The notes under the pieces: generated by a model | What the model was told of the DNA's origin: nothing | Seen by the model: the letters and a program-made list of their open reading frames with translations, nothing else | Database searches by the model: none | Shown: piece after piece, positions 1 to 64,000 of the stretch | Layout: each line of letters opens with the position of its first letter | How positions within the stretch are numbered: position 1 is the stretch's first letter | NCBI GenBank assembly: GCA_036264355.1 | Contig: DATARD010000080.1 | Span: 14,552 to 78,551 of the forward strand | Reading direction: 5' to 3' | Length of the DNA stretch: 64,000 nt | Source: Thermoanaerobaculia bacterium | GTDB lineage: Bacteria; Acidobacteriota; Thermoanaerobaculia; Multivoradales; UBA5704 | Made by a program: the position numbers and the translations under genes

Positions 1-35
1 TGTTGGTGGGGGATCCGCTGCCGCGGATCTGTTAA
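1..35 (+). CDS. hypE: HypE hydrogenase maturation protein, extreme 3' end (partial, runs off window)
   Basis: Codons ending at nt 32 read LVGDPLPRIC followed by TAA (33-35). PRIC is the conserved HypE C-terminal cysteine motif, and hypF lies downstream on the same strand. Only 10 codons are visible. Confidence 0.6.
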   Translation, partial: LVGDPLPRIC

Positions 36-96
36 AACCGCGTCGAATCCTGTGGCCCGAACAGCTTGAGGTCCTGCATTGCTTAGGGCAAGCTCC

Positions 97-1809
97 CTAA
101 TCTCTATTCCGTGACCAAGGAGCAAAACTACCAGCGAATGTCTCGGATTCTGGAATGTGGCGCCCATCGAATGAATCGGCGCCGGAGTTGTAGTACTCAC
201 GGCGAAGGCTTCGCTCCCAGTGTGTCTGAAGCAGCGAGGGTAGTGGCTCATTCGTTCTGTTTGCAATCTCAACGCCTCGCTCGAACACATCGAGGGCAAT
301 TACGCAGTAGGGGAAGGGGTAATTGTAGAGAGGATCGCCAGGATTGGTGCCCATTTCCCTCGCCAATTCACCCATTGAGTATACACCCTCACTGAGGATG
401 GTTACAAAGATAGGGGGCGAGCCACGGGTGGAATCGATTGCCTCCTGGTAGGCTCGGTACTCGGGCAGCCCTGCGTAGAGATCGGCAAGCTTTCGAGGCA
501 GCTTTCGAAGTGCTTCGTGGGAGTCGGCAAGATTCTCGCGAAGGCCCTCCTCTGTCATATTGAGGCGAGTAGTTAGAAGAATTCTCCTGCCCTTCACCTC
601 AATCAAAACTATACGTCCTAGCTCTCGGTCTATAAGCGTAAGATCCGGTCCACGCCGCTCTTCTTTGTTATAAGTAGTCTCCGGGATCACAATAAGGCGC
701 GGCAGGCGATCCTCTACGAGGCAACGGACATAAAGTTCTAGCAGAGCGCCGCGCAACTGACTATAAGGGCTGCCGAACTCGGTCAGCAAAGCATAGTCAA
801 TCGCTGCCGAGAAAGACTTCAAGAAATGGGCGACATTCGGCACTATGAATTCGTGTGCTCCGTCCTCTTTGCTCAACCGAACTATAGGATGTCGTTCTAG
901 GGGGCTAAGCCGATTGCTTATCCAGCCGAGTCGGAACTCAGGACGCTCAGAGGTGTTCTGTCGAAGCTCTGTCGTAGTGGCAGAGAAGAGTCCAAGAAAT
1001 ATCCGAAACTGCTGGTCAAACCCTTGCCAGGATGGCTGCTTTATTAGGGTACGTGTCAGCCTCTCCGGCGTGAATGCAAGGGATGGCCCGAGCAAATGAT
1101 CGTTTTGAAAAAGTGCGTTCATGATTTTCAGTTTATGATCCTGGGGATCACCGAACGCGAGCCGACTGCCGACGCACGACCTAAGCGCATTAGCCGAATG
1201 GATGTAAGCGAGAGACTGCCAGTTCATTACGGCAAAAAAGCACAATGATAGCTGAGTGATGGACGTACCTAAAAATAATTCAATCTTGGACAAGACGCGC
1301 GCGTGCTCTCCGGACAACTTATTGGAGTGTTGATGCGGGAGCGTTTCGAGGAGGGCCACTAAGCGCCCCGCCTTGTCCTTTGGTCGCGGATCTTGTCCCG
1401 GAAACTGTGTATTCGCGGTCATTGAGAGGAAAAGCTGCAACGCGAGATGGGCGCCTTCGGTTTCATTAGAGCGCATCATGCGCTTGACTGCCTGGGGATT
1501 GTCTATCATGTCCTTGCAGTCGTTAATGATACATCTCAGTATTTCCGGTGAAGGTATCGGTTCGTATTTTGGGGCAGCGTTGCTGGCAAGAATGACTTGT
1601 CCGAGGTGGCGAATGTCTTCGGGGCTGAGAAGCGGAAGAAGGAAGAGAGGATCTTCGGCCGGGGTGTACATGTCGTGAAGCGATAGACGTGCGCTGAGCT
1701 TCCAAAGAAAGTGGAGATTCGTCCGGTTCACAAGACTGCTCGCATGAGCCAGCGCAGATTCAGGAGTATGGGATCGGCGTGAACGAGTTTTGGTCCGAGG
1801 ACGCGACAT
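97..1809 (-). CDS. PD-(D/E)xK (restriction-endonuclease fold) nuclease-like protein, 570 aa, function unknown
   Basis: Intact 570-aa ORF with ATG at 1809, lying in a visibly lower-GC stretch (about 36-1820, roughly 50% by eye). Residues ~355-410 give the nuclease core: helix LLELYVRCLVED, strand RRGPDLTLID (D389), strand RIVLIEVKGRR (E404-x-K406). The N-terminal 350 aa are unrecognised. A TAGAAT -10-like box (complement of 1816-1821) sits 6 nt upstream of the ATG with no SD, so the mRNA may be leaderless. Confidence 0.75.
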   Translation of the reverse strand: MSRPRTKTRSRRSHTPESALAHASSLVNRTNLHFLWKLSARLSLHDMYTPAEDPLFLLPLLSPEDIRHLGQVILASNAAPKYEPIPSPEILRCIINDCKDMIDNPQAVKRMMRSNETEGAHLALQLFLSMTANTQFPGQDPRPKDKAGRLVALLETLPHQHSNKLSGEHARVLSKIELFLGTSITQLSLCFFAVMNWQSLAYIHSANALRSCVGSRLAFGDPQDHKLKIMNALFQNDHLLGPSLAFTPERLTRTLIKQPSWQGFDQQFRIFLGLFSATTTELRQNTSERPEFRLGWISNRLSPLERHPIVRLSKEDGAHEFIVPNVAHFLKSFSAAIDYALLTEFGSPYSQLRGALLELYVRCLVEDRLPRLIVIPETTYNKEERRGPDLTLIDRELGRIVLIEVKGRRILLTTRLNMTEEGLRENLADSHEALRKLPRKLADLYAGLPEYRAYQEAIDSTRGSPPIFVTILSEGVYSMGELAREMGTNPGDPLYNYPFPYCVIALDVFERGVEIANRTNEPLPSLLQTHWERSLRREYYNSGADSFDGRHIPESETFAGSFAPWSRNRD

Positions 1810-1822
1810 GTCGCTATTCTAA

Positions 1823-2059
1823 GGCGGGCGGCTGGGATCCTGCGACTTGATGCAACCTGGAGACTCCGCCCGCGGCGGGCGCCCGACCTGGCCGACCGCG
1901 GCCCTGGCGGCGCTGCACGCCGTGCCGGGAGGCGAAGAGGCGGTGCTCATCGGAGAAGTCCGCGCCGAGCCGGCGCGCACCGTCGTCGGCGTCGCCTCCT
2001 ACGGCGACACGAGGGTGATGGACATGCTGGTGGGGGTTCCGCTGCCGCGGATCTGCTAG
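1823..2059 (+). pseudogene. Orphan 3' fragment of hypE (last ~70 codons, no 5' part)
   Basis: The frame opens after the stop at 1820-1822 and reads ...ALAALHAVPGGEEAVLIGEVRAEPARTVVGVASYGDTRVMDMLVGVPLPRIC*. This is the typical HypE C-terminal region, ending in PRIC. GC is host-like. Its last 28 nt (2028-2055) match nt 4-31 with one mismatch. Confidence 0.6.
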
Positions 2060-2580
2060 TGTAGTGAGTCTGATATTCGGTAACGTTATGCCGTAGCGAG
2101 GCAGAACCGCCGCTCCGGCTCCCGGCCAGCCTACCTGGCGCGTCATCCACCAAGTCTGGTCCGCTGTCGACCAAGCTTGGCCTCCGCCGGACCAAACTTG
2201 GTCGACGAGGAACCAGGCCCGGTGGACGACAGACCAAGCCTGGTGGAGCGCGGACCAGGGCTGGTGAATGTCCGACCAGATCCGGTGGACGGCAGGCCAA
2301 GCCTGGCGGGTGGCGGACCAGGCCTGGTGGCTTTCAGGCCAAGCTTGGTGGAGCGCGAACCGGGACTGGCGAACGAACGACCAGAACTGGTGGGCGACAA
2401 GCCAGGCTTGGCGGGTGGCGGACCAGGACTGGTGACGCGAACCAGGACTGGTTGACGGCAGACCAAGCCTGGTGAGCGACGGGTCGTGTCCTTACTCCCG
2501 CGAGCCATCCTGAGGGCGAAGCTCGCGAGCCGCCGCGGCAAAGAATCAAACGTTACCGAACATCAGACTCACTACACTAG
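2056..2580. mobile_element. MITE-like non-autonomous element: 32-bp terminal inverted repeats enclosing a 21-bp tandem array
   Basis: Left end CTAGTGTAGTGAGTCTGATATTCGGTAACGTT (2056-2087). Right end AACGTTACCGAACATCAGACTCACTACACTAG (2549-2580). These are reverse complements with 1 mismatch in 32. No transposase lies inside. The element starts exactly at the stop codon of the hypE fragment. Confidence 0.55.
2150..2483. repeat. Tandem repeat, 16 units of 21 bp, each with a palindromic core CCA(A/G)G(C)(C/T)TGG
   Basis: Unit starts were counted at 2150, 2171, 2192, 2213, 2234, 2255, 2276, 2297, 2318, 2339, 2360, 2381, 2402, 2423, 2442 and 2463. Example units are ccaagcctggtggagcgcgga and ccaggcctggtggctttcagg. 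Confidence 0.9.
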
Positions 2581-2670
2581 CTCTCGTCATCCAAGTGCCG
2601 CGTGAAATCTTTCAGCGGGCGATGCGTACTATGGGCAGGTGCTCCTCTCGCTCCCGTCAGGAGGCAATGA

Positions 2671-3345
2671 ATGATGGTCCGCGCGATCGACGAATCGCAA
2701 CGCAAGGCTGCAAGAGTCGTGGGCTGGGCGTACCTTCTCGCCATCCTGCCCGCGGTGTTCGCCGAGGCCGTCGCATCCGCATCGAATCTCATGGCGCACG
2801 AGCGGCTTTTTCGGCTGGGCACCGCCGCCAACCTGGCCACCTTCGCCCTCGACGTGGTGCTGATCACCTCTCTGTATGTGGTCCTGAAGCCGGTCAACCG
2901 GAACCTTGCCCTGCTCGCGACGTGCTGGGGGCTGATCGAGACGGCAATCCTCATGGTCGCGACGGTGAGTGACCTGGAGGCCCTCCGAATGTTGAGTGGC
3001 GCCGACTACCTGCATGTCTTTGAAGCCGATCGGCTGCAAGCCTTGGCAAGGCTCTCGATCAGCGCGCACGGCGCCGCCTATCACGTGGGTCTGGTGCTCG
3101 CCGGGCTGCGCAGCACGGTGTTTGCCTATCTGTGGCTCAAGTCCAACTTCATCCCGAAGCCATTGGCCGCTTGGGGAGTGTTTTCGTCCCTCCTGCTGGC
3201 GGCGTGCACGTACGCCTCCATTGTCTTCCCCGAGTTGGCGAAGGTCGTCACCGTCGCCTACTACGGGGGGCCGATCTTCATTTTCGAGCTGACGATGGGT
3301 TTTTGGCTTCTGTTCAAGGAGCTGCGTCCGGCCCCGGACGCCTGA
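2671..3345 (+). CDS. DUF4386-family membrane protein
   Basis: 224 aa, multi-TM. Paralogous to the next gene, with shared blocks LYVVLKPVNRNLALLA, SGADYL and LWLKSNFIPKPLAAWGV. Confidence 0.8.
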   Translation: MMVRAIDESQRKAARVVGWAYLLAILPAVFAEAVASASNLMAHERLFRLGTAANLATFALDVVLITSLYVVLKPVNRNLALLATCWGLIETAILMVATVSDLEALRMLSGADYLHVFEADRLQALARLSISAHGAAYHVGLVLAGLRSTVFAYLWLKSNFIPKPLAAWGVFSSLLLAACTYASIVFPELAKVVTVAYYGGPIFIFELTMGFWLLFKELRPAPDA

Positions 3346-3399
3346 TCGGCACTGATTGCCGCTCACCATTCTGATGCCCTACTCGAAAGGGAGGCCACC

Positions 3400-4131
3400 A
3401 TGGCAGATCGTCCGGTTGAAACGTCGCCGCAGGTGTATGCACGAGTCGGCGGTATTCTCTATCTGATCATCATCGCCGCCGGACTTTTCGGGGAGGCCTT
3501 CGTCAGGAACAAGCTGATCGTCTCCGGCGACGCGGCGGCCACGGCGCACAACATCATGGCCTCCCAGCCGCTGTGGCGCCTGGGCCTTGCCGGCGATCTG
3601 ATCATGCACATGTGCGATGTCCCCCTGACGATGATCTTCTTTGTGCTGCTGCGACCGGTCCAGAAAAACCTGGCCTTGCTGGCGGCGTTCTTCACCTTGG
3701 TGCAGACCGCTATTTTGTGCGTCAACAAGCTGAGCCTGCTGATCCCTCTGTTCCTCCTGGGAGGCGCGGACTATCTGAAGGCTTTCGATCCCCAGCAGCT
3801 CCAGGTTCTCGCTTATCTCTCGGTCAAGATGCACGGATACGGCTTTGGCGTCGGCCTCATCTTCTTTGGCTGCGCGTGCCTCGTCCTCGGGCACCTGATC
3901 TTCAGGTCGGGCTATCTGCCGAAAGCTCTGGGGATTCTGATGCAGATCGCCGGCGTGTGCTATCTGATCAATAGCTTTGCGCTGCTGGTCGCTCCCGCGC
4001 TCACGGACATCTTGTTCCCCGCGATCATGGCCCCTGCCTTCGTCGGGGAGCTGTCCCTTTGCCTGTGGCTCCTCGTAAAGGGGGTGAATGTCCCGAAGTG
4101 GGAGGCGAAGCAGGCGCTGATGCGACATTGA
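3400..4131 (+). CDS. DUF4386-family membrane protein
   Basis: 243 aa. YLIIIAAGLFGEAFVRNKLIVSGDAAATAHNIMAS...LLRPVQKNLALLAAFF...GADYLKAF...IFRSGYLPKALGIL matches my memory of the DUF4386 consensus closely. SD GGGAGG lies upstream. Confidence 0.85.
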   Translation: MADRPVETSPQVYARVGGILYLIIIAAGLFGEAFVRNKLIVSGDAAATAHNIMASQPLWRLGLAGDLIMHMCDVPLTMIFFVLLRPVQKNLALLAAFFTLVQTAILCVNKLSLLIPLFLLGGADYLKAFDPQQLQVLAYLSVKMHGYGFGVGLIFFGCACLVLGHLIFRSGYLPKALGILMQIAGVCYLINSFALLVAPALTDILFPAIMAPAFVGELSLCLWLLVKGVNVPKWEAKQALMRH

Positions 4132-4180
4132 CAGGCTTTGAGTTGGGCGAATACAGTCGGGCTGTCGAGGGTTTGCTCCG

Positions 4181-5401
4181 ATGCCGTTGCCCGACGATCC
4201 ACACGATCCAGACACCACCCGCCTCGTCCATCTCGTCGAGGAGCTTCTCCTCGAACGCAACCGCGTCTCGGCGGACTTCTTCCCGCGGGAGAGCAGGCGG
4301 CTGGCGACGGCGTGCCAGGCGATGGCCGAGCGCTTCCTGCGCGGCGGCCGATTGCTGGCTTTTGGGCGTGGGCAGTCTGCCACGGATGCGCAGCATGTGT
4401 CCGTCGAGCTCGTCCATCCGGTGATCGTCGGCAAGCGCGCCCTGCCGGCTCTCGACCTTTCGCTGTCTCCCGGGGGGTGGATCGACACGCTCGTCCGGCC
4501 GGACGACATGGTGATGGGCTTCGGGCCACCGCAGGGTGATGCGGAAGCGGAGGAGATCCTGCGGAGTGCGCAGCGGAAGGGTGCAATGACCTTCTCGCTC
4601 CCAGGGCACGAGGGCGACTACGCCGTCGCCGCGCCGTCCGCTGATCCGTACATCCATCAGGAGCTGATCGAGATCCTCTACCACACGCTGTGGGAGACCG
4701 TGCACGTCTTCTTCGAGCATCGCGAGCGTGGCCATGAGGTGGGCGCCTCCGCGTTCCTCTATCCGTTCCTCGGACAGGAGAAGCAGGACACGCACTCGGT
4801 GATCGCCGAGGCGGCGGCGTCGATCGAGATGAAGGCGCGCGATGACGAGACGTTGCGCGAAACCATCGCGAGCGGACAGGCCGAGGGGATCGTTGCCACT
4901 GCCGTGGCGATCCGGGAGCGCGTACGGGCCGGTGGCACGATTCTCGTCTTCGGCAATGGCGGCTCGGCGACCGATGCCAACGACTTTGCGCTCGACTGCT
5001 CGGTGCCGCTCAAAGGCTATCCACCCGTGCCGGCGATCTCGCTCGCCTTGGAGCCGGCAAACCTGAGCGCTGTCGCCAACGATATTGGTCCCGAGGCCAT
5101 GTTCCTGCGTCAGCTCATCGCTCAGGCCCGGCCGGCCCCCGCTTCAGACATTGCCCTCGGCATCTCTACCAGCGGCGGCTCGGCCAACGTCATCGCCGCG
5201 CTGGGCGAGGCGCGCAAGCGTGGCCTTCTCACCGTGGCACTGCTCGGCTACGACGGCGGCGAGATTGTCCGCCGCGGCCTGGCCGATCACACGCTGGTGG
5301 TGTCCTGCGACTACATTCCGCGGATCCAGGAGGTGCAGGCGTCGATCTATCATGTTCTGCTGGATGTTCTGGGAGAGCTGCGGCATGGCGACAAAAACTG
5401 A
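4181..5401 (+). CDS. Tandem SIS-domain protein (two GmhA/DiaA-like sugar-isomerase folds; N-terminal copy degenerate)
   Basis: The N-terminal half has RLLAFGRGQSATDAQHVSVEL but lacks the S-T-S-G loop. The C-terminal half has ILVFGNGGSATDANDFALD, ALGISTSGGSANVIAAL and IPRIQEVQASIYHVLLDVL, which are GmhA-like signatures. Confidence 0.8.
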   Translation: MPLPDDPHDPDTTRLVHLVEELLLERNRVSADFFPRESRRLATACQAMAERFLRGGRLLAFGRGQSATDAQHVSVELVHPVIVGKRALPALDLSLSPGGWIDTLVRPDDMVMGFGPPQGDAEAEEILRSAQRKGAMTFSLPGHEGDYAVAAPSADPYIHQELIEILYHTLWETVHVFFEHRERGHEVGASAFLYPFLGQEKQDTHSVIAEAAASIEMKARDDETLRETIASGQAEGIVATAVAIRERVRAGGTILVFGNGGSATDANDFALDCSVPLKGYPPVPAISLALEPANLSAVANDIGPEAMFLRQLIAQARPAPASDIALGISTSGGSANVIAALGEARKRGLLTVALLGYDGGEIVRRGLADHTLVVSCDYIPRIQEVQASIYHVLLDVLGELRHGDKN

Positions 5402-5615
5402 GCTGTTCGGCACCCGGAGCTGCCCCTGGACCGGCGAGCTCCGCGAGCACCTCCTCTGGGAAGATATTGATTTTGCAGAGCACGACGTCGAAGCCGACCC
5501 CGCGGCGCTGGCGCGGATGTTGGAGCTGACCGGCGGCCAGCGTTCGGTGCCGGTGCTGGTGGAGGACGGCCGCGTCAAGCAGATCGGCTGGCAGGGGCGG
5601 AGCTGCCTCGTTTGA
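5385..5615 (+). CDS. Glutaredoxin-like small protein (monothiol CPWT site)
   Basis: 76 aa: MATKTELFGTRSCPWTGELREHL...QRSVPVLVEDGRVKQIGWQG, with the thioredoxin-fold pattern C-P-x-x ... VP ... G. It overlaps the SIS gene end by 17 nt, and its TGA overlaps the hypF ATG (TGATG). Confidence 0.65.
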   Translation: MATKTELFGTRSCPWTGELREHLLWEDIDFAEHDVEADPAALARMLELTGGQRSVPVLVEDGRVKQIGWQGRSCLV

Positions 5616-7906
5616 TGCCGGACGCCCGCTTCCTGCGCATCCGGGGCGTGGTTCAGGGGGTAGGGTTTCGGCCGTTCGTGTTTCGTCTGGCGCAGGCGCA
5701 TGGCATCGTGGGGTGGGTGCGCAATGGGGCGGAGGGGGTGGAGATTCATGCCGAGCGCAAGGACATAAAGGACGAAAGGGACCCAAAGGACATCAAGGAC
5801 GGGGCTCTCGAAGGTTTTGTGCGGGCTCTTCAGGCGGAGGCTCCTCCAGCGGCTCGCATTGTTTCTTTCGAGATGACCGCGGTGCCCGCGCTGGGCTGTG
5901 AGCGCTTCGAAATCCTGGAGAGCACGGGCGAGGAACGCCCCACGGTTCGCATCTCGGCGGATCTGCCAATTTGTGACGCGTGCCGGGCGGAGCTGTTCGA
6001 TCCGGGTGACCGCCGCTCCGGCTATCCGTACATCAACTGTACCGACTGCGGTCCGCGCTACACGATTGTCCTCGGTCTGCCGTACGACCGGCCGCGGACG
6101 ACGATGCAGTCCTGGCCGCTGTGCGCGGACTGCGCGCGCGAATATGCCGATCCGCTCGACCGCCGTTTCCATGCCCAGCCGGTGGCGTGCCCGGCGTGCG
6201 GACCTGAATACTTTCTGCAGATGGGCGAAGACCGGTGGGGGAGCGGTGAGGCGATTCCGCAGGCGGCGCGGATGCTGCGCGAAGGGCACATCGTGGCGGT
6301 CAAGGGGCTCGGCGGCTATCACCTGGCCGCGGATGCCCGCAACGGCGCCGCGGTGGCCGCGCTCCGCGAGCGCAAGGTCCGTAAGGAGAAACCGTTCGCG
6401 GTGATGGCCAAAGATCTTGGTGTGGCCCGCGGCCTGATCGATCTCACTCCCGAGGCCGAAGAGCTGCTCACGGGGATCGCGCGGCCGATCGTGCTGGCTC
6501 CCTGCCGGGCGGATCTGCCATCCGGGATCGCTCCCGACAATCCAGACCTCGGCGTCATGCTCCCCTACACGCCGCTGCACCACCTGCTCTTCGCCGCGGG
6601 CGCGCCGGACGTGCTGGTGATGACCAGCGCCAACCGCTCGAACGAGCCGCTCGCCTACCGCGACGACGAGGCGTTCGAGCGCCTCGCGGGCATCGCCGAT
6701 GCCTTCCTCGTGGGGGAACGGCCGATCGCCCGCCGGGTCGACGATTCGGTCGTCCGCGCCGGCTGCTTTGGTCCCGCCGTGCTCCGCCGCGCCCGCGGAT
6801 TGGCGCCCGGCGCCGTGGCCCGGCTGCCGCTCAACCGTCCCGTCCTGGCCGTCGGCGCCGACCTCAAGAACACCGTGACGCTCGTGGTCGGCGGTGAGGC
6901 TTTCGTCAGCCAGCACATCGGCGATCTCCAGCAGTATGAAGCCTTCCAGGCATTCCAGGAGACAGTGCGCGACCTGACTGTGATGTATGAGATCGATTGG
7001 GCGCAAACGCTGGTGATGCACGACCTGCATCCGCAATACGCCTCGACCACCTACGCGCTGGGCCTGCCGGCCGCCGAGACACGGGCGGTGCAACACCACC
7101 GTGCCCACATCGCGGGTGTCCTCGCCGAGCGCGGAGCGTTTGACGAGCGCGTCCTGGGAGTGGCCTGCGACGGCACCGGCTATGGCGACGATGGGTCGAT
7201 CTGGGGCGGTGAATTTTTCGCCGGCAACATCCGCGAGGGCTTCGAACGGGTCGCCCACCTGCGCGGAGCTTTGCTTCCCGGAGGAGATGCGGCGGCCCGG
7301 CACCCGGTGCAATCCGCCGCCGGCTTTCTGGCGCAGATCGACGGTCTGCCTGATCTCACCGCATCGCCGTTCGGGTTCCCCCCTCGCTATCTCCAGGCGC
7401 GCGAGCTGATCGCCAAGAACGTCCGCACCTTTCCGACCACTTCCATCGGCCGCCTCTTCGACACCGCCGCCGCGCTCCTCGGCTTCACCCGCGAAGTCAC
7501 CTTCGAAGGCCAGGCCGCCATCTGGCTGGAGCACCTCGCCCGCACCGCACCGGAGAGCGATCCCCTCACCTTCCGCTTCTCCGTCGACGACCGCGAGCTC
7601 GACTTCCGCCCGGCGCTCGCCGAGCTGATCGACGCCCGCCGTCGAGGCAACGACCGCGCAACGATCGCTCGCGCCTTCCACCGCGGCCTGGCCCGCGGTC
7701 TCGCGGAGGCGGTTCTCGCTTTGACAGAGATCTACGACTTGGAGACCGTGGTCCTCTCCGGAGGCGTCTTCCAGAACGAGCTGCTCCTGGGCAATCTCAC
7801 CCGAGAGCTTGCCAAGACCGCTCTGCGGCTGTGGACGAACCGCGAGGTGCCGCCCAACGACGAAGGGATCAGCCTGGGGCAGGCGGCGATGGCGGTGTCT
7901 CGTTGA
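5615..7906 (+). CDS. hypF: HypF carbamoyltransferase ([NiFe]-hydrogenase maturation)
   Basis: An acylphosphatase domain (RGVVQGVGFRPFVFRLA) is followed by two zinc-finger pairs (CDACRAELFDPGDRRSGYPYINCTDCGPRYTIV and CADCAREYADPLDRRFHAQPVACPACGP). YrdC-like and Kae1-like C-terminal parts follow. Confidence 0.95.
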   Translation: MPDARFLRIRGVVQGVGFRPFVFRLAQAHGIVGWVRNGAEGVEIHAERKDIKDERDPKDIKDGALEGFVRALQAEAPPAARIVSFEMTAVPALGCERFEILESTGEERPTVRISADLPICDACRAELFDPGDRRSGYPYINCTDCGPRYTIVLGLPYDRPRTTMQSWPLCADCAREYADPLDRRFHAQPVACPACGPEYFLQMGEDRWGSGEAIPQAARMLREGHIVAVKGLGGYHLAADARNGAAVAALRERKVRKEKPFAVMAKDLGVARGLIDLTPEAEELLTGIARPIVLAPCRADLPSGIAPDNPDLGVMLPYTPLHHLLFAAGAPDVLVMTSANRSNEPLAYRDDEAFERLAGIADAFLVGERPIARRVDDSVVRAGCFGPAVLRRARGLAPGAVARLPLNRPVLAVGADLKNTVTLVVGGEAFVSQHIGDLQQYEAFQAFQETVRDLTVMYEIDWAQTLVMHDLHPQYASTTYALGLPAAETRAVQHHRAHIAGVLAERGAFDERVLGVACDGTGYGDDGSIWGGEFFAGNIREGFERVAHLRGALLPGGDAAARHPVQSAAGFLAQIDGLPDLTASPFGFPPRYLQARELIAKNVRTFPTTSIGRLFDTAAALLGFTREVTFEGQAAIWLEHLARTAPESDPLTFRFSVDDRELDFRPALAELIDARRRGNDRATIARAFHRGLARGLAEAVLALTEIYDLETVVLSGGVFQNELLLGNLTRELAKTALRLWTNREVPPNDEGISLGQAAMAVSR

Positions 7907-8660
7907 ATGCCATCAGAAAAACGGGCCGAGGGTCCCGCGGGGGACACCTCGGCGGCACAATGAAGGGGAAGTTTCTCGCTGGGAGCGCTGGCTCCCTCTG
8001 TGCCGGGCTCGCGCATAGCGTCAGCAGAGAGTCCTCCTCCCGCCGCCACCAGCCCTGAAAGATCTTGCCGGTCTCCACGAGCCGTACCCGCAGCGGTTTC
8101 CATGGCTGCGAACCTTCCACACGCCAGTCTTCCAGATCCACCTCCACGCTCCGCGTATCCATCCGCAGACCGGTGCGCAGGGCTTTGAGGGCGCTCTCTT
8201 TGGCGCTCCAGAGGAGGTTGGCCAGGAGCGGACGTTCTGTGCTCGAAGCTTGAGTGACGAGATCTCTCTCCGCGGCGGTGAAATAGTCCGCCACGAAGGC
8301 GTCGGTCCGCGGTTCGATCAGCTCCAGGTCGCAGCCGAGGGTGGTTCCAAGCGGAGCGAGCATGCAGAGGGCGCGGCCGGCGCGGTGGCTGTAGGAGAGG
8401 GCGACGGGGGCGGCGCCGCCGTCGAGGAGCATTTCCGGGGCTCCGTCGGGGGCAGGGTGGATGGCGATGCGCTCGGGCGCGACCGACTGGCCGAGCCAGG
8501 CCGCCAGAGCTTTCTTGGCGGCCCAGCGGCCGAGACGCCAGTCGGCGCGGCGGTGGGGGATGTGGAGGGTCTGCTGGAAGGCGGCCTCGGACAGCGCGAG
8601 CCAGGTGTCGCCGTCCGGGACGTCGGTGGCTTCAGCGAGGAGGTAGCGAAGGTGGCTCAC
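7869..8660 (-). CDS. 4'-phosphopantetheinyl transferase, Sfp type
   Basis: 263 aa with a GTG start. Contains the WSAKESALKA motif ((W/F)xxKE(S/A)xxK) plus GCDLELI. The 3' end overlaps the hypF 3' end by 38 nt (convergent). Confidence 0.85.
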   Translation of the reverse strand: MSHLRYLLAEATDVPDGDTWLALSEAAFQQTLHIPHRRADWRLGRWAAKKALAAWLGQSVAPERIAIHPAPDGAPEMLLDGGAAPVALSYSHRAGRALCMLAPLGTTLGCDLELIEPRTDAFVADYFTAAERDLVTQASSTERPLLANLLWSAKESALKALRTGLRMDTRSVEVDLEDWRVEGSQPWKPLRVRLVETGKIFQGWWRREEDSLLTLCASPAQREPALPARNFPFIVPPRCPPRDPRPVFLMAFNETPPSPPAPG

Positions 8661-8859
8661 GCAACCGGAGTCTACCGCGGTTGCGATTCTTCCTGGCGCT
8701 CCCTCAACAAAATCGAACAGCCTGTGTCTATTAGATTAGACCGGATCGCTTTGAGCGGCCGGCAGAAACCGGAGAAGGGAGGAACCGGCGAGCCTAGAGA
8801 GCTGCCTCTGAACCCTACAAATCTGAAACTTGGAAAACTTCGAACATGATTACCAATCT

Positions 8860-8888
8860 TTGACATGCAGCACACGCAGGCATACGCT
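8860..8888 (+). promoter_or_regulatory. Candidate sigma70-type promoter for the two-gene module
   Basis: TTGACA (8860-8865), a 17-nt spacer, then TACGCT (8883-8888), which keeps T1, A2 and T6 of TATAAT. It would give a ~170-nt leader before the ATG at 9067. Sequence-only guess. Confidence 0.3.
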
Positions 8889-8938
8889 TTTCACACCTTT
8901 TCACGCTTCGAGCTCTTTGACCTCTTTGACTCTTGACA
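8887..8938 (+). promoter_or_regulatory. Clustered short direct repeats in the leader of the module (possible operator or iterated -35-like boxes)
   Basis: CTTTTCAC(A/G)C occurs twice in tandem (8887-8906). CTCTTTGAC occurs twice in tandem (8913-8930) and is followed by TCTTGACA (8931-8938), giving three TTGAC boxes at ~9-bp spacing. Confidence 0.5.
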
Positions 8939-9066
8939 TACCTTCGGAGGCAGCTCTTTGGGCCCGCCTCAGAGCGGGCTTCGCACCTCCTCGCCTCCGA
9001 CTCAAGGGACACGGGTTGCGCCAGCGGGTGCACTGGGACAGCCCCCATCGCACGAGGAAAACGCAC

Positions 9067-10332
9067 ATGCCATTCATAAGAAATTTCTGGCCGCAAAAGG
9101 GAAACTGCTTCGTCATGATGCCTATGGGTGTCCACAAGCGCGATGGGCAGGACTTCGACTGGGACGAGCACTATCGCGATGTCATTGAGGAAACAGTCAA
9201 AGGAGTTGGCATGACCCCTGTCCGTGCCGACGGAATCTACGGTGGCGGCATGCTCATCGAGAAATTGTGGCAGGGCATTCAAGAAGCCGAAGTGATCATC
9301 GCGGACCTAACGGGCCGGAACCCAAACGTTCTCTATGAAGTCGGACTGGCTCACGTCATCGGCAAGAGGATTCTTATCCTGACGATGAATACGGATGACG
9401 TTCCAGTCGACCTCGGGCAGTTCGCTCAGATTCAATATAAGGAAGGCAGGGGACTCCTGCAGCTTGCCCGCGACTTGGAGAGGCATCTCATCGCTGCACG
9501 CAAGGAGCCTCCGGCCGAGGCGATGCTCATGCCGCTCCGCGGAGCCGGCATCGAAGAGATCCCCGCCAAAGTCCTGTCCGTGATGGAGACATTCGCCATG
9601 GTCGAAGCCCGCGACGGTCGCAAGGGCTTCCTCAGCATTGAGGATTTCGCCTGGACTCGGAGACCAAGAGATCTCACGAGAGTTCTTCAACCAGGGAGAG
9701 AGGTCAAGGGTGCCTTTGTCGTCGATGCCAACGGTCAGCAGAAGTATTCGTTGGCATTTGGTGACAACCCGTGGCCCAAGCTCGAAAAGGACTTTCCTCT
9801 GGGGCACGTGTTTCGTGGCGAGGTCGTCAATGTCAAAGAGGGGATCGGTGCCTGGGTGAACATGAATTACGGAATCCAAGGGTTCATCCCTCAGAGTCAG
9901 CTTCCGAGAGATGTCATGACCGGGAGCGACGTCAAGGCCCGGGTCGTCGAGATCAATCAGGCGAAGCGCGAGGTGAGATTGCATTTCATCGAGAAACTTT
10001 CGGGAGAGTCAGGGAAAATCGACCCGACGTGGCCATTCCGCAGGGGGCAGATGTTTGAGGGCCGCGTCGACAAGATGGCCCCCGACCGAGGCTTTGCCTT
10101 GATCAGGGTCAGCCATGAGGAGAGACAGATCACCGGAATCCTTCCTCAGGTCAAGATGACTCCCATGCTCCGCGACCGCTTCGTCAATCAGGATCTGAGA
10201 GTTGGTGATCCTCTGATGGTCGAAGTCTTGGATGTCGACCCAGCCCGGCAACGGATTTCTTTCCGCGATCGGCCTTTCGGCGAGATCGTCATTCCTCAAC
10301 CTCAGGTCGACATGCTCCAACCTGCGCACTAA
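9067..10332 (+). CDS. Nucleoside 2-deoxyribosyltransferase/TIR-like Rossmannoid domain fused to three S1 RNA-binding domains (421 aa)
   Basis: ATG at 9067 is preceded by GAGGAAA. N-terminus: CFVMMPMG...YRDVIEETVKGVGMTPVRAD...AEVIIADLTGRNPNVLYEVGLAHVIGKRILIL, an NDT/Rcl-like pattern with candidate catalytic E91. S1 domains lie at ~165-232, ~246-307 (GHVFRGEVVNVKEGIGAWVNMNYGIQGFIPQSQL...VKARVVEINQAKREVRL) and ~326-401. Lower GC than the flanks. Confidence 0.85.
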   Translation: MPFIRNFWPQKGNCFVMMPMGVHKRDGQDFDWDEHYRDVIEETVKGVGMTPVRADGIYGGGMLIEKLWQGIQEAEVIIADLTGRNPNVLYEVGLAHVIGKRILILTMNTDDVPVDLGQFAQIQYKEGRGLLQLARDLERHLIAARKEPPAEAMLMPLRGAGIEEIPAKVLSVMETFAMVEARDGRKGFLSIEDFAWTRRPRDLTRVLQPGREVKGAFVVDANGQQKYSLAFGDNPWPKLEKDFPLGHVFRGEVVNVKEGIGAWVNMNYGIQGFIPQSQLPRDVMTGSDVKARVVEINQAKREVRLHFIEKLSGESGKIDPTWPFRRGQMFEGRVDKMAPDRGFALIRVSHEERQITGILPQVKMTPMLRDRFVNQDLRVGDPLMVEVLDVDPARQRISFRDRPFGEIVIPQPQVDMLQPAH

Positions 10333-10342
10333 GGAGAAAACC

Positions 10343-11794
10343 ATGGGTCAGTCACCTGTCGTAACAGTCGGCGCCAAGCGCACGATGGAGTACGTTTTGG
10401 GTTGCCTGTCGTTGTTCAACCGGGGCGCCGAGGAGCTGGACCTGGTCTCGGTAGGTGACTGCATCTCGAAAGCGGCCGAGGTCTACCGGATTCTCAGCAC
10501 GAGCTTCGGGACCAGCTTGGAGGCGGCGGACATCACTCCGCTCCACTCCGGCGAAGCGGTCTTTGCCCGCTCGTCGTTCCACCTTCGGCGTGCCGCCTCC
10601 GCCGGTGTCGATCTACAGCCCTGGTCGACCGGCGACAGTCAGTTCGTCAGCTTCCCGGTCTATCAACTTCTCCTCGATCACCTGCTGGCGACACAGGGGC
10701 AGATCGTGATCGGCGCTTCACAAGGGCGAAGCCTGCTTCGGATCACCTCCACGGACGGCGGCTTCGTGTGCCGCGGCGGCGAGGACCTCGACATCACGCT
10801 TGACGGAACACGCCAGGATGAAAAGAAAAAGAGTCCGCGCGAGTTGGTGACGGAGGCTATGGCTCGGACGGGCTTCCTGCTGTCGGACCGCTGGCGCGAG
10901 GTCGCTGGCCGGCTCGGGCAGTTCGACGACATCGTCCTTGGGCTGGACACCAACATCCTGTATGGCTGCGTCATTACGCAACAGATCCTCGACTCTCTGG
11001 TCTTCACCTGCCATTCCAATGCATCGCCCAACTGGATTCTCTTGGTGGTGCCCAGCACCGTCATGCACGAGCTCGAGCAGGCGGCCAACGGCCGCGATGA
11101 GAAGGGGGAGCTGAGCCTCAGCGGGAGAATGGGATACCGGGCCTTGCAGGAGATTCTCGAGCTCGACCTGGCCAAGGACATCCGAGGAGTCAGCTTGCTG
11201 ATCGCAGGCGAGACCGATCCGATCCTCGATGCTCGCGTCGAGCTGCGAGCGCTTCGCGGCGACGTCCAACGGACCGCGCCGCAGGGCACCCGTTTCCTGC
11301 CCAGGAATTCGTTTGGCGATACGCTGATCCGCGATCAGTTCAAGGGATTCCTTCGCCAGCTCAGCTACCACAAGGGTGCGTTTTTCCTCACGGCTGACAA
11401 GTCGAACAGCGCTCTCGGTCAGGCGGAGGGGCTGCATTCTCTCTATGTGCCGCCGCCGAATGGACGGAGAGCGATCAGCTCGGGAGTCGACCTGGCTCCC
11501 CCACCGGTCAGGTTCGACGAGCAGAACATCTCGATGAACGTGCCGATCGGAAAGATCGTCTACGAGATGGCAGTGCAGTTCGGATCGATCTTTCTGTCGG
11601 GGAACGGGACCTCGATCAAGGTGGGCTGTGACGCGCGCGGCGACTCCTTGGAGCACTGGCTCAAGAGGGAGCTGATCATCGATCAGCTAGATGTTCGGAA
11701 GTTGCTGGCGCACTACCCTCAGTCCGAACGAGTGTCCCTTGAGCAGGCGGAGGCTACCTGGGATACCGAAAACAAGATGGCCATGTCCTGGTAG
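10343..11794 (+). CDS. Alba-like domain fused to a PIN-domain nuclease (483 aa)
   Basis: ATG at 10343 lies 10 nt after the previous stop, with AAGGAG 6 nt upstream. Residues 5-55, PVVTVGAKRTMEYVLGCLSLFNRGAEELDLVSVGDCISKAAEVYRIL, track archaeal Alba (Sso10b) motif for motif. Residues ~195-370 are a PIN domain with the acidic set in LGLDTNIL, VVPSTVMHELEQ, FGDTLIRD and FLTADKSN, closest to the YlaK/PhoH-associated PIN type. Confidence 0.85.
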   Translation: MGQSPVVTVGAKRTMEYVLGCLSLFNRGAEELDLVSVGDCISKAAEVYRILSTSFGTSLEAADITPLHSGEAVFARSSFHLRRAASAGVDLQPWSTGDSQFVSFPVYQLLLDHLLATQGQIVIGASQGRSLLRITSTDGGFVCRGGEDLDITLDGTRQDEKKKSPRELVTEAMARTGFLLSDRWREVAGRLGQFDDIVLGLDTNILYGCVITQQILDSLVFTCHSNASPNWILLVVPSTVMHELEQAANGRDEKGELSLSGRMGYRALQEILELDLAKDIRGVSLLIAGETDPILDARVELRALRGDVQRTAPQGTRFLPRNSFGDTLIRDQFKGFLRQLSYHKGAFFLTADKSNSALGQAEGLHSLYVPPPNGRRAISSGVDLAPPPVRFDEQNISMNVPIGKIVYEMAVQFGSIFLSGNGTSIKVGCDARGDSLEHWLKRELIIDQLDVRKLLAHYPQSERVSLEQAEATWDTENKMAMSW

Positions 11795-11799
11795 GACCT

Positions 11800-11818
11800 A
11801 TGCGGATGGAGGGTTCGA

Positions 11819-11833
<15 letters not shown>
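11800..11833. terminator. Possible bidirectional hairpin between convergent genes
   Basis: ATGCGGATGGAG (11800-11811) pairs with CTCTACCCGCAT (11822-11833) at 10 of 12 positions around a 10-nt loop. It spans the ACC-like stop codon. There is no clear U-tract. Confidence 0.3.
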
Positions 11834-16774
<4,941 letters not shown>

Positions 16775-16803
16775 CCTTCCGGGCTCCAAGAGCCCTTGTA
16801 TGC

Positions 16804-17343
16804 TCACAAGGCTCCCATCGCGGCTTGCAGGGGCGCCAGCCGTTCGGGATCGATCCCTCCGGGCAGCTCGACGGTGCGGTAGCCGGTGAGAGTCACATAG
16901 AGGTTGCCCTCGTCGTCGACCACGTCGGCGTCCACCGCGCCGTCGTCCTCCCGGGTCCGGGCGACCGCGGTGAGCCGTCCGCCGTTCCCCGGGCGCAGCC
17001 GGCTGACCCGGTCGACGTGCAGCGGCAGGGCCATCTTGCCATGAGTCCCCAGCTCGCCGACGCCCGCGGTCTGGAAGCATAGCTCGATGAGCCGCGGCTC
17101 CATCAGCGTCGGCCTGTCCTGCGGCTGGTGGTCAGGCGGCAGCGCGTCCGCCATCCGTCCGGCGACGCCGTCGCCCGACCGCCAGGCGCTCTCCATCACC
17201 TGATAGGCCGGACCATGGAAGTAGATGCGGTAGATGTCCTCGGCGCCGACGCCCGGGGCATCGGGGTGCCGCCCCCCCGCGTAGTGTTGCGGGGGTGGGT
17301 CGGGAGCCGCGTTGCGGCAAGGATTTACGACGATTCGCGGCAT
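16804..17343 (-). CDS. Stand-alone hotdog protein resembling the C-terminal half of a PKS dehydratase (PS-DH) domain
   Basis: 179 aa from ATG 17343: IYRIYFHGPAYQV...PRLIELCFQTAG...LPLHVDRVSRL...VVDDEGNLYVTLTGYRTVEL. The FHGPxFQ-like and LxxxFQ motifs are typical of the second hotdog of PS-DH. It ends 30 nt upstream of the ACC-like start. Confidence 0.65.
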   Translation of the reverse strand: MPRIVVNPCRNAAPDPPPQHYAGGRHPDAPGVGAEDIYRIYFHGPAYQVMESAWRSGDGVAGRMADALPPDHQPQDRPTLMEPRLIELCFQTAGVGELGTHGKMALPLHVDRVSRLRPGNGGRLTAVARTREDDGAVDADVVDDEGNLYVTLTGYRTVELPGGIDPERLAPLQAAMGAL

Positions 17344-17347
17344 GCCG

Positions 17348-17765
17348 GACGTGGCGGTCGTGCAGGGTGGCGTCACGGTCGCACGCAGTGGCGTGGCGGT
17401 CGTGCGCACGACCGCGATGGCCGTGCGGGCGACTGTGACCGTCGAGCGCACGGCTCTGACAGCAGAGCGGACGACGGTGAGGGCCGCGCGCGCGGCAGTG
17501 ACAGTCGTGCGTGCGACAGTGACGGTCGTACGTGCGGCAGTGACAGTCGTGCGTACGACAGTGACGGTCGTGCGTGCGACAGTGACGGTCGTACGTGCGA
17601 CAGTGACGGTCGTACGTACGACAGTGACGGTCGGGCGTGCGACGGTGAGTGTCGTACGTGCGGAGTGAGTGTCGTGCGTGCGGCAGTGACGGTCGTGCGT
17701 GCGGCAGTGACGGTCGTGCGGAAGGCTGTGACAGTCGTGCGGAGCGGCATGACCGTCGCACCGGC
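17348..17765. repeat. Tandem repeat, ~20 units of 21 bp (consensus ACAGTGACGGTCGTGCGTGCG)
   Basis: The core units from 17495 are near-identical (gcagtgacagtcgtgcgtgcg, acagtgacggtcgtacgtgcg ...). Units from 17348 to 17494 are progressively degenerate but keep the phase. The array fills almost the whole divergent intergenic space. Confidence 0.9.
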
Positions 17766-17813
17766 GAGCGCCACCTCCTTGTATGCTGTTCTCCGTTGGG
17801 AAGGGAGGACGCC

Positions 17814-18128
17814 ATGCTGACTGAGGGGGTTCGACAAGAGATCCGTAGCCGGCTGGGCGCTGTTTTTCATGAGCGCCTCCGGGGAGTCCTCCTCTATGGC
17901 TCCGAGGCTCGGAACGAGGCCCAGGCGGGTAGCGACGTGGATCTCATGGTCTTGCTGGATGGGCCTGTCCGGCTCAGCCGGGATCTGGACACAATCGTGG
18001 AAGCGCTCTACCCGGTCCAACTCGAGATCGACGCTCCCATCCATGCCACACCGATCTCCGCGGAGACCTTCGAAGCGGGGGAGTGGGGTGTATACCGCAA
18101 CGCGCGGCGGGAAGGCGTCTTTCTGTGA
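17814..18128 (+). CDS. Minimal nucleotidyltransferase (MNT) antitoxin
   Basis: 104 aa with VLLYGSEARNEAQAGSDVDLMVLL (GS-x10-DxD NTase motif). SD GGGAGGA lies upstream. Confidence 0.85.
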   Translation: MLTEGVRQEIRSRLGAVFHERLRGVLLYGSEARNEAQAGSDVDLMVLLDGPVRLSRDLDTIVEALYPVQLEIDAPIHATPISAETFEAGEWGVYRNARREGVFL

Positions 18129-18514
18129 CGCCCGAGGTCTCCGACTACTGGCTCCGTGCGGTTCAGGCGCTTCGGACGTCGGAAGCCCTGGTGGAGGCAG
18201 ATCCGGACGCCTCAGCTTCGCGGGCCTACTACGCGGCGTTCTACGCGGTCTCGGCGCTGTTCGCCTTCCAGCAACAGAGTTTTACAAAGCATACGGCCGT
18301 GGAACAGGCCGTCCATCGCGATCTCGTCAAGCCGGGTCTCTGGCCTGTTGAAGCGGGGAGAGCTTTCTCCTGGCTTGCCAGCCTTCGGTATACCGGCGAC
18401 TATGGAGGGCGTGATCACGTGCTCCCCGACGACGCCAAGAGCGCGGTGGAGAGGGCACGCCTCGTCCTCGAAACGGTTCGGAAGACTGCTCCTGAAGCCC
18501 TGCTGGACCTTTGA
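18125..18514 (+). CDS. HEPN-domain toxin partner of MNT
   Basis: A GTG start overlaps the MNT stop (GTGA). Helical protein with AYYAAFYAVSALF and LASLRYTGDYG, HEPN-like. The MNT-then-HEPN gene order is the canonical one. Confidence 0.8.
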   Translation: MTPEVSDYWLRAVQALRTSEALVEADPDASASRAYYAAFYAVSALFAFQQQSFTKHTAVEQAVHRDLVKPGLWPVEAGRAFSWLASLRYTGDYGGRDHVLPDDAKSAVERARLVLETVRKTAPEALLDL

Positions 18515-18693
18515 TCTGAGGGCGAACCACACAGCCTGAGGCTCCGGCCTCGACCCGTTGCCCGGGAGCGATCACGGCTCCGGCGATCGGCTGGCTCTCC
18601 GGTCTGTCCTCCGCCAAGCGGCGACCGCCGCTTCGACGGCCGAGATTCTCGCCGCTCTTCGAAGTTGAGCGCTATTGCCGTCTGTGCGGCCAC

Positions 18694-18921
18694 TCAACGG
18701 AGACGAAGGTAGTCGTCGACCGAAAAACCCGCATCGCGAAGAATTTTTATGGCAAGCCCGCGGCCAACGTCGACAGCTCCGTGCACTGGAACGGTAACAG
18801 TCGTCTTGAGGATGGGATGCCGGAGAGTCAAATGGCTCCCACTCTGGCGATCGTCCTCAAATCCTTGAGCCCTCAGGAACCCCAGGAGCTCGCGAGCGGT
18901 CACCTGGGGCATCCGGCTCAT
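18694..18921 (-). CDS. hicA: HicA mRNA-interferase toxin
   Basis: 75 aa: TARELLGFLRAQGFEDDRQSGSHLTLRHP...VTVPVHGAVDVGRGLAIKILRDAG, a YcfA/HicA signature. Confidence 0.9.
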   Translation of the reverse strand: MSRMPQVTARELLGFLRAQGFEDDRQSGSHLTLRHPILKTTVTVPVHGAVDVGRGLAIKILRDAGFSVDDYLRLR

Positions 18922-19156
18922 CCCGGACCCCGACGGTCAGCTCTTCGACATGGACCAGATGCTCGTTCTGGGGGATCGGGTCGCCGTGCGCGATCAGAAC
19001 CTCGATGTGCTGCTGGATCGCAGTCCGGATGCTCAGCTTGGCCTCTTCAATGGTTTGGCCGTTCCCGAAACAGCCCGGCAGCGTCGGGCTGTATGCGTAG
19101 TAGCCCGGGTCCTCGGGCTCTTTCTCGATCACGATCTCGAAGTTGAAGAAGCGCAT
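18857..19156 (-). CDS. hicB: HicB antitoxin
   Basis: Starts at MRFFNFEIVIEKEPEDPGYYAYSPTLPGCFGNGQTIEEAKLSIRTAIQQHIEVLIAHGDPIP, with SD AAAGGAA upstream. It overlaps the hicA 5' end by 65 nt. Confidence 0.8.
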   Translation of the reverse strand: MRFFNFEIVIEKEPEDPGYYAYSPTLPGCFGNGQTIEEAKLSIRTAIQQHIEVLIAHGDPIPQNEHLVHVEELTVGVRDEPDAPGDRSRAPGVPEGSRI

Positions 19157-19211
19157 GGTGGTTCCTTTCGGGTTGGATTCTATCCCCTTTGGCGGGGAGC
19201 CGCCGCGAAAC

Positions 19212-20090
19212 CTACCCCGCAACCGCAATCAACAGAATCCCCCCACAGATCAGCACCGCTCCGGCGAGACGCTGCCGTCCCAGCGGCTCGTGGAGCCAGC
19301 GCCAGCCGGCGAGGGCCGCGAAGATGATGCTGACCTCGCGGATCGCTCCGGCGTAGCTCACCGGGGAGCGGGAGTAGGCGAAGAGGACGAGCCCGTAGGA
19401 GATCTGCATCAGCGCGCCGACGAGGAGGATGCGCGGCCAGTGGAGACGCCAGGTGGTGCGCAGGGTCTGGAGGCTGGAGCGGAAGAGGACGACCGGCATG
19501 ATCAGGGGCGCCGCCAACGCGAGGACGAGCGCGGTGTACGGAGCCGGCGCGGCGAATCGCACGGCGGCCCCGTCGATCACGGAGTACACGGAGACGATCA
19601 TCGCCACCGCCAGCGCCGCTGCGATTCCGGCCCACCGGCTTCCTTCTTTGGCTGCTTGTCTCCCCTCTTCCGGCGGAGGGTGAGGGCGCCCCGCCGCACC
19701 CACCACCAGAAGACCGAGGACCAGAATGCTCAGGCCGATCATGCCTCCCAGGCTTGGACGCTCGCCCAGCCACCAGACGGCCCAGAGTGCGAGCAACAGA
19801 GGCGCGGTGCCACGCGCGATGGGGTAGGCGAGCGAAAAATCAGCCAGGCGGTAGGCGGTGGCCAGAGCGGCAAAGTACAGCGCTTCACAGAAAGCGCTCG
19901 CGAGAGCGTACGGCCACAGGCGCGCCGGAAAAGGAAAGCCGAGAACGAGCACCGGCGTCGCCAGGAGCGCTCCCGCGAGCAGCGCCAACCCGGTGAAGGC
20001 CTGCTTGTCGGCCGCCTGCTTGACCAGCAGGTTCCAGCCCGCGTGGAGGAGCGCTGCCGCCAGAAGGACGAGGAGGGAGATCGGGGTCAC
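19212..20090 (-). CDS. EamA/DMT-family transporter
   Basis: 292 aa, about 10 TM helices. LLAAALLHAGWNLLVKQAAD plus a duplicated 5-TM architecture, typical of EamA. Confidence 0.85.
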   Translation of the reverse strand: MTPISLLVLLAAALLHAGWNLLVKQAADKQAFTGLALLAGALLATPVLVLGFPFPARLWPYALASAFCEALYFAALATAYRLADFSLAYPIARGTAPLLLALWAVWWLGERPSLGGMIGLSILVLGLLVVGAAGRPHPPPEEGRQAAKEGSRWAGIAAALAVAMIVSVYSVIDGAAVRFAAPAPYTALVLALAAPLIMPVVLFRSSLQTLRTTWRLHWPRILLVGALMQISYGLVLFAYSRSPVSYAGAIREVSIIFAALAGWRWLHEPLGRQRLAGAVLICGGILLIAVAG

Positions 20091-20132
20091 ACGGAGTACT
20101 CTATCCGCCGACGGCCCTCCTTTTGATTTTCC

Positions 20133-22157
20133 CTACGGCGTGAAGTCCGCCCGCCAGAGCTCGCCGATCTGCGGCGTGGCGTAGAAACGCTGGCGGCGCG
20201 CGGTGTCCTGCACGACCTGGTACACCGGGCTGTTGCTCGGCAGGCCGGGCGCCGCGATCTCCCAGGTCACGCCGCCGTCGCGGCTCTGCTTGACGCCGTC
20301 GGCGTAGGTGGCGGCGTAGAGCGTCGCCGGGTTCCGGAGGTCGAAGATCAGGTCGAGCACCCAGGGATAGCCCGTGAGGCCGAGATCACCCACCGTCTGG
20401 AAGCTCACGCCGTTGTTCGAGGTGACGAGGAGCGTCCGGTTCTGGGTGATGTCGATCGTCTTCGGCTTGGCGGGATTGAACACGATCGACTGGCCGCCGG
20501 TGTTCCAGAGCCGCCAGGTGGCGCCGGCGTCGTCGCTGCGGTAGATCACGAAGAAGCTGGCACCGTGCGGCTTGGATGCATCCCCCAGGGCGTACGCGGT
20601 GCGCTGGGTGCGCGGATCGCGGACCAGGCGGGAGAAGTGAAGGAAGATGGCGTTGTCGCTGTCCGGATTGCCGATCGCTCCCGACTGTACCTTCTTCCAG
20701 GTGTGGCCGCCGTCGGTGCTGCGGGAGATGCCGGACCCCGCGAGCAGGAGCACGCCTTGTGCCGGCACCAGGAGCTGCGGACCGTCCGGAATGGTACCGG
20801 TGACGCGGGTCCAGGTGGCGCCGCCGTCGTTGCTCCGGTAAAGCTGCTTGCCGGTGCTCGCGGTGCGCACCGTCAGCCACATGCGGTTGCGCACGAACGG
20901 ATCGAACTCCACCGCGTCGATCCGCTGCAGGTTGAAGGTGGCCGGCAACAGGGAGAAGGTGAAGCCGCCGTCGTGGCTGACCAGCCGGGTGCCCTGGCTG
21001 TTCAGCGTCCAGTGGGCCGGGTTGAACGGATCGATGCGGAAGTCCTCGATCTGGTTGGTGAACACGCCGCGCATCGCCAGACCGTGCCAGTGCGCGCCGG
21101 CGTCGTCGCTTTCGAACAGACCGCGGCCGGTGGCGGCGATCACGAAGCCCGCTCGTCCCGGCACCGTCGCGAAGGCGTTCACTCCGTAGTAGGCCGACTG
21201 GCCGACGGAGAGCGGGGGCAGGCCCGCCGTGACGGGGACCCAGTTGACGCCGCCGTCGCGGCTCACGAAGAGGCCGACCGCGCTGCCGCCGTAGACCGTG
21301 AACGGGTCGACCGGATCGATCGTCAGCACTTCGACGGACGACGCGAAGGGGCCATCCCAGGTGGCGCCGCCGTTGCGCGAGCGCCAGGTCATCCCGCCGG
21401 CGATCCCGCCGGCTTCCACCAGCGTCTGGGGATCGCTCGGCGCCACCGCCAGGCCGCTGATGAAGGGCGGCGGATGCCCCGGGCTCTCGTCGAGGTCCAC
21501 CCATGTGGTGCCAAAGTCGACGCTCTTGCTGCGGCGGTAGGTGGAGACGGCGTACACCGTTCCCGGATGCTGCGGATCGGGCTCGATGCCGCGGAAGATC
21601 ACCACCGAGGTGCGGGACAGCACCACCTGGAACGTGGCGCCGCCGTCGAGGCTGCGCACGATCTCTTCCGGAGTGCCGGCGAAGACCACGCCGGGAGCGC
21701 CCGGAGCGCCGGGAGCCACTGCCAGGGAAAAGATGTTCTGGCCCGGCAGGGTCGCGACCCGGGTCCAGTGCGCACCGGCGTTCAGGGTGCGGAAGATCGC
21801 CGGATCGACGTTGGTGGGCGCCGGCAGGCTGTTGGCGGCATAGAGGACGCCCGGCTGTGCGGGGTCGAGCGCCAGGAAGCTGATTCCCTGGCCTTCCAGG
21901 CCGCTGTTCGTCTGGTTCCATGACGTGCCGCCGTCGACGCTCGCGTAGACCATTCCGGCCGAGGCGATCCACATCATCTCGGGGTGCGCCGGATCGATGA
22001 CGATATCGTTCACCCGTCCGCCGGTTGGGCCGAACGGCGTCCAGAGATTCGGCGCCGCGGAGGCCGGCACGGCGGACAGGACCGAAACGACGAGAAGAAA
22101 GCGCAAAAGCAGGCGTGCCTGCGTGACCGGGCTGAACTGCGAGCGAGCTGACGGCAT
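20133..22157 (-). CDS. Secreted BNR/Asp-box repeat double beta-propeller protein (GH74/sortilin-like)
   Basis: At least 10 Asp-boxes (SVDGGTSW, SRNGGATW, SRDGGVNW, SDDAGAHW, SNDGGATW, STDGGHTW, SDDAGATW, SRDGGVTW ...). Start chosen at ATG 22157 (MPSARSQF...) because AAGGAGA lies 7 nt upstream. Signal peptide ...VLSAVPASAAP. Confidence 0.85.
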   Translation of the reverse strand: MPSARSQFSPVTQARLLLRFLLVVSVLSAVPASAAPNLWTPFGPTGGRVNDIVIDPAHPEMMWIASAGMVYASVDGGTSWNQTNSGLEGQGISFLALDPAQPGVLYAANSLPAPTNVDPAIFRTLNAGAHWTRVATLPGQNIFSLAVAPGAPGAPGVVFAGTPEEIVRSLDGGATFQVVLSRTSVVIFRGIEPDPQHPGTVYAVSTYRRSKSVDFGTTWVDLDESPGHPPPFISGLAVAPSDPQTLVEAGGIAGGMTWRSRNGGATWDGPFASSVEVLTIDPVDPFTVYGGSAVGLFVSRDGGVNWVPVTAGLPPLSVGQSAYYGVNAFATVPGRAGFVIAATGRGLFESDDAGAHWHGLAMRGVFTNQIEDFRIDPFNPAHWTLNSQGTRLVSHDGGFTFSLLPATFNLQRIDAVEFDPFVRNRMWLTVRTASTGKQLYRSNDGGATWTRVTGTIPDGPQLLVPAQGVLLLAGSGISRSTDGGHTWKKVQSGAIGNPDSDNAIFLHFSRLVRDPRTQRTAYALGDASKPHGASFFVIYRSDDAGATWRLWNTGGQSIVFNPAKPKTIDITQNRTLLVTSNNGVSFQTVGDLGLTGYPWVLDLIFDLRNPATLYAATYADGVKQSRDGGVTWEIAAPGLPSNSPVYQVVQDTARRQRFYATPQIGELWRADFTP

Positions 22158-22287
22158 GGCATGTCTCCTTGACGCGAACCGGAAGGGATCGCTGCTTCCG
22201 TATACGGAAGACAAGGAGAATGGTTTGATGGGGTGGGGAAATTCCCGGACGCTTCGGGCCTCTTGAACCTTGTCCCGGAGGGACTAT

Positions 22288-22370
22288 GGCACGTAGCCCA
22301 GGGATTTATCCCTGGGATTCGGGGCGGCATAGCCGTTCCCACCTCGGGCTGAAGCCCGAGGCTACGTGCC
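22288..22370. other. 83-nt structured intergenic element (closing stem plus two internal hairpins); REP/MITE-like unit or small RNA
   Basis: GGCACGTAGCC (22288-22298) pairs with GGCTACGTGCC (22360-22370). Inside are hairpin CCCAGGG-ATTTAT-CCCTGGG (22297-22316) and hairpin CTCGGGC-TGAA-GCCCGAG (22343-22360). Confidence 0.6.
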
Positions 22371-22502
22371 TGCGCCCACAAGGGGCGAGATGAGGGAGCA
22401 TCAAGTCGGCGCCGTGCTCCGACTCCTTCCGCCCACCCGGAAGGGGCGAGCTTCTCTGCTACCTTGGGTTTACGCCTCCGGTGGCCGGCTTTGACGAGCC
22501 GG

Positions 22503-23189
22503 TCAACTCGCCCGCGGCGCGGGGCAGCCTTCTTCGATGAAGCGGGCCTGGGCGCGGCTGAGCGAGTTGACGGTGTAGCTCAGGCGCGTGGTCGGAGCCA
22601 CGGCTTCGTAGAGGAGGCGGAGGAAGGCCCGCTCGCCGAATTCGGCCTTGGCGGCGGCGAGCGCTTCCGCCTGGAGGTGGCAGACGGCGAGCTCGCGCGA
22701 GGGCTGGCCGAAGAGGCCCTTGCCGCCCAGCGCGGTCTCGCCTCCGAACAGACGGTAGGGCGTACTGCGGAGCTTCAGATAGGGGGAGACGGCCGCTTCG
22801 AGGCGCGGCCAGAGGTCGCTCTTGAAGCCGAGGGCGGCGGCTCTCGTTTCGATGCGGTGTTTGCGCTCCGGGCCGAGGAAGTCGACGTCGAGGAAGGCGA
22901 CGTTGAGGAGCTGGTTGAACAGCTCGGTCGGCAGGTAGAGCTCGGGGGATTCGTTGCCGTCCACGACGTCGGCGGGGCCGCCCAGTTGCAGGTGGGCGAT
23001 GACGTCGCGGTGCGCGGCTTCGCGGGCCGCCTGGGCCGCCGGATCGAAGCGTGCGGCGAGGCGCTCATCAAGCGTCCACTGCCAGGCCGGCTTGTGCAGA
23101 TGGATCGCCGCGGCGGAGACCGGTGGCGTCTCCGGGAGACCCAGCGAAAGCAGGAGAACGAGGACAACCATCTGGCCCGGTCGTGGCAT
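22503..23189 (-). CDS. Hypothetical secreted protein
   Basis: Start at MPRPGQMVVLVLLLSLGLPE (ATG 23189), with GGAGGG in the upstream sequence GAGAGGAGGGAGAGAC. A signal-like N-terminus is present. No family recognised. Confidence 0.6.
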   Translation of the reverse strand: MPRPGQMVVLVLLLSLGLPETPPVSAAAIHLHKPAWQWTLDERLAARFDPAAQAAREAAHRDVIAHLQLGGPADVVDGNESPELYLPTELFNQLLNVAFLDVDFLGPERKHRIETRAAALGFKSDLWPRLEAAVSPYLKLRSTPYRLFGGETALGGKGLFGQPSRELAVCHLQAEALAAAKAEFGERAFLRLLYEAVAPTTRLSYTVNSLSRAQARFIEEGCPAPRAS

Positions 23190-23290
23190 GTCTCTCCCTC
23201 CTCTCGGACGTCTCGCAGCATGGTACTCTGTTCGGCTTCCGGCTTCCACCGGAGGGCGGGGTTCTTACAACTTCTTACAACTCACAAACC

Positions 23291-25288
23291 ATGACCAGTC
23301 CAGACAACCGTTCCCGCGGGCGGTGGCGCGATGTGGTGCTCGGACGGCCGCGCGACGTCAAAGACCCGGAGATCTTCCACCACGTTTCGCTCATCGCGTT
23401 CCTGGCCTGGGTGGGCCTCGGCGCGGACGGTCTGTCCTCGTCCGCCTATGGCCCCGACCAGGCGTACCGCACGCTCGGCACGCACAGCCATCTCGCGATC
23501 GCCCTGGTGGCGATGACGGCGGTGACGATCTCGATCATCTCGATCGCCTACTCGGACGTGATCCAGCACTTCCCGGGCGGCGGCGGCGGCTACCTGGTGG
23601 CCACCAAGCTCCTGGGCAACAAGGCCGGCGTGGTCTCGGGGTGTGCCCTGCTGGTGGACTACGTGCTCACCATCTCGACCTCGGTGGCCTCGGGGTGCGA
23701 TGCCCTCTGGTCGTTCCTGCCGGTCCATCTGGTGCCTTTCAAGCTCACGGCGGAGATCGTCGTCCTCCTGCTCCTGATCGTGCTCAACCTGCGCGGGGTG
23801 CGCGAGTCGGTGACCATCCTGGCTCCCATCTTCCTCTTCTTCATCCTCACCCATGTGATCCTGATCTTCTGGGCGATCGGCAGCCATTTCACCCAGTTGC
23901 CCACCATCTTCCACCAGGCTTCGCTGGACTTCCACGGCTCCGTCAAGGCGCTGGGGTTCGCGCCCATCGCGTTCCTGCTCCTGCGCGCCTACTCGATGGG
24001 CGGCGGCACGTACACCGGGATCGAGGCGGTGTCGAACGGCGTCACGATGCTGCGCGAGCCACGGGTGAAGACGGGAAAGAAGACGATGCTGCTGATGGCG
24101 GCCTCGCTCGCCTTCACCGCCGGCGGCATCCTCTTCGCCTACATGCTGGTGGACGTCCACCCCGACGGAGACAAGACGCTCAACGCCGTCCTCCTGGAGC
24201 GGCTCTTCAGCGGCTGGTCGATCGGCGGCCTGCACATCGGTCCGTCGTTCGTGGTCGCTTCCCTGGTGGCCGAGGCGGCGCTGCTCTTCGTGGCGGCGCA
24301 GACCGGCTTCCTGGACGGCCCCCGCATCCTCTCCAACATGGCGGTGGACTCCTGGATGCCGCACCGCTTCGCCCAGCTCTCCAACCGGCTGGTGACCCAG
24401 AACGGTGTCTTCCTCATGGGCTTCGCCGCCATGGCGACACTGCTCTACACGCGGGGCGACATCGCGACGCTGCTCGTGATGTATTCGATCAACGTCTTCC
24501 TCACCTTCTCGTTGACCGAGCTGGGGATGGTCCGGCACTGGATCCAGGACCGGCACAAGGAGCCGCAGTGGCGGCGCAAGCTCGCGATCCATGGCATCGG
24601 CCTGGTCTTGTGCGGATCGATTCTCTGCGTGACCATCTATGAAAAGTTCCTGCAAGGTGGATGGATCACGCTCGTCTGCACCGGAGCGACGATCACTCTC
24701 TGCTTCCTCATCCGCCGCCACTACCGGCGGACGCGCCGCGCCCTCGGCCGGCTGGACGAAGAGCTGACCTCGCTGCCGCCGTCCAACCGGCACGAGGAGC
24801 CGCCGCCGGTCGATCCCAGGGAGCCGACGGCGGTGATCACGGTCTCCGGCTACTCCGGGTTTGGCCTGCATGAGCTGCTGTCGATCAATCAGATCTTCCC
24901 GCGGCACTTCAAGAACTTCATCTTCGTCTCGGTGGCGGTGGTGGATTCGGGGAACTTCAAGGGCGCGGAAGCGGTCGCCGAGCTCGAAGAGGAGACGCGG
25001 AGCAGTCTCGAGCAGTATGTCCAGTGGTGCCACAACCATGGCCTGCGCGCCGCTTGGCGGATGGCCACGGGCACCGAAGCGGTGGGCACGCTGGAGGCGC
25101 TCTGCCGGGAGGTGGCGCAGGAGTTCAAGCGCGCGGTGTTCTTCGGCGGCAAGCTGGTCTTCCGCGAGGAGCGCTGGTACCACAAGTTCCTGCACAACGA
25201 GACCGGCTACGCGCTGCAACGCCGCCTCCAGTTCGCCGGCTTGCCGACGATCATCCTGCCCATCCGCATCCTGGAGGAGGCGAAGTGA
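23291..25288 (+). CDS. APC-superfamily permease with C-terminal cytoplasmic domain
   Basis: 665 aa: GADGLSSSAYGPDQAY...GGGGGYLVATKLLGNKAGVVSGCALLVDYVLTISTSVAS, about 12 TM helices, then a ~200-aa soluble tail. Confidence 0.85.
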   Translation: MTSPDNRSRGRWRDVVLGRPRDVKDPEIFHHVSLIAFLAWVGLGADGLSSSAYGPDQAYRTLGTHSHLAIALVAMTAVTISIISIAYSDVIQHFPGGGGGYLVATKLLGNKAGVVSGCALLVDYVLTISTSVASGCDALWSFLPVHLVPFKLTAEIVVLLLLIVLNLRGVRESVTILAPIFLFFILTHVILIFWAIGSHFTQLPTIFHQASLDFHGSVKALGFAPIAFLLLRAYSMGGGTYTGIEAVSNGVTMLREPRVKTGKKTMLLMAASLAFTAGGILFAYMLVDVHPDGDKTLNAVLLERLFSGWSIGGLHIGPSFVVASLVAEAALLFVAAQTGFLDGPRILSNMAVDSWMPHRFAQLSNRLVTQNGVFLMGFAAMATLLYTRGDIATLLVMYSINVFLTFSLTELGMVRHWIQDRHKEPQWRRKLAIHGIGLVLCGSILCVTIYEKFLQGGWITLVCTGATITLCFLIRRHYRRTRRALGRLDEELTSLPPSNRHEEPPPVDPREPTAVITVSGYSGFGLHELLSINQIFPRHFKNFIFVSVAVVDSGNFKGAEAVAELEEETRSSLEQYVQWCHNHGLRAAWRMATGTEAVGTLEALCREVAQEFKRAVFFGGKLVFREERWYHKFLHNETGYALQRRLQFAGLPTIILPIRILEEAK

Positions 25289-25704
25289 GCCCCGCGAGCC
25301 CGTACGTCGAGCGCCTCCAGGTCCGCTGGGGGGACTTGGACTCCTTCGGGCATGTGAACAACGCGAAATACTTCACCTACTGCGAATCGGCCCGCATGGG
25401 CTACTTCCTGGCGGTGCGCATGGCGGACCACTTTGAAGGCGGCCGCTTCGGCCCGGCGCTGGCCGCAGCGCAGCTCAACTTCCGGCGGCAGGTGCGCTGG
25501 CCGTCCGGAATCGAGGTCGAGACCCGGGTGACGGAGATCGGCAGGACCAGCTTCAAGATGGAGTACATCCTGATCCGGGCCGAGGATCGCGAGCGGGTGG
25601 CGGACGGCGGCGGCGTGACTGTCTGGATCGACTACACCACCGGCAAGCCGGTGCCGCTGCCGGACGGTCTGCGGGAGTCGATCCGGGCGTTCGAGGGCGT
25701 CTGA
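25285..25704 (+). CDS. Acyl-CoA thioesterase, 4HBT/YbgC-like hotdog
   Basis: A GTG start overlaps the upstream stop (GTGA). VRWGDLDSFGHVNNAKYFTYCESAR is the 4HBT signature. Confidence 0.8.
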   Translation: MSPASPYVERLQVRWGDLDSFGHVNNAKYFTYCESARMGYFLAVRMADHFEGGRFGPALAAAQLNFRRQVRWPSGIEVETRVTEIGRTSFKMEYILIRAEDRERVADGGGVTVWIDYTTGKPVPLPDGLRESIRAFEGV

Positions 25705-25755
25705 GGGGAACCAGGCCGATTCGGCATAGACTTGTGGGGCGAGCCCGCGATTCCA

Positions 25756-28700
25756 ATGCGCCCCCGAACCGCTCCGCGCCTTTCCGGCGCCGTCTGCTGC
25801 TGGCTGCTGCTGGCCGGCTCCTTCGCTGCGGCTGCCGCCACCGTGGCGGAACCTGGCGCGGCGGAGCGCGGTTTTCCCCTGATCCAGACGTACAACGCGA
25901 TCTCGCAGGGGGGCGAGACCCAGAACTTCGGGATCGCCCGCGATCCGCAGGGCCTTCTCTACCTGGCCAACGGCGGCGGCCTCCTCGTGTACGACGGCGC
26001 GTGGTGGCGGGAGATCCCGATCGGCAAGGAGGGAGGTGCGTTCTCGGTGGCCAGCGACGCCACGGGACGGGTGGCGGTCGGCGGCTTCGACGACTTCGGG
26101 CTCCTGATGCCGGACGATCACGGCTCGCTCCAGTATGTGTCGTTGCTCTCCCTCCTGCCCCCGGAGCAGCGGGAGCTCGACCAGGTCATGGAGACGACGC
26201 CGGTGGCGGACGGGTTCCTCTTCCTCACCGGAAAAGCGCTCCTGCTGTGGGACGGCTCCCACGTCAGCGTCCTGGCCAGGTTCCCGGGCGACCGGCCGTT
26301 CCCGGCGACGTTCCGCGTGGGGAGCGACATCTATCTCTGGTGGCGCGACGGGCTGTCGCGGATCGACGGCCGGCGGATCGAACCGGTCCCCGGCGGTGCG
26401 GTGTTCGCCGGCCGGCGGGTGGACCAGATCCTGCCGGCCGGCGAACGCCCGGACCAGGGTCTGCTGGTGTCGGTGCGCGGCGAGGGGCTCTTCCTGTTCT
26501 CCCGCGGGACCGCCATGCCGTTCGCTCCCGAAGCCTCCCGCTGGACGGCGGCGAAGCGGCTGATGCCGAAAGCCGGCCGCCGGCTGCCGGACGGCCGCTG
26601 GGCACTGGGATCGATCCTCGGCGGGCTGCTCCTCTTGCGTCCGGACGGTGCGGTGGACCAGGTGATCGACACGGCGGTGGGCCTGCCGGACAACTTCATC
26701 ACCGGGGCGGAGACCGATCTGGAGGGCTCGCTCTGGCTGGCTCTCAACAACGGGCTGGCCCGGGTGGAGGTGGCGTCTCCGGTGTCGGTGATCGACCGGC
26801 GGGCGGGTCTCCAGGGAAACGTCTACGCCCTGGTGCGGTTCCGCGGCGATCTGTGGATCGCGACCTCGGCCGGGCTGTTCACCGTCGACCACCGCCCGCG
26901 CGCCGCGGCCGAGCCGGGCCCGCCGGTGCGGATGCGGGAGGTGCCGGGGCTCCCCCCCTCCGTCTGGAGCCTCCTGGCGGTGGACGACGATCTGCTGGTG
27001 GGAACGGCGTTCGGGCTCTATCGAGTCACCAGCGGCGGGACCGCCGAGCCGGTGCCCGGGGGCAGGCAGCAGACGGTCTACGTCCTCGCCCGCTCGCGCC
27101 GGGATCCGCGGCGCATCTGGCTGGGAGGAGAGGACGGGCTGTCCGCGGTCCACCGGGACGGCAACGGCTGGCGGTTCGAGGGCTCCATCGAGGCGGTGCA
27201 CCGGGAGGTGCGCTCGATCGTGGAAGGGGACACGGGCACGGTCTGGTGCGGTCTGCAAGATCGAGCCGTGGGGGTCGACGTCGCGCCGCAACCCCGGACG
27301 CTGCAGGTGCTGCGGGCGCGGTCGGTGCCGGACAGCGACGGCGTGTCGCTGCTGTGGCTCGCCGGCCGCATCCTGGCCGCCCGCGACGGCCGGCTGCTGC
27401 GCCTGGACGAGGAGCGGGGGCTGCTGGGGGCAGATCCGGCCACCGCCGCGCTGCAGGCCCGCGCCCAGAATTTCGTCGCAGACGCCGCCGGCAATCTCTG
27501 GATCAGCTCCCGTCCGCCGGCGGTCGCCCTCCGGCGGACCGGCCGGCCGGGCGGCTGGTCTCCGGAGCTGCGCCCGCTTCTGGGGCTGCCGGTCCACACG
27601 ATCGAGGCGATCCTTGCCGAACCGGACGGAGTGGTCTGGCTGGCGGCCGACAACGGGCTCTTCCGGTATGCCGACAGCTTCCGGGCGGTGGCGGCTCCAC
27701 TGCCGGCACCGCTCCTCTCCCGGATCACCCTGGGGGCCGGCACCCTCGTCTTCGGCGGCGCACCCGGCGTCGCACCGACCCGGGTGGTCCTGCCGCCGAA
27801 CGTGCGCCACCTGCGGATCGAGATCGGGCCGCTGTCGTTCAACGCCGGCCTGCGCTATCAGACGCGGATCGACCCGATCGACGCCGACTGGAGCCGCCCG
27901 ACCACAGATCCATTCGCGGAGCTGACCCGCCTGCCGTCCGGAAGCTACACCTTCCGCGTCCGCACCGTGGGGCCGAGCGGCGAAGCGAGCCCCGAAACAG
28001 CGTGGCCGTTCCGCGTCCGGCCGCCCTGGTACCTCACCGGCTGGGCCTTGGCGCTCTGGATGGTGGCGGCGGTCCTCCTGGTCATCGGCTACTCCCGGCT
28101 GCGCAGCCGCGCCCTGCGCCAGCGCGCCGCGCTCCTCGAAGCCCGGGTGGCGGAGCAGACCCTGGAGCTGCGCCACACCGTCGAGGAGCTGAGCCGTGCC
28201 CACGCCGAGCTCGAAGTCGCCAACGAGCGGCTGGAGGAGCTGTCACTCCGCGACGAGCTCACCGGCATCGCCAACCGGCGGCGGCTGCAACAGATGCTGA
28301 ACGAAGAGTGGAACCGCGCCCGCCGCTACGAACGGCCGCTCGCCTTCATCCTCCTCGACCTCGACCATTTCAAGCTGCTCAACGACACCCGCGGCCACCG
28401 GGAGGGAGACGTCTGCCTGCAAACCATCGCGCACCATCTCGCCGAGATGCTCCGGCGGACCAGCGACCTGGTGGCGCGCTACGGCGGCGAAGAGCTCGCG
28501 GTGCTGCTGCCGAGCACCGACCTCGCCGGCGCGCTGAAGATCGCCGAGGAGCTCCGCCAGGGGATCGAAGACTTGGCGCTCCCGCACGAAGCGGCCCCCA
28601 CCGGACACGTCACCGCCAGCTTCGGAGTCGCCGCGATGGTCCCGGCCTCCGGGCAGACCCCCGATGTCCTGGTCGAGGCGGCCGATCTCGCCCTCTATGG

Positions 28701-28767
28701 CGCCAAGAAGGCGGGGCGCAACCGGGTGGTGGCGGGCGATGCGGAGGGTGTCCCAACCGCAAAGTAG
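25756..28767 (+). CDS. Membrane sensor diguanylate cyclase (periplasmic two-component-regulator propellers + Y_Y_Y domain, TM, coiled coil, GGDEF)
   Basis: Signal/TM at the N-terminus. Y_Y_Y-like segment LRYQTRIDPIDADWSRP...GSYTFRVRTVG. TM helix WALALWMVAAVLLVIGY. GGDEF domain with DELTGIANRR, RGHREGD, an active-site variant GGEEL, and an RTSD I-site 5 residues upstream of it. Confidence 0.9.
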   Translation: MRPRTAPRLSGAVCCWLLLAGSFAAAAATVAEPGAAERGFPLIQTYNAISQGGETQNFGIARDPQGLLYLANGGGLLVYDGAWWREIPIGKEGGAFSVASDATGRVAVGGFDDFGLLMPDDHGSLQYVSLLSLLPPEQRELDQVMETTPVADGFLFLTGKALLLWDGSHVSVLARFPGDRPFPATFRVGSDIYLWWRDGLSRIDGRRIEPVPGGAVFAGRRVDQILPAGERPDQGLLVSVRGEGLFLFSRGTAMPFAPEASRWTAAKRLMPKAGRRLPDGRWALGSILGGLLLLRPDGAVDQVIDTAVGLPDNFITGAETDLEGSLWLALNNGLARVEVASPVSVIDRRAGLQGNVYALVRFRGDLWIATSAGLFTVDHRPRAAAEPGPPVRMREVPGLPPSVWSLLAVDDDLLVGTAFGLYRVTSGGTAEPVPGGRQQTVYVLARSRRDPRRIWLGGEDGLSAVHRDGNGWRFEGSIEAVHREVRSIVEGDTGTVWCGLQDRAVGVDVAPQPRTLQVLRARSVPDSDGVSLLWLAGRILAARDGRLLRLDEERGLLGADPATAALQARAQNFVADAAGNLWISSRPPAVALRRTGRPGGWSPELRPLLGLPVHTIEAILAEPDGVVWLAADNGLFRYADSFRAVAAPLPAPLLSRITLGAGTLVFGGAPGVAPTRVVLPPNVRHLRIEIGPLSFNAGLRYQTRIDPIDADWSRPTTDPFAELTRLPSGSYTFRVRTVGPSGEASPETAWPFRVRPPWYLTGWALALWMVAAVLLVIGYSRLRSRALRQRAALLEARVAEQTLELRHTVEELSRAHAELEVANERLEELSLRDELTGIANRRRLQQMLNEEWNRARRYERPLAFILLDLDHFKLLNDTRGHREGDVCLQTIAHHLAEMLRRTSDLVARYGGEELAVLLPSTDLAGALKIAEELRQGIEDLALPHEAAPTGHVTASFGVAAMVPASGQTPDVLVEAADLALYGAKKAGRNRVVAGDAEGVPTAK

Positions 28768-28803
28768 TGGAGAGACTGTGCCTCGGCCCGCCGCGCGAAG
28801 GCG

Positions 28804-28858
28804 CATTGTGGAGGTTCAACGGCCCGTTGTGGAGGTTCAACGGTCCGTTGTGGAGAAG
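28804..28858. repeat. 2.6 copies of a 21-bp tandem repeat (CGTTGTGGAGGTTCAACGGYC)
   Basis: cattgtggaggttcaacggcc / cgttgtggaggttcaacggtc / cgttgtggagaag. The stop codon and last codons of the minus-strand gene lie inside copies 2-3. Confidence 0.8.
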
Positions 28859-29427
28859 ACTCGCGCGAGAAGCTCGACGACCTCACGGTTGACGGCTTCA
28901 TCTCCGGTGCCCTCCCGCAACGCCGCCGTTGCGGCGCCCATCTCGCGCAGCCGGGCCTCCGCGTTGCTCGGTGGTATCGCCAGAGCAGCCGTGGCGTGAG
29001 ACAAGGCCTTGAGATCGGCGACCCATTCTGGATGGTACATGGTGCCCAGATGGCCGGCGATCTTCGCCGCCAGGAGCGCAAGGTCCAGGGCTTGGCTCTC
29101 CCCCTGGTCCAGGATGGCCCGCGCCCGCTCCAATGCGACCCAGGCAACGCCCCAGGTCTGAAAGTCCGTCTCTTCCTCGACCTGGGCGGCCCAGCTTGCG
29201 GGGTCTGTCGCCAGCAAGGCGTCGAGCAGGCCGTCGGCGACAAGCCCTTCGACGACGACAACCTCGGGATTCCAATGACGGAAGCGCTTCATCAGTGCCT
29301 CCACCTCCGCGAGCCGTTCGCCGCAGTCCGGGCAGACCTCGGCCAGATGGCGGCAGCACTCCTCGGCCTCCTCCCCCGCGGCGGCGGCCAGCAGAGATGC
29401 GATCTTGGCTGTCGTCAGATGTCTCAT
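28837..29427 (-). CDS. zf-HC2-like (H-x3-C-x2-C) helical protein, putative anti-sigma/regulatory
   Basis: 196 aa with CCRHLAEVCPDCGERL near the N-terminus. Paralogous to the N-terminal ~190 aa of the divergent gene at 29864 (FQTWGVAWVALERAR vs FQTGELFETILTESR). Confidence 0.65.
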   Translation of the reverse strand: MRHLTTAKIASLLAAAAGEEAEECCRHLAEVCPDCGERLAEVEALMKRFRHWNPEVVVVEGLVADGLLDALLATDPASWAAQVEEETDFQTWGVAWVALERARAILDQGESQALDLALLAAKIAGHLGTMYHPEWVADLKALSHATAALAIPPSNAEARLREMGAATAALREGTGDEAVNREVVELLARVFSTTDR

Positions 29428-29632
29428 CTCATCCCTCTTCCCTGGATAACTCGCCCCGCCGGCTTGTCGCCAAAACGATCTGCCGATGCAGGTCGAGAAG
29501 ATGACATGCGTCCTCCCGTCAACCTTGAAAGGAAGGATGCCAAAAGCCCAGACTCCAGAAGGGGAAAATTTTTACGGCTGGGTCACTCCCTGACCCAGCC
29601 CCGTCAAGCCTCCCCAGAAAGGCAGTGTTCTT

Positions 29633-29758
29633 ATGCGTGGATTCCTGCAGTTTCTCCGGGCGTTTTTCTCGATGGCTCAAAGCGATGCGGTCAGCATCTG
29701 GGACCCGAACGGGAAGCCGAGCCCGGATGCGGTGACCACCATCGACCCGAACGGCTGA
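29633..29758 (+). CDS. Candidate 41-aa small ORF (MRGFLQFLRAFFSMAQSDAVSIWDPNGKPSPDAVTTIDPNG)
   Basis: ATG-to-TGA ORF below the track cutoff, ending 27 nt before a strong intrinsic terminator. SD is weak. It could equally be a non-coding transcript. Confidence 0.25.
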   Translation: MRGFLQFLRAFFSMAQSDAVSIWDPNGKPSPDAVTTIDPNG

Positions 29759-29784
29759 GGGGCTCGCAAGGCACCTTTTCTTGT

Positions 29785-29823
29785 GGAGGGCGGAGAAAGC
29801 TCCCGCCCTCCCCCTTCTTTTTG
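29785..29823 (+). terminator. Rho-independent terminator
   Basis: GGAGGGCGG (29785-29793) pairs perfectly with CCGCCCTCC (29803-29811) around a 9-nt loop. It is followed by CCCTTCTTTTTGG. Confidence 0.7.
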
Positions 29824-29835
29824 GCGCGTTTGCGG

Positions 29836-29841
29836 TATAGT
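29836..29841 (+). promoter_or_regulatory. -10-like box TATAGT upstream of the 29864 gene
   Basis: TATAGT lies 22 nt upstream of the ATG, with AGGAGGA between them. The -35 is weak. Confidence 0.3.
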
Positions 29842-29863
29842 GCGATCCAGGAGGAGCTTAGAG

Positions 29864-31237
29864 ATGGATCGGCATATTTCTAAAGAGGAGATTGTTCGCG
29901 CCTTCTCTGGAGAGGCTTCTCAACCCGACGTGGTCTACGCCGTGCCGCATTTAAGCCACTGCCGGTTGTGCTGGAATTCGGCGGCCAACGTGATCTCCCA
30001 GCTCAAGCGTGAGGGCCGCCTGAAGAGATTCGGCGACGGCCGGGCGGCCATCGTCGCCCTGGTCGAGGAGGAGGGAAGAAGGACAGCCCGGCTCATGAGG
30101 GCTCGAGCCTGGTGGGAGGAGTTGGCGGAATTGGGCCCGACAGAACAGATCGAAAGGGTTAAACTTGTCGGTGCGTTCCAGACAGGCGAGCTGTTCGAGA
30201 CGATCCTGACGGAGTCTCGCTCAGTCTGGGGCAGTGATCCCTACCTGGCGGAGCATTCGGCATTGACCGCGCACTTCCTGGTCGACCATCTGCCCGGTGC
30301 GCAATTCTCCGAGCTTACCAAGAACAGGTACAAGGCGGCAGCCATGAGCGTGGCAGGCAACAGCCGCCGGCTGATGGGAGATTGGCTTGGCTCGGCCGCG
30401 GCTTTTGGCGCAGCCAGGAACTACCTAAAGGACAACATGGATACCTTGGAGGAAGCCGCCCTGCTTTCAGTGCAAGCGTCGCTGGACTGCGACAAGGGTA
30501 ACGTTGAGGCGGCTTCCGGCCTGCTGGCGAGAGCGGCGGCCATTTACGAGAAGGCTGGCCACAAAGGTGAGTTGGGTAAAATGCTCGTTCAGGAGGCGCA
30601 GGCACTCTTTATCGCCAACGCGTTCGACAGGGCCATCGGTAAGGCAGAAGAGGCGCTCCTGCTTCTTCCGCCATTCAGTGTCTTTCTTGTGGCGTCCGCG
30701 AAAAGTCTCGTCACAGAAAGCCTGGCTATGACAGATCGCGTGGACGAAGCAGTCCGGAACTTCGAGGAGACGCGCCATCTCTATGAGGAGCTCGGCGAGG
30801 ATTTCAAACTTCAATCTCTTCGGCTTCAAGCTCGACTTTTGGATGGGCTTGGCTCGGCGCGTGAGTCCGAAAAGCTCTTTCGGAAGGCCATCAAGGGCTT
30901 TTCTGACAAAGAGCTCTACAAGGATGCGTTTCTCGCCCGGCTCGCGCTCCTGGAATCCCTCTTCAAGAGAGATGCTGTTCTGAAAGCGGAGCGGCTCTGC
31001 GAGGAGGCGATCGACCAGCTTCAGAAGACGGAAAGAATTCACTCGCAGATCATCAAGGTCTGGCAAGGCCTCCTGTCTCACATCCAATCTCAGCGGCTCA
31101 AAATCTATCACCTCGCAGAGGTAAGGGATTACCTGGCGCGGCACTGGGCAATACCCGCCGCGCGGCCACCGTTCTCCTCCGGATCTGGTTTTCCAGGAAG
31201 CGGCGTGACGGCTCCCCGGCTGCCGGGTCGCGATTGA
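29864..31237 (+). CDS. zf-HC2-like N-terminus + TPR-like helical repeat protein (457 aa)
   Basis: ATG is preceded by AGGAGGA. PHLSHCRLCW (H-x3-C-x2-C) is followed by a long all-helical repeat region. Visibly lower GC than its neighbours. Confidence 0.7.
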   Translation: MDRHISKEEIVRAFSGEASQPDVVYAVPHLSHCRLCWNSAANVISQLKREGRLKRFGDGRAAIVALVEEEGRRTARLMRARAWWEELAELGPTEQIERVKLVGAFQTGELFETILTESRSVWGSDPYLAEHSALTAHFLVDHLPGAQFSELTKNRYKAAAMSVAGNSRRLMGDWLGSAAAFGAARNYLKDNMDTLEEAALLSVQASLDCDKGNVEAASGLLARAAAIYEKAGHKGELGKMLVQEAQALFIANAFDRAIGKAEEALLLLPPFSVFLVASAKSLVTESLAMTDRVDEAVRNFEETRHLYEELGEDFKLQSLRLQARLLDGLGSARESEKLFRKAIKGFSDKELYKDAFLARLALLESLFKRDAVLKAERLCEEAIDQLQKTERIHSQIIKVWQGLLSHIQSQRLKIYHLAEVRDYLARHWAIPAARPPFSSGSGFPGSGVTAPRLPGRD

Positions 31238-31298
31238 CCGAACAGAACGGACGCCCTAGTCGTCTGTCAACGCAGAGCCGTAGGGTGCGCTTTGCGCA

Positions 31299-31397
31299 GC
31301 CGCCGACCACGCCGCGGCGTTCGCGGGCGCCGGGTCAGACCCGACGCACCCGCGGGCCAACAATCGTTGAACCTGACGAACGATCTTTGACTCCATG
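31299..31397 (+). repeat. Left copy of a ~90-100-bp direct repeat; relic of an NmrA-like gene 3' end
   Basis: GCCGCCGACCACGC(C/A)GCGGCGTTCG, then ATCGTTGAACCTGACGA(A/G)CGATCT, then ACTCCATG, is shared with 34352-34436 (with indels). In the NmrA frame it reads AADHAAAFAGAGSDPTHPRANNR*, versus AADHAAAFGVGNDR* at the real gene end. Confidence 0.6.
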
Positions 31398-31420
31398 CGC
31401 GAGCAGAGCCGCCCATAGCG

Positions 31421-32224
31421 TCACACCGCTGGAACTGTGCCGCCGTCGATGACATATTCGCTGCCGTTGATGGAGGCTGCCCGGTCGGAGACGAGGAATG
31501 CGACCAGCTCTGCCACCTCTTCGGGCCTGCCGGGCCGGCCGATCGGGATGCCGCCGAGCGAATCCATCAGTCCCTGACGGGCAGCGGCTTCGTCGGTGCC
31601 GGCCTTTTCCGCAAGGCGGGAGATCAGGCGATGGGCGGCTGCGGTTTCGATAAAACCGGGCGCGACGGTGTTGACCCGAATGCCCTTGGGTCCAAGTTCC
31701 TTCGACAGCCCCTTGCTATACGTGGTCAGCGCGGCTTTGGCGGCCGCGTAGGCGAGCGTCGCCTCGAACAGCGGCAGCCGCCGCTGAATCGATGAAATAT
31801 GGATGATGACTCCGGATCGCTGCTTCAGCATCCCGGGAAGGAATGCGCGGTCGAGCCGAACGGCAGGGAAAAGATTGAGATCGATCTCCTTCTGCCAATC
31901 CTCGTCTGTGAGCGCGAGCACGCCACCGCTCGGCGCACTCGAGCCGCCAACGACGTTGACCAGTATGTCGAGACCGCCGAAGCGCTGGAGCACTTGCTCT
32001 GCCACCCTGTCCACGCCTTGGCGCGTGCTGATGTCGGCCTGAACGAACAATTCCACCGCTTGCCCTTCAGGCAAGGGTGAGCGCGCGGTCGTTGCAACCG
32101 TTGCGCCGCTGACGACAAGACGTCGCACGATGGCTGCTCCCATACCGTCGGTGCCGCCGGTGACGAGTACGCGCTTGCCGGCGAATTCCGCAGGGTCGAA
32201 CGAAAACCGCGGCGCCGAGCCCAT
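31421..32224 (-). CDS. Short-chain dehydrogenase/reductase (SDR)
   Basis: 267 aa: [16 protein letters not shown] (TGxxxGxG), NVVG, and YAAAKAAL (YxxxK). Confidence 0.9.
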
Positions 32225-32553
32225 CAGCTGATCTCCAGACGTTCGATCTGTCCGCCATTCAGGGTGAAGGCATAGCGAAGCTCGATCGGACTGCCAGGGA
32301 AATTGCCCGAGATCCTGCCGGTCACAATCGTCCTGCCGTTCGTCTCGGCAACGTCGAGCGCCTCGACCGTCGGATGATATTTCTCGCTCACCTCCTCGGC
32401 CCACCTGCGGATGGCGGCAATGCCTCGCCGCTCTCGCTTCTCGTCGTGGACGACGGCACCTTGGCTGAAGCATGCCGCCACCGCATCGATGTCTTGAGCG
32501 TTCGCCGCCGCAATGTAGGTTGCAATCGGTGGCGCAAGTTTTGTGGTTGGCAT
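32224..32553 (-). CDS. SnoaL/NTF2-like small protein
   Basis: 109 aa from [38 protein letters not shown], a typical SnoaL-like N-terminus. Its stop overlaps the SDR start by 1 nt. Confidence 0.7.
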
Positions 32554-32607
32554 ATCGTTCCTTTGCTGTGCGTTGCCTCGCCCTGAGAATGGGACTACGC
32601 TAACCAA

Positions 32608-33018
32608 ATGACAAGTACGCACGAAAAAGTAAGTCGCTCACCTGAGGGTAAGCGCGCTGAGCACACGCCGATTTCTGCGGCGCAGGCGATAGAGCAAGCG
32701 CTCAAACTCGTCGAAGGCCGCTGGAAGTTGCTGATCCTGTTTCATCTGTTTGGCGGCAAGGTCCTGCGCTTCTCCGACCTGGAGCGCGCGATTCCGGCGA
32801 TCTCCCAAAAGATGCTCGCGCAGCAGCTTCGCCGGTTGGAGGCCGACGGCGTCGTGCAGCGAATCGTCCACAACCAGGTGCCGCCGAAGGTGGAGTACTG
32901 CCTCACGACGTGGGGGCAGTCGCTATGTCCAGCGCTCGACGCGCTGCTGAAATGGGCCGGGATGCGCGGCGTGGGCACCGGCTCAGCCGTGATCGGGCGG
33001 TCCGAATCAGGTGGTTAG
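32608..33018 (+). CDS. HxlR-family winged-helix transcriptional regulator
   Basis: LVEGRWKLLILFHLFGGKVLRFSDLERAIPAISQKMLAQQLRRLEADGVVQR...PPKVEYCLT. Divergent from the SnoaL-SDR operon. Confidence 0.85.
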   Translation: MTSTHEKVSRSPEGKRAEHTPISAAQAIEQALKLVEGRWKLLILFHLFGGKVLRFSDLERAIPAISQKMLAQQLRRLEADGVVQRIVHNQVPPKVEYCLTTWGQSLCPALDALLKWAGMRGVGTGSAVIGRSESGG

Positions 33019-33079
33019 GGCGTCACGAAGGCCCTGGTCCGTGCCGTCTCCGACTCACGCGACGTATCCGTCGGGAGGG

Positions 33080-33519
33080 CCGGACGGGAGGGAGCGCGAG
33101 CCGGACGGGAGGGAGCGCGAGCCGGACTGGAGGGAGTGAGAGCCGGACTGGAGGGAACGATAGCCGGACTGGAGGGAACGAGAGCCGGACTGGAGGGAGT
33201 GAGGACCGGACTGGAGGGAGTGAGAGCCGGATGGAGGGAACGAGAGCCGGACTGGAGGGAAGGAGGACCGGACTGGAGGGAACGAGGACCGGACTGGAGG
33301 GAGCAAGGGCCGGACTGGAGGGAGCGAGGGCCGGACTGGAGGGACCGAGAACCGGACTGGAGGGAGTGAGAGCCGGACTGGAGGGAGCGAGGACCGGACT
33401 GGAGGGAACGAGAGCCGGACTGGAGGGAACGAGGGCCGGACTGGAGGGAGCGTGAGCCGGACTGGAGGGAGCGAGGACCGGACTGGAGGGAGCGTGAGCC
33501 GGATGACGGGGAGCGAGAG
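33080..33519 (+). repeat. Tandem repeat, ~21 units of 21 bp (CCGGACTGGAGGGAGCGAGAG), purine-rich on + strand
   Basis: Units start at 33080, 33101, 33122 ... 33499. One unit (33227) is 20 nt. Every unit carries GGAGGGAG (SD-like). The last unit, ccggATGacggggagcgagag, supplies the NmrA-like start codon. Confidence 0.9.
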
Positions 33520-34396
33520 ACGGACGGTACTCGTGACGGGTGCCACGGGCCGGGTCGGACGCCTCGTGGTCGACGAGTTGTTGCGCACCGGTGTGCCTGT
33601 ACGCGCGCTCACGCGCCGGCCGGAACACGCGGCGCTCCCCGCCGGCGTCGAGGTCGTGGCGGGCGACCTCACCGACCCCGCGTCGCTCGACCCCGCACTC
33701 GAGGGGGCCGTGGCCGTGTTCCTCGTTTGGACCGCGGCACCGGCGACCGCCCCAGCCGTCGTCGCGCGGCTCGCGGAGCACCCGTCGCCGCAGCCTCGGC
33801 GTATTGTCTATCTCTCAGCACCCCACCGGACGCCGCACCCGTTCTTTCAGCAACCCAATCCGATGCGGGACCTTCATGCCGAAGTCGAGCGCCTGCTCGC
33901 GGCCACCGGTCTCGAGGTCGCGGTCCTCCGGCCGGGGATGTTCGCCTCGAACGTGCTCCACTGGTGGGCGCCGCAGATCCGGATCGGCGACGTGGTGCGC
34001 TGGCCCTACGCGGCCGCCGAGACAGCCCCAATCGACGAGCGTGACATCGCGGCCGTGGCCGCGCGCGTGCTGCTCGACGCGCGGCACGCGCGAGGCGACT
34101 TCGTCCTCACCGGCCCCGAGTCGCTGAGCCAGGCCGCGCAGGTCCACACGATCGGCGATGCCATTGGGCGGCCACTGCGGTTGGAGGAACTGTCGCCCGA
34201 CGAGTTCCGCCGCGACACGGCGGGGACATGGCCGGGCGGAGTCGTGGAGATGCTGCTTGCCGCGTGGAAGGCGACACTCGGACATCCGGCGTTCGTCACG
34301 TCCGCCGTGCACGAGATCCTCGGCTCACCACCGCGGTCGTTCCACCAGTGGGCCGCCGACCACGCAGCGGCGTTCGGCGTGGGTAACGATCGTTGA
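33503..34396 (+). CDS. NmrA-like/atypical SDR NAD(P)-binding protein
   Basis: MTGSERRTVLVTGATGRVGRLVVDELLRTGVPVRALTR (GxxGxxG Rossmann), 297 aa. The first 7 codons are a degenerate unit of the upstream array. Confidence 0.85.
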   Translation: MTGSERRTVLVTGATGRVGRLVVDELLRTGVPVRALTRRPEHAALPAGVEVVAGDLTDPASLDPALEGAVAVFLVWTAAPATAPAVVARLAEHPSPQPRRIVYLSAPHRTPHPFFQQPNPMRDLHAEVERLLAATGLEVAVLRPGMFASNVLHWWAPQIRIGDVVRWPYAAAETAPIDERDIAAVAARVLLDARHARGDFVLTGPESLSQAAQVHTIGDAIGRPLRLEELSPDEFRRDTAGTWPGGVVEMLLAAWKATLGHPAFVTSAVHEILGSPPRSFHQWAADHAAAFGVGNDR

Positions 34397-34451
34397 ACCT
34401 GACGAGCGATCTGCGGATGGCCCGCTTCACTCCATGGCTCCTCCGATTCCG

Positions 34452-34820
34452 ATGACTCACCGACTTTTCGTTTACGGAACGCTCGCCCCGGGTCGGCCCA
34501 ACGAACACATCTTGGCGGATGTCCCGGGAAGGTGGGAGCCAGCGACGGTCATTGGCACGTTGCTTCAAGAAGGCTGGGGTGCAGCGGTGGGCTATCCGGG
34601 AATCATCTTGGATGAGCACGGCGGCGAAGTCGAAGGCTTTCTCTTCAGCTCGGAGAGTCTGGCTGAGCATTGGGCACGGCTCGATGAGTTTGAGGGTGAA
34701 GGCTATGAGCGCGTCCTGATCAAGGTGAAGCTCCAGAACGGTACGGCCGTAGAAGCCTACACCTACGGGCTCAGCGGAAAGGGCTCGCCGCTCAGTCCAA
34801 CTCGGACCGGGTTGGAGTAG
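34452..34820 (+). CDS. Gamma-glutamylcyclotransferase (AIG2/GGCT-like)
   Basis: LFVYGTLAPGRPNEH...GYPGI...VEGFLF...WARLDEFEGEGYERV is the YGTL...E signature of GGCT-like proteins. Confidence 0.85.
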   Translation: MTHRLFVYGTLAPGRPNEHILADVPGRWEPATVIGTLLQEGWGAAVGYPGIILDEHGGEVEGFLFSSESLAEHWARLDEFEGEGYERVLIKVKLQNGTAVEAYTYGLSGKGSPLSPTRTGLE

Positions 34821-34925
34821 GCTCCTTCGAGAGGGGGAACGAGGATGAAGCTCGCCGAGTTGCGGCAGGACTTATCGCCCTGCGGCGCCAAGTGATGTTG
34901 GGTGACTGATTAGGATGACTGATAA

Positions 34926-35003
34926 AACCGCGAAATCGCCGGTTCACTCGCCACTCGCAACGTGCGGGATTTCATCGAGTGTGGAGTGGGCCGAAGGCGA
35001 TGA
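34926..35003 (+). pseudogene. vapC (PIN toxin) 3' fragment
   Basis: Reads NREIAGSLATRNVRDFIECGVGRRR*. LATRNxxDF is the characteristic VapC C-terminal block. No 5' part is present. Confidence 0.5.
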
Positions 35004-35039
35004 ACCTCGACCGTTATCATGTACACACGCTGAAGCGAT

Positions 35040-35336
35040 CTACCCTTCGAGCTCTGCCGGATCGAGCAGGCGGCGACTGTGGCGGACTGTCAGAACAGAG
35101 ATTTGACTGGCATCGATTCGATAGATAATTCGGTAGTTCCCATAGCTCAGCTCGCGGTGGTCCTCTTTCTTCAACTCCGGGACCTTCCGCCCCAGCCTGG
35201 GAAGCTCCGCCAAGCTCTCCGTGGCGGCGAAGAGCCCCTCCAGCCATTTTGCAGCGGCTCCCGGCTTGTCTTGAGCGATGAAGTGCGCCTGCTCGACCGC
35301 TCGGTCGATGGCGAGCGGGGACCAGATGACATTCAA
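35040..35336 (-). CDS. parE: ParE/RelE-family toxin
   Basis: 98 aa: IWSPLAIDRAVEQAHFIAQDKPGAAAKWLEGLF...LPRLGRKVPEL...RELSYGNYRIIYRI...ISVLTVRHSRR. A TTG start overlaps the antitoxin stop (TTGA). Confidence 0.85.
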   Translation of the reverse strand: MNVIWSPLAIDRAVEQAHFIAQDKPGAAAKWLEGLFAATESLAELPRLGRKVPELKKEDHRELSYGNYRIIYRIDASQISVLTVRHSRRLLDPAELEG

Positions 35337-35614
35337 TCCGAAAGCCTCGCCAGGGCCTGCCTCTTCGCCTCCTCCTGGGGAACTCCGAGGCCGTCCTCGA
35401 TCTGGCGTGCCGCGGTCTGGAGATCACGGAGAAGCTCCAGCTCCTCAAGAAGCTGCTGATACTCGCGGATGGCGAGAACGACCGCCGAGGAGTGGCCTCT
35501 CTGGGTGAGGACCAAGGCCCTCCCGGTTTCTCGGATCTTCTGAATCAGGGCCGCGGCGTCCGCGCGGAACTCGGACAGGGGCCGGATGTCTTCTTCGAGG
35601 TTGAGGCTGATCAT
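35333..35614 (-). CDS. Phd/YefM-family antitoxin
   Basis: From MISLNLEEDIRPLSEFRADAAALIQKIRETGRALVLTQRGHSSAVVLAIREYQQL, with SD GGAGGT upstream. Confidence 0.85.
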   Translation of the reverse strand: MISLNLEEDIRPLSEFRADAAALIQKIRETGRALVLTQRGHSSAVVLAIREYQQLLEELELLRDLQTAARQIEDGLGVPQEEAKRQALARLSD

Positions 35615-35670
35615 GGTCCGGTACCTCCAAAAGTACAAGCAATGGTACCACCAACCAAACCCTGCGAGCC

Positions 35671-35865
35671 ATGATCATCCTCGACACCGACATCGTCTCG
35701 GAAAGCGGCGACGCTCCTTGGAAGAGGTTTCGAGAAAATCCTGACGGGAGCTTTCGCGGGCCGCATCCTCTCCTTTGATGAGTCGGCCAGCCACCGGTCG
35801 CCACCCGCAACGTGCGGGATTTCATCGAGTGCGGAGTAGAGATCATCACCCCCTTCAACGCATGA
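35671..35865 (+). pseudogene. vapC pseudogene with internal deletions and a frameshift
   Basis: Starts MIILDTDIVSE (PIN N-terminus). It later reads AGRILSFDESA, and after a frameshift VATRNVRDFIECGVEIITPFNA*. About 65 codons remain of a normally ~130-aa protein. Confidence 0.6.
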
Positions 35866-35877
35866 GATCAGGTCGCC

Positions 35878-37569
35878 TCACCCCGGATACACCACCACCC
35901 GCCGGTAGGGTTCCTCTCCTTTGCTGCTCGAAGTGAGGCCGTAGCGCTCGACGATCTGGTGCTGGAGGCGGCGGAGGTGGTTGTTGCGCGGGGCGAGCTC
36001 GATCGGGTTGCCTTGGCCGAGGACGGCGTCGATGGCGTCTTCGACGTCGCGCAGGGCCGCTTCGTCGTCCGCCGTGACGTCGCCGTCGCCGAGGCCGAAG
36101 AAGGCGCGGAGGAAGTTTTCCATCTGGGCGATGGTGTTGCTCTTGATGATCTGCACCGGGACGTTCTTCGCTGCGGCGTCGCGCAGGCGGCGCGGCTGGC
36201 GGCGCTCCTGGGCTTTCAGGCTGATGACGAGATCGGCTTCGTCCAGGTTTTCGACGAGGACGACGGGCACCCGCAGCTTGCGCAGGGCGCGCTCGAATTT
36301 GTCCTTGCTGACGGCGTAGGGGAAGACGCGGACGGTCTTGCCGCGCGCGGCCTTGCGCGCCGCGGCCGCCTCGGGCTCGGTGCTCGGAGAGGCGGCGTGG
36401 ATGGGCGGGGCCGGCGGCGGCGGCCCCAGCTCCCAGGGATTCGGATCGGCCGGACGCGCTCTCTTCCGGCCGCCGTTGCGGCCCGGACCCTGCGGCCCGC
36501 GCCGGGACGACGGCGAGCGCGGTGAATCCCCCCAGGGAGTCTCCGGCCGTTTCATCTCCTCCCGTTCGGACTTGCGGATCTCGACCCCGCCTTCCGGTGT
36601 GCGGGTGCGCAGCTCGGGGCGCGGCGGCACGTCGCGCAGGAAGCGGTCCACCACCTCGGCGACGTCGCTGTGCACGGCCAGGCGATCCTTGTCCTGGATC
36701 TCGATCAGGACGTCGAAGGTGGGCGGGGCCTTGCGTTCGAGGACGGTCTTCTGGGTGCCGCGCCGCCGTGCCTCCTCGTCGGACAGGGTGACCGCATGGA
36801 TGCCGCCGACCAAATCTGACAGGGTGGGGTTCTGCAACAGGTTGTCCAGCGTGTTGCCGTGGGCCGTGGCGACCAGTTGCACGCCGCGCTCGGCGATGGT
36901 GCGCGCCGCCAGGGCCTCGGCGGCGGTGCCGATCTCGTCGATCACGATCACCTGCGGCATGTGGTTCTCGACCGCCTCGATCATCACCCCGTGCTGCTCG
37001 TCGGGCGAGGGGACCTGCATCCGCCGCGCGCGGCCGATGCCGGGGTGCGGGATGTCGCCGTCGCCGGCGATCTCGTTCGAGGTGTCGACCACGATCACCC
37101 GCTTGCTCAACTCGTCGGCGAGCACCCGCGCCGCCTCGCGCAGCAGGGTGGTCTTGCCGACGCCCGGACGGCCGAGCAGGAGCATCGACTGGCCCGACTC
37201 GATGACGTCGCGCAGGATGTCCACCGTGCCGAAGACGGCGCGGCCCACCCGGCAGGTGAGGCCGATGACGTCGCCCACCCGGTTGCGGATGGCCGAGACG
37301 CGGTGGAGCGTGCGCTCGATCCCCGCCCGGTTGTCCTTGCCGAAGCGGCCGACGCGGGCCACCACCCAGGCGATGTCGTCGTGGCTGACCGCCTGGTCGG
37401 AGACGGTCTCCCCGCGGTCCGGGTAGCGGACCTCGGGCAGGCGGCCGAGATCGAGGACGATCTCCACCAGCGCCCCCTTGTCGGGCCGCGGCTCGATGAC
37501 CTGGCGCAGGCGCGGCGGCATGACGTCCAGCAGCAGCTCCAGGTCGTCGGTGATCTGTTCTCCCGTCAC
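35878..37569 (-). CDS. Ycf45/SpoIIIAA-like AAA ATPase with C-terminal R3H domain
   Basis: Walker [17 protein letters not shown], Walker [10 protein letters not shown], and [15 protein letters not shown]-terminus [39 protein letters not shown] (R3H). Confidence 0.85.
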
Positions 37570-37689
37570 GGCCCCCTCCTTCGTCCTCGTGAGGCTACAA
37601 CGAATTCATGGCAAGATCGATGCCGAAACCCGCGGCCGGGATTCCGCGTAGGGCAGATGCGTATGAAACCTTCGAGGAGGAAACACAGC

Positions 37690-38535
37690 ATGCACAAGAA
37701 CTGGCTCCGCATCACGATCGCCGCTCTGGCTTTCGCCTCTCTCTCCGCCGGCGCCGCGCGCGCCGCCACGCTCAAGGAGACGTTCGCCCAGTCCTATCCC
37801 TTCTCCGCGGGGGGCACACTGACCCTGCGCAACGTCAATGGCGCGGTCACTCTCGACGCCTGGGACCGCAACGAGGTCCGCATCGAGGCCGACAAGGAAG
37901 TGAAGGCGAGCTCGGACGCCGACGCGAAGAAGATCATGGACCAGGTGAAGATCGACGTGCAGACCGCGGCGGGCGGCGTGCGCGTCGATACGAAGATCCC
38001 GAAACGGGATACCGGCTTCTTCGGCCTGTTCGGCAGCAACGCCAACGTCAACGTGACGTATCGCGTGCACCTGCCGCGCCGGGCCACGGTGGACGCCGGC
38101 ACGGTCAACGGGGCGGTCGCGCTCTCCGGCACGCAGGGCCCGGCCAAGCTGGCGACGACCAACGGCGCCATCAAGATCCATGACGTGGACGGCGACCTCG
38201 ATCTCGGCACGACCAACGGCGCGGTCGAAGCGGCGGGGATCGCCGGGACGGTGAAGGCGGACACGACGAACGGCCACATCGACCTGCAGTTCGCCCATGT
38301 CCCCAGCCGCGGTGATTCCACGGCATCGACCACCAACGGCGCGGTGACGGTGAAGATGCCGCACGGAGCCGCGGTGGAGGTCGATGCGGAGACCACCAAC
38401 GGCCGGGTGCAGAGCGACTTCCAGGTCGCCGGCGGCCAGTCGGGCAAGCGCCACCTCTCCGGCGCCATCAACGGCGGCGGCAGCAAGCTGCGCATCAGCA
38501 CCACGAACGGCGGGGTGCGGCTGGTCGAGGGATAG
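37690..38535 (+). CDS. DUF4097-family (putative adhesin/beta-helix) secreted protein
   Basis: ATG after GAGGAGG; signal peptide ...SLSAGAARAA. Repeated T(T)NGA(V/I) rungs: VNGAVTLD, VNGAVALS, TTNGAIKI, TTNGAVEA, TTNGHIDL, TTNGAVTV, TTNGRVQS, TTNGGVRL. Confidence 0.8.
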   Translation: MHKNWLRITIAALAFASLSAGAARAATLKETFAQSYPFSAGGTLTLRNVNGAVTLDAWDRNEVRIEADKEVKASSDADAKKIMDQVKIDVQTAAGGVRVDTKIPKRDTGFFGLFGSNANVNVTYRVHLPRRATVDAGTVNGAVALSGTQGPAKLATTNGAIKIHDVDGDLDLGTTNGAVEAAGIAGTVKADTTNGHIDLQFAHVPSRGDSTASTTNGAVTVKMPHGAAVEVDAETTNGRVQSDFQVAGGQSGKRHLSGAINGGGSKLRISTTNGGVRLVEG

Positions 38536-38582
38536 GGCCAGGGGCGTCCGCCGCGCTCCGGGGGTGCTAGCATCTGTCCGCG

Positions 38583-40235
38583 ATGCTTCCCCAGCCCGTA
38601 GCGTTCCCCGCAACCAGGCGTTTGACCGTGGTGCGGATTGGCATGGCGGCAGTGGGGCTCGCCCTGGCGGTGTTGGCGCTCGTGCGGTTCCTGGCGCTCG
38701 ACGGGGCGCGGCGGGAGTGGACGGCGTGGCTCGCGGAGTCGGGGCAGCCGGTGGATGAGCGCCTGGAGCGCGAGCTGGCGCGCGAGACCGATACCGACGG
38801 GATGGCGGTGCGGGCGGTGCGGGCCTCGCTGGCGCGCGCGATCGACGCCATGGCGCACACCAGCCCGGACCGGCGGCAGAGCGCTCTGCGGCTAGAGGAG
38901 ACGGCGCGGCGTGCCGCCGCCGTCCTCGGCCGCCGGCCGGCTTCGTGGGAGGCGGCGATGGTGCTCGGAGCGGCTACCTATATGAGTGACTCCCAAGCGC
39001 GCGACGCGCGCCTGTTCACCGCGCACGAGCGCTGGGAGGCGCCGCTCGAAGCCGCCATCGAGCTCGCTCCGACGAAACGGGAGCCGGCGCGTTTTCTCAC
39101 CGGTGCTTACGTCGAGATCTGGCCCGCGCTCACGGCGGCGAAACGGGAGCGCGTCCGCGGCCTGCTCGCCGGCCTGCTGAGCGATCCCGACGACGCCTCT
39201 CTCCTCCTCGGCCCCTGGCTCGACGCGGCCGGCGACCGGCAAGTCGCCCTGGCGGCGCTGCCGCCGGAGCCGCGGGTGTGGGAGCAGGTGCAGCGGCTGC
39301 TCGACGCCCGCGGCGACTGGGCCGGATTCAGCGCGGCGCGGCAGCGCTGGAACCAGGTGCTCCTGAGCCGCCTCCAGACCGACCTCGCCGCGGCGGACGC
39401 CAACCTGGCCGCCGGCGACTACACCGCCGCGCGGATCCTCTATCTCGCGGTCCTCGACGGGGCGCAGCCCGACCTCGCCTACCGCGACCTGCTGGCGGCG
39501 GCGCTGACCCGTTGCCCGCCGGGACCGGTGCCGCACGACATCGCGGTGCACCTCTCGCGCCAGGTCGACTGGGCGGTGCAGCGCTGCCTCCTCGCCGAAT
39601 GCGCGCTGCAGCCGGAAGCCCTGAAACGGCTCGCGCGGCTGGCCGGCGAGCAGCAGGCGGCGCCCGAGGAGGCGATGGCCCTGCTGCTGGCCGGCGATCT
39701 GCCGGGAGCCGCCGCTCTGGAGCGCCGGGCGGAGAACGGCTGGAGCAACTCCTGGGTGCCGTATCTGCTGCTCAAGGCCCGGATGCTCGCCGGCCGTCAC
39801 CAACTGGCGGCGGCGGAGTCGACGCTGGCTTTCGTGCCGCGGTCCTGGTGGGAGCGGCCGACGTATTGGCAGGTGCGCCTGGAGCTGGCGCAGGCGGCCG
39901 ACGACAAGGCCGGCATGGCGCAGGCGGAGGAACGGCTGCGCGGCTTGGCGCGGATGTCCTGGCCGGCGGCGGAGTGGACCTGGCGGGGCGAGCGGGCGCG
40001 CCTGGAGATTCTGGCCGCGGCGCCGGCCGCGGAGGTGGAGATCGATCTCCTCGAAACCCCTCCTGCCGGGGCCGTCGTCGAGCTATGGCTCGACGGGGCG
40101 CTGCTCGGTACGGCGCCGGCGCGCCCGGGAGCTCCGCTCGTCGCCGGCCTGCCGGTCAGCCGGGGCGTCCACCTGATCGAGCTCCAGGCCGTGGCCGGCG
40201 GGCCGGTGACGCCGGGTGCGCTGCGTCTCCGGTGA
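38583..40235 (+). CDS. Hypothetical membrane-anchored Ala/Leu-rich helical protein
   Basis: 550-aa ORF with one N-terminal TM helix (IGMAAVGLALAVLALVRFLAL). No family recognised. The start is uncertain. Confidence 0.5.
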   Translation: MLPQPVAFPATRRLTVVRIGMAAVGLALAVLALVRFLALDGARREWTAWLAESGQPVDERLERELARETDTDGMAVRAVRASLARAIDAMAHTSPDRRQSALRLEETARRAAAVLGRRPASWEAAMVLGAATYMSDSQARDARLFTAHERWEAPLEAAIELAPTKREPARFLTGAYVEIWPALTAAKRERVRGLLAGLLSDPDDASLLLGPWLDAAGDRQVALAALPPEPRVWEQVQRLLDARGDWAGFSAARQRWNQVLLSRLQTDLAAADANLAAGDYTAARILYLAVLDGAQPDLAYRDLLAAALTRCPPGPVPHDIAVHLSRQVDWAVQRCLLAECALQPEALKRLARLAGEQQAAPEEAMALLLAGDLPGAAALERRAENGWSNSWVPYLLLKARMLAGRHQLAAAESTLAFVPRSWWERPTYWQVRLELAQAADDKAGMAQAEERLRGLARMSWPAAEWTWRGERARLEILAAAPAAEVEIDLLETPPAGAVVELWLDGALLGTAPARPGAPLVAGLPVSRGVHLIELQAVAGGPVTPGALRLR

Positions 40236-41594
40236 GAGCGGCGCGACGTGGCGGATCTGGGTGCCCAGCGCGGCGCCGGTGAGCACCGCCAGGGTGACCG
40301 CGTTGGCCGGCATCGTCAAGCCGAAATCCAGCAGCTCGTGAAAACCGGCCGCGGCGAGGCAGCCCAGGATCGCCAGGGCGGCGGCCCGGTCTTCGGACCG
40401 GCTGCGGCTGCGCAGGAGGATGAGCAGGCGGCGCACCACCGGCACGCCGCCGGCCAGGACCAGGGCGAGCCCGAGAAGGCCCCCGGTGGCCGCGAGCTCG
40501 AGCAGATCGCTGTGGGCATGCCACCAGGTGCCCTGGAGCGCCGCCGGCTGCACCAGGGGGAACGCCTCGTGGAAGGAGCCCACGCCGGTGCCGAGGACCG
40601 GAAAGCGGGACCATAGATGCAACACCGCCCGATATTCAGTCAGCCGCCCCTGGAAGCTCACGTCGCCGGCACGGGTGTCGATGAACCGTCCCAGCCCCTC
40701 CCGCGCGCCGACTCCCGCGACGACCAGGCCCAGGCCGCAGAGAGCCACCCCCACGCCCCAGACGGCGCGCTGCCAGCGCCGGCGCGCCGCCGCCGCCGCA
40801 ACGCTCTGGACGGTCACCGCCGCCGCCGCCGCCAGCAGGCCGGCGCGCGATCCGCTGAGGACGAGCCCGGTGAGGAGGGTCAGGGCGCACAGCACCGGAC
40901 CGGCGAGAAAGAGGATGCGGCGCTCCGGCTGCTCGTCGTCGCGGGTTCGCCGCAACGCCCACCAGCCCCAGGCGCTCACGACGCACAGCGCGATCTCGAG
41001 GAAGAGCGCCAGATGGTTCGGATTGACGAAGGTGCCGTGGAGGCGCGGGCTGCGCGGGACGTCGACGCCCCACAGGGTGGGCGCCCGGACATACTGCGCG
41101 CGGGCACCGAAGAAAGTCTGGAAGATGCCGCCCAGGATCACCGCGCCGGCGACCCAGCGGCGCGTCGCCCGCCAGCCGGCCGCCGCGCCGGCGAGCAAGG
41201 CGGCTGCCAACGCCGCCCATTGCATTGCCGCCGCCTGCGACGCGCCGGGCGCCAGGCTCAGGTAGAGGTGCTCGACGGCCACCTGCGGCAGCGCGGCGGC
41301 GCGGACCGCGACGGCGGCGTGCTGCGGCGAGAGGAAGGAGACGGCGAACGCCGGCCAGGGCAACGACTGGAGGAACGCGAGGAGGGCGACCGCCGCCAAC
41401 GCCGCGGCGGGCAGCAGCGCCGGGCGCAGCCGCCTGCCGTCGCGCAGGGCGGCCGCGGCCAGGGCCAGGGCGATGAAGCAGCCGGTCTGGAGGATCGCCA
41501 CCGCCCACGGGGTGGCGCTGGCGAACGGCAGCGGCGCCCAGAGGATGAGGAGAGTGAGGAGAGCGGTGAGCGCCGATCCCGAATGGCGTATCAT
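40083..41594 (-). CDS. O-antigen ligase/polymerase-like (Wzy_C) integral membrane protein
   Basis: Multi-TM, with SGSRAGLLAAAAAV and WWHAHSDLLELAATGGLLGL, typical of the O-antigen ligase family. Start taken at ATG 41594, because the GTG at 41660 would overlap the divergent gene. Confidence 0.7.
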   Translation of the reverse strand: MIRHSGSALTALLTLLILWAPLPFASATPWAVAILQTGCFIALALAAAALRDGRRLRPALLPAAALAAVALLAFLQSLPWPAFAVSFLSPQHAAVAVRAAALPQVAVEHLYLSLAPGASQAAAMQWAALAAALLAGAAAGWRATRRWVAGAVILGGIFQTFFGARAQYVRAPTLWGVDVPRSPRLHGTFVNPNHLALFLEIALCVVSAWGWWALRRTRDDEQPERRILFLAGPVLCALTLLTGLVLSGSRAGLLAAAAAVTVQSVAAAAARRRWQRAVWGVGVALCGLGLVVAGVGAREGLGRFIDTRAGDVSFQGRLTEYRAVLHLWSRFPVLGTGVGSFHEAFPLVQPAALQGTWWHAHSDLLELAATGGLLGLALVLAGGVPVVRRLLILLRSRSRSEDRAAALAILGCLAAAGFHELLDFGLTMPANAVTLAVLTGAALGTQIRHVAPLSPETQRTRRHRPAGHGLELDQVDAPADRQAGDERSSRARRRRTEQRPVEP

Positions 41595-41630
41595 GGCGCC
41601 GCGTTCTGCCGCACCAGAGTGAGGGAGATC

Positions 41631-42938
41631 ATGCGCCGCAAGCACCGGTTGTCGATTCACTTGTCGATTCAGACGTTGACTCAGATGTTGGGGGTTCTAT
41701 TGGTCCTGTGCGCCGGAGCCGCCGGCGCGCAATTCAACCAGTATACCGCCCCAGGGGGACCGCAGGACCGTCCGGAGACCCGGGACGAGCGCTTGAAGCG
41801 AGAGCTCGCGGACGCGCACTACCACCTGGGTCCCGTCCGCATCGCGCCGATCCTGGGAGTCAAAGACATCGCCTACGTGCGCGACATCTTCGACAACGGC
41901 GCCGCCGTTCCCGCGGACGTCACCACCACCGTGATCGGCGGCGCCCGCGCCTATCTGCGCACCGGGCCCAAGATGACCTGGATCGCCACCCTCGAGCCGG
42001 AGTACGTCTGGTGGCGGCGGCGCACCGAGGCGCGGCGCCTCAACCTGAGCTACGGGATCGAGGGCCTCGGTCTGTTCAACCGCGTCTTCGTCGGCGTCTC
42101 GGCGCACCGCACCGAGGATCAGCGCATCCTAACCCCGGAGGTGCCGGAGCTGGCGCCGGCGCGCAGCGACGAAGCCGAGGCGACCGTCGAGGTCAAGGTC
42201 ACCGGCTCGGTCTACGCCTTCCTCAGCGGCCGGGCAGGTCGAGAGAAGAACCTGGTGGACAACTTCCTCAGCGATCCGGCGCTTCGCGCGACCGCCCGCC
42301 TGGACCGCACCGAGGAGGTCGTCCGCTCCGGCCTGCGCTGGCGCCCCCGCGACGGCTGGACGATCGGTCTCGGCGCCGAGCATTCGCAGACCAATTTCGC
42401 GCGCCGGGTGGACGACAGCTCCAACCGCGGCACCGCTCCGGTGGTCGAGCTGTCGATCGACCGCGACCAGATCTTCATCCAGGTCGATGCGGCGGCGCGC
42501 TCGCTGACCGCCCGCCAGGGATCGCGCTTCGTCGACTTCAACGGCGTCACCGGCACCGCCGGCGTGTCGTACCGGCCGCGGCGCAGCTTCGAGACCTGGG
42601 TGTACGGCAGCCGCAACCTGATCTACTCGTTGTCGCCGGACTACCCTTACCTGGACGACGAGCGGGTCGGCGTCGCGTTGGGCGTGGGCGGCGGCGGCCG
42701 CTTCGCCACCCGCTTTTTCGCGGAGACCGGCCGCGAGCAGTACACCCCCTTCTCCGCGCTGGCGCCGGACCGCAAGGATGACCTGCGCGCCTTTGGGGGC
42801 TCGTTGCGCTTTTTCGCCACCCAACGCCTGACCTTCGTCGCGCAGGTGACGCGCACCCGCTTCCTCTCCAACCTCCCCGGCAACGACCGCTCCTACTCCG
42901 CGGGAGGGATCTCCCTCACCTGGGGTGGCGTGCTCTAG
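41631..42938 (+). CDS. Putative outer-membrane beta-barrel protein of the EPS locus
   Basis: Signal-like MRRKHR...LLVLCAGAAGAQ, then alternating beta-strand-like segments rich in Y/R/G (GVSYRPRRSFETWVYGSRN, GGSLRFFATQRLTFVAQVTRTRF). Weak assignment. Confidence 0.5.
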   Translation: MRRKHRLSIHLSIQTLTQMLGVLLVLCAGAAGAQFNQYTAPGGPQDRPETRDERLKRELADAHYHLGPVRIAPILGVKDIAYVRDIFDNGAAVPADVTTTVIGGARAYLRTGPKMTWIATLEPEYVWWRRRTEARRLNLSYGIEGLGLFNRVFVGVSAHRTEDQRILTPEVPELAPARSDEAEATVEVKVTGSVYAFLSGRAGREKNLVDNFLSDPALRATARLDRTEEVVRSGLRWRPRDGWTIGLGAEHSQTNFARRVDDSSNRGTAPVVELSIDRDQIFIQVDAAARSLTARQGSRFVDFNGVTGTAGVSYRPRRSFETWVYGSRNLIYSLSPDYPYLDDERVGVALGVGGGGRFATRFFAETGREQYTPFSALAPDRKDDLRAFGGSLRFFATQRLTFVAQVTRTRFLSNLPGNDRSYSAGGISLTWGGVL

Positions 42939-43048
42939 AGACCGGCGGCGATCCCAGCTTTTGCTGTTCCGCTTCTCCTGTCTCCGCGGCAGGTGCTGGA
43001 GAAGCCGTCAACTTCGTTGTAAGCTATTGTCTGGTAAGGTGTCATCCG

Positions 43049-43888
43049 ATGAAGCCCCCAGCTCTCGCTCTGTCCGCTCTGCTCGCCGCCGTGCTCCTGT
43101 CTGCGGTGCCGGTTTCCGCGCAGAGTCACAACCCCGGCTACCGGATCGGCCCCCGTGACCTTCTGGAGGTCAAGATCTTCGAGGCTCCCGAGCTCAGCGG
43201 CACCCGGCGCGTCAATGAAGAAGGGAAGCTCAGCTTCTCCCCGGCGGGCGACGTCGACGTCGCCGGGCTCACCGAGCCCGAGGCGGCGCAGAAGATCAAG
43301 GAGCTCCTCGAGGCGAAGTCGCTGGTCAAGGCCTCCGTGTCGGTGCTGGTGCAGGAGTTCCGCTCCCGTCCCATCGCCGTCCTCGGCGCCGTCCACCAGC
43401 CGGGCAACCTCGCCTTCTCCGGCCGTTGGACCTTGCTGGAGGCGTTGACCGCGGCCGGCGGCGTCACCGACGGCCATGGCAGCCTGGTCTACGTCCTGCG
43501 GCGGTCTGACAACGGCCTGTCGGACCAGATCGGCATTCCGCTGGAAGACCTGATCGCGCGCGCCAATCCGAAAGCCAACATTCCGATCTTCGCGGGCGAC
43601 CTGATCAACGTGCCCTCCGCGGTCGATGTGACGATCTACTGCCTCGGCCAGTTCCACCAGCCGGGCGCCTTGACGTTCAGGAGTGCGGAGCGGGTCACGC
43701 TGCTCGGCGTGATCGCCCGTGCCGGCGGGCTCACCGACCGCGCCTCCAGCAAGATCCTCATCAAACGCGATGGCCGCTCCGGGAAAGCCGAGATCAACGC
43801 GGACTACAAGAAGATCCTCGCTGGCAAGGAACCGGACGTCGAGCTGCAGTCCGGCGACGTCATCGTCGTCAAGGAGTCCTTTTTTTGA
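43049..43888 (+). CDS. wza: Polysaccharide export protein (Wza/Poly_export + SLBB)
   Basis: Signal peptide. YRIGPRDLLEVKIFEAPELSG...GKLSFSPAGDVDVAGLTEPEAAQKIKELL (Poly_export) is followed by SLBB-like repeats. Confidence 0.9.
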   Translation: MKPPALALSALLAAVLLSAVPVSAQSHNPGYRIGPRDLLEVKIFEAPELSGTRRVNEEGKLSFSPAGDVDVAGLTEPEAAQKIKELLEAKSLVKASVSVLVQEFRSRPIAVLGAVHQPGNLAFSGRWTLLEALTAAGGVTDGHGSLVYVLRRSDNGLSDQIGIPLEDLIARANPKANIPIFAGDLINVPSAVDVTIYCLGQFHQPGALTFRSAERVTLLGVIARAGGLTDRASSKILIKRDGRSGKAEINADYKKILAGKEPDVELQSGDVIVVKESFF

Positions 43889-46248
43889 TCGCCCCGATCT
43901 CCTCCCTGCCGCCGGACGAGCCGGCCGGCCTGAAGCCTCCCGAGCCCGAATTCGAGCTCAACCTGTCGGAATACGTCACCATGGTGCGGCGGCACTGGAA
44001 GCTGCTCGCCGTGACCTGCCTGCTCTCCCTGGCCGCCGCCGGCATCCATTACGCGATCACCCCGAAGCAGTTCCAGGCCTCCTCGACGATCCAGATCGAG
44101 CGCCGCAACATGTCGCCGGTGGGCACCGGGCAGAATCCCTGGCTCGAAAACTATTGGAACATGGAGTTCTATCCCACCCAGTATGAGCTGCTGCAGAGCC
44201 GCGGCCTGGCGGAGCGGGTGGTCAAGAGCCTGGACCTGATGAGCGATCCGGCGTTCAATCCCGGCGCCGGCCCGGCGCGCGACGGCAAGAAGGGGACCAC
44301 CGCGGAGGACGATCAGGCGACCCTCGGCCGCCTCGCCGATCAGCTCCGCGGCGCTTTGGCCGTCGACCCGGTGCGCAACACCCAGCTCGTCCGTATCTCG
44401 TTCCAGGCCGCCACTCCGGAGTTCGCCGCCCGTGCCGCCAACGGCTTCGCGCAGGCCTTCATCGACATGGGAGTGGAGGACCGCTTCGCCTCGGCCGGCA
44501 AGGCGTCGAGCTTCCTCGGCACCCAGATCGAGACCCTGAAGCAGGAGATCTCCGACAAGGAGTCGCAGCTCCAGGCGTTCAGCCGGCGCAGCGACATCAT
44601 CACTCTCGATCCGGGGGCGAACGTCGTCCTCAAGCGCCTCGAGTCGCTCAATTCGAGCCTGATGGAGGCCAAGAAGACGCGCATCGAGAAGGAGGCCCGT
44701 TACCACGAGGTGATGACCTCTCCACCGGAGACGGTGGCGGACAGCCTGTCCGGCGGCGTGGTGAGCGGCCTGCGCTCCGAGCAGCTCCACCTGGAGCGCG
44801 ATTACGACGCCAAGCTCAAGACGTTCAAGCCGGACTGGCCCGAGATGGTCTCCTTGAAGACGCAGATCGACAAGGGCAAACAGCATCTCGACGGTCTGGT
44901 CAAAGAGATGCTCACGAAGGCGCGCGACAGCGCCAACGCCGACTACCAGTCGGCGCTGCGCCAGGAGCAGTCGCTGGAGTCGGAGCTGACGCAGAGCAAG
45001 AAGCAGGCGATCGACCAGAGCTCGGCGGCGGTTCAGTTCACCAACCTCAAGGTGGAGATCCAGACCCGCCGTGAGCTGCTCGATCAACTGATGCGCCAGC
45101 AGTCCGAGACCGAGGTGGCGGTGCGGCTGCAGGACACCCGCCAGTCGAACATCCGCATCATCGACCAGGCCCTGGTGCCCGGCGGCCCGTCCCAGCCGTC
45201 GCTGCGCAAGGACCTCACCTACGGCATCCTCGTCGGTCTCCTGCTCGGCATCGGCGCCGCGCTCCTCATCGAGTTCCTCGACCGCACTCTCAAATCGCCC
45301 GAGGAGATCGAGCGGCGCCTCGGTCTGCCCACTCTCGGCGTGGTGCAGGACATCGCGGAGATCGGCAAGACGTACGGCTACTACTCGGCCTACGCCTATG
45401 CCTCCGGCTACGGCTACGGTCACGGCAGCCCGCCCGCGGGCGCCGGGAGCTCCGGCGAACGGTCGCGGGTGCGCGCCAGCCGCAACGCGCCCGCCGGTTG
45501 GCTGGAGAAGAAAAAGGCTCCGCCGGCCGGCTCGGCGCAGATCGAGCTGGTGCCGCACGACCGGCCGCGCACGCTGATCTCCGAGGCCTACCGTTCGCTG
45601 CGCACGGCGCTGCTCCTGTCGAGCGCCCGCGAGATCAAGCTGATCGGGGTCACCTCGGCGGTCGCCGGCGAGGGGAAGACCGCCACCGCCTCCAACCTGG
45701 CGGTGGTGCTGGCGCAGCTCGGCCGCCCGGTGCTGATCGTCGACTGCGACCTGCGCAAACCGCGCCTGCACCAGGTCTTCCACCTCTCCAACCGGATCGG
45801 GCTGGTCAACCAGCTCACCGGCACCGCCGATGCGGAGGCGGTGATCCTTCCCACCGAGGTGCCGAACCTGTGGGTCGTCCCCTCGGGGCCGACGCCGCCC
45901 AATCCGTCGGAGCTGCTGGCTTCCGAGCGGATGCGCGAATGGCTGCACGCCATGCGCGAGCGGTTCGCCTACGTGATCATCGACACGCCGCCGGCCCTGG
46001 CGGTCACCGACGCCACCCTGGTCGGCGTGCTGGTCGACGGCATGGTCCTCACCCTGCGCTGCCAGAAGGTGACGCGGGAGGAGGCGCGGGTCTGCCGCGA
46101 CCGTCTGCGCCAGGCCGACATCAAGATCCTCGGCGCGGTGCTCAACCGCTACCGCTCGTTCCAGGCGGGTGTGGCCAAAGGATACAAGTACTACGAGGCC
46201 TACGGCGCTGAAGAGAGCGAGCCGTCGAAGGCCGGCTCCGCCGCCTGA
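43885..46248 (+). CDS. wzc: Polysaccharide co-polymerase / tyrosine autokinase (Wzc/GumC-like)
   Basis: Wzz-type N-terminus with two TM helices flanking a coiled coil. Kinase domain VTSAVAGEGKTATASNLAVVLAQ (Walker A) and IIDTPPAL. Tyr-rich tail KGYKYYEAYG. A TTG start overlaps the wza stop. Confidence 0.9.
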   Translation: MIAPISSLPPDEPAGLKPPEPEFELNLSEYVTMVRRHWKLLAVTCLLSLAAAGIHYAITPKQFQASSTIQIERRNMSPVGTGQNPWLENYWNMEFYPTQYELLQSRGLAERVVKSLDLMSDPAFNPGAGPARDGKKGTTAEDDQATLGRLADQLRGALAVDPVRNTQLVRISFQAATPEFAARAANGFAQAFIDMGVEDRFASAGKASSFLGTQIETLKQEISDKESQLQAFSRRSDIITLDPGANVVLKRLESLNSSLMEAKKTRIEKEARYHEVMTSPPETVADSLSGGVVSGLRSEQLHLERDYDAKLKTFKPDWPEMVSLKTQIDKGKQHLDGLVKEMLTKARDSANADYQSALRQEQSLESELTQSKKQAIDQSSAAVQFTNLKVEIQTRRELLDQLMRQQSETEVAVRLQDTRQSNIRIIDQALVPGGPSQPSLRKDLTYGILVGLLLGIGAALLIEFLDRTLKSPEEIERRLGLPTLGVVQDIAEIGKTYGYYSAYAYASGYGYGHGSPPAGAGSSGERSRVRASRNAPAGWLEKKKAPPAGSAQIELVPHDRPRTLISEAYRSLRTALLLSSAREIKLIGVTSAVAGEGKTATASNLAVVLAQLGRPVLIVDCDLRKPRLHQVFHLSNRIGLVNQLTGTADAEAVILPTEVPNLWVVPSGPTPPNPSELLASERMREWLHAMRERFAYVIIDTPPALAVTDATLVGVLVDGMVLTLRCQKVTREEARVCRDRLRQADIKILGAVLNRYRSFQAGVAKGYKYYEAYGAEESEPSKAGSAA

Positions 46249-47012
46249 TGATCGACCTGCACTGTCACATCCTCCCCGGCGTCGACGACGGCGCGCGGAC
46301 CCTGGACGAAGCCGTCGCGATGTGCCGCCTGGCCGCCGCGGACGGCTGCGAGGCGATGATCGCGACGCCGCACCAGCGCCGCGGCGAGTGGTGGAACGAC
46401 GACCGCGAGCTGCTCCAGGGGCTCGCCCGCGACCTCCAGGCGGCGGTGGGCCCGGCCCTCGAGACACCCTTCCGGGTCGCTCTCGGCGGCGAGATCCACG
46501 TCGGACCTGGGCTCCTCGAAGAGATCGAGCGGATCTCCTCCGGCGCCGGCGGCGCCCTCCTGCCGCTTGCCGGCTCACGCTATCTGCTGATCGAGTTCGA
46601 CCCGCTGGACACGCCGGTGCAGGCGGCCGACCTGGTCCACGAGCTCGCCGTCTCCGGCTGGCGGCCGGTGATCGCGCATCCGGAGCTCATCCCCTGGCTG
46701 GCCAGGGGGAAGGCGCTGCTCGCTCACCTGGTTGCGCTGGGCGCGACGGTCCAGGTGACGGCGATGAGCCTGACCGGCGACTTCGGGCGCCGCCCGCAGA
46801 CCGACGCCCTCGCCTTTCTCGACGCCGGCCTGGTGCACTTCGTCGCCAGCGACTCGCACAGCCCGCGGCGGCGCCCGCCCGGCCTCTCCCGGGCCTATCA
46901 GGCGATCGCGGCGCGGCGCGGCGACGCGGTCGCCCGGCGGCTGACCACCGACAATCCGCGGGCGGTGCTCGAAAACCGGCCGCTGCCTGCCATCGTCGAA
47001 GGGGAAGCATGA
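46248..47012 (+). CDS. PHP-family protein-tyrosine phosphatase (CpsB/YwqE type)
   Basis: MIDLHCHILPGVDDGA...ATPH...SDSH metal-binding motifs. The start overlaps the wzc stop (TGATG). Confidence 0.9.
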   Translation: MIDLHCHILPGVDDGARTLDEAVAMCRLAAADGCEAMIATPHQRRGEWWNDDRELLQGLARDLQAAVGPALETPFRVALGGEIHVGPGLLEEIERISSGAGGALLPLAGSRYLLIEFDPLDTPVQAADLVHELAVSGWRPVIAHPELIPWLARGKALLAHLVALGATVQVTAMSLTGDFGRRPQTDALAFLDAGLVHFVASDSHSPRRRPPGLSRAYQAIAARRGDAVARRLTTDNPRAVLENRPLPAIVEGEA

Positions 47013-47995
47013 GATCCGTCCTGCCGGCCGCCGTTACGCTCCTTCTCGCCGCCGCCGGTCCCCTCCTGGCTGTGGATCCCTTCTACCAGGAGCTCTACCG
47101 CGACGGCAACCTGGCCTACGACCGGGGCGATGCCGGCGGCGCGGCGCGTACCCTGCGCCTCGCCTGCTTCGGCATGCTGGACGAGCCGAAGCTCCTCGGC
47201 GGCTGCCTGGCCCGCTTGGCGCTCGCCCAGGACAAAGCCACCGACCTCGAAGGCTTCCGCGAAACCTTCGTCCGCCTCGCCGACGTCGAGGAGCGCTTCC
47301 AGGGGTACAGCCAGGCCGATCTGCCGGCGGAGGTCCGCGGCGCGCTGGAGCAGAAGATCGGAGCGCACATCCCGGCGGCGACGCTCGAAAGCTCGCCGCC
47401 GGTCTTCCGTGCCTTGGCGAAGCGACCGGCGCAGCAGGCCGCTCCGCCGGCGGGCAAGCCGGCGGCGAAGCCGCGGTCTCCCCCCCAGCCGGCCCTCTCG
47501 GCGGCTCCCCCCGCCAAACCGCCGGCGGCGCCGGAGACGAAACCGGCAGGGACGAAGCCGGCGGGGACGGTGACGGCTGGGCCGGGAACGCCGGCAACAC
47601 CGCCCGTGCCGGCGGCGCGCTCCCTGTCCGAGGAGGAGAAGGGAAAGCTCGAAAGCGTGCGCAAGTCTCTCGGCGAGACGGGCAAAGGGAAGGAGCTGCG
47701 GCAGGCCTTCCAGACCGCGCGCGAGGTGGCCGACGCGCACCCCGAGGCCGTCGACGCGCAGCGTCTGGCCGGCGAGGCCGCCTACCGGCTCTCGCTGTGG
47801 AGCGACGCCGTCTCCTACCTCCAGCGCGGCGGCGGTCTGCCGGACAGCGAGCCGGAGCTCCTCTTCTACCTCGCCGTCTCGCTCTACGAGTCGGGAAACC
47901 GGGCGGCGGCCACCGCGACCCTGAAGCGCTCGCTGCCCAATTTGCAACGTTCACCCTACGTCGATGCGTATGCGCGAAAGATTCTCGGCCAGTGA
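47009..47995 (+). CDS. Hypothetical secreted protein with Pro/Ala-rich linker and TPR-like ends
   Basis: ATGA overlap with the upstream stop. Signal peptide MRSVLPAAVTLLLAAAGPLLA. A central PAKPPAAPETKPAGTKPAG low-complexity region is present. Confidence 0.6.
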   Translation: MRSVLPAAVTLLLAAAGPLLAVDPFYQELYRDGNLAYDRGDAGGAARTLRLACFGMLDEPKLLGGCLARLALAQDKATDLEGFRETFVRLADVEERFQGYSQADLPAEVRGALEQKIGAHIPAATLESSPPVFRALAKRPAQQAAPPAGKPAAKPRSPPQPALSAAPPAKPPAAPETKPAGTKPAGTVTAGPGTPATPPVPAARSLSEEEKGKLESVRKSLGETGKGKELRQAFQTAREVADAHPEAVDAQRLAGEAAYRLSLWSDAVSYLQRGGGLPDSEPELLFYLAVSLYESGNRAAATATLKRSLPNLQRSPYVDAYARKILGQ

Positions 47996-48042
47996 CCGCC
48001 CATCTGGGGTAGAATCAGATGTCTGATAGAAGGGGAGGATCC

Positions 48043-48684
48043 ATGTCCGCCAAGACATATGCCTTGCTTGCCGCTCTGGTTCTCCTGAGCTCCGCCGCCA
48101 CGCAGGCGTTGTCGTTCTCGGTTGAGCCGTTGAAGTGCGTGCCCAAAGAGGACAACGCCGTCATCCACGCCGCATTGTCGGCCGACGTTCCCGGCCAGAC
48201 GCCGCGTCTCTATTTCCGCTGGCAGGGGCAGACGGACTTCTACTGGGTGGCCATGGAGACCGAGCCGGCGCACCGGCTGTGGGGGGTGATCCCCAAGCCC
48301 GAGAAGCGCAACGACCTGGTGGAGTACTACACGGCGCTGGTCGATCCGGAGGGCAAGGTCAGCGCCCGCTCGCCGAGCCAGACCGCCCGGGTCACCAATG
48401 ACTGCAAGGCGCCGCTCAGCCCCAAGGAGCGCGGAGTCGCCGAGAACATGACGATCGGCGAGACGACTCCCGAGCAGCAGGGGGCCAAGGTGGTCGGCTT
48501 CCTGTGCAAGGGCGTGGTCACCCGCGTCAATTCCCAGGGAATCCGCCGCAACGACGAGATCTGCGGTCCGTGCGCGGTGGTCTGGTGGGACCGCAAGGGC
48601 GTGCTCATCCCCGCCTTCGCCGGCGGCGTCGTCGGCGTCATCGTCACCGATCGCAATCCGGAGCCTTCACCCTCGCGGCCATAG
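48043..48684 (+). CDS. Hypothetical secreted protein
   Basis: MSAKTYALLAALVLLSSAATQA signal peptide, with a C-terminal TM-like GVLIPAFAGGVVGVIV. No family recognised. An alternative start exists at 48019. Confidence 0.55.
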   Translation: MSAKTYALLAALVLLSSAATQALSFSVEPLKCVPKEDNAVIHAALSADVPGQTPRLYFRWQGQTDFYWVAMETEPAHRLWGVIPKPEKRNDLVEYYTALVDPEGKVSARSPSQTARVTNDCKAPLSPKERGVAENMTIGETTPEQQGAKVVGFLCKGVVTRVNSQGIRRNDEICGPCAVVWWDRKGVLIPAFAGGVVGVIVTDRNPEPSPSRP

Positions 48685-48735
48685 CCGGACATCAGGTGCC
48701 GGGCACGATCCCGGCCGGCCCCGTTTTTGATTTCA

Positions 48736-48780
48736 GCCCGGGGACCCTCTTCGGCCCCCGGGCGTCTATTTGTCTGTTTC
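48736..48780 (+). terminator. Candidate intrinsic terminator (second of two tandem hairpins)
   Basis: GCCCGGGG (48736-48743) pairs with CCCCGGGC (48756-48763), followed by GTCTATTTGTCTGTTTC. An upstream hairpin GCCGGG/CCCGGC (48698-48715) is followed by ...GTTTTTGATTT. Confidence 0.45.
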
Positions 48781-48795
48781 ACGTGAGGATTTCCC

Positions 48796-50595
48796 ATGAG
48801 CAATGTTTCCGTGTTCCCCACTCCCGAGCCCGAGCGCTCGCATGAAGGCTCCGTGAGCCATGCCGGCCACCTCATCGCCCCTCACGGGGGCGAGCTGATC
48901 AATCTGCTGGCCGACGATGAGCGGGCCGCCGAGCTGAAGGCGGCATCCCGCGACTGGCCGTCCTGGGACCTGACGGGCCGCCAGCTCTGCGATCTCGAGC
49001 TGCTGCTGAACGGCGGCTTCTCGCCGCTCACCGGCTTCATGAAGCGCGCCGACCACGACGCGGTCTGCTCCTCGATGCGCCTCGCCGACGGCACCCTGTG
49101 GCCCATCCCGATCCTGCTCGACGTGCCGCGCGAGCTGGCCGACAAGCTCGCCAAGCAGAAGATGCTGGCGCTGCGCGATCCCGAAGGGGTGATGCTCGCC
49201 GCCTTGCACATCGAGGAGATCTGGGACCTCGACCGCCAGGCGAGCGCCGCGGCGACCTTCGGCACCACCGATCTCAAGCACCCCGGCGTCTCCTACATGG
49301 TGCAGAAGACCCACCCGGTGGCTCTCGGCGGCCGGCTGGAGGGATTGCAGCTCCCGATCCACTACGACTTCCGGTCGCTGCGCCAGACGCCGGCTGAGCT
49401 GCGCACCGAGCTGGCCCGCGAGGGGTGGCGTCGGGTGGTGGCGTTCCAGACGCGCAACCCGATGCACCGCGCGCACTGCGAGCTGACCCTGCGCGCCGCC
49501 AAGGAGGCGCGGGCCAACCTGCTGATCCACCCCACCGTGGGCATGACCAAGCCGGGCGACCTCGACCACTACACCCGGGTGCGCTGCTACCAGGCGGTGC
49601 TCCACCGCTTCCCGCAGCACACCGCGAAGCTGTCGCTCCTGCCGCTCGCGATGCGCATGGGCGGCCCGCGCGAGGCGCTGCTCCACGCCATCATCCGCAA
49701 GAACTACGGCTGCACCCACTTCATCGTCGGCCGCGACCACGCCGGGCCGGGCAACGACTCGCAGGGCAAGCCGTTCTACGGCCCCTACGACTCGCAGGAG
49801 ATCCTGCGCACCCACCAGGAGGAGCTGGGGGTGGAGATGGTGCCGTTCAAGATGGTCTCCTACGTCGAGGACCTCGACACCTACATGCCGCAGGACGAGA
49901 TCCCGGAAGGCGCGCGGACCTTGGACATCTCCGGCACCGAGCTGCGGCGCCGCTTGCAGGAGGGCCGCGAGCTGCCGGCTTGGTTCACCTTCCCCGAGGT
50001 GGCGGTCGAGCTGCGGCGCACCCATCCGCCGCGTCACGAGCAGGGGTTCACGGTCTTCCTGACCGGCCTTTCCGGAGCGGGCAAGTCGACCATCGCGAGC
50101 GCCCTGCTGGTCAAGTTCATGGAGACCGGCGGCCGTCCGGTGACGCTGCTCGACGGCGACATCGTGCGCAAGCACCTGTCGTCGGAGCTCAACTTCTCGA
50201 AGGAGCACCGGGACATCAACATCCGGCGCATCGGCTTCGTCGCCTCGGAGATCACCAAGAACGGCGGCATCGCCCTGTGCGCTCCGATCGCGCCGTACGA
50301 CAGCGTGCGCAAGGAGGTGCGGCAGACGATCGAGGAGGGCGGCGGCTTCGTCCTGGTCTACGTGGCGACGCCGATCGACGTCTGCGAGGAGCGCGACCGC
50401 AAGGGGCTGTACGCCAAGGCGCGGGCCGGCATCCTCAAGGAGTTCACCGGCATCTCCGATCCCTACGAGGAGCCGGCCGACGCCGACCTGGTGATCGACG
50501 CCTCGGCGATGTCCCCCGAGGAGGCGGCGCAGGAGATCCTGCTCTACCTCGAGCGGGAAGGCTACGTCGGCGCCAGCATGGCAGCGCAGCCATGA
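48796..50595 (+). CDS. sat/cysC: Bifunctional sulfate adenylyltransferase / adenylylsulfate kinase (PAPS synthase)
   Basis: ATP sulfurylase motifs QTRNPMHRAHCELT and VGRDHAGPG. C-terminal APS kinase FTVFLTGLSGAGKSTIASAL. Confidence 0.95.
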   Translation: MSNVSVFPTPEPERSHEGSVSHAGHLIAPHGGELINLLADDERAAELKAASRDWPSWDLTGRQLCDLELLLNGGFSPLTGFMKRADHDAVCSSMRLADGTLWPIPILLDVPRELADKLAKQKMLALRDPEGVMLAALHIEEIWDLDRQASAAATFGTTDLKHPGVSYMVQKTHPVALGGRLEGLQLPIHYDFRSLRQTPAELRTELAREGWRRVVAFQTRNPMHRAHCELTLRAAKEARANLLIHPTVGMTKPGDLDHYTRVRCYQAVLHRFPQHTAKLSLLPLAMRMGGPREALLHAIIRKNYGCTHFIVGRDHAGPGNDSQGKPFYGPYDSQEILRTHQEELGVEMVPFKMVSYVEDLDTYMPQDEIPEGARTLDISGTELRRRLQEGRELPAWFTFPEVAVELRRTHPPRHEQGFTVFLTGLSGAGKSTIASALLVKFMETGGRPVTLLDGDIVRKHLSSELNFSKEHRDINIRRIGFVASEITKNGGIALCAPIAPYDSVRKEVRQTIEEGGGFVLVYVATPIDVCEERDRKGLYAKARAGILKEFTGISDPYEEPADADLVIDASAMSPEEAAQEILLYLEREGYVGASMAAQP

Positions 50596-51371
50596 ATCCC
50601 ACCGAGGATCTGGCGCGGATCGGCCGCGCGCTGGAGGAGGCCGAGGCCGTCCTCCGGCGCTTCACCCCCGGTGGCGTCGCGGCACGGATGAAAACGGGCG
50701 ACGATCCAGTCACCGAGGCCGATACCACGGTCGACGCCCTGCTCCGCCGCCTCCTGCCGCAGGACGGCGACGGCTGGCTCTCCGAAGAGACCGAGGACGA
50801 CCCGGCGCGTCTCACGGCGCGGCGCGTCTGGGTGGTCGACCCGCTGGACGGCACGCGCGAGTTCGTCACCGGCATTCCGGAGTGGTCGGTTTCGATCGGC
50901 CTCGTGGTCGATGGCGAGCCGGTCGCGGGCGGCATCTCCAACCCGGTCACCGGCGAGCGCGTCGTCGGCGCGGTCGGCCACGGCGTCACCCTGAACGGCC
51001 GGCCGGTGACGGTGAGCGCCCGGCCGGGCCTCGCCGGCGCGACCGTGCTGGCCAGCCGCAGCGAGGTGAAGCGGAAAGAGTGGGAAGGCTACCGCGAGGA
51101 CCTCTTCACCATCCGTCCCTGCGGCTCGGTCGCCTACAAGCTCGCCTTGGTGGCGGCCGGCCTGGCCGATGCCACCTGGACGCTCGTTCCCAAGCACGAA
51201 TGGGACGTGGCGGCCGGCGTCGCGCTGGTCCTCGCGGCCGGCGGCACGATCGTCACCGCCAGCCCCGAGGAGGCGCGCTTCAACCGCCCACACCCCAAGC
51301 TTTCCCGCCTGATCGCCGCTCCTCCCCAGCTCGTGCCGGAGATCGAAGCGGAGATCGCCCGGCGGAGATAG
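50592..51371 (+). CDS. cysQ: 3'(2'),5'-bisphosphate nucleotidase / inositol monophosphatase family (CysQ-like)
   Basis: ATGA overlap with the upstream stop. DPVTEADT, WVVDPLDGTREF and WDVAAG motifs. Confidence 0.85.
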   Translation: MNPTEDLARIGRALEEAEAVLRRFTPGGVAARMKTGDDPVTEADTTVDALLRRLLPQDGDGWLSEETEDDPARLTARRVWVVDPLDGTREFVTGIPEWSVSIGLVVDGEPVAGGISNPVTGERVVGAVGHGVTLNGRPVTVSARPGLAGATVLASRSEVKRKEWEGYREDLFTIRPCGSVAYKLALVAAGLADATWTLVPKHEWDVAAGVALVLAAGGTIVTASPEEARFNRPHPKLSRLIAAPPQLVPEIEAEIARRR

Positions 51372-51403
51372 GCGGCCTGGGCGGATTGTCTGGGAGAATC
51401 GCC

Positions 51404-52486
51404 GTGCCCCGCGAGCTCCTCTTCGTCTCCGCCGGTTTCGATCTGGACGGCGGCGGCAGGGCGCTCGCCGGGCGTCTGCTCGCCGCGGCCTGCGCCGATT
51501 TTGCCCGGTCCCGCGGCCTCGCTTTCTCCGCGCTCGCTCTCGGAGCTGGCGGCGGTCCTCCCGGAACGCTCTATTTCGGCAGCGATCGGCGGAGTCTGGC
51601 TTTCGCGGCCTGGCGGCGGCAGTGGCGGCGCGCGCGAGAGAGAGAGACCGCGGCGTGCGTGTTCGACCTTTTGGGGCCGGCGCGCCTCCAGTCCTGGCTG
51701 CCCGCCGGCCGGCGCGCGCCCTATCTCATACCGCTCTACGGGATCGAAGTCTGGAGCCCGCTCTCCGCGAGCCGCCGGCGGGCGCTCGCCGCGGCCGCGG
51801 TGCGCTTCGCCATCTCCCACTACACGGTCCGCCGGGCGCTCCCTGTCGCGCCGTTCCTGGAGGGCACGCCGGTCGTGCCGCTGGCCCTGGAGGAGCGGCA
51901 GCCGGAAGGGGCGGTGGACGCCGGCCTGCTCCGCCGTCTCGGCCAGGGATACCTGCTCATCGTGGGACGGATGGCGGCGAGCGAACGCTACAAGGGGCAC
52001 GACCAGATCCTGGAAGCCCTGCCGCACCTGCCCGATGTCCGGTTGGTGGTGGCGGGGGACGGCGACGACCGGCCGCGGTTGGCGGCCCGGGCGGCGGACC
52101 TCGGGCTCGCCAGCCGCGTCGCCTTCACCGGCTTCGTCAGCGAGGCGACGTTGATCGAGCTCTACCGCCGCGCCGCCGTCTTCGTGATGCCCAGCCTGGG
52201 AGAAGGGTTCGGCCTCGTCTACCTGGAAGCGATGCGGGCGGGCAAGCCGTGCGTGGCGGCCCGTGGCAGCGCGGCGGAAGAGGTGGTGGTCGCGGGCGAG
52301 ACCGGTCTGCTGGTGCGGCAGGAGGACGGCGGAGAGCTCGTCGCGGCGTTGCAGCGGCTCCTCGCCAGCCCCGAAGCGGCACGGCGGATGGGGGAGGCCG
52401 GCAGACGGCGCTGGCGTGAGGAATTCAACACCGACCGCTTCCGGGCCCGCATCGAGCCGCTGCTCGAACGGCTGACGGCTATCTGA
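51404..52486 (+). CDS. Glycosyltransferase, GT4-like (GT-B)
   Basis: GTG start after GGGAGAA. C-terminal half KGHDQILEAL...PSLGEGFGLVYLEAMRAGKPCVAARGSAAEEVVVAGETGLLV (E-x7-E). Confidence 0.8.
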   Translation: MPRELLFVSAGFDLDGGGRALAGRLLAAACADFARSRGLAFSALALGAGGGPPGTLYFGSDRRSLAFAAWRRQWRRARERETAACVFDLLGPARLQSWLPAGRRAPYLIPLYGIEVWSPLSASRRRALAAAAVRFAISHYTVRRALPVAPFLEGTPVVPLALEERQPEGAVDAGLLRRLGQGYLLIVGRMAASERYKGHDQILEALPHLPDVRLVVAGDGDDRPRLAARAADLGLASRVAFTGFVSEATLIELYRRAAVFVMPSLGEGFGLVYLEAMRAGKPCVAARGSAAEEVVVAGETGLLVRQEDGGELVAALQRLLASPEAARRMGEAGRRRWREEFNTDRFRARIEPLLERLTAI

Positions 52487-52502
52487 TAGCTATTTGACGG
52501 CC

Positions 52503-54287
52503 ATGTGCGGCATCAACGGCATCGTGCGTCTCGCGGGGAGCGAGACAGTCGTCGACCGCGACGAGGTGGTGCGGACGCGCGACGCCATGCTCCGCCGCGG
52601 TCCGGACGACGCCGGGGTCTGGCTGTCCGCGGCCGGAGACGCGGCGCTGGCCAGCCGGCGCCTCGCCATCCTCGACCTCTCGCCGGCGGGCCACCAGCCG
52701 TTCGTCTCGTCCGACGGCCGCTACCGCATCGTGATGAATGGCGAGATCTACAACTTCCGCGCGCTGCGCCGGGAGCTGGCCGATTGCGGAGCGGTTTTCA
52801 GCTCGCAGAGCGACACGGAGGTAGTCCTCCAGCTCTATCAAAGAGAAGGCGCGGCGATGCTCCGCCGTCTGCGCGGCATGTTCGGCCTGGCGATCTGGGA
52901 CGACGCCGCGAAGCGGCTCCTCCTCGCCCGCGATCCGCTCGGCATCAAGCCCCTCTACTACTGCACCGGCGGAGGGCTGCTGCGCTTCGCCTCGCAGGTC
53001 AAGGCGCTCGCAGCCGGCGGCGCCGTCTCCCGCGAGGTCGATCCGGCCGGTCTCGCCGGCTTCCTCCTCTGGGGCTCGGTCCCCGAGCCGTTCACCATCT
53101 GCCGCGCCGTCCGCGCCCTGCCGGCCGGAACGTTTCTGACCGTGGAGAACGGCCGTTCCGGCGAGCCGATCCCTTTCTACCGTTTCGGGGACCGGTTTGG
53201 AGAGGAGCTGGAGCCGGCCGCCGCGGTCGAAGACTCGGTGCGCGCCCACCTGGAGTCGGACGTGCCGGTGGCGGTCTTCCTCTCCGCCGGTCTCGATTCG
53301 GGGCTGATCGCCGCCCTCGCCCGGCGCCACCTGCCGGAGCCGCCGGCCACCTTCACCCTGCGCTTCGACGTCCTCGACGGCACGCCGCTCGACGAGGGGC
53401 CGCTGGCCGCCGAGGTGGCGCGGACCCTGGGTACCCGCCACATCGAACGGCGGGTGGGCCGGGCGGATTTCGCCGCTGCCTGGCCGGCGGCGCTCCAGGC
53501 CATGGACCAGCCGAGCATCGACGGCTTCAATACCTGGCTGGTCAGCCGGGCGGCCCACGAGGCCGGTCTCAAGGTGGTCCTCTCCGGCCTCGGCGGCGAC
53601 GAGCTGTTCGGCAGCTATCCGTCGTTCCACGACGTCCCCCGGCTGGCGGCGAGAGCGCGGGGCGTCAGCCGCATCCCCGGCCTGCCGGCGCTCTGGCCGC
53701 ATCTGCCCGGCTTCGCCGGGCGGCCCAAGCTGCGGGGGCTGCTGCGCTACGGAACAACCCTCGCCGGCGCCTACTACTTGCGCCGCGGTCTGTTCCTTCC
53801 CGAAGAGCTGCCGGGGCTGATCGGCAGGGAGCGCGCGGCGGAGGGGCTCGCGGCCTACGATCCGGTCGCAGATGCCGCGGCGGCTTTGGAGGGTCTGCCG
53901 GCGGGTGACGATCCGTGGCTCGCCGTGCATGCTTTGGAGACGGCGCGCTACATGCGCAACCAGCTCCTCCGTGACTCCGACTGGGCGTCGATGGACCACT
54001 CGGTCGAGCTGCGGGTGCCGCTGGTGGACCCCTGGCTGCGGTCGCACCTGGCGGCGCACGGGTTCGAGCCGGCGCGCGGCCACGGCAAGGCCGCTCTGGT
54101 GAAGCTCGCCGCGCCGGAGCTGCCGGCGGCCCTGTGGAGCCGGCCGAAGACGGGGTTCTACATCCCGGTGATGGAGTGGCTGGAGCCTGGGCCGGGAGGC
54201 CGGTCTCGGAGTCTGGGCAGCCAGTCGCGCCGGCTGGCGATGCGAGTGCTGGAGGAGATGGGCGAGATGAGGGAGATCGGATTGTGA
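52503..54287 (+). CDS. asnB: Asparagine synthase (glutamine-hydrolysing)-like amidotransferase
   Basis: MCGINGIV (N-terminal Cys nucleophile), a GATase-2 domain, and a PP-loop variant FLSAGLDSG. Confidence 0.9.
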   Translation: MCGINGIVRLAGSETVVDRDEVVRTRDAMLRRGPDDAGVWLSAAGDAALASRRLAILDLSPAGHQPFVSSDGRYRIVMNGEIYNFRALRRELADCGAVFSSQSDTEVVLQLYQREGAAMLRRLRGMFGLAIWDDAAKRLLLARDPLGIKPLYYCTGGGLLRFASQVKALAAGGAVSREVDPAGLAGFLLWGSVPEPFTICRAVRALPAGTFLTVENGRSGEPIPFYRFGDRFGEELEPAAAVEDSVRAHLESDVPVAVFLSAGLDSGLIAALARRHLPEPPATFTLRFDVLDGTPLDEGPLAAEVARTLGTRHIERRVGRADFAAAWPAALQAMDQPSIDGFNTWLVSRAAHEAGLKVVLSGLGGDELFGSYPSFHDVPRLAARARGVSRIPGLPALWPHLPGFAGRPKLRGLLRYGTTLAGAYYLRRGLFLPEELPGLIGRERAAEGLAAYDPVADAAAALEGLPAGDDPWLAVHALETARYMRNQLLRDSDWASMDHSVELRVPLVDPWLRSHLAAHGFEPARGHGKAALVKLAAPELPAALWSRPKTGFYIPVMEWLEPGPGGRSRSLGSQSRRLAMRVLEEMGEMREIGL

Positions 54288-55561
54288 GCACCGTGCCCGG
54301 CGACCGCGTCCGCCGCTGGATCGGCATCTTCTCCGCCTTCTTCTCGACGCAGACGGTGACCCAGGCGCTGGGCTTCGCGACCGGCATCCTGTTCATCCGT
54401 GCCCTTCCGGTCCAGGAGCTGGGCCTGTACAACCTGGCCTTCTCGGTGATCACGTTTTTCAACCTGCTGTCCGATCTGGGGAGCACCACCTCGCTGCTTC
54501 ACTTCTTCCACCGCGCGGCGCGCGAGGGGACGGATTTCCGCTGGTACCTCGCCGCCGTCTGGTCGCTGCGGCAGGGAGCGTTCTTTCTCGGTGTCCTGGT
54601 GGTGGCGGTGGGCTTCCCGCTGGCGGCGGTGGCCAAAGGGTTCGCGCGCTGGGACGTGGCGTGGGTCACCGCCGGCGTCCTGCTCTGCGTCTGGTTCCAG
54701 ATCCAGCTCTCCCTGCGCGTTCTCGACCTGCGTCTGCACGACCGCTATGGGCAGTCCTACCGGGCGGAGATGGCCGCCGCGGGGTTGCGCCTCGCGATCG
54801 CGGCGGCGCTGGTGGCCGCCCTCCTGCTCAAAGCCTGGCCCGGCATCTTCGCCACCGCCGCCGGAACGGCTCTGGGCGCCTTCCTGGCGCGGCCGCGGGA
54901 GGCCGCGGCGCCGCTGCCGGCCGGCGGGCTCGGCCCCCACCGCCGGCAGATCCTCCGCTACCTCCTGCCCACCCTTCCCGGCGCCCTCTACTTCACCGTG
55001 CAGGGACCGCTCCTCGTCTGGCTGGCGGCCACCTTCGGCTCGGTGCGCACCATCGCCGAGGTCGGGGCGGTGGGGCGGCTCGGCATGGCGGTCGGCATCT
55101 TCTCAGCCCTCATCGGCACCGTCTTCCTGCCGCGTCTGGCGCGCCTCACCGACGACCGGGTGTACCTCGCGCGCTTCCTGCAGTTCGGTGCCCTCCTCGC
55201 CGCGGTGGCCCTCGCGATGACCGCCGCCGCCGTCCTGGTTCCCGGCCTCTTTCTGTTCCTGCTCGGCCCGCGCTACTCCGGGCTGCGCTCCGAGCTCGTG
55301 CTGGTGGTGGCCGGCGCCGGGCTCAGCCTTCTCGACGGCTACCTGGTGAACGTCAACCTCGCCCGCTCGTGGACGCGCTGGCAGAGCGCCTGCCTCGCCG
55401 TCCTGATCGCCGGCCAGATCGCGCTGATGACCGTCCTGCCGTTGACCCGCACCTACAACGTTCTGCTCTTCAACGTCCTGTCCGCCGGCCTCGCCTTCGT
55501 CCTCCAGGCCCTGATGACGCTCGCCGGCTTCCGGCGGCCGAAGTGGGTATACTGGGCTTGA
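54284..55561 (+). CDS. Polysaccharide flippase (Wzx/MOP-like), multi-TM
   Basis: A GTG start overlaps the upstream stop (GTGA). About 12 hydrophobic helices. N-terminus IFSAFFSTQTVTQALGFATGILFIRALPVQELGLY is typical of Wzx-type proteins. Confidence 0.75.
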   Translation: MSTVPGDRVRRWIGIFSAFFSTQTVTQALGFATGILFIRALPVQELGLYNLAFSVITFFNLLSDLGSTTSLLHFFHRAAREGTDFRWYLAAVWSLRQGAFFLGVLVVAVGFPLAAVAKGFARWDVAWVTAGVLLCVWFQIQLSLRVLDLRLHDRYGQSYRAEMAAAGLRLAIAAALVAALLLKAWPGIFATAAGTALGAFLARPREAAAPLPAGGLGPHRRQILRYLLPTLPGALYFTVQGPLLVWLAATFGSVRTIAEVGAVGRLGMAVGIFSALIGTVFLPRLARLTDDRVYLARFLQFGALLAAVALAMTAAAVLVPGLFLFLLGPRYSGLRSELVLVVAGAGLSLLDGYLVNVNLARSWTRWQSACLAVLIAGQIALMTVLPLTRTYNVLLFNVLSAGLAFVLQALMTLAGFRRPKWVYWA

Positions 55562-55578
55562 AAGAAAACACGTCCGGA

Positions 55579-56670
55579 ATGAAGGACTCAGCAGCTATCC
55601 GCCCCACCATCGCGGTCGTCTATCCGATCCCCTTCGGCGACGACGGGATCTTCGGCGGCGGCGAACGCTACGCGGTCGAGCTCGCGAAGGCGCTGGCCCG
55701 GGAGGCGCCGACCCGGCTGATCACTTTCGGCTCCAACCCGCGGCGCGAGCAGATCGGCGATCTGGACGTGCGCATCCACCAGCCGTTGCGCTACGTGCAC
55801 GGCATGCGCGCCAATCCCCTCTCCTTCGGCTTCCTGCGCGACCTGCGCGGGGTCGACGTGATCCACTGCGTGGCCTGGAACACCCTGGTCACCGACTTCG
55901 CCGTCCTCTACGGGCGTCTCACCGGCAAGAAGGTCTTCGTCACCGATGTCGGCGGCGGCGCGAGCTTCACGCTCACCCGCTGGCTGCCGCTCGGCCGCTG
56001 GGTCGACGGCTTCCTCCTCATCGCCGCCCAGGGAGGTGCGCAGTTCACCGCCTGGCGCGACCGCTGGAGCATCCTGCTGGGGGGAGTCGACACCGAGCGC
56101 CTGCGGCCGGCGCCGGAGGTGGAACGCCGCGGCGTGCTGTTCGTCGGCCGCCTGCTGCCGCACAAGGGGATCGACACGCTGATCGCGGCCATGGACCCGG
56201 AGGTGCCGCTGCGCATCGTCGGCCGCCCCTATCATGAGAAGTATTTCGTGCTTCTCCAGGAGATGGCGGCCGGCAAGCAGGTCACCTTCGTCACCGGCGC
56301 GTCCGACGAGGAGATCCTGGGTTACTACCAGGCGGCGGCGGTGTCGGTGCTCCCTTCGGTGCACCGCACCGTCTACGGCGACTGGGCGCCGTTGCCCGAG
56401 CTCCTCGGCTTCACCCTGCTGGAGGCGATGGCCTGCGGCGCGGCGGTGATCTGCTCGCGGGTAGGCCCCCTGGACGAGGTCGTGGTCGACGGCGAATCGG
56501 GCTTCGTCGTGCCGCCCGGCGATCCGGTGGCGCTGGGCGACCGCATCCGAGCCCTGCTCGGCGATCCCGCGCTGGCCTCCCGCCTCGGGGCGGCGGCGCG
56601 GCGGCGCGTCGAAGAGGTCTTCACCTGGGAGCAGGTGGCCCGCCGTTGCCTGGAGGCGTACGCGCGATGA
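55579..56670 (+). CDS. Glycosyltransferase, GT4-like
   Basis: GRLLPHKGID...LLEAMACGAAVICSRVGPLDEVVVDGESGFVV (E-x7-E). Confidence 0.85.
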   Translation: MKDSAAIRPTIAVVYPIPFGDDGIFGGGERYAVELAKALAREAPTRLITFGSNPRREQIGDLDVRIHQPLRYVHGMRANPLSFGFLRDLRGVDVIHCVAWNTLVTDFAVLYGRLTGKKVFVTDVGGGASFTLTRWLPLGRWVDGFLLIAAQGGAQFTAWRDRWSILLGGVDTERLRPAPEVERRGVLFVGRLLPHKGIDTLIAAMDPEVPLRIVGRPYHEKYFVLLQEMAAGKQVTFVTGASDEEILGYYQAAAVSVLPSVHRTVYGDWAPLPELLGFTLLEAMACGAAVICSRVGPLDEVVVDGESGFVVPPGDPVALGDRIRALLGDPALASRLGAAARRRVEEVFTWEQVARRCLEAYAR

Positions 56671-57965
56671 GCCGCCCCATCGCGGTCCCTCGCGCCCGCC
56701 TGGCGGCGGCCCTGGCGGCGCTCCTCGCCGTGCCGGTGCTCGTGCTGCTGGATACCGCGGTGGCGCTGGCCCGCGGCTGGGAGCCCCGCGGGCCGCTGGT
56801 GCGCTGGGTCGCGACGGCCTGCCTGGCGGCGATCCTCCTGGTGCTCCTGGCGGCGGCGATCCGGGCGGGACGGGAGCTGCTGGTGCGCCGCTGGGCCGCG
56901 GTCATCACGGTGATTTTTTCCCTGGCGCTCGGCTGGGCGGTGGTGGAGGCGCTGGCCTGGGCCGCCCCCGGGCTGCTGGGCAATCGCTTCGCGCACTCGC
57001 GCGGTCCCGGCGTCCACCGGATCTTCCGGCCGGACCCGCGGATCATCGCCGGGATCGCCGGGGAATCCCGCTACACGACCAACGAGCTGGGGATCCGCGG
57101 CGGACCGTTCCCCGCCGCGCCGGAGGTCCCCAGGATCCTCTGCCTGGGCGGCAGCACCACCGAGTGCACCTACCTGGACGATGCCGCCACTTGGCCGCAT
57201 CTCCTGCAGGAGGAGCTTCGCGTCCGTTCCGGCCGGCCGGTCTGGGTCGGCGGATTGGGGATCTCGGGCTACACCACCTTCGAGCACCTGGACTTCCTCC
57301 GCCGCTCGCCTCTCGCCCGGCGCTTCGACCGGCGCTTTGATCGACGCTTTGATCGAATCGTCCTGCTGGTCGGAATCAACGACCTCGTCCGCTTCCTGAG
57401 CGGCGCCCTGGAGCTCGGTCCGCGTCCACTCTGGCGCCGTTCCACCCTGGTGAGCACTTTGGCCGCGGCCGTCCAGCGGCGCGCCTTGCGGCACCTCCTC
57501 TATGAGGAGGAAGACCCCACCGGCCGCTCTCTGCTGGAACGCCGCCGGCTGCGCCGCGAGGCACCGCGGCGGGCGGATCTGCCGGACCTGCGGCAGGCTG
57601 TCGCGGACTACCAGGGCCGGATCGCCGGTCTCGCGGACGCCTGCCGGCGTCTTCGCGTGCGCTGCCTCTTCCTGACCCAGCCGGTGCTCTGGCAGGAGAC
57701 CCTGCCGGCCGCCGAGCAGGGCTCGCTGTGGATGGGCACCGACGGCCGCGGCGCCTACTACACGGCCGGCGCCTTGCGCCAGGGGATGGACCGCTACAAC
57801 CGCGCCCTGCTGGCGGTCTGCGCGCGTCGAGGCCTGGACTGCCTCGACCTCGCCGCTTCCCTGAGCGGCAGGCCCGGGGTGTTCTACGACGACTGCCACT
57901 TCACCGCGGCGGGAGCCCGGGAGGTCGCCGATCAGGTGGCGGATGACCTGGCGAGCGGTCGATGA
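56667..57965 (+). CDS. SGNH/GDSL-like hydrolase with N-terminal TM helices (possible polysaccharide O-acyl esterase/transferase)
   Basis: ATGA overlap with the upstream stop. Block I ILCLGGSTTE, block III LLVGINDL, block V DDCHFTAAG (DxxH). Confidence 0.7.
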   Translation: MSRPIAVPRARLAAALAALLAVPVLVLLDTAVALARGWEPRGPLVRWVATACLAAILLVLLAAAIRAGRELLVRRWAAVITVIFSLALGWAVVEALAWAAPGLLGNRFAHSRGPGVHRIFRPDPRIIAGIAGESRYTTNELGIRGGPFPAAPEVPRILCLGGSTTECTYLDDAATWPHLLQEELRVRSGRPVWVGGLGISGYTTFEHLDFLRRSPLARRFDRRFDRRFDRIVLLVGINDLVRFLSGALELGPRPLWRRSTLVSTLAAAVQRRALRHLLYEEEDPTGRSLLERRRLRREAPRRADLPDLRQAVADYQGRIAGLADACRRLRVRCLFLTQPVLWQETLPAAEQGSLWMGTDGRGAYYTAGALRQGMDRYNRALLAVCARRGLDCLDLAASLSGRPGVFYDDCHFTAAGAREVADQVADDLASGR

Positions 57966-59023
57966 GCGGCGGGGGAGCGCTCCGCGAGGTGGTTCAGGTG
58001 GTGCCCCGCCTGCCACCGCCGGCCGAAGGGCTCGGCGGCTACGCTCTCGCGCTGGCCGGCGCGCTTCGCGAGCAGCACGGAGTGGCCAGCCGCTTCGTGG
58101 CCGCGGCGAGCACGCCGAGTGCCGGCGCCCTCTGCGATCTCCTGGACGCCGCGCCCGGCCTCCCGGTCCTGCTCCAGTACTCCGGCTACGGGTATCAGGT
58201 CCGCGGCTGCCCGGTGTGGCTGGTGGACGGCCTCGAGGCGTGGAAGCGGGGCTCTCCCGACCGCCGTCTCGTCACCTTCTTCCATGAGGTGCACGCCATG
58301 GGGCCGCCGTGGCGCAGCTCGTTCTGGACCTCGCCGGTGCAGCGGCGCCTCGCGGCGCGTCTCACCCGGCTGAGCGACGCCACCGCGACCAGCCTCGATC
58401 TCTATGCCGGTCTCCTGCGGCGCTGGGGTCCCCGCCGCGACCCGGTCGTCCTGCCGGTGGTCTCGAACGTCGGGGAGCCTGAGCCGGCGGTGGTGCCGCT
58501 CCTCTCCGCCCGGCCGCCGCGCCTCGTCGTCTTCGGGGGCGCCGGCAACCGGTCCAAGGTCTACGGGCGGCACCTGGCGGAGCTCGCCGCCGTCTGCCGC
58601 GCGCTCGCGGTGCGCGAGGTCGCCGACGTCGGTCCGCCGATCGCGCTGCCGGCCGCGCTGCCTTCAGCAATTGGGGAGATCCCGATCGTCCGTCTCGGGC
58701 TCCTCTCCGAGGCGGAGGCGAGCGCCGCGCTCCTCGCCTCCCGCGCCGGGTTCCTCGCCTATCCGGCCTCCTTCCTCGGCAAATCCGGCGTGCTCGCGGC
58801 GTATGCGGCGCACGGCGTGGCGCCCGTCTGCACCACCGCCGCTCCGCCGGCCTCGGGCCTCACCGCGGGCGTCCACTATCTGCCCGCGGCGCAGATCCTC
58901 CGGGGCGCTGATTCTCAGGCCGATCTCCAGCCGGTGGCCGACGCCGCCCGCGCCTGGTATGCCGGGCACGCCCTCCGCCGGCATGCGGATCTCCTCAGCG
59001 GTCTCCTCGCATGCGCATCCTGA
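57962..59023 (+). CDS. Hypothetical protein, possibly a divergent GT-B glycosyltransferase
   Basis: ATGA overlap with the upstream stop; 353 aa. The N-terminus VVPRLPPPAEGLGGYALALAGAL resembles GT-B N-domains, but no E-x7-E was found. Confidence 0.5.
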   Translation: MSGGGALREVVQVVPRLPPPAEGLGGYALALAGALREQHGVASRFVAAASTPSAGALCDLLDAAPGLPVLLQYSGYGYQVRGCPVWLVDGLEAWKRGSPDRRLVTFFHEVHAMGPPWRSSFWTSPVQRRLAARLTRLSDATATSLDLYAGLLRRWGPRRDPVVLPVVSNVGEPEPAVVPLLSARPPRLVVFGGAGNRSKVYGRHLAELAAVCRALAVREVADVGPPIALPAALPSAIGEIPIVRLGLLSEAEASAALLASRAGFLAYPASFLGKSGVLAAYAAHGVAPVCTTAAPPASGLTAGVHYLPAAQILRGADSQADLQPVADAARAWYAGHALRRHADLLSGLLACAS

Positions 59024-60039
59024 TCTACTCTCCGGCCTTCCTGCCGCAGATCGGCGGCCTCGAGATCAACACGGGGGTGCTCGCCGAGCAGCTCGTCCTG
59101 TTGGGCCAGGAGGTGACGGTGGTCACCACGACCCCCGGCGACGGCGCCGAGCCCCCCGGGTACCGGACGGTGCGCCGGCCTTCGCGCCGGGAGCTGTTGC
59201 GCCAGGTTCGCTGGTGCGACGTCTTTCTCCAGCAGAACGTCAGCCTGCGCGGGCTCTGGCCTCTCCTCCTGGTGCGCCGCCCCTGGGTGGTCTCCCACCA
59301 TAGCTGGTACTGCCGCACGGACGGCCGGATCGCCTGGGAGGATCGCCTGAAGCGCCGCCTGCTGCGCCGGGCCGCCGGATCGATCGCGGTCAGCCGGGCG
59401 ATCGCCGCCGACCTCGACACCCCGTCGGTGGTGATCAGCAATCCCTACCGCGACGAGCTGTTCCACGAGATTCCGGGCAGCGAGCGCACGCGCGACCTCG
59501 CCTTCGTCGGGCGGTTGGTCTCCGACAAGGGGGTGGACCTCCTGCTCGACGCCATGGCTCTCCTCGCCGGTCGCGGCCTGCGGCCCAGCCTGAGCATCAT
59601 TGGCGACGGACCCGAGCGGCCTGCGCTGGAGGCCCAGGCCCGGCGCCTCGGCCTGGCGGAGCAGACCGCCTTCCTGGGTATCCTCAAAGACGGCCGGCTC
59701 ACCGAGGTCCTCAACCGCCACCGTATCCTGGTCGTCCCCTCCCGCTACAATGAGCCGTTCGGTATCGTGGCGCTGGAAGGGATCGCCTGCGGCTGCGCGG
59801 TGGTGGCCTCGTCGGGCGGCGGCCTCCCGGAGGCGGTCGGCCCCTGCGGGCTGACCTTTCCCAACGGCGATCGAGAGGCGCTGGCCGAAGCGTTGGCGTG
59901 CTTCCTGAGAGACCCTGAAACCAGTCGCGGCCTCCTGTTGCACGCCCCGGCCCACCTGGCCCTGCACCGGGCCGGGACCATCGCCCGCGCCTATCTCGCC
60001 GTCCTCGAGGACGCGGTGGCAAGGAGGACCCGCCGATGA
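59011..60039 (+). CDS. Glycosyltransferase, GT4-like
   Basis: MRILIYSPAFLPQIGGLE...VGRLVSDKGVDLL...PSRYNEPFGIVALEGIACGCAVVASSGGGLPEAVG. Confidence 0.85.
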   Translation: MRILIYSPAFLPQIGGLEINTGVLAEQLVLLGQEVTVVTTTPGDGAEPPGYRTVRRPSRRELLRQVRWCDVFLQQNVSLRGLWPLLLVRRPWVVSHHSWYCRTDGRIAWEDRLKRRLLRRAAGSIAVSRAIAADLDTPSVVISNPYRDELFHEIPGSERTRDLAFVGRLVSDKGVDLLLDAMALLAGRGLRPSLSIIGDGPERPALEAQARRLGLAEQTAFLGILKDGRLTEVLNRHRILVVPSRYNEPFGIVALEGIACGCAVVASSGGGLPEAVGPCGLTFPNGDREALAEALACFLRDPETSRGLLLHAPAHLALHRAGTIARAYLAVLEDAVARRTRR

Positions 60040-61481
60040 ACGGTATCCGTCTCCTGATCGTCGCCGCCGGCGTCGCGGCGGGCGCCTGGTCGATCCTGCG
60101 CTGGCGCACCGCGGTCAAGGTCGCCCTGCTCCTCCTGATCGTCGATGGCGCGCTGCGCAAGTGGGTGTTCCCGGGCGCCCAGGACCTCGTCTACTTCGCC
60201 AAGGACGTCTTCCTGCTCGGCGCCTACATCGGCTTCCTGCAGCGCCGCGCGGTGGACCGCTACAGGCCGCCGGCCAACCCGCCGCTCTACGCCGCCCTCG
60301 CCGGCGCGGCGCTGGTCGGCGTGCTCCAGATCCTCAATCCGCACCTGCCCAACCTGCTGGTGGGTGTGCTCGGCTTCAAGGCCTACTTCTTCTACGTGCC
60401 GCTGCTCTTCGTCGTGCCGGCGGCTTTCGAAAGCGACACCGAGCTCTACCGTTTCCTGCGCCGGTACGTCCTGATCTCCATCCCGGTCGGGCTCCTCGCC
60501 GTGTTGCAGTTCTTCAGCCCGAGCACCAGCCTGCTCAACGCCTACGCCTGGGGCTCCGGCGACGAGATGAGCTACATCGCGACGTTCGGCACCTCGACCT
60601 ATGTGCGGGTGACCGGCACCTTCTCGTTCATCACCGGCTTCACCTCCTACCTCCAGGCCAACTCGATCCTTCTCCTCTGCCTGCTCGGCCAGGCGCAGTG
60701 GAAGCTGCGCGGGCAGCTCTTCCACCACCTCGCCCTGGGGCTCACCGTGCTCAGCGTCTTCATGTCCGGCTCGCGCGGCCCGATCCTGTTTCTGGTGCTT
60801 CTCTTCCCGCTCTACTGGTGGCTCGCCGTGGTGCGGGAAGGGGGGAGCGGCGCGACCTTCGGCCGGCTTCTGCTCGGCCTCACCCTCCTCTCCGGCTTCA
60901 TCGCCGTGTTCGGCACCGAGGCGATCAGCGCTTTCTATGGACGGGCGATGAGCGGCGCCTCGGAAGTGTCGTCGCGGATCTCCTATCCGTTCACCGTCCT
61001 GCTCGACCTCCTGCCCCGGGTGGGTCTCACCGGCTACGGCATCGGCTCGACGCATCAGACGGCGATGGTGGTGACCAAGGGGATTCCCCCCTATAGCTGG
61101 CTGGAAGGCCTGGCGGTGGAAGCGGAGACCGGCCGGGTCCTCATCGAGCTCGGCGGGGTGGGTTTCCTCCTCGTCTACTTCCTCCGCCTGTACATGCCGG
61201 TCTATGCGCTGCTCCAGGTCCCCAAGCTGCGCACCCGCTTCCACCGCTCCCTGGCCACTGCGGCTTTCCTTTTCTATATCTCCCAGATCATGGGAATGGT
61301 GATCTTCGACGTCACGGCAGGCATCTACTTCTGGTTCTTCGGCGGCCTGATCATGGCGGCCCTGAAGCTCGACAAGCCGGTGGCCGCCGCGGCCCGCCAG
61401 GCCGTGCCGGTCCGGGCTCCCGTCCTGCCGCAAGCATCGCCGCAAGCTGTGCCGCAAGGCCGCTGGGGCCGCGGCGCATGA
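60036..61481 (+). CDS. O-antigen polymerase/ligase-like multi-TM protein (second Wzy-like gene)
   Basis: ATGA overlap with the upstream stop. About 11 TM helices, with SGSRGPILFLVLLFPLYWW as in Wzy_C proteins. Confidence 0.7.
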   Translation: MNGIRLLIVAAGVAAGAWSILRWRTAVKVALLLLIVDGALRKWVFPGAQDLVYFAKDVFLLGAYIGFLQRRAVDRYRPPANPPLYAALAGAALVGVLQILNPHLPNLLVGVLGFKAYFFYVPLLFVVPAAFESDTELYRFLRRYVLISIPVGLLAVLQFFSPSTSLLNAYAWGSGDEMSYIATFGTSTYVRVTGTFSFITGFTSYLQANSILLLCLLGQAQWKLRGQLFHHLALGLTVLSVFMSGSRGPILFLVLLFPLYWWLAVVREGGSGATFGRLLLGLTLLSGFIAVFGTEAISAFYGRAMSGASEVSSRISYPFTVLLDLLPRVGLTGYGIGSTHQTAMVVTKGIPPYSWLEGLAVEAETGRVLIELGGVGFLLVYFLRLYMPVYALLQVPKLRTRFHRSLATAAFLFYISQIMGMVIFDVTAGIYFWFFGGLIMAALKLDKPVAAAARQAVPVRAPVLPQASPQAVPQGRWGRGA

Positions 61482-62737
61482 TCCGCACGATCCGCACGAT
61501 CCGCCCGATCCGGATACCCCGGGTGCTGGTCACCCATCCCGGCCGGCAGCACTCCCATCAGGCGGCGCTGGCGCTGCACCAGGCCGGCATGCTCGCCGGC
61601 TACTGGGCCGGCGTCCCCGCTCTGGCGGCGCAGATCGAGCGGGCTCCCGCTTTCCTGCGCCGCCGCCTCGGCCGCTACGCGCCGGTGGCGTTCGGAGACA
61701 GGGACAGTGATTCAGTCCGCTGGATGCCGTGGACCCCGGCCCTGCGCCGCCTCGGCGACGCCCTGCTGCCGCAATGGGGCGCCGCCTGGGCCGATTTCGC
61801 GGCCTGCCGGATGTTCGACCGCTGGGCGGCGGTGGCTCTGCCGGAGGCGCGCGCCGGCGCCGTTCTCGCCTGCGAGATCTCGGCCCGCGAGACCTTCCGC
61901 GAGGCGCGGCGGCTCGGGCTCAAGACCCTGCTGGACGCGCCGTCCATCCACCACGCGGCGCAGGACCGTCTGCACGGCACCACCGATCCGCCCGCGCTGC
62001 ACCGCCGGATCGTCCGCCTCAAGGAGGAGGAGATCGCGCTGGCGGATCACATCCTCACCGTCTCGGAGATGGCCCGCGAGACCTATCTCGACGCCGGAGT
62101 GCCGGCGGCGAAGGTGCACGCGGTGACCCTCGGCGCGGACACCGCGCTCTTCACGCCGCGGCCGGCCCCCCAAGCCGATGAGACGCCGGAGCCCGCCACC
62201 TTCACCTTTCTGTTCGCCGGCGCCTCGATCCGTCGCAAGGGGTTCGATCTCCTGCTCGCCGCCTTCGCCGTGGTGGCGGCGCAGGAGGCGCAGGCCCGCC
62301 TGCGCATCGTCGGCCCGCGGGGCGACGCCGCGGATTGCCTGGGCAAATATTCTTCCGCCGTCATCGCCGCCATCGAGATGTTGCCGCCGACCGACCAGGC
62401 CGGCCTCGCGGCCGAGCTGCGCCGCGCCGACTGTCTCGTCCTCCCCTCGCGCAACGACTCCTACGCCATGGTGGTCGCCGAAGCGCTCGCCGCGGGCGTG
62501 CCGGCGCTGATCTCGGAGATGGTGGGGGCCAAGGATCTGATCAGCGAGGGCGAGACCGGCTGGATCGTGCCGGTGGACGACGTGCCCGCCCTGGCCGAGC
62601 GGATGCTCTGGTGCGCCCGCCACCCCGGCGCGGTGCGCGCCCTGCGCGGCGCCTGCCGCCGCGCCGCCGAAGCCGCCACCTGGCCGGCCTACCACCGGCG
62701 GCTCGCCGAGCTGTTGCAGGATCTACTGGAGCCATGA
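61478..62737 (+). CDS. Glycosyltransferase, GT4-like
   Basis: FLFAGASIRRKGFDLL...PSRNDSYAMVVAEALAAGVPALISEMVGAKDLISEGETGWIV. An alternative in-frame GTG start at 61523 (VLVTHPG) would exclude the 9-bp repeats. Confidence 0.8.
   Translation: MIRTIRTIRPIRIPRVLVTHPGRQHSHQAALALHQAGMLAGYWAGVPALAAQIERAPAFLRRRLGRYAPVAFGDRDSDSVRWMPWTPALRRLGDALLPQWGAAWADFAACRMFDRWAAVALPEARAGAVLACEISARETFREARRLGLKTLLDAPSIHHAAQDRLHGTTDPPALHRRIVRLKEEEIALADHILTVSEMARETYLDAGVPAAKVHAVTLGADTALFTPRPAPQADETPEPATFTFLFAGASIRRKGFDLLLAAFAVVAAQEAQARLRIVGPRGDAADCLGKYSSAVIAAIEMLPPTDQAGLAAELRRADCLVLPSRNDSYAMVVAEALAAGVPALISEMVGAKDLISEGETGWIVPVDDVPALAERMLWCARHPGAVRALRGACRRAAEAATWPAYHRRLAELLQDLLEP
61481..61516 (+). repeat. 9-bp tandem repeat, ~4 units (ATCCGCACG)
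   Basis: atccgcacg atccgcacg atccgcccg atccggata. If the ATG at 61478 is used, this encodes IRTIRTIRPIR at the N-terminus of the next GT. Confidence 0.8.
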
Positions 62738-63903
62738 AAATCCTCCACGTCGTCCCCACCTACGCTCCGGCGTGGAAGCATGGCGGTCCGATCCGCGCCG
62801 TCCATGGCCTGTGCAAGGCGCTGGCGGCGCGCGGGCACGAGGTGGCGGTGTTCACCACGGAGGTGGACACCGGCGGCGCAGTGTCGGAGGCCGTGGCGAC
62901 CGGCGAGGCGGTGCGGCTGGACGGCGTGGCGGTCCACTATTTCCCGGTGCGGCTGCGGCGGCTGTATGACTCGCCGCGGATGGCGCGGGCGCTCCGCGAG
63001 CAGGTGGCGCGTTTCGACGCCGTCCATCTCCACTCGGTCTTTCTCTGTCCCACCGCCCTGGCGGCGCGGGCGGCGGAGCGCGCCGCGGTGCCTTACCTCG
63101 TCGCGCCCCGCGGCATGCTGGTCCCCGACCTGCTGCGGCGGCGGGGGCGTTGGCGCAAGGCGCTGTGGCTCCGCCTGGTGGAACGGCGCACGCTGGCGCG
63201 GGCGGCGGGGCTCCACGTCACCAGCGCGCTCGAAGCCACGGAGGCCGGCCGGCTCGGGCTGCCGCTGCCGCCGGTCTTCCTGGTTCCCAACGGCGTCGAG
63301 CCGGCGGTCTACCGGCCGGAGGCGCCGGTCTCCCCGGCGGTCCGCGGGCTGCTCGACGGCGGCCCGTTCTTCCTCTTTCTGGGCCGGTTGAGCTGGAAGA
63401 AAGGGCTCGACCGTCTGATCCCCGCTCTCGTCCACGCTCCCGGCGCCGCCCTCGCCGTCGCCGGCAACGACGACGAGGAGTACCGGCCGAAGCTGGAACG
63501 GCTGGCCGTGGAGACAGGAGTCGCCGAGCGGGTGGTCTTCCTGGGCGCGGTGGACGGCGACGACAAGGCCGCTCTCCTCGCTCGCGCCGCCGCCCTGGTC
63601 CTGCCGTCTTATTCGGAGAACTTCGGCAACTCGGTCCTGGAGTCCATGGCCGCCGGCCGCCCGGTGGTGGTCACCCCCGAGGTCGGCCTCGCCACGGTGG
63701 TCCGGGAATCCGGCTCCGGGATCGTGGTGGACGGCGATCCGGCGCATCTCGGCCCGGTGCTCCGCGCGCTGCTGGCCGATCCGGCCCAGGCGGACGTCCT
63801 GGGAAGGCGGGGAGCGGAGGAGGCGGCGCGGCGGTTCGGCTGGGACGCGGTGGCGGCGCAGATGGAGTCGGTGTATCACGAGATCAGGGAGCGGGCGGCG
63901 TGA
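62734..63903 (+). CDS. Glycosyltransferase, GT4-like
   Basis: MKILHVVPTYAPAWKHGGPIRAVHGLCKALAARGHEV...PSYSENFGNSVLESMAAGRPVVVTPEVGLATVVRESGSGIVV. ATGA overlap with the upstream stop. Confidence 0.85.
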   Translation: MKILHVVPTYAPAWKHGGPIRAVHGLCKALAARGHEVAVFTTEVDTGGAVSEAVATGEAVRLDGVAVHYFPVRLRRLYDSPRMARALREQVARFDAVHLHSVFLCPTALAARAAERAAVPYLVAPRGMLVPDLLRRRGRWRKALWLRLVERRTLARAAGLHVTSALEATEAGRLGLPLPPVFLVPNGVEPAVYRPEAPVSPAVRGLLDGGPFFLFLGRLSWKKGLDRLIPALVHAPGAALAVAGNDDEEYRPKLERLAVETGVAERVVFLGAVDGDDKAALLARAAALVLPSYSENFGNSVLESMAAGRPVVVTPEVGLATVVRESGSGIVVDGDPAHLGPVLRALLADPAQADVLGRRGAEEAARRFGWDAVAAQMESVYHEIRERAA

Positions 63904-64000
63904 ATCTCGCCTTCGTCGTCGAGCGCCCGACCCAGTTCGAGGTGCCCTTCTACCGCCATGCCGCCGCGGACCCGGAGAACCATCTGCGGGTGATCTACAC
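63900..64000 (+). CDS. 5' end of a further EPS-locus gene (partial, unknown function)
   Basis: A GTG start overlaps the upstream stop (GTGA). It reads VNLAFVVERPTQFEVPFYRHAAADPENHLRVIY and runs off the window. Confidence 0.35.
   Translation, partial: MNLAFVVERPTQFEVPFYRHAAADPENHLRVIY

Follow-up and report, generated by a model that had tools for sequence, protein, structure and literature searches.

A low-GC island of about 1.84 kb that carries one gene sits between two copies of the hypE 3′ end in a Thermoanaerobaculia chromosome. On balance, the evidence tips modestly towards its being the integrase-less remnant of a tail-replacing insertion, with a candidate stand-alone defence nuclease as cargo. 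The island itself is ordinary in kind, and its gene, which encodes a 570-aa protein, is mildly novel. The window, by which we mean the whole 64,000-nt stretch of DNA that was analysed, opens in the last codons of the first hypE copy, and the features of the locus are collected in Table 1.

Table 1. Features of the hypE island, in window coordinates.
Feature	Position	Strand	Basis or remark
Intact hypE 3′ end (copy 1)	1..35	+	Stop at 33-35; reads ...LVGDPLPRIC
Low-GC insert, the island proper, ~1.84 kb	36..1878		GC contrast and absence from 80 related loci
Gene for the 570-aa orphan protein	97..1809	-	ORF; helical region of ~340 aa, then C-terminal PD-(D/E)xK core
Catalytic motif D389 ... E404-V-K406	592..645	-	Codons 643-645, 598-600 and 592-594
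-10-like box TAGAAT, 6 nt ahead of the ATG start of the 570-aa gene	1816..1821	-	Sequence
hypE 3′ fragment (copy 2), displaced and decaying	1879..2059	+	Annotated ORF 1847-2059
56-nt core, identical in both hypE copies; probable crossover or gene-conversion tract	1898..1953	+	
SIS-domain gene, usual immediate 3′ neighbour of hypE	4181..5401	+	Pfam SIS_2

The insert is set off from its surroundings by composition, with a GC fraction of 0.50-0.55 over positions 1-1800 against 0.62-0.72 in the flanks; as a whole it has 53% GC, compared with 65-70% on either side. Likewise, GC3 is 0.81-0.91 in hypC, hypD, hypE, the DUF4386 gene, the SIS gene and hypF, versus 0.56 in the 570-aa gene (overall GC 0.53). 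The latter is the sole long ORF of the low-GC stretch, just as the first-pass annotation, made from the letters of the window, had it: roughly 50% GC and a single 570-aa ORF on the opposite strand. The right edge of the insert is uncertain by ~20 nt (1858-1879) because the left end of the copy-2 remnant is degenerate. The start of the gene at 1809 is supported by its homologues, which align from about residue 15. The -10-like box upstream of it recurs in other members: the homologue L102, which is 67% identical, has TAGAAT 7 nt ahead of its ATG, and a second homologue (L015) has TAAACT 6 nt before its ATG. The box may mark a leaderless or near-leaderless transcript. A sigma-70 scan found no two-hexamer promoter near it, and scans of positions 1-4,200 for tRNAs, Rfam families, sigma-70 promoters and terminators returned nothing meaningful.

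The sequence upstream of the window is supplied by a JGI contig (L014) that is identical to the window (100% over 10,077 nt), and it reveals the gene order hypC-hypD-hypE. Copy 1 is a full hypE gene whose start lies 997 nt upstream of the window; its 343-aa product has an AIRS and an AIRS_C domain. The HypE terminus that had been recognised in the opening letters of the window, with its stop at 33-35, can be read there directly and is thereby joined to a complete gene. Copy 2 is shorter. An ORF of 70 codons (1847-2059), which ends in ...MLVGVPLPRIC and a stop, matches positions 280-332 of the 332 positions of the hypE model TIGR02124 (E 2e-9). At the DNA level, positions 1879-2055 align with nt 853-1028 of the real hypE over 177 nt with 91.5% identity and one 1-nt indel. 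Since the similarity spans this interval only, about 60 codons of the ORF are derived from hypE; the first-pass annotation was right about a second tail ending at 2059 and overstated its length as about 70 codons. It had also counted one base of difference between positions 4-31 and 2028-2055, which is A13/T2037. Over positions 1-34 and 2025-2058 there are three mismatches.

Identity between the two copies is mosaic, at 100% across the 56-nt core and then 87% across 106 nt. Given 14 differences in 162 sites, an identical run of 56 nt has a chance of ~0.03. Conservation is not the cause of this identity, because the hypE fragments of two related loci, L011 and L012, are only 79-84% identical in the same stretch. 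To the left of the core, the indel breaks the reading frame of copy 2. The tails also differ at five residues, which are E, L, G, V and D in copy 1 and A, V, D, M and V in copy 2. Copy 1 carries the consensus residue of 50 related HypE tails at all five positions, and four of the five copy-2 residues are unseen among those tails. Copy 2 has V at an Asp that is invariant in 50/50 relatives and D at a Gly that is kept in 48/50. The frameshift and the four residues never seen in the 50 tails show copy 2 to be a decaying remnant.

The site was then compared with 80 related metagenome loci that have the neighbouring SIS gene, in which the SIS protein is 64-89% identical to that of the window, so that the loci are not near-isogenic. 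The end of hypE lies upstream of the SIS gene in 71 of these. In 67 of the 80, the gap between hypE and the SIS gene is at most 200 nt (median ~0), versus 4,145 nt here, and neither the 570-aa gene nor the insert occurs at any of the 80. The adjacency of hypE and the SIS gene in 67 relatives is the empty site expected of an integrated island, and the arrangement in the window is not one that the relatives share. One locus, L013, has a 54-aa ORF resembling a HypE tail, which was considered as another remnant and rejected; it is part of a frameshifted full hypE and serves as an empty-site example. The space between hypE and its usual neighbour has received at least three separate insertions, the island among them, so that the island is not a unique event. 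The direct repeat that is also expected at the borders of an integrated island is present as the 177-nt hypE 3′ end. The expected integrase beside an att site is absent from the hypE locus: positions 1-5173 of L014 upstream and the larger ORFs of window positions 1-22,000 yielded neither an integrase nor a transposase nor any other recombinase, and no terminal inverted repeats of the insert were found. Taken together, the full copy 1 and the absence of the insert from the 80 loci support the earlier proposal of an insertion at the hypE 3′ end, and it is confirmed that this locus, as had been noted with that proposal, has neither an integrase nor a methyltransferase nor a partner gene.

Duplication of the 3′ end of a target gene is a classic outcome of site-specific or Campbell-type integration. 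From the pattern of the two copies we infer how recombination took place at the hypE 3′ end and which tail arrived with the insert. About 1.84 kb of foreign, lower-GC DNA would have recombined into the last ~180 nt of hypE in a Thermoanaerobaculia chromosome, bringing its own hypE-like 3′ segment. The crossover would have fallen in or beside the 56-nt identical core, so that the hypE frame stayed intact in copy 1. The original hypE end would have been displaced downstream of the insert, where it survives as a pseudogene fragment in decay (copy 2). The element would have lost its recombinase and other genes or never carried them, leaving a one-gene relic. This mode of insertion is a property of the hypE locus and not of the gene, because 16 other loci of the protein family differ; none of them has flanking repeats or an association with hypE. 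The 570-aa gene was for this reason rejected as its own insertion agent of a homing type, its relatives occurring at the 16 loci without comparable repeats or hypE.

An alternative that we consider unlikely dispenses with an element-borne tail. The end of the resident hypE would have been duplicated locally, by tandem duplication or homology-facilitated illegitimate recombination, and a foreign gene captured between the copies, so that both tails derive from the resident gene. Both tails are indeed host-like in GC and GC3 (0.83 in tail 1 and 0.91 in tail 2, with hypE at 0.88); since 0.83 is not an outlier within hypE, composition is uninformative on whether tail 1 is foreign. The two copies are also closer to each other than either is to L011 or L012, and the absence of a recombinase and of att-type element features is as local duplication would have it. 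Against it stands the mosaic, as a 56-nt identical block beside an 87% segment is unlikely under uniform divergence (p ~0.03). With L011 and L012 as outgroups, and the alignment read by eye, ~5-6 differences are derived in copy 1, all synonymous, and ~7 in copy 2, mostly non-synonymous. Copy 1 has changed about as much as the unconstrained copy 2, and its synonymous count is above the expectation for tails of equal age (binomial p 0.04-0.09); with such small numbers, this is no more than suggestive. This synonymous excess hints at a different origin for the copy-1 tail, as a tail-replacing insertion would provide.

The arrangement is not an artefact of a single assembler. In addition to the NCBI MAG and the JGI contig, an independent Logan unitig (L001) has the last 30 nt of the 56-nt core at its start and the first 29 nt at its end. 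The repeat is real in that the unitig runs out in k-1 overlaps with the core, the pattern that a genuine repeat node would produce in a k=31 graph; the three assemblies may share a sample or stem from related ones. In a de Bruijn graph, the island makes a loop on the core, and a loop plus an empty site is topologically the same as one integrated copy, so that the graph could have been mis-resolved from a free circle of 2,024 bp, made up of the core, tail 1, the gene and the left remnant, beside an uninterrupted chromosome whose hypE would end with tail 2. We regard this as highly improbable, because the two long-contig assemblies agree base for base, because a working hypE ending in tail 2 would carry V at the invariant Asp, D at the nearly invariant Gly and two other unseen residues, and because copy 2, to the left of the core, continues as hypE-like DNA with a frameshift, as for a chromosomal remnant.

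Genomic islands and integrative elements at gene 3′ ends lie in tRNA, tmRNA or protein-coding genes, are flanked by att direct repeats, and include integrase-less relics. The hypE island resembles them in its direct repeats from the target 3′ end, in the target being kept intact by a replacement tail, in its atypical composition, and in the empty sites of relatives. Unlike them, it has no integrase or excisionase and holds one cargo gene in 1.84 kb, and its repeats of ~180 nt are 9-13% diverged outside the 56-nt core. To our knowledge, hypE has not been described as an integration target.

We turn now to the cargo. The AF2 model of the 570-aa protein has a pLDDT of 90.9 (86.7 for the nuclease domain modelled alone, which agrees with the full-length model). 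Its C-terminal part contains an alpha-beta-beta-beta-alpha-beta core (H347-368, E373-376, E390-394, E399-409, H412-445 and E467-474), with D389 at the start of beta2 and E404 and K406 within beta3. Alignments of 23 and of 87 family members show no variation at these three residues, and among the 87 both E358 and E377 reach at least 90% conservation. With the domain as the query, all fold matches with a probability above 0.6 are PD-(D/E)xK nucleases. The best is the R.BspD6I small subunit (probability 0.99, E 4e-3), followed by Can2, PfoI, McrC, N.BspD6I, the R2 endonuclease domain, the Shedu nuclease domain and Hjc, with MspJI also among the weak matches; every one of the structural matches is weak, with E no lower than 4e-3 and TM no higher than 0.44. 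The protein belongs to the PD-(D/E)xK superfamily by the core fold of the model and by its catalytic residues, which make up an intact E...D...ExK site with an acidic residue on helix alpha1. The restriction-endonuclease-like core that the first-pass annotation had recognised in D389, E404 and K406 thus holds up both in the alignments and in the predicted structure. The protein would accordingly be predicted to cleave phosphodiester bonds in a metal-dependent manner. The helical region of ~340 aa that precedes the core is without detectable relatives, and for this part a fold search with the full-length protein returned spurious helical-transporter matches only.

The protein belongs to a small, unclassified family of ~550-aa members, with 24 close and 151 representative relatives, that is rare and patchy in distribution. 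Pfam, NCBIfam, PADLOC and PHROG gave no family match for the 570-aa protein, PADLOC matched neither it nor its family to known defence families, and profile searches of PDB sequences gave nothing relevant. A phage origin of the gene was rejected, as the family is absent from INPHARED phages, PHROGs and IMG/VR.

Several known nucleases share features with the protein. Upx is a single-protein, dual PD-(D/E)xK anti-phage nuclease of ~1,200-1,270 aa with three domains, the second nuclease being atypical (PDB 9wuf; PMC13099982, PMC13601566). Both proteins have a long, largely novel region before a C-terminal PD-(D/E)xK core and are stand-alone proteins of a defence type, and D1161, E1176 and K1178 of Upx have the D-15-ExK spacing of D389, E404 and K406. 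Upx is the best full-length fold match (probability 0.98, E 1e-2), with a TM-score to the query of only 0.27, and falls to rank 33 (E 0.47) when the nuclease domain alone is the query. Membership was rejected, as the 570-aa protein is smaller and has one core, does not find 9wuf when PDB sequences are searched with profiles at E up to 10, and has no significant PADLOC match. Shedu (SduA, DUF4263/PF14082), a single-gene defence nuclease to which the protein had been likened at first, similarly combines a variable N-terminal region with a C-terminal PD-(D/E)xK domain. Its nuclease domain (8ti9) matches with TM 0.35/0.44, E 0.09 and probability 0.66, and one of the 87 family members matches PF14082 (E 3e-4). 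The likeness survives as a loose analogy and does not extend to membership, the 570-aa protein itself having no PF14082 match and no PADLOC Shedu match. The R.BspD6I small subunit (2p14), PfoI and Can2 match the C-terminal domain best in structure (probability 0.96-0.99) and share the architecture of the catalytic motif, but TM is at most 0.44, identity 13-15% and E 4e-3 at best. Unlike Type II enzymes and Can2, the protein lacks a partner methyltransferase, a nicking subunit and a CARF domain, and its helical region has no counterpart in Type II catalytic units or Can2. Type II restriction-modification membership was rejected, as the neighbours are hypE and a hypE fragment, with no methyltransferase and no model match.

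The relatives of the 570-aa gene are solitary and mostly of low GC, with GC3 below that of their neighbours. The genes nearby include ThsB (1e-65), a type IIG R-M gene (7e-194), HKD+Snf2, and DrmMI; Abi_C, DDE transposases on both sides, DUF932, HicA and Phd; MazE-PIN, HTH and Phd; and Replic_Relax with a TrwB-like ATPase. One relative lies on a Deinococcus plasmid with MmeI, HNH, HTH-PIN and Tn3 nearby. Defence, toxin-antitoxin or mobile-element genes are found near relatives at ~11 of 12 distinct loci, a small sample without a background control. No methyltransferase is a constant partner at the loci examined.

The 570-aa protein is most likely a predicted stand-alone, Mg-dependent DNA nuclease directed against phages or other mobile DNA, and the gene is a plausible candidate for a new anti-phage gene. 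It is the neighbourhoods of the relatives that point to a defence role, association of this sort being weak evidence of function, and the helical region would be the sensing or regulatory part of the nuclease. A stronger form of this reading, which we offer tentatively, is that the protein is the founding member of a new single-gene system against phages or plasmids, one in which a helical sensor gates the nuclease and which spreads as a cassette. The sensor would be a previously unseen helical region of ~340 aa with the signature motif RLSPLERxPIV, and the cassette would be a minimal, integrase-less unit of ~2 kb with a replacement tail for its target gene. Carrying such a tail, it could pass between related genomes by homologous recombination alone.

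The same neighbourhoods admit a role outside immunity, which strikes us as rather doubtful. The protein would here serve mobile elements, in recombination or resolution, exclusion or as an addiction-type toxin, or act in DNA repair. Close homologues adjoin relaxase-like and TrwB-like genes, others lie between transposases, on a plasmid and among toxin-antitoxin genes, and Hjc-type resolvases are among the weak fold matches. However, no partner or type of element is conserved over the loci, the family is rare and patchy (151 clusters among 1.84 billion representatives), and strong, bona fide defence genes adjoin relatives at several loci. A Type IV (modification-dependent) restriction endonuclease, in which the helical region reads modified DNA and the C-terminal domain cuts, is quite improbable: it would explain the missing methyltransferase, it suits a solitary PD-(D/E)xK nuclease with no methyltransferase as constant partner, and MspJI and McrC are among the weak fold matches, but Pfam, NCBIfam and PADLOC gave no match to Mrr, McrBC, MspJI, SRA, GmrSD or any other Type IV model, and in the full-length fold search the all-helical N-terminal region was unlike any known modification reader.

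Read as the remnant of a tail-replacing insertion, the island offers a clean and well-controlled example of such an event in a protein-coding gene: the gene is intact, the decaying remnant can be dated, and empty sites are plentiful. It comes from the Acidobacteriota, in which mobile elements have received little study. Of greater use is the cargo. It represents a compact nuclease family that was missed by four protein-family libraries, retains an intact nuclease site, and is found repeatedly beside genes of Thoeris, Abi, R-M and toxin-antitoxin systems and of transposons. Should the protein give no protection against phages, current understanding would be unchanged; should it protect, the catalogue of defence systems would gain a new family of stand-alone nucleases together with a new sensor fold.

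The DNA around the island is as the first-pass annotation described it, in every fact. The window opens on the hypE ending ...LVGDPLPRIC, and the 70-codon ORF on the far side of the island ends ...MLVGVPLPRIC*, its product matching the last 53 positions of the hypE equivalog TIGR02124 (NCBIfam, E 2e-9). The GC content is 0.50-0.55 over positions 1-1800, against 0.62-0.72 in the flanks, and the sole long ORF within this low-GC stretch is the gene for the 570-aa protein, which has an NCBI twin (P0001) on an 87-kb contig of a Thermoanaerobaculia MAG. A JGI contig (L014), reached through the match of the hypE-fragment ORF, P0027, is 100% identical to window positions 1-10,077 and adds 5,173 nt on the upstream side. 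Its gene order is hypC, hypD, and a complete hypE (343 aa, AIRS and AIRS_C) with the same stop codon as in the window, which makes copy 1 the intact gene. The island is also contained in a Logan unitig of 2,027 nt (SRR11836029). The two copies have a 56-nt stretch in common, and the unitig opens on its last 30 nt and closes on its first 29 nt, the k-1 overlaps expected of a true repeat in a k=31 graph.

Coordinates and neighborhoods of the features discussed
Locus	Position	Feature
Window	33-35	Stop codon of hypE (copy 1)
Window	4-31; 2028-2055	Ends of the two copies, differing at one base
Window	97-1809 (-)	Gene for the 570-aa protein
Window	1816-1821 (-)	-10-like hexamer TAGAAT
Window	1847-2059	Second HypE tail ORF (copy 2)
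Window	1879-2055	Segment aligned with hypE nt 853-1028
Window	1898-1953	Identical core, hypE nt 871-926
Window	2060-2576	MITE-like element
Window	2056-2059; 2577-2580	CTAG target duplications
Window	2149-2473	Palindrome array
Window	2671-4131	Two tandem DUF4386 genes (cf. L021 1-967)
Window	4181-5401 (+)	SIS gene
Window	8700-10300	Second lower-GC stretch
Window	8830-10332	ORF, S1 RNA-binding domain
Window	10232-11794	ORF, weak Alba match
L102	~66-71	Hexamer TAGAAT
L102	1845-2042	Hairpin and small ORF
L015	~150-155	Hexamer TAAACT
L015	2043-2261	Hairpin and small ORF
L011	9971-10186	61-aa hypE tail
L012	628-897	hypE fragment
L034	1506-1562	19-aa hypE tail
L009	9846-9866; 11629-11649	21-nt direct repeat
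L009		Neighbor: ThsB (PADLOC 1e-65)
L002		Neighbors: MazE-PIN, HTH, Phd, DUF433
P0004 contig		Neighbors: Replic_Relax, TrwB-like ATPase
L005		Neighbors: DUF932, HicA, DUF4238
L006		Neighbors: HTH, Phd
L008		Neighbors: DDE transposases, both sides
L010		Neighbor: Abi_C
L016		Neighbor: HicB-like gene
L017-L020		Neighbors: type IIG/ISP-like methyltransferase-nuclease, PLD-Snf2 helicase
Deinococcus plasmid		Neighbors: MmeI, HNH, HTH-PIN, Tn3

DNA alignment of the two tails gave 91.5% identity with one 1-nt indel. The 56-nt core is perfectly identical, the 106 nt from there to the stop are 87% identical, and leftward the similarity extends for about 21 nt, which include two mismatches and the indel, before it is lost. 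Given the differences observed, so long an identical run has p ~0.03, and selection does not explain it, since the core matches the hypE fragments of two compared loci, L011 and L012, at only 79-84% identity. At the protein level the tails differ at five positions. Compared with 50 related HypE tails, copy 1 has the consensus residue at all five, and copy 2 has residues absent from the 50 at four, among them Val for the invariant Asp of GDPLPRIC and Asp for the second Gly of YGG. Copy 2 is therefore a non-functional remnant, long enough in place to decay. Such decay speaks against reading the assembly graph as a free circle plus an empty site rather than as an integrated island. When the differences were polarized by eye on one alignment, against L011 and L012 as outgroups, copy 1 showed about 5-6 derived changes, every one synonymous, and copy 2 about 7, most of which are non-synonymous. 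The synonymous change in copy 1 exceeds that expected for equal-time divergence of both tails in place (p 0.04-0.09), which is suggestive, not conclusive, of an imported tail 1; by GC3 this tail cannot be told apart from the hypE gene body (0.83 versus 0.88).

Searching the SIS-domain protein against JGI metagenomes returned 80 loci (64-89% identity). Of these, 71 have a hypE end upstream of the SIS gene, and in 67 the gap is ≤200 nt (median ~0), compared with 4,145 nt in the window. The arrangement is not common to relatives: the gene for the 570-aa protein is found at none of the 80 loci. DUF4386 occurs only at the closest, L021, where an AbrB/MazE-like and PIN pair (toxin-antitoxin) additionally precedes the SIS gene. 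The tight hypE-SIS junction is ancestral, and the nuclease island, a MITE-like element, and two DUF4386 genes were added in this lineage. The two DUF4386 proteins are 37% identical to each other. Remnants of hypE were found elsewhere as well: in L011 a tail lies behind >10 kb of TPR-CHAT, S8 peptidase, and Pkinase-CHASE2 genes, with its left border within ~15 nt of that of the window remnant; in L012 a fragment that is interrupted by an in-frame stop and truncated at its end adjoins a Cys-rich secreted protein; and in L034 a tail follows a [NiFe] hydrogenase small-subunit gene. The hypE end is therefore a repeated target.

The MITE-like element (517 bp) directly follows the stop of the remnant and has 28-nt terminal inverted repeats (TGTAGTGAGTCTGATATTCGGTAACGTT, one mismatch). 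The left of its CTAG target duplications is the source of the copy 2 TAG stop, and the 4-nt duplication recalls IS5-family elements. No second copy was found in the window or in the loci searched for one. Inside the element are 11 twelve-nt palindromes ACCRRNNYYGGT (0.94 expected), mostly spaced exactly 21 nt, or two helical turns (TRF: period 21, 13 copies), with no JGI gene calls across them. The array looks like a set of putative binding sites for a dimeric DNA-binding protein. Separately, GC content drops to 0.53-0.59 from ~0.67 in a second stretch downstream of the ACPS gene.

The best-supported mechanism for the island is recombination of hypE with a ~183-nt hypE-like segment on incoming DNA. 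The repeats, the intact copy 1, and the empty sites all support the original proposal of integration or Campbell-type recombination at the 3' end of a gene. The event would have been either site-specific or Campbell-type homologous, with any recombinase lost afterwards, and the repeat-flanked cassette could also pass between relatives through homologous recombination alone. The island shares repeats, empty sites, and composition with 3'-end-integrated genomic islands but differs in having no integrase; a scan of the larger ORFs from 5 kb upstream to ~20 kb downstream also returned no transposase or other recombinase. The locus yielded no tRNA, and the insert no terminal inverted repeats. The 570-aa gene is ruled out as the mover and is cargo, because its relatives at 16 other loci have neither comparable flanking repeats nor a nearby hypE. 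The two closest homologues (L102, 67% identical, and L015) share two features downstream of the gene, a GC-rich hairpin (AAAAGGCGGCAC...GTGCCGCCTTTT) and a small, conserved ORF starting VQIVIPRFR.GW..TPGALVALVEA. The window has neither, and the insert ends 61 nt past the gene stop, so the cargo appears to have been trimmed to one gene. A -10-like hexamer precedes the ATG by 6-7 nt at all three loci; TAGAAT, 6 nt before the ATG in the window, is kept in L102, and no such hexamer was seen in the more distant L002 and L016. Such a position is consistent with leaderless or near-leaderless mRNAs.

No family in Pfam, NCBIfam, PADLOC, or PHROG matched the 570-aa protein. A word-indexed search found 24 relatives; searched exhaustively, 1.84 billion representatives yielded 151 clusters, of which 80 score below 1e-30, nearly all ~520-620 aa and collinear with it. 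Of six relatives in the genome collection, five belong to MAGs of Acidobacteriota (Thermoanaerobaculum, Holophagales, and others) and one to a Brevundimonas MAG; a further one is on a Deinococcus plasmid. Across 87 diverse members P324, G354, D389, E404, K406, and K440 are invariant, and conservation reaches at least 90% at E358, E377, Q135, P158, and P308. The AlphaFold2 model built with the family alignment (pLDDT 90.9, pTM 0.90) is nearly all-helical to about residue 345 and continues as alpha(347-368)-beta-beta(390-394)-beta(399-409)-alpha-beta. D389 opens beta2 and E404/K406 lie inside beta3, in agreement with the PD-(D/E)xK core recognized earlier.

With the whole model, Foldseek returned no PDB match below 1e-3; the R.BspD6I small subunit and Upx (9wuf; E 1e-2, prob 0.98, TMq 0.27) came closest. 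When the query was only the last 258 residues (pLDDT 86.7), the R.BspD6I small subunit ranked first (E 4e-3, prob 0.99, TM 0.34/0.44), followed by Can2, PfoI, McrC, the R2 endonuclease domain, N.BspD6I, the Shedu nuclease domain, and Hjc, and Upx fell to rank 33. BFVD gave weak PD-(D/E)xK matches only, and no relative of the helical region was detected. Sub-threshold Pfam matches among the 87 members were scattered; several were to nuclease-type families of the PD-(D/E)xK clan, namely DUF234 (three), HSDR_N (two), and single matches to SduA_C, NOV_C, VRR_NUC, HamA, BsuBI_PstI_RE, and NERD. The C-terminal domain is thus a divergent PD-(D/E)xK superfamily member outside the four databases. The likeness to Shedu remarked on at first persists as a weak domain fold match (E 0.09) and does not extend to family membership; Upx, Type II, and Type IV were likewise tested and rejected.

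The relatives, with the neighbors listed in the table, are solitary, and in most the GC3 is below that of the neighbors, a qualitative pattern that suggests defence-island or mobilome cargo. Two family members, L006 and L009, occur in one Thermoanaerobaculum MAG (JAJKHS01). The L009 copy, apparently in pieces (no single long ORF), adjoins a ThsB-like TIR gene and has a direct repeat just beyond both ends (E 8.5e-4).

The closest functional analogues would be single-protein PD-(D/E)xK defence nucleases; 8 of the 13 PD-(D/E)xK systems in DefenseFinder are single-gene (PMC13099982). Upx, a sensor of phage terminase (PMC13601566), resembles the 570-aa protein in its D-15-ExK spacing and in the long novel region ahead of a canonical core. 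The island itself is an ordinary, decayed insertion at a junction that in this lineage is a local hotspot of accretion, and the gene it carries represents a new family within a known kind, for which a role in defence is plausible.

Follow-up and report, generated by a model that had tools for sequence, protein, structure and literature searches.

We report that the 525-bp element at positions 2056–2580 of the analyzed window (a stretch of DNA of 64,000 nucleotides) is probably an IS630-family MITE inserted at a rare CTAG, at the stop codon of a displaced hypE fragment, and that the tandem array in its interior is one of approximately 277 mostly non-coding arrays in this genome and probably not a special cargo. 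With its length of 525 bp and no coding capacity, the element has the size and non-coding character of a MITE. Its parts and nearest neighbors are listed in Table 1.

Table 1. Features of the element and of the adjacent genes, in window coordinates.
Feature	Position	Strand	Remarks
Left CTAG	2056–2059		TA at 2057–2058, presumed duplicated target dinucleotide; TAG at 2057–2059, stop codon of the orphan hypE
Left terminal inverted repeat, 29 nt, GTGTAGTGAGTCTGATATTCGGTAACGTT	2059–2087	+	Agrees with the IS630 left end of G003 at 24 of that end's first 26 nt
Left shell interior, element positions 33–56	2088–2111	+	Common to the C415 copy and the metagenome solo end on Ga0134124_10000038
Nested array module, element positions 57–424	2112–2479		31-nt leader or degenerate unit, then 16 units from 2143
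Right shell interior, non-repeated sequence	2480–2548	+	Pairs back onto the left shell in a single-strand fold prediction
Right terminal inverted repeat, 29 nt, IS left-end type	2549–2577	-	One mismatch to the left repeat
Right CTAG	2577–2580		TA at 2578–2579, presumed duplicated target dinucleotide
Orphan hypE 3' end (ORF 1847–2059, ending ...PLPRIC)	1879–2059	+	Shares 91% identity with the corresponding part of the intact hypE
DUF4386 membrane protein gene	2671–3345	+	Element lies 91 nt upstream of its start

A repeat search of the window identified inverted arms of 33 nt (2055–2087 and 2549–2581) that are 97% complementary, within which the terminal ends proper are complementary at 28 of 29 positions. 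The 28-nt end has just two sites in the window, the expectation from 100 shuffles being 0. A preliminary description of this DNA had given the ends as 32-nt inverted repeats; their inversion and the single mismatch stand, but the length does not, as the element's own ends comprise 29 nt and the outer CTA/TAG belongs to the CTAG target or the TA duplication. Similarly, the element had been described as filled with sixteen units, and all sixteen are present, but a non-repeat shell takes up about 56 nt at the left side and about 100 nt at the right. The other anatomical claims hold: cutting 2143–2479 into 21-mers yields 16 phased units with palindromic cores, the beginning of the element coincides with the stop codon of the orphan hypE (the TAG at 2057–2059 terminates a 70-aa C-terminal fragment of HypE), and the interior contains no credible gene, with all six frames of the array scoring negative for coding.

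The whole element is present with 100% identity on a JGI metagenome contig, and a Logan contig (SRR11836029) is 100% identical from position 2139 onward. Since these two independent assemblies agree over the stretches they cover, the element and its array are real and not an artifact of assembly. No Rfam family reaches its threshold on the element, where the sub-threshold matches are chance ones, and neither a sigma-70-like promoter nor an intrinsic terminator was found within positions 1700–2900 of the window.

The ends of the element are those of IS630-type insertion sequences. The pattern GTGTAGTGRGTCTGATATYCGGTAAC, searched for with up to three mismatches, is present in 4 of 61 related genomes, while the reversed pattern, used as a control, is present in none. 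In G003, a genome of the same genus, it forms the left end of a 1.17-kb element that is flanked by ACTAG...CTAGT and encodes a 361-aa protein. This protein scores 303 bits on the profile NF033545 “IS630 family transposase” (cut-off 100) and also matches DDE_3 and HTH domains, and the identity of its IS left end with the end of our element is accompanied by the CTAG. The same arrangement of end and transposase was observed on the Thermoanaerobaculia contig DASWQX010000375 (transposase 80% identical). G019 contains four copies of the end, localized at contig ends, and G016 contains one truncated remnant; each of them starts the same IS630 transposase reading frame. Alignment of the IS630-type ends (GTGTAGTGAGTC...) gives the shared end (CTA)GTGTAGTG.GTC.GATAT.CGGTAAC. 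The right end of the IS matches the element end over approximately 12 nt only, and hence the element has two left-type ends; that the transposase would accept such a pair is an assumption of the MITE model.

Neither the NF033545 profile nor tblastn revealed an IS630 transposase in the 8.8-Mb draft genome, which is that of an acidobacterium whose close relatives carry the label Thermoanaerobaculia or Holophagales. Its absence is unproven because the draft, which is 97% complete, consists of 424 contigs; repeated insertion sequences sit at contig breaks. The autonomous partner that the preliminary description proposed to look for was found in related genomes, as IS630 elements with matching ends, but not in the source genome itself.

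CTAG is rare in this genome, with 2,097 sites in 8.8 Mb and an observed-to-expected ratio of 0.08. It is extremely under-represented, and GATC and TCGA are nearly three-fold over-represented. The element is nevertheless flanked by this tetranucleotide on both sides, in the form C-TA-[element]-TA-G (2056–2059 and 2577–2580), and CTA/G also precedes the six intact IS630 left ends examined, the metagenome solo end and the truncated copy on C415 (see below). Tenzen et al. are said to have demonstrated in 1990 that IS630 is specific for a CTAG target. Passages in PMC6400869 and PMC2831304 describe insertion of the Tc1/mariner/IS630 group at TA. The presence of CTAG at both ends thus fits a TA duplication within the CTAG target of IS630, and the expected target-site duplication is presumably represented by this TA; CTAG being constant at all intact copies, a 2-bp TA duplication is indistinguishable from CTAG as a part of the ends. 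The element-free junction is reconstructed as ...GGATCTGCTAGCTCTCG..., with an empty site GCTAGC.

Copies of the ends, which that description proposed to count, were found both in relatives and in the source genome. The second, truncated copy, at C415:2048–2310, is 85% identical and includes left end, shell and array. It has only 9 of the 16 units, as units 5–7 and 11–14 are missing, and has lost the right shell. More diverged IS630-like ends occur on C153 and C283, where they are interrupted by an IS110-type element at contig ends. The genome therefore contains one intact copy, the truncated copy and two diverged ends, in an assembly that breaks at repeats, and a single intact copy is far below the usual copy numbers of MITEs.

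The element is a mosaic of a shell of approximately 157 bp (element positions 1–56 and 425–525) and a 368-bp array module, as the shell occurs without the array and the array module occurs without the shell. The metagenome contig Ga0134124_10000038 has CTAG followed by element positions 1–59 at 90% identity and then unrelated sequence, with no right end within 7 kb downstream. Conversely, the locus C272:67717–67819 contains element positions 57–113 at 100% identity (57 nt) and 381–424 at 91% (44 nt), has different flanks and is devoid of inverted ends. A search of public collections with shell-specific words yielded this one metagenome solo end, one chance match in Bacteroidales, and nothing in species-representative genomes. 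When 92 genomes of the family were searched with the joined flanks of the element, hypE 3' ends and DUF4386 genes were matched only separately and never as one stretch. Hence, the lack of an empty site in these genomes is explained by the junction between hypE and DUF4386 not being conserved.

An explanation that requires no mobility at all, namely, that two independent IS630 left-end remnants flank a pre-existing array or one that arose in situ between them, seems unlikely. Solo ends are indeed known (the metagenome contig, the G016 remnant, C153 and C283), arrays are ubiquitous in this genome, and neither a transposase in the draft nor an empty site was found. However, a single mismatch in 29 positions and the location of both ends in the rare CTAG would hardly be expected of independent remnants, and the reconstructed site, GCTAGC, has the perfect palindromic symmetry that a single insertion event predicts. 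Moreover, the copy on C415 has the same end, the same shell and the same junction with the array at a different locus, and so the composite has been copied as a unit at least once.

In the course of this analysis an apparent partner IS was noted at the ends of C283, C153, C192, and C193. It was rejected as a partner, since it is an IS110-family element situated about 50 nt inside IS630-like ends. This multi-copy IS (RNA-guided, DEDD), seen at C283:18251–18401, C153:2224–2374, C193:1–147, and C192:1–147, breaks the assembly, and in two of its four visible copies it sits approximately 50 nt inside the diverged IS630-like ends. Identity between the copies is 97.5% in the interior and about 65% in the flanks, a difference suggestive of targeted insertion of the IS110-family element into the family of IS630-like ends.

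For the IS630-family MITE, we infer the following mechanism and order of events. An IS630-type DDE transposase, supplied in trans, would have recognized the two 29-nt ends, both of them copies of the IS left end, and inserted the element by a cut-and-paste reaction into the TA of CTAG, duplicating the TA. The target would have been formed by the stop codon of the displaced hypE 3' end (...TGC TAG C...), so that the TAG stop was kept after the insertion. The 368-bp module of 21-bp repeats would have become nested at shell position 56/57, and the array may grow and shrink by whole units, singly (21 bp) or several at a time (105 bp, for example); the presumed cause is slippage or unequal recombination. 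Shell and array would then have been copied together at least once, giving rise to the C415 copy. The IS630-type ends in relatives, the CTAG flanks and the truncated C415 copy all support the earlier suggestion of a non-autonomous mobile element. Any present-day mobility is unproven, because the draft contains no IS630 transposase and only one intact copy of the element, and no empty site was found.

The element is surrounded by hypD, hypE, a 570-aa ORF, two DUF4386 genes, a SIS_2 gene, a glutaredoxin gene, and hypF. The intact hypE stops at window position 35. Between this stop and the orphan hypE copy, which comprises the final 180 bp of the gene (1879–2058), there is an insert of 1.85 kb (36–1878) with a low G+C content (50–55% vs. 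67%), carrying a single 570-aa ORF (97–1809, minus strand) that has no Pfam match. The segment 36–1878 has the appearance of an insertion that came with a 3' end of hypE to replace the original one. Downstream of the element, two tandem DUF4386 paralogs and a double-SIS-domain gene (2671–5401) lie between hypE and the glutaredoxin gene, which is followed by hypF; this DUF4386/SIS insertion is thus localized inside the hydrogenase maturation cluster.

The array itself (2143–2479) consists of 16 units in register, contiguous and head-to-tail, each of 21 bp except one of 20 nt (2416–2436), with a degenerate unit directly upstream. TRF reports a period of 21 (13.2 copies) and a higher-order period of 105 bp (2.1 copies, 81% matches), i.e., a duplication of five units. 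The unit cores are 12-bp near-palindromes of the ACCARG/CYTGGT type, and CCA-N4-TGG is found in 13 units; the commonest core is ACCAAGCCTGGT, while ACCAGGCCTGGT and ACCAAGCTTGGT are perfect palindromes. Two other readings of such an array were discarded. Firstly, it is not a CRISPR array, as the units are contiguous and no spacers separate them. Secondly, methylation sites of the Dcm type were dropped because CCWGG is not avoided in the genome.

We consider it highly improbable that the region is a gene whose repeats encode a heptad-repeat protein (e.g., GPGLVxx on the plus strand). The period of 21 is a multiple of three, and open frames of 92 aa (plus strand) and 132 aa (minus strand) run through the array, but at 67.5% G+C long open frames are expected by chance; open-frame length was therefore uninformative as a coding test and was replaced by a codon-usage gene call. 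The codon log-likelihood is negative in all six frames across the array, with values between -0.13 and -0.41 per codon; even the 5th percentile for called genes is higher (-0.02). The starts of the ORFs are TTG codons inside the repeat, and the same position outside genes is typical of the whole class of arrays to which this one belongs.

Application of TRF to the whole genome, with rows counted at a minimum of four copies, yielded 228 rows at period 21 and 74, 19, and 13 rows at periods 42, 63, and 126, respectively; no other period has more than 25 rows. After merging, these form 277 loci that occupy 73 kb, or 0.8% of the genomic DNA, with an average of about one locus per 32 kb. According to a crude codon-usage gene call, which covers 76% of the genome, 230 of the 277 loci (83%) are wholly outside called genes. 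Of the 30 loci inside called genes, those with period 126 appear to be coding repeats. The gene contexts of the array loci are convergent in 54 cases, tandem in 99, and divergent in 38, and hence there is no strong 3'-end bias. No conserved flanks common to all arrays were found, only family-specific ones. Among the 252 arrays with enough flanking sequence, the one considered here is alone in having a strong flanking inverted repeat (score 30 vs. a control maximum of 20). In 400-kb samples of related genomes, periods of 20 and 21 and their multiples were observed in G003 from the same genus and periods of 21, 42, and 84 in G010 from the same family, whereas G043 from another family has a single period-21 array. 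Our search of the literature found no description of this class of 21-bp arrays.

Three other arrays of the 21-bp class are present in the window, at 17393–17741, 28806–28855, and 33075–33525. Separately, a family of 22-bp arrays (TCCCACTCTCAGCCGCAGAGAG) has about 19 dispersed copies, e.g., C122:1263–1468 (13 kb upstream of the window), C373:3130–3344, and C124:8832–9002. Its copies have conserved flanks of approximately 100 nt, with ...GGCTATACTTCGGTCCGGCCGG... on the left and ...CCGCAGTGCTCG..GATCGTTCCGG... on the right, and the copies may represent mobile elements or, alternatively, RNA genes that enclose an array.

The unit sequences of the 21-bp arrays are diverse, many being unrelated between loci. 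A perfect stem of at least 5 bp is present in 35% of the unit consensus sequences, compared with 10% of shuffled units. About ten loci share the ACCA..TGGT family of units, and in this family the paired variants ACGA..TCGT and ATCA..TGAT occur above the level of within-locus shuffles. These data bear on the proposal of the preliminary description that the 16 palindromic units, spaced two helical turns apart, constitute a functional protein-binding scaffold (centromere-, iteron-, or nucleoprotein-like) carried as cargo by a mobile element. The strict phasing at 21 bp, the 12-bp near-palindromic cores and the recurrence of a 20–21-bp period across the family agree with a scaffold, and so does the pairing of symmetric core positions in the ten sister arrays, which exceeds that in within-locus shuffles (for pairs 3 and 4, the observed level was reached by 0 of 2000 shuffles). 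However, the re-phasing of the units favors pairing in this test, mismatched hybrids of half-sites occur about as often as compensated ones, and nearly two-thirds of the consensus sequences fall short of the above stem. Further, a single sequence-specific binder is insufficient for some 277 arrays that share the period but often not the sequence, and no partition, replication-initiator, or other DNA-binding gene adjoins the element. Finally, the array module is known without the inverted ends (C272) and the ends are known without the array (the metagenome contig). A purpose-built protein-binding cargo is thus not upheld, and we regard it as quite improbable, although the array class as a whole might have some binding function.

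One speculative idea is that the arrays, far from being passive minisatellites, depend for their formation or upkeep on a trans-acting system specific to the lineage. Such a system would measure about two helical turns and could be an activity that adds or copies units, or a protein filament reading the units in register; on present data, this idea is rather unlikely to be correct. If it is true, array modules with defined ends (2112–2479 and its twin on C272) would be seeded into new DNA, the interior of transposons included, and the MITE would be a natural, datable case of array seeding and of co-mobilization by an IS630 transposase.

Irrespective of this, the genome-wide class of 21-bp arrays is a more interesting question than the element itself. 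The MITE exhibits an array module with discrete ends that is able to sit in foreign DNA, and the change by whole units between copies that are 85% identical makes the birth and turnover of arrays measurable. From the practical standpoint, such arrays, along with insertion sequences, break the draft assemblies of these soil bacteria. The element itself would extend IS630-derived MITEs to Acidobacteriota, and in it a BOX-like layout, with transposon ends around a variable tandem array, would have arisen independently.

Among known systems, plasmid centromeres and iterons resemble the array in having tandem units of about two helical turns with a palindromic core in each. In the F plasmid, for example, sopC is made up of 12 tandem units of 43 bp that each contain a short inverted repeat, and R6K has 22-bp iterons. 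In contrast to these, the arrays considered here are chromosomal, occupy hundreds of loci, have no par or rep genes adjacent to them, and differ in unit sequence from locus to locus. An assignment of our array to this type was rejected, since no partition or replication genes are situated nearby.

The REP, BIME, and REPIN elements, which are mobilized by RAYT tyrosine transposases (PMC2817692, PMC3116915), also are intergenic short palindromic units that often cluster at regular spacing. Here, the units are head-to-tail rather than alternating, there are hundreds of unrelated unit sequences, and the bias in gene context is weak. Mobilization by a RAYT was rejected, as the RAYT-like gene of this genome (C243:12037–12378) is flanked by a different, unrelated palindrome, CCCAGGGTTAAAACCCTGGG, and no 21-bp array was found near any of the genome's five matches to Y1 transposases. 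The locus of this gene (C243:11500–13100) is a classical REPIN-RAYT arrangement in an acidobacterium, with the RAYT-like Y1 transposase gene (94 bits on PF01797) and REP-like palindromes GCACCTAGCCCAGGG.TT.A.CCCTGGG... on both sides. The same REP-like palindromes adjoin several arrays elsewhere in the genome.

IS630-derived MITEs are represented by RUP and Nezha, the latter being linked to IS630. The element shares with them its small size, the lack of coding capacity, the ends that copy those of the IS630 family, the TA-type target, and the presumed mobilization in trans. RUP of Streptococcus pneumoniae, with a length of 107 bp, has inverted ends like those of IS630-Spn1 (PMC3049150), and Nezha of cyanobacteria is cited in a passage of PMC10969869. 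Its nested tandem array of 368 bp makes our element five times longer than RUP. The element further differs from these MITEs in that it has one intact copy and two left-type ends, and in that the partner IS is seen only in related genomes.

The layout of the element, with short tandem modules in variable number (here, 16 vs. 9) between end modules whose termini are complementary, is that of the pneumococcal BOX elements. BOX is composed of boxA, a variable number of tandem boxB modules, and boxC (PMC3049150). The resemblance is in the layout only. The unit of 21 bp is shorter than the boxB module, which has approximately 45 bp. Another difference is that the internal module of our element belongs to a genome-wide class of stand-alone arrays that normally have no end modules. 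Thus, the closest known systems are IS630-derived MITEs such as RUP by mechanism and the pneumococcal BOX by layout.

Follow-up and report, generated by a model that had tools for sequence, protein, structure and literature searches.

A stretch of 64,000 nt (the window) from the genome of an uncultured soil acidobacterium (a Thermoanaerobaculia MAG of 8.8 Mb) contains four tandem arrays that differ in sequence, but share a unit length of 21 bp. Twenty-one base pairs amounts both to seven codons and to two turns of B-DNA. The original prediction proposed either a common generating mechanism with a fixed step or selection for helical or reading-frame phase, and considered chance less likely. Here, we asked what keeps the unit at this length.

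The four arrays and their surroundings

Tandem Repeats Finder (TRF) recovered all four arrays in the window, at 2199–2474, 17350–17741, 28806–28855 and 33075–33525, showing that they are real. When the best rotation and the best strand were taken for each pair, the units differed at 10–12 of 21 positions, equal to the null for shuffled units (mode 11), and the absence of mutual similarity was thereby confirmed. Each of the four units nonetheless has a multi-copy family elsewhere in the genome. Only one other tandem repeat, of four 9-bp units, had been noted in the window; it is indeed present (61475–61512), but two more were found, a 36-bp repeat of 1.9 units at 58580 (70 bp), the sole further array of at least 60 bp, and a 22-bp repeat of 2.7 units at 61959, spanning 59 bp. 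From the genome-wide density, about 1.6 long arrays would be expected in the window, compared to the three long and one short array present. The units are strictly contiguous in all four arrays, with no unique spacers between repeats, and a CRISPR array was rejected on this basis. No strand is assigned to any of the arrays, nor to the element that encloses array 1.

Array 1 (2150–2483) consists of about 16 irregular 21-bp units with a palindromic core of the type GACCA(N4)TGGTC and a 105-bp higher-order unit. The TRF limits (61% matches) are narrower than the span of ≈2150 to 2483 over which units can be followed by eye. The array is strongly self-complementary (z = −4.7 and −7.1 relative to shuffles), and units of its type, similar to family 49, occur in 12 other arrays. 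Inverted repeats of 31 bp (2058–2088 and 2549–2580), found both by eye and by search, enclose it in a 523-bp element (2058–2580) that fills the gap between the HypE and DUF4386 genes. The genome has just two copies of this element, the second of which (C415:2030–2310) comprises an arm, a linker and an array of the same family; no clear target-site duplication was found for the element. In the syntenic contig L218, the HypE–DUF4386 gap instead holds a small gene and a different array. Inverted flanks are rare, occurring at 2–3 of the 204 arrays examined, array 1 included.

Array 2 (17350–17741; ≈19 units of ACAGTGACGGTCGTGCGTGCG, 79% matches) is located in a divergent gap between a carboxylase gene, starting at 17080 on the minus strand, and a nucleotidyltransferase/HEPN pair (17814–18514) identified through Pfam. 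The start codon at 17343 had been taken as the end of a coding region, but the ORF is a product of the array itself, and is interrupted by a 20-nt unit near 17660; the real neighbours start at 17080 and 17814. The unit belongs to family 18 (six arrays), which is related to family 20 (26 arrays). Array 3 (28806–28855; 2.4 units of CGTTGTGGAGGTTCAACGGCC, 96% matches) sits in a convergent gap past a GGDEF gene (stop at 28767) and, as had been noted, reaches a coding end at 28837, where it overlaps the final codons of a minus-strand ORF (28837–29427). Although array 3 is short, its family (family 29) totals 57 units in arrays elsewhere, for example the 16.7 units at C154:13662–14013. Array 4 (33075–33525) contains 21.5 purine-rich units of CCGGACTGGAGGGAGCGAGAG (87% matches) between an HxlR gene (32608–33018) and an NmrA-like gene. 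The start codon pointed out at 33503 is likely a genuine ATG, supplied by the degenerate last unit of the array; the Pfam match to NmrA/NAD_binding_10 begins ≈8–12 codons past it. The unit of array 4 belongs to family 87, with five arrays, three of them at contig ends, and an independent contig (L161), which is 99.97% identical, ends within the array.

Period spectrum and coding status

Genome-wide, the TRF spectrum is dominated by periods of 21, 42, 63, 84 and 126 bp. Periods were assigned by autocorrelation to the 255 non-coding arrays ≥100 bp long, yielding 21 bp in 134 arrays, 22 in 18, 20 in 2, 42 in 52, 41 in 4, 63 in 5, 84 in 5 and 126 in 4. Thus, 154 arrays have periods of 20–22 bp and 70 have multiples (41/42, 63, 84 or 126 bp), with other periods almost absent, and higher-order units of 42, 63, 84 and 126 bp are found within arrays. 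A genome-wide period spectrum had been proposed as the test; its overwhelming peak at 21 bp and multiples excludes chance, and a common cause that is tied to unit length and independent of sequence is needed. In all, the 20–22-bp lattice or its multiples account for at least 224 non-coding arrays ≥100 bp long, totalling 59 kb, or 0.67% of the genome and 3.3% of the DNA outside called genes.

We considered the possibility that the peak was an artefact of de Bruijn assembly (k = 21) or of TRF detection. In codon-shuffled genes, chance TRF matches do peak at period 21 (64 of 227), making short, low-score 21-bp matches unreliable, and 21 contig ends fall inside such arrays. However, the same control produced a single match of at least 80 bp and none of at least 100 bp. 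The imperfection of the units (60–92% matches) and their higher-order structure are features that graph loops are unable to generate, and the arrays recur both in independent assemblies (L161; L212 and L213) and in relatives assembled into 1–4 contigs (G011 and G024). An artefact is thus most improbable. Comparison of array copy numbers had been suggested as a check. Two short-read assemblies of one array, L215 and L216, are identical save for a clean 252-bp block of exactly 12 units, which fits in-register growth or shrinkage by unequal recombination or replication slippage, but could also reflect assembly collapse.

The ordinary explanation for such a period would be heptad (7-aa) repeats in expressed proteins, as seven codons make 21 bp. 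Long open frames do cross the arrays (e.g., 17312–17668 and 32910–33455), and a separate class of 126-bp repeats falls in called genes. The open frames, however, are a by-product of units that are free of stops, and ≈90% of the long period-21 arrays fall outside the genes predicted from codon usage; the caller is crude (79% coverage), and some of the “non-coding” assignments may be wrong. Moreover, arrays are found between convergent stops and extending into real start codons, and the 18 non-coding arrays with 22-bp units, the two with 20-bp units and the frame-breaking 20-nt units speak against selection for reading-frame phase. With neither a real gene nor a kept frame in the arrays, membership in coding heptad repeats was rejected, and we give this explanation practically no credence. 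The 21-bp period is a property of the DNA and not of the reading frame. The enrichment of period 21 over the codon-shuffled null in actual coding DNA is no greater than that of periods 15, 18 or 24, and after subtraction of the chance peak of TRF at 21 no excess remains. Of the proposed mechanism with a fixed step, the common, length-linked cause stands, while a generator acting on any DNA is unsupported in coding regions.

The arrays favour the 3′ ends of genes, at a median distance of 137 bp. Their flanking genes are convergent in 48 cases, co-directional in 75 and divergent in 19, compared to 280, 794 and 301 background gaps, respectively. With 26 arrays in the same sense as the transcription of their neighbours and 20 in the opposite sense, the arrays have no strand bias. 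The array edges are degenerate and the end phases variable; a search for conserved non-repeat flanks or fixed end phases of the arrays found neither.

Known repeat systems and a small protein family

Tandem repeats of constant size (20–21 nt) and variable sequence were previously catalogued in bacteria by Subirana and Messeguer (J Bacteriol 2020, 202:e00229-20; IJMS 2021, PMC8161180). The arrays described here resemble them in having units of 20–21 (±1) nt, many unrelated families per genome, a non-coding location and lineage-specific families. All of these defining features are found here, and we assign the arrays to this class because the constant 20–21-nt size and the variable sequence match. 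Arrays of 40–42 nt likewise occur alongside, and two helical turns are named there as the only common factor. The class itself, of which the original prediction was unaware, is thus already in print (PMC8161180). Acidobacteriota and Thermoanaerobaculia are not named in the accessible text of those papers, and the density is ≈8 times greater here (at least 224 arrays, compared to 27–29 in the richest Bacillus; PMC8161180, Table 4), albeit with different search criteria. New relative to the published repeats are the preference for 3′ ends, the lack of single units and the linked protein family. We conclude that the four arrays are very probably non-coding minisatellites, four of at least 224 with units locked to 21 bp (20–22) or whole multiples in ≈90 families, and that they represent the Subirana and Messeguer class in a new phylum at unusually high density. 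Array 1, a short-unit array between terminal inverted repeats (TIRs), also resembles BrickBuilt, a minisatellite inside a MITE of Porphyromonas gingivalis (PMC4596501), but differs in the scarcity of inverted flanks and in being present as two copies only.

Arrays on the same lattice were found in five genera of the same family, while other families of the order are largely without them. When the 16 largest unit families were compared to 60 relatives, only weak matches were detected, mostly to two families, in 14 of the 60; the lattice arrays of relatives carry other unit sequences, i.e., the families are lineage-specific.

The REP/BIME and REPIN elements of proteobacteria are short, often palindromic intergenic units that are enriched at 3′ ends and in convergent gaps, lie in either orientation and number hundreds per genome, and the arrays are similar in all these respects. 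REPs, however, occur singly or as inverted pairs, whereas the 21-bp units are strictly head-to-tail, with 0–6 matches outside arrays compared to 4–84 inside, and many families are not palindromic; the arrays thus lack the dispersal as single units or inverted pairs that marks these elements. Iterons and plasmid centromeres (R6K, RK2 and pSC101; sopC and parC) are direct repeats set about two (or four) helical turns apart, a spacing that aligns the bound proteins on one face of the DNA. Each replicon has one or a few such arrays, of a single sequence, beside the gene for the binding protein. The shared two-turn spacing makes them the best precedent for a helical-phase constraint, but here there are >200 chromosomal arrays of ≈90 sequences with no rep or par gene seen adjoining. 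The neighbours in the window (HypE/DUF4386, carboxylase and MNT-HEPN, GGDEF, and HxlR/NmrA) include no Rep/ParB-type gene, a neighbour enrichment test of the arrays returned no rep or par families, and an iteron or centromere array was rejected. In type III toxin–antitoxin systems (ToxI/ToxN), an array of 2–6 units of 34–45 nt precedes a toxin gene whose product has an endoRNase fold. A short array is linked to one small gene here as well, with a terminator in between, but the array is downstream, has 21-nt units, up to 25 of them, and the protein is a three-helix bundle.

This small gene encodes an uncharacterised family of 135-aa proteins, predicted as a plain three-helix bundle without an enzyme-like fold, whose tail is basic and rich in proline; no Pfam, PHROG or PDB relative was found. 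An array lies downstream in 9 of the 14 local copies and, among relatives, in 10 of 20, compared to 4.9% for all genes, at a distance of ≈60–450 bp and with a sequence that differs from copy to copy. A terminator-like hairpin stands between the small gene and its downstream array in L218. Of the 37 genomes from the array-bearing family, 33 carry 2–42 copies of the gene, compared to none of 24 from sister families; only ≈4% of the arrays adjoin it. It is conceivable, if doubtful, that the protein and the arrays form one lineage-specific system, in which the protein would coat or organise any DNA with a two-turn repeat, or the cassette would seed arrays. If so, this would be the first protein partner named for the constant-size bacterial satellites.

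What may hold the unit length

Unrelated sequences share the two-turn lattice, which has been reported from distant phyla as well. From this we tentatively suggest that the unit is most likely held at 21 bp by a constraint, rather than solely by common ancestry. Selection for helical phase, as originally suggested, would be one such constraint, two-turn phase being the sole property left in common. Taken as a whole, the reading of the arrays as minisatellites of a known class on a two-turn lattice held by constraint is, on balance, probable. The most plausible form of the constraint, which we propose only tentatively, would be a putative protein that packs side by side on one helix face at two-turn pitch, in which case only in-phase units might be tolerated or useful. 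The lattice also admits periods of 20 and 22 bp, which counts against this reading. Conservation within the unit is uneven by position, but the higher-order repeats confound it, and no binding core can be derived from it.

The lattice could instead come from a generator that measures length, whether an enzyme or a mobile cassette, and that copies DNA in two-turn steps or deposits arrays as it moves, most arrays being orphans; its vehicles would be the small-gene-plus-array cassette or TIR-bounded carriers. The second copy of the array 1 element, the excess of arrays of varying sequence behind the small gene, and the scattering of same-family arrays to as many as 26 loci, while units are practically absent outside arrays, are all consistent with this. 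However, 21-bp duplications are not in excess in coding DNA, neither conserved non-repeat flanks nor fixed end phases were found, TIRs and small genes each accompany few arrays, and a three-helix bundle is not enzyme-like, making such a generator rather improbable. A function at the RNA level, one of two ideas put forward by Subirana and Messeguer (PMC8161180), would have the arrays transcribed as strings of 21-nt hairpins serving as small RNAs, protein sponges, 3′-end stabilisers or terminators. Palindromic cores are enriched (stems of at least 5 bp in 28% of units, compared to 14% of shuffled units), folding of arrays 1 and 2 is much stronger than that of shuffled sequences (z = −4.7 to −7.1), gene 3′ ends are close by, and array 4 places 21 GGAGG motifs in a 5′ leader. 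Still, we consider this function unlikely: the arrays show no orientation preference, many families are unstructured on both strands, array 4 among them (z = −1.3 and −0.1), an Rfam search of the window gave no match, and the hairpin in L218 divides the small gene from its array.

Shared descent alone has a lesser but appreciable probability. In such a “satellite library”, one or a few 21-bp ancestors would have drifted in sequence, while in-register recombination kept their length, with no protein or function involved, and the arrays would be tolerated junk at 3′ ends. The units sort into ≈90 families (91 by average linkage), yet pairs at ≤7 mismatches are ≈10 times commoner than in the null, and single linkage at ≤5 mismatches joins 125 of 290 arrays. 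Some families group into related superfamilies (18 with 20, and 87 with 88), and a weak GGCGGAC motif was also seen. With many units akin in this way, the uniform period could in part be inherited. The 3′-end bias without orientation is typical of neutral or selfish repeats, and the degenerate edges and varying end phases also favour descent. Against it, the four units of the window, like most pairs of families, differ from one another as much as expected under the null, and Gibbs alignment of 66 family representatives revealed no universal skeleton (information content 6.9, compared to ≈6.1 for the null). Furthermore, unrelated repeats in Firmicutes, Cyanobacteria and Actinobacteria are reported to share the 20–21-nt size (PMC8161180), which argues for convergence on length.

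Tandem arrays in the window

Tandem Repeats Finder (TRF) recovered all four of the period-21 arrays in the window, and the unit sequences and approximate copy numbers of the original prediction agreed with our reading of the sequence. Array 1 (2199-2474; 61% matches) combines the 21-bp period with a higher-order period of 105 bp, array 2 spans 17350-17741 (79% matches), array 3 consists of 2.4 units at 28806-28855 (96% matches), and array 4 of 21.5 units at 33075-33525 (87% matches). The four units are indeed mutually unrelated, since the distance between their consensus sequences (10-12 differences in 21 positions, taking the closest rotation and strand) equals the mode of the shuffled-unit null. 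In the genome-wide clustering of units described below, array 1 belongs to family 49, array 2 to families 18/20, array 3 to family 29 and array 4 to family 87. The only other window repeat of ≥60 bp found by TRF is a 36-bp unit in 1.9 copies at 58580 (70 bp), and a 22-bp repeat of 2.7 copies, spanning 59 bp, is located at 61959. The window had no match to any Rfam family.

Three of the arrays had been placed at the ends of coding regions. Array 4 does reach the start codon at 33503, an ATG with which an NmrA-like gene probably begins. Array 3 lies in a convergent gap and extends over the terminal part of a minus-strand ORF (stop at 28837), but the ORF itself is weak; a metagenome scan with the array 3 flank gave no match. 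The start codon at 17343 turned out to belong to an ORF made by array 2 itself. The true neighbours of this array are a carboxylase gene (11819-17080, minus strand, with its start at 17080) and a nucleotidyltransferase/HEPN pair at 17814-18514. The carboxylase, a single chain of 1753 aa, unites biotin carboxylase, biotinyl, ACC_central and carboxyltransferase domains in a layout like that of eukaryotic acetyl-CoA carboxylase, and it is adjoined by a 520-aa protein (10232-11794) with a weak Alba-domain hit. The nucleotidyltransferase (NTP_transf_2/Polbeta) and HEPN genes, which overlap at their ends directly downstream of array 2, have the same layout as MNT-HEPN toxin-antitoxin pairs.

Array 1 is carried by a 523-bp element between 31-bp inverted repeats, a second copy of which is found on contig C415. 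A general MITE model was nevertheless rejected, because the inverted arm of array 1 occurs at only 3 places and inverted flanks at only 3 of 204 arrays. The metagenome locus L218 shares synteny with the beginning of the window. In the gap between HypE and DUF4386, L218 has a gene for a small protein (see the last section), a terminator-like hairpin and an array, while in the window this position is taken by the TIR-bounded element that carries array 1. Two copies of the hypE 3' end occur in the window, at 1-34 and 1879-2059 (97% and 91% identical to L218, respectively). The 1.8-kb insert between these copies (35-1878; 55% GC) looks like an insertion at the hypE end, and its sole long ORF (97-1809, minus strand, 570 aa) had no hit in Pfam or PADLOC.

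Period spectrum and coding status across the genome

A genome-wide survey of repeat periods had been proposed as a check, and was carried out on the whole assembly (8.82 Mb in 424 contigs, 67.5% GC). TRF yielded 1426 non-overlapping arrays, for which the top periods at a score of ≥150 were 42 (50 arrays), 63 (43), 21 (39), 84 (33) and 126 (13). For each array of ≥100 bp outside called genes, the period was then re-derived by autocorrelation, independently of TRF. This gave periods of 21 (134 arrays), 22 (18), 20 (2), 42 (52), 41 (4), 63 (5), 84 (5) and 126 bp (4), with other periods appearing as scattered single cases. A strong excess at 21 and its multiples is thus present among non-coding arrays, and chance was rejected as the source of the shared period, as was an assembly artefact as the source of the arrays. 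Altogether, 224 non-coding arrays fall on this lattice of periods (20-22 bp or multiples), covering 59.5 kb, or 0.67% of the genome and 3.3% of the DNA outside called genes. Short-read assembly is interrupted by the arrays: 21 contig ends fall within arrays of the lattice, and the true number of arrays must therefore be above 224.

Genes were called from codon usage, trained on long ORFs of high GC3 with the arrays masked, resulting in 5236 genes that cover 79% of the genome. Overlap with called genes was below 20% in 90% of 195 long period-21 arrays. Frame-breaking units of 20 nt occur within arrays, for example near 17660 and 33227, and arrays with periods of 20 and 22 bp are also present. 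These three observations reject reading-frame phase, one of the two kinds of selection originally suggested, as the cause of the shared length. The arrays do give rise to long spurious ORFs. A distinct set of 126-bp repeats, mostly coding, stands apart from the non-coding lattice. These arrays are 0.5-1.6 kb long (C353:4273-5920, C216:18287-19891, C131:38148-39560 and others), many of them within called genes, and they are probably 42-aa protein repeats, a separate phenomenon that merely shares the factor 21.

We also ran TRF (settings 2 5 7 80 10 50) on codon-shuffled versions of all called genes, which contain no real repeats. This control produced 227 hits at the same threshold, with a peak at period 21 (64 hits, compared to 36 at 18 and 25 at 24). 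Low-score 21-bp hits are thus partly a detection artefact: their counts are inflated in GC-rich coding DNA, where the chance peak of TRF can fake a signal. In the control, however, a single hit reached 80 bp and no hit reached 100 bp, and the result for long arrays therefore stands.

Repeats of this kind have been catalogued in bacteria, with sizes of 20-21 nt in many groups and 52 nt in Firmicutes (PMC8161180). They are described there as non-coding, with several species-specific families per genome and relatives of 40-41 nt. The arrays described here display every defining feature that was tested and are therefore a new member of this class: non-coding minisatellites of constant size and variable sequence. 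The phylum Acidobacteriota is not named in the texts surveyed, and the array density here is about eight times that of the richest Bacillus genomes in Table 4 of the catalogue, a comparison between searches with different criteria (PMC8161180). Among the cases described in the literature surveyed, the lineage is a very rich one, with at least 224 arrays and about 90 families.

Unit families and the shared unit length

Average-linkage clustering of the units gave 91 families, the largest comprising 26, 16, 15, 12 and 12 arrays. Close unit pairs were about 10 times as frequent as in the null, and superfamilies therefore exist. A universal skeleton was rejected: Gibbs alignment of 66 family representatives had an information content of 6.9, compared to about 6.1 for the null, and the sole motif it returned, GGCGGAC, was weak and limited to one superfamily. 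Hairpins are likewise enriched without being shared by all units. Palindromic stems of ≥5 bp were found in 28% of units, compared to 14% of shuffled units, and arrays 1 and 2 fold much better than shuffles (z of -4.7 to -7.1), but array 4 is unstructured (z of -1.3 and -0.1). Per-position conservation was significantly uneven in 70 of 113 arrays, but this is confounded by higher-order repeats, and a binding core derived from it was rejected.

The units are virtually confined to arrays, with practically none outside. The flanks contain no conserved non-repeat sequence, such homology as there is consisting of degenerate units or paralogous neighbour genes; end phases vary, and neither a fixed end phase nor a target-site duplication was seen. 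Flanking genes were convergent at 48 arrays, co-directional at 75 and divergent at 19, against 280, 794 and 301 background gaps of ≥300 bp (chi-square estimated at ≈18), and arrays lay a median of 137 bp from a gene 3' end and 269 bp from a 5' end. Array orientation was random with respect to neighbouring transcription (26 same, 20 opposite). L215 and L216, one metagenome locus in different samples (positions 4317-4815), are identical save for a clean 252-bp block of exactly 12 units, which is either a copy-number polymorphism or an assembly collapse, both assemblies being short-read. Within the genus, where genomes share ≈71-75% nucleotide identity, orthologous empty sites are not comparable. 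One array, of family 38, contains a ≈370-bp low-GC element (C314:16297-16837) with inverted ends (TCGTGTCCTAA..GTGTGGGTG). The element harbours a small gene, and the Cys-rich peptide encoded there, with a leader of the GG type (MKKSVKKLVLSRETLHALNENDFPKVNGG...), resembles the precursor of a bacteriocin or RiPP.

That unrelated bacterial satellites share a unit of 20-21 nt has called for an explanation since 2020, and the literature surveyed names neither a mechanism nor a partner protein. Two possible ideas, a protein polymerising on the DNA or small RNAs, are put forward in the catalogue (PMC8161180). Any model has to be consistent with a phenomenon that is DNA-level, orientation-free, confined to tandem arrays and biased towards gene 3' ends. 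A general mutational bias was rejected: real hits in coding DNA outnumbered codon-shuffled hits by a factor of 2.5 at period 21, compared to 3.4 at 15, 3.2 at 18 and 2.6 at 24, and nothing therefore indicates that DNA is generally duplicated in 21-bp steps. The main rival holds that the unit length was simply inherited within a satellite library. We prefer the explanation that the 21-bp size would reflect a two-turn helical constraint, which a DNA-binding factor may set.

Distribution in relatives and genes next to arrays

The arrays are found throughout the genome and also in other members of its family. When the 16 largest unit families were combined into one query, 14 of 60 relatives gave matches, nearly all of them from the same family. 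When relatives were sampled by TRF (200-400 kb each), arrays with periods of ≈21 bp or multiples, built from other unit sequences, were found in genera g1, g2, g3, g5 and g7 of this family. No more than one doubtful array each turned up in g10, another genus, and in three other families within the order, while one further family (f11) had arrays with periods of 63 and 126 bp. Close relatives thus provide negative controls, with g10 and the sister families largely free of arrays.

Among genes flanking arrays above expectation in the host genome, a small unannotated protein family was the most strongly enriched, the others being a TPR-regulator family (14 of 63) and TIR and Uma2 genes. The small gene is found in the regions C269:10555-11514 (with a gene copy at 10555-10965), C284:26714-27546, C353:38386-38955, C417:7411-8579, C192:17005-17971 and elsewhere in the host genome, and at the metagenome loci L212-L241. 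A lattice array starts ≤450 bp past the stop codon in 9 of 14 assessable host copies, 3 further copies being at contig breaks; an array of 450-550 bp follows the gene at 6 of 7 distinct metagenome loci, and an array follows 10 of 20 copies in five related genomes. The background for all genes is 4.9%. The adjoining arrays have periods of 21 or 42 bp, and their unit sequence changes from one copy of the gene to another.

The protein has 125-138 aa and the motif ..AAKQ(D/E)xSK..HYGxRSEKLVEFGLQPFR. Structure prediction (pLDDT 75.5) gave a bundle of three helices and a disordered tail that is basic and proline-rich. Searches of Pfam, PHROG, PDB sequences and Foldseek returned no relative, and PADLOC gave only weak, sub-threshold LmuB coiled-coil hits (E of about 6e-4). 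Within the array-bearing family, 33 of 37 genomes have the gene (2-42 copies), the four without it all belonging to g10, and it is absent from all 24 genomes of sister families. Its spread mirrors that of the arrays, although a single clade may just happen to have both traits. The small gene is next to only about 4% of arrays, and we therefore regard the link as a lead rather than an explanation. The gene represents a candidate linked family that is amenable to expression and testing in E. coli.

The TPR (MalT-like) family, of ≈450 aa, has 67 genes in the host genome, including one in the window at 29783-31237. About 14 of these adjoin 21-bp arrays, and a 21- or 42-bp array lies ≤600 bp downstream in about 13 of the 67; several have repeats with a period of 60-72 bp upstream.

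What the first reader, a model, noticed from the sequence alone, without database searches (positions are those of the whole stretch)
8661..11833. Low-GC two-gene island: NDT/TIR-like + 3xS1 protein coupled to an Alba + PIN nuclease; candidate undescribed RNA-centred conflict system
Setting: between the PPTase start (8660) and the ACC-like stop (11819) the composition drops visibly, to roughly mid-50s % GC by eye against ~70% in the flanks. Exactly two co-directional genes fill the gap. They are separated by 10 nt, with AAGGAG before the second ATG, which points to one operon.

Gene A (421 aa): the N-terminal ~150 aa carry the nucleoside 2-deoxyribosyltransferase/Rcl-type Rossmannoid pattern (CFVMMPMG ... 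AEVIIADLTGRNPNVLYEVGLAHVIGKRILIL, candidate catalytic E91). That puts it in the same broad class as the TIR/SLOG nucleotide-processing effector domains. Three S1/OB RNA-binding domains follow.

Gene B (483 aa): it opens with a segment that tracks archaeal Alba/Sso10b almost position for position. From memory, PVVTVGAKRTMEYVLGCLSLFNRGAEELDLVSVGDCISKAAEVYRIL aligns with [47 protein letters not shown]. It then carries a PIN nuclease with the full acidic set (LDTN, HELE, GDTL, TADK).

Why it is unusual: Alba is rare in bacteria. I know of no described Alba-PIN fusion, and no named defence or TA system with this gene pair.

Inference: a horizontally acquired two-component system that reads RNA (S1, Alba) and degrades nucleotides or RNA (NDT-like hydrolase, PIN). 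It could be anti-phage, abortive-infection or toxin-antitoxin-like.
Basis: partly seen in the sequence, partly recalled or inferred. Interest (0 to 1): 0.85.

Follow-up and report, generated by a model that had tools for sequence, protein, structure and literature searches.

The report
Mobile two-gene RNA-targeting defence candidate
A low-GC insert carries two coupled genes, an RNA-binding enzyme of the TIR/nucleoside-hydrolase class and a rare Alba-PIN RNA nuclease, that recur together in distant bacteria and look like an undescribed anti-virus module, though no function has been tested.

Summary
Gene A (9067-10332, 421 aa) and gene B (10343-11794, 483 aa) fill a low-GC insert: A 56% and B 62% GC, against 68-71% in the flanks. 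They are translationally coupled.

A has an N-terminal domain of the NDT/Rcl/TIR-like class with its catalytic Glu (E91) conserved, followed by three S1 domains. B consists of Alba, a small α/β domain, a PIN domain with four invariant acidic residues, and a C-terminal domain.

The Alba-PIN family is rare: about 110 clusters among 1.84 billion representatives. It is patchily spread over bacteria and archaea.

- In 8 of 20 unbiased genome loci, an NDT-like+S1 gene sits immediately upstream of B. Acidobacteriota carry the 3×S1 form and Bacteroidota carry a TPR+S1 form.
- An archaeal clade instead fuses a cold-shock OB domain to B.
- Each gene also occurs without the other in defence-like or mobile settings. 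B lies inside a type III-B CRISPR locus, next to RT-Cas1, and on a conjugative element. A sits beside NACHT+ATPase genes or a caspase.
- PADLOC, Pfam, NCBIfam and the literature searches returned no named system.

Best reading: a mobile, RNA-directed abortive-infection-type module with two enzymatic effectors. The mechanism is inferred, not shown.

The parts
8661..9066 (+). 406-nt low-GC leader upstream of gene A. It holds a 26-nt inverted repeat (8787-8812 / 8943-8968).
   Evidence: GC 56.2%. Inverted repeat I2, 85% complementary. No Rfam family, no sigma-70-like promoter, no terminator. The leader is not conserved: in L001-L003 gene A abuts or overlaps the upstream gene.
9067..10332 (+). Gene A, 421 aa: NDT/Rcl/TIR-like domain followed by three S1 domains.
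   Evidence: ORF. About 48 full-length homologues. AF2 model with pLDDT 86.6.
9067..9519 (+). Gene A residues 1-151: Rossmannoid N-glycosidase/NADase-type domain of the NDT/Rcl/TIR-like class. Predicted catalytic residue E91.
   Evidence: Profile against PDB: Rcl/DNPH1 1e-7, Cap12 TIR-STING 5e-3, NDT 0.37. PADLOC 'Effector TIR' 5e-9. Pfam PF05014 17.1 bits, below the cut-off. E75 invariant; E91, D80 and N87 conserved in at least 90%.
9559..9750 (+). S1/OB domain 1 (gene A residues about 165-228).
   Evidence: Pfam S1, 3 stretches. OB strands in the AF2 model. Foldseek hits to bS1.
9796..9996 (+). S1/OB domain 2 (gene A residues about 244-310).
   Evidence: Best Pfam S1 stretch, residues 244-305. 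Model and Foldseek.
10051..10269 (+). S1/OB domain 3 (gene A residues about 329-401).
   Evidence: Pfam and NCBIfam S1-type matches at 353-402. Model.
10331..10336 (+). Ribosome-binding site AAGGAG for gene B, overlapping the stop codon of gene A.
   Evidence: Sequence TAAGGAGAAAACCATG.
10343..11794 (+). Gene B, 483 aa: Alba, small α/β domain, PIN nuclease, C-terminal domain.
   Evidence: ORF. 114 homologues. AF2 model with pLDDT 86.7 and pTM 0.89.
10343..10612 (+). Alba domain (gene B residues 1-90). The basic pair K10-R11 sits where Alba has its nucleic-acid-binding lysines.
   Evidence: Pfam Alba 25.7 bits against cut-off 25. NCBIfam AlbA 2.7e-8. Family profile against PDB Alba 3e-11, with GKRT aligned to GNKP/GKKP. 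Foldseek TM 0.75-0.89.
10640..10822 (+). Small α/β middle domain (gene B residues about 100-160), function unknown. Probably also present in the archaeal 363-aa relatives that lack Alba (inferred from their query coverage).
   Evidence: Secondary structure H104-118, E120-145. Conserved Y107/L109/L110. The PIN-only relatives cover 58-73% of the query.
10919..11452 (+). PIN nuclease domain (gene B residues about 193-370) with catalytic D202, E243/E245, D326 and D352.
   Evidence: All four acidic positions invariant in 40 sequences. Pfam PIN_4 19.3 bits here, and 22-30 bits in relatives. Foldseek hits to the PIN domains of 3i8o, 5f4h/PINA and phage PhoH.
11495..11791 (+). C-terminal α/β domain (gene B residues about 385-483), function unknown.
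   Evidence: Conserved G403, E408, D430, W439 and Y458. No Pfam or PDB sequence match.

Best explanation
This is a horizontally mobile, two-gene, RNA-directed conflict module, most likely anti-phage and of the abortive-infection type. It combines two enzymes, each tethered to RNA-binding domains.

Proposed mechanism:
- Protein A binds single-stranded RNA through its three S1/OB domains.
- A also carries a catalytically competent N-glycosidase/NADase-type domain of the NDT/Rcl/TIR-like class (Glu91). This domain is proposed to hydrolyse NAD+ or a nucleotide.
- Protein B binds RNA through its Alba domain and cleaves it with a four-acid PIN endonuclease.
- The two proteins are made from one translationally coupled operon. 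They are proposed to act on the same RNA or ribonucleoprotein target, with A supplying the OB-fold RNA grip that archaeal relatives of B carry in cis as a fused cold-shock domain.
- The expected outcome is RNA cleavage plus nucleotide/NAD+ destruction, which arrests the infected cell.

What is shown: the domain identities, the conservation of catalytic residues, the operon structure, the recurrent adjacency in two phyla, the rarity and patchy distribution, and the defence or mobile-element contexts.

What is inferred: the RNA target, the substrate of the NDT-like domain, the physical cooperation of A and B, and the defence phenotype.
For: Domains and catalytic residues.

Operon coupling: a 10-nt gap here. 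In Bacteroidota loci the two ORFs overlap by 4 nt or lie up to 18 nt apart.

Recurrent adjacency:
- 8 of 20 unbiased B loci with at least 3 kb of upstream sequence have an NDT-like gene immediately upstream. These fall in two phyla with different middle parts: 3xS1 against TPR+S1.
- Further pairs occur in L028, L032, L034, L040 and L119.
- Identities of A and B homologues to the window proteins co-vary, Spearman 0.97 over 13 pairs.

OB fold in cis: a C-terminal cold-shock domain is fused to B in an archaeal clade.

Functional equivalence of the NDT-like domain with TIR: the one A homologue that lost the Glu (P0135, E to A) has gained a canonical TIR_2 domain. The same NDT-like domain is fused to SIR2 (ThsA-like) and to TPR-S in other proteins.

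Defence or mobile contexts:
- B lies inside a type III-B CRISPR locus, beside RT-Cas1 and an 18-repeat array, on a conjugative element, and beside a recombinase+CHAT, a NERD-UvrD helicase and a dCTP-deaminase-like gene.
- A lies beside NACHT-pentapeptide plus a GajA/AriA-like ATPase in four loci, including the isolate Kibdelosporangium aridum.
- A caspase follows the pair in L003 and follows A alone in L042.

Rarity and horizontal transfer: about 110 clusters in 1.84e9 representatives. Low GC and no flank synteny.
Against: - No experiment exists, and no hit to any validated defence system.
- The window's own flanks are metabolic (HypF, PPTase, multidomain ACC, PKS-DH). No integrase, tRNA or terminal repeats mark the island.
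- 12 of the 20 unbiased B loci with enough upstream sequence lack A, and A occurs without B. The pairing is therefore facultative, and cooperation on one target is an inference.
- The closest sequence relatives of A's enzymatic domain are nucleotide hydrolases (Rcl/DNPH1), not proven NADases. Pfam thresholds for PF05014, and for PIN_4 in this protein, are not reached.
- No homologue was found in 2.9 million viral contigs. That neither supports nor refutes a defence role.
Confidence: 0.55

Rival explanations
1. Signal relay, analogous to Thoeris or type III CRISPR. A senses RNA through its S1 domains, and its TIR-like domain converts NAD+ or a nucleotide into a small-molecule signal. B is a signal-gated RNase whose N-terminal half (Alba plus middle domain) or C-terminal domain binds the signal. 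In other genomes the same effector would be driven by Cas10.
For: - The best whole-length structural neighbour of B is SiRe_0806 of Sulfolobus islandicus, solved in complex with cA4 (Foldseek E 7e-7).
- B relatives lie inside a type III-B CRISPR locus between cmr genes and cas6, where ancillary effectors sit. They also lie next to RT-Cas1 and an array, and 2.9 kb from a 4-repeat mini-array.
- A's domain belongs to the class whose TIR members make signalling nucleotides (established knowledge of Thoeris).
Against: - No CARF, SAVED, SLOG, Macro or STING domain is detected in B or in its divergent relatives.
- The SiRe_0806 match has TM of only 0.36-0.45 and 12% identity. It may reflect generic Rossmann-like (PIN against CARF) similarity. 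No sequence-level link was found, and the nature of SiRe_0806 could not be checked in the literature.
- Many B genes stand alone with no candidate signal generator nearby.
- A's nearest relatives are hydrolases.
Confidence: 0.2
2. Toxin-antitoxin-like pair. B is a PIN toxin, and A holds it in check, for example by competing for RNA or binding B. The NDT-like domain would act as a second toxin or a regulator.
For: - PIN domains are the commonest type II toxins (PMC5499597).
- The operon is tightly coupled, with the partner gene upstream.
- The pair is mobile and patchily distributed.
Against: - The upstream partner is a 421-aa enzyme with a conserved catalytic Glu, not a small DNA-binding antitoxin.
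- B is found alone in most lineages, so it is not lethal without A.
- Gene order is inverted in L040 and L119, with gaps of 166 and about 800 nt.
Confidence: 0.1
3. Housekeeping RNA processing. The enzyme would be Alba-PIN acting as a protein-only RNase P-like or rRNA-maturation nuclease, with an S1 helper.
For: - Alba relatives (Rpp20/Rpp25) are RNase P/MRP subunits; weak Foldseek hits to 6cwx and 6lt7.
- NCBI names one homologue 'ribonuclease P subunit p25 family'.
- PIN-like nucleases perform RNA maturation (Nob1, Utp24; PMC5499597).
Against: - The family is very rare and phyletically patchy.
- It has foreign composition here.
- It shows no conserved housekeeping neighbourhood and repeated defence or mobile contexts.
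Confidence: 0.05

Closest known systems
Archaeal Alba/Sso10b (PF01918) and eukaryotic Rpp20/Rpp25
   Same: The N-terminal 90 residues of B are a true Alba domain by sequence profile (3e-11) and by fold (TM up to 0.89). The basic pair in the β1-α1 loop is retained.
   Different: Here the domain is fused to a nuclease, in a bacterium, within a 483-aa multidomain protein. Known Alba proteins are small stand-alone chromatin or RNA-binding proteins.
PIN_4-type PIN nucleases (PhoH2 PIN, SMG6/Swt1, archaeal PINA and MJ 3i8o) and VapC toxins
   Same: The same four-acid active site and fold, predicted to be a metal-dependent RNase.
   Different: There is no PhoH or ATPase partner domain and no small antitoxin. 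A long helical insertion lies within the PIN domain. The N-terminal (Alba plus α/β) and C-terminal domains are unique. The 2017 PIN census does not mention Alba.
Rcl/DNPH1 and nucleoside 2-deoxyribosyltransferases (PF05014)
   Same: The N-domain of A shares the core motif ...A(D/E)hT....V.YE(L/V)G.A..., with the catalytic Glu aligned.
   Different: It scores below the Pfam threshold, is fused to RNA-binding domains, and occurs in conflict-system contexts. The substrate is unknown.
TIR and TIR-like NADase defence effectors: CBASS TIR-STING Cap12, Thoeris ThsB, and the DUF4062 'Swarozyc' system (bioRxiv 10.64898/2026.05.01.722283)
   Same: A Rossmannoid domain with a single catalytic Glu, attached to variable auxiliary or sensor domains and found in defence islands. 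PADLOC's 'Effector TIR' model matches it. The Cap12 match is at 5e-3. One homologue swaps the domain for a canonical TIR_2.
   Different: There is no Pfam TIR, TIR_2 or DUF4062 match. The auxiliary module is an S1 array, an RNA binder. No STING, SAVED or ThsA partner is present.
Type III CRISPR ancillary RNases (Csm6/Csx1) and the cA4-binding protein SiRe_0806 (PDB 9jxw/9jxx)
   Same: A B homologue occupies the ancillary-gene position in a type III-B locus. SiRe_0806 is the top structural neighbour of B.
   Different: No CARF or HEPN domain is detectable. In the window there is no CRISPR-Cas at all, and the neighbour is A.

Membership tests
Alba (PF01918) | Profile-HMM match at or above the curated threshold | tested here: met
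   25.7 bits against cut-off 25 for the window protein. 38.1 bits for homologue P0041. The family profile hits PDB Alba chains at 3e-11.
Alba (PF01918) | β-α-β-α-β-β (IF3-C-like) fold | tested here: met
   The AF2 model has E6-9, H14-26, E31-37, H38-55, E58-69, E72-82. Foldseek TM 0.75-0.89 and rmsd 1.1-2.6 Å to Alba structures.
Alba (PF01918) | Basic residues in the β1-α1 loop used for nucleic-acid binding | tested here: met
   GAKRT in the window protein and GKRT in the consensus align with GNKP/GKKP of Alba. Binding itself was not tested.
PIN domain (PIN_4-like) | Four conserved acidic residues forming the metal site | tested here: met
   D202, E243/E245, D326 and D352 are invariant in 40 homologues and in the PIN-only relatives.
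PIN domain (PIN_4-like) | Pfam PF13638 match above the gathering score | tested here: inconclusive
   19.3 against 21.9 bits for the window protein. 22.2-30 bits for relatives P0041, P0097 and P0105.
PIN domain (PIN_4-like) | PIN fold | tested here: met
   Foldseek hits to 3i8o (TMt 0.74), PINA 5f4h and phage PhoH-family PIN.
Nucleoside 2-deoxyribosyltransferase/Rcl (PF05014) | Pfam match above the gathering score | tested here: not met
   17.1 against 28.8 bits. It is therefore not filed as a PF05014 member, only as a member of the wider NDT/TIR-like class.
Nucleoside 2-deoxyribosyltransferase/Rcl (PF05014) | Catalytic Glu in the ...YE(L)G... motif after the third strand | tested here: met
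   E91 aligns with the Rcl Glu in the profile-PDB alignment at E 1e-7. It is conserved in at least 90% of homologues.
Canonical TIR domain (PF01582/PF13676) | Pfam TIR or TIR_2 match | tested here: not met
   No TIR family is listed at E up to 1. Only the PADLOC 'Effector TIR' model (5e-9) and Cap12 (5e-3) match.
S1 RNA-binding domain (PF00575) | Profile match and OB fold, three copies | tested here: met
   62 bits against cut-off 22, three stretches. Three OB barrels in the model. bS1 is the top Foldseek hit at 5e-16.
Named anti-phage systems in PADLOC-DB v2 | Both proteins match component models of one system | tested here: not met
   B has no hit. A hits only a generic TIR effector model. 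Relatives behave the same way. DefenseFinder could not be run.
Thoeris | A TIR ThsB plus a ThsA effector with a SLOG or Macro sensor | tested here: not met
   No SLOG, Macro or SIR2 domain in B.
Type III CRISPR ancillary effector | A CARF or SAVED sensor domain | tested here: not met
   No CARF or SAVED domain in Pfam, NCBIfam or PADLOC for B or its relatives. There is only a low-TM structural resemblance to a cA4-binding protein.
Type III CRISPR ancillary effector | Recurrent location within or next to type III cas operons | tested here: inconclusive
   1 locus lies inside a III-B operon, 1 lies beside RT-Cas1 and an array, and 1 lies near a mini-array, out of about 35 loci. The window has none.
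VapBC-type type II toxin-antitoxin | A small upstream antitoxin with a DNA-binding domain | tested here: not met
   The upstream gene encodes a 421-aa enzyme with S1 domains.
Swarozyc (DUF4062 TIR-like NADase) | A DUF4062 domain | tested here: not met
   No DUF4062 hit at E up to 1. The family is described in the preprint read.

The most novel reading that the evidence does not exclude
Alba-PIN proteins are a new class of ligand-gated RNase that lacks CARF or SAVED domains. In this operon the ligand would be made by an RNA-triggered TIR-like enzyme (protein A). In other genomes it would be made by Cas10 of type III CRISPR systems. That would make this a CRISPR-independent, S1-based RNA sensor feeding the same kind of second-messenger effector.
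Probability: 0.15. Interest if true: 0.85.

Novelty: new variant of a known kind. Interest (0 to 1): 0.65.

Why it matters
If the pair is a working defence module, four things follow.
- It would add an Alba domain, otherwise known from archaeal chromatin and RNase P/MRP, to the repertoire of bacterial immune sensors.
- It would show a TIR/NDT-class enzyme tethered directly to RNA by S1 domains.
- It would give a compact two-gene system in which RNA recognition is protein-based rather than guide-based.
- The recurrence of the Alba-PIN gene inside type III CRISPR loci offers a testable link between CRISPR signalling and a CARF-less effector.

The A family is present in a cultured actinomycete, Kibdelosporangium aridum, so part of the system is experimentally accessible.

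Tried and rejected
- **Leader RNA element.** The Rfam scan of 8400-12100 found nothing. There was no sigma-70-like promoter, and terminators did not exceed the shuffle expectation. The leader is not conserved in relatives.
- **Island borders.** No tRNA lies in 1-30 kb. No convincing terminal repeats were found: the 36-nt, 72% inverted pair 8994/11715 lies inside the unit and was judged to be chance. There is no synteny of PPTase, ACC or HypF with L001-L003.
- **Sequence-level link of the PIN and C-terminal half to solved structures.** None was found with the single sequence, the family profile, or a profile that included the archaeal PIN-only relatives.
- **Identity of SiRe_0806.** Four literature searches and one review gave nothing. 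A Csm6-like query did not retrieve it from the PDB. The cA4 link therefore rests on the PDB title alone.
- **Phage origin.** No relative exists in IMG/VR. BFVD gave only a PhoH-type PIN and SpoVS.
- **Other N-terminal sensors on this PIN clade.** Pfam found nothing such as CARF in ten divergent relatives.
- **Structural neighbours of A's N-domain.** The three S1 domains swamped the Foldseek list, and the model could not be cropped. The profile-PDB search was used instead.
- **Prior description.** Nine full-text searches and five papers read turned up no Alba-PIN fusion and no NDT-S1/Alba-PIN pair.
- **Chance adjacency.** Rejected because of recurrence in two phyla with different partner architectures.

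Full report
**1. Observation**

Between the start of the PPTase gene (8660, minus strand) and the stop of the ACC-like gene (11819, minus strand) there are two co-directional ORFs on the plus strand. Homologue alignments fix the starts at ATG 9067 for gene A (421 aa, stop at 10332) and ATG 10343 for gene B (483 aa, stop at 11794). The junction reads TAAGGAGAAAACCATG, so the Shine-Dalgarno sequence of B overlaps the stop codon of A and the gap is 10 nt.

GC content is 56.2% in the 406-nt leader, 56.4% in A and 61.8% in B. It is 68.1%, 68.6% and 71.0% in HypF, PPTase and ACC, and the window mean is 68.2%. The composition drop is real, although B is nearer 62% than the mid-50s. Other ORFs listed in the interval overlap A and B on other frames, which is usual in GC-rich DNA.

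**2. Protein A**

Pfam finds three S1 stretches (62 bits against a cut-off of 22). It also gives a sub-threshold Nuc_deoxyrib_tr match (17.1 against 28.8 bits) at residues 68-112. PADLOC's 'Effector TIR' model matches residues 33-149 at 5e-9.

A profile of the N-domain was built from 18 homologues plus six Bacteroidota variants. It hits Rcl/DNPH1 structures at 1e-7, the TIR-STING protein Cap12 at 5e-3, and nucleoside deoxyribosyltransferases at 0.4-1.7. In that alignment the motif AEVIIADLTGRNPNVLYEVGLAH lies on ADVVVAEVTQPSLGVGYELGRAV of Rcl. E91 therefore corresponds to what I recall as the catalytic glutamate of Rcl. E75 is invariant, and E73, D80, N87, Y90 and E91 are conserved in at least 90% of 38 homologues.

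The AlphaFold model (pLDDT 86.6) shows a Rossmann-like α/β domain at residues 13-146 followed by three OB barrels. Foldseek returns ribosomal protein bS1 first, at 5e-16. The domain is thus a member of the NDT/Rcl/TIR-like class, but it is not a Pfam-threshold member of PF05014 or of TIR.

One natural variant is informative. Homologue P0135 has Ala in place of E91 and has gained a canonical TIR_2 domain at its C-terminus. This suggests the two domains do equivalent jobs.

**3. Protein B**

Alba reaches the Pfam threshold (25.7 against 25 bits) and PIN_4 falls just short (19.3 against 21.9 bits). NCBIfam gives AlbA at 2.7e-8.
- D202 (LDTN)
- E243 and E245 (HELE)
- D326 (GDT)
- D352 (TADK)

The family profile hits archaeal Alba structures at 3e-11. 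The AlphaFold model is confident (pLDDT 86.7, pTM 0.89). It resolves four parts:
- Alba, residues 1-90
- a small α/β domain, residues about 100-160
- PIN, residues about 193-370
- a C-terminal α/β domain, residues about 385-483

Foldseek superposes the N-terminus on Alba proteins (TM 0.75-0.89). It also matches PIN domains: 3i8o, PINA 5f4h, and a phage PhoH-family protein.

The top whole-length hit is SiRe_0806 of Sulfolobus islandicus, a structure deposited with cA4 bound (E 7e-7, TM 0.36-0.45, 12% identity). I could not find out what that protein is, and no sequence-level link exists. I treat it as a lead only.

**4. The family and its partners**

The Alba-PIN family is rare. A profile search of 1.84 billion cluster representatives finds 357 hits, 110 of them below 1e-30, and roughly 55-60 full-length clusters. 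It is scattered across the following groups:
- Bacteria: Acidobacteriota, Bacteroidota, Desulfobacterota, Chloroflexota, Actinomycetota, Firmicutes, Patescibacteria and Cloacimonadota.
- Archaea: Brockarchaeota, Thermoproteota and Thermoplasmata.

In an unbiased set of 25 genome loci found through B alone, 20 have at least 3 kb of upstream sequence. In 8 of those 20, the gene immediately upstream carries the same NDT-like domain (HMM scan).
- In the three Acidobacteriota loci it is the full NDT+3xS1 protein.
- In five Bacteroidota loci, and in a further metagenomic locus, it is a 418-451-aa protein with the same N-domain, TPR repeats and one S1 domain.

Starting from A instead, the pair is seen again in L032, L034, L040 and L119. 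The last two have the order B then A. About ten more pairs are implied by A and B homologues that share source and contig length. Across 13 pairs, the identities of the two proteins to the window's proteins co-vary (Spearman 0.97).

An archaeal clade of B carries a C-terminal cold-shock domain. So an OB-fold RNA binder is linked to Alba-PIN in three independent ways: a 3xS1 neighbour, a TPR-S1 neighbour, and a fused CSD. This is the main basis for proposing that A and B work on the same RNA.

**5. Each gene also lives without the other, in conflict-type surroundings**

B is found:
- inside a type III-B CRISPR-Cas locus, in the order cmr2, cmr3, RAMP, cmr5, RAMP, a Csm6-like gene, then B, then cas6, cas2, cas1;
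- 1.3 kb from an RT-Cas1 fusion with an 18-repeat array;
- 2.9 kb from a 4-repeat mini-array, next to an E1-like ThiF gene;
- among conjugation genes (Replic_Relax, TraG-like);
- beside a serine recombinase and a CHAT protease, a NERD-UvrD helicase, and a dCTP-deaminase-like gene.

A is found:
- downstream of a NACHT-pentapeptide protein and a GajA/AriA-like ATPase in four loci, including the isolate Kibdelosporangium aridum;
- next to a ResIII-HNH helicase, a membrane protein and a caspase.

A caspase also follows the pair in L003.

The NDT-like domain itself recurs fused to SIR2 (ThsA-like), to TPR-S, and in about 375-aa proteins that match PADLOC's TIR effector model.

No Alba-PIN homologue was found in viral contigs. 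None of these contexts is a conserved housekeeping operon.

**6. The window's own setting**

The flanks are metabolic: HypF, a PPTase, a 1753-aa multidomain acetyl-CoA-carboxylase-like protein and a PKS dehydratase. The closest relatives of the pair (77% and 72% identity for B) sit in unrelated flanks. There is no tRNA, integrase or clear terminal repeat. The leader has no Rfam match, no consensus promoter and no conservation.

Together with the GC drop, this fits an old or scarless horizontal insertion rather than a recognisable mobile element.

**7. Mechanism**

Shown here:
- two predicted active enzymes, each with RNA-binding domains;
- one operon;
- recurrent pairing;
- mobility;
- defence-type neighbours.

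Inferred:
- A grips single-stranded RNA with its S1 array, and its Glu91 domain hydrolyses NAD+ or a nucleotide.
- B binds RNA through Alba and cuts it with PIN.
- Together they arrest an infected cell.

I give this 0.55.

The most interesting rival, at 0.2, is a relay in which A's TIR-like domain makes a signal that gates B. It is supported by the CRISPR-locus occurrences and the cA4-protein resemblance. It is weakened by the absence of any recognisable sensor domain in B, by the low TM-score, and by many stand-alone B genes. A toxin-antitoxin reading (0.1) and a housekeeping reading (0.05) fit the data poorly. The rival section gives the reasons.

**8. Comparison with known systems and novelty**

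The parts belong to known superfamilies: Alba, PIN_4-like PIN, S1, and NDT/TIR-like. The logic resembles known TIR-type and PIN-type defence effectors, including the recently described DUF4062 'Swarozyc' NADase.

Three things were not found anywhere searched: the Alba-PIN fusion, the NDT-like+S1 architecture, and their pairing. The sources checked were Pfam, NCBIfam, PADLOC v2, the 2017 PIN census, and nine full-text searches. I could not run DefenseFinder, and subscription-only literature was not searchable.

I classify it as a new variant of a known kind and score interest at 0.65. It is a solid, conserved and apparently undescribed candidate system with an unusual sensor domain and a testable CRISPR link. 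It has no functional data, and its distribution is rare.

Noticed in passing
L026 1-13333 (also L027): A complete type III-B CRISPR-Cas locus (cmr2, cmr3, RAMP, cmr5, RAMP, a Csm6-like gene, cas6, cas2, cas1). An Alba-PIN gene and a small DUF2283 pair sit between the effector and adaptation modules.
   Followed up: partly
L004 10864-14650: An RT-Cas1 fusion (group II intron-type RT plus Cas1) with an 18-repeat CRISPR array, 1.3 kb downstream of an Alba-PIN gene in a Desulfobacteraceae MAG.
   Followed up: partly
L118 3635-9209; also L039, L036, L043, L038: A conserved three-gene cluster: a NACHT-pentapeptide protein (~800 aa), a GajA/AriA-like ATPase (~645 aa), and the NDT-3xS1 protein, with no Alba-PIN. 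It is present in the cultured Kibdelosporangium aridum. A TIR_2-WD40 gene lies nearby.
   Followed up: partly
L117 7001-8998 (protein P0135): A gene A homologue whose predicted catalytic Glu is replaced by Ala and which has gained a C-terminal canonical TIR_2 domain. A HicB-like gene lies upstream and there is no Alba-PIN. It comes from the same JGI sample (3300036831) that holds the contig carrying the window's gene B.
   Followed up: partly
L001 6719-7982: In the closest genomic relative (Holophagales MAG), gene A is split into two overlapping ORFs (258 and 172 aa). This is either a frameshift pseudogene or an assembly error. Gene B is intact.
   Followed up: no
L015 3939-11098; L020, L023, L024 likewise: In Bacteroidota the pair is preceded by a TPR histidine kinase and a LuxR-type response regulator. 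It is followed by a DUF4407 coiled-coil protein (L015, L020) or by a second NDT-like protein fused to TPR-S (L023). This may be a larger regulated cluster.
   Followed up: partly
L115 3929-4160 (also L116): A four-copy 25-nt repeat (GAAGCAATCAAGAGATAATAGAGAG) with 41-44-nt spacers, which looks like a CRISPR mini-array. No cas genes are in view. It lies upstream of an E1-like ThiF gene and an Alba-PIN-CSD gene.
   Followed up: no
window 33250-33500: A tandem array of about ten 24-nt units (CCGGACTGGAGGGAGCGAGGRC). It was picked up by a crude CRISPR-like scan. It is a plain tandem repeat and may encode an 8-residue peptide repeat.
   Followed up: no
window 8787-8812 / 8943-8968: A 26-nt inverted repeat (85% complementary, arms 130 nt apart) in the leader of gene A. 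It could form a long hairpin in the 5' UTR. There is no Rfam match and no conservation in relatives.
   Followed up: partly
window 11819-17080 (minus strand): A 1753-aa single-chain protein resembling a eukaryote-type acetyl-CoA carboxylase (biotin carboxylase, BCCP, ACC_central, carboxyltransferase). It sits next to a PKS dehydratase gene and a PPTase, possibly as part of a lipid or polyketide cluster.
   Followed up: no
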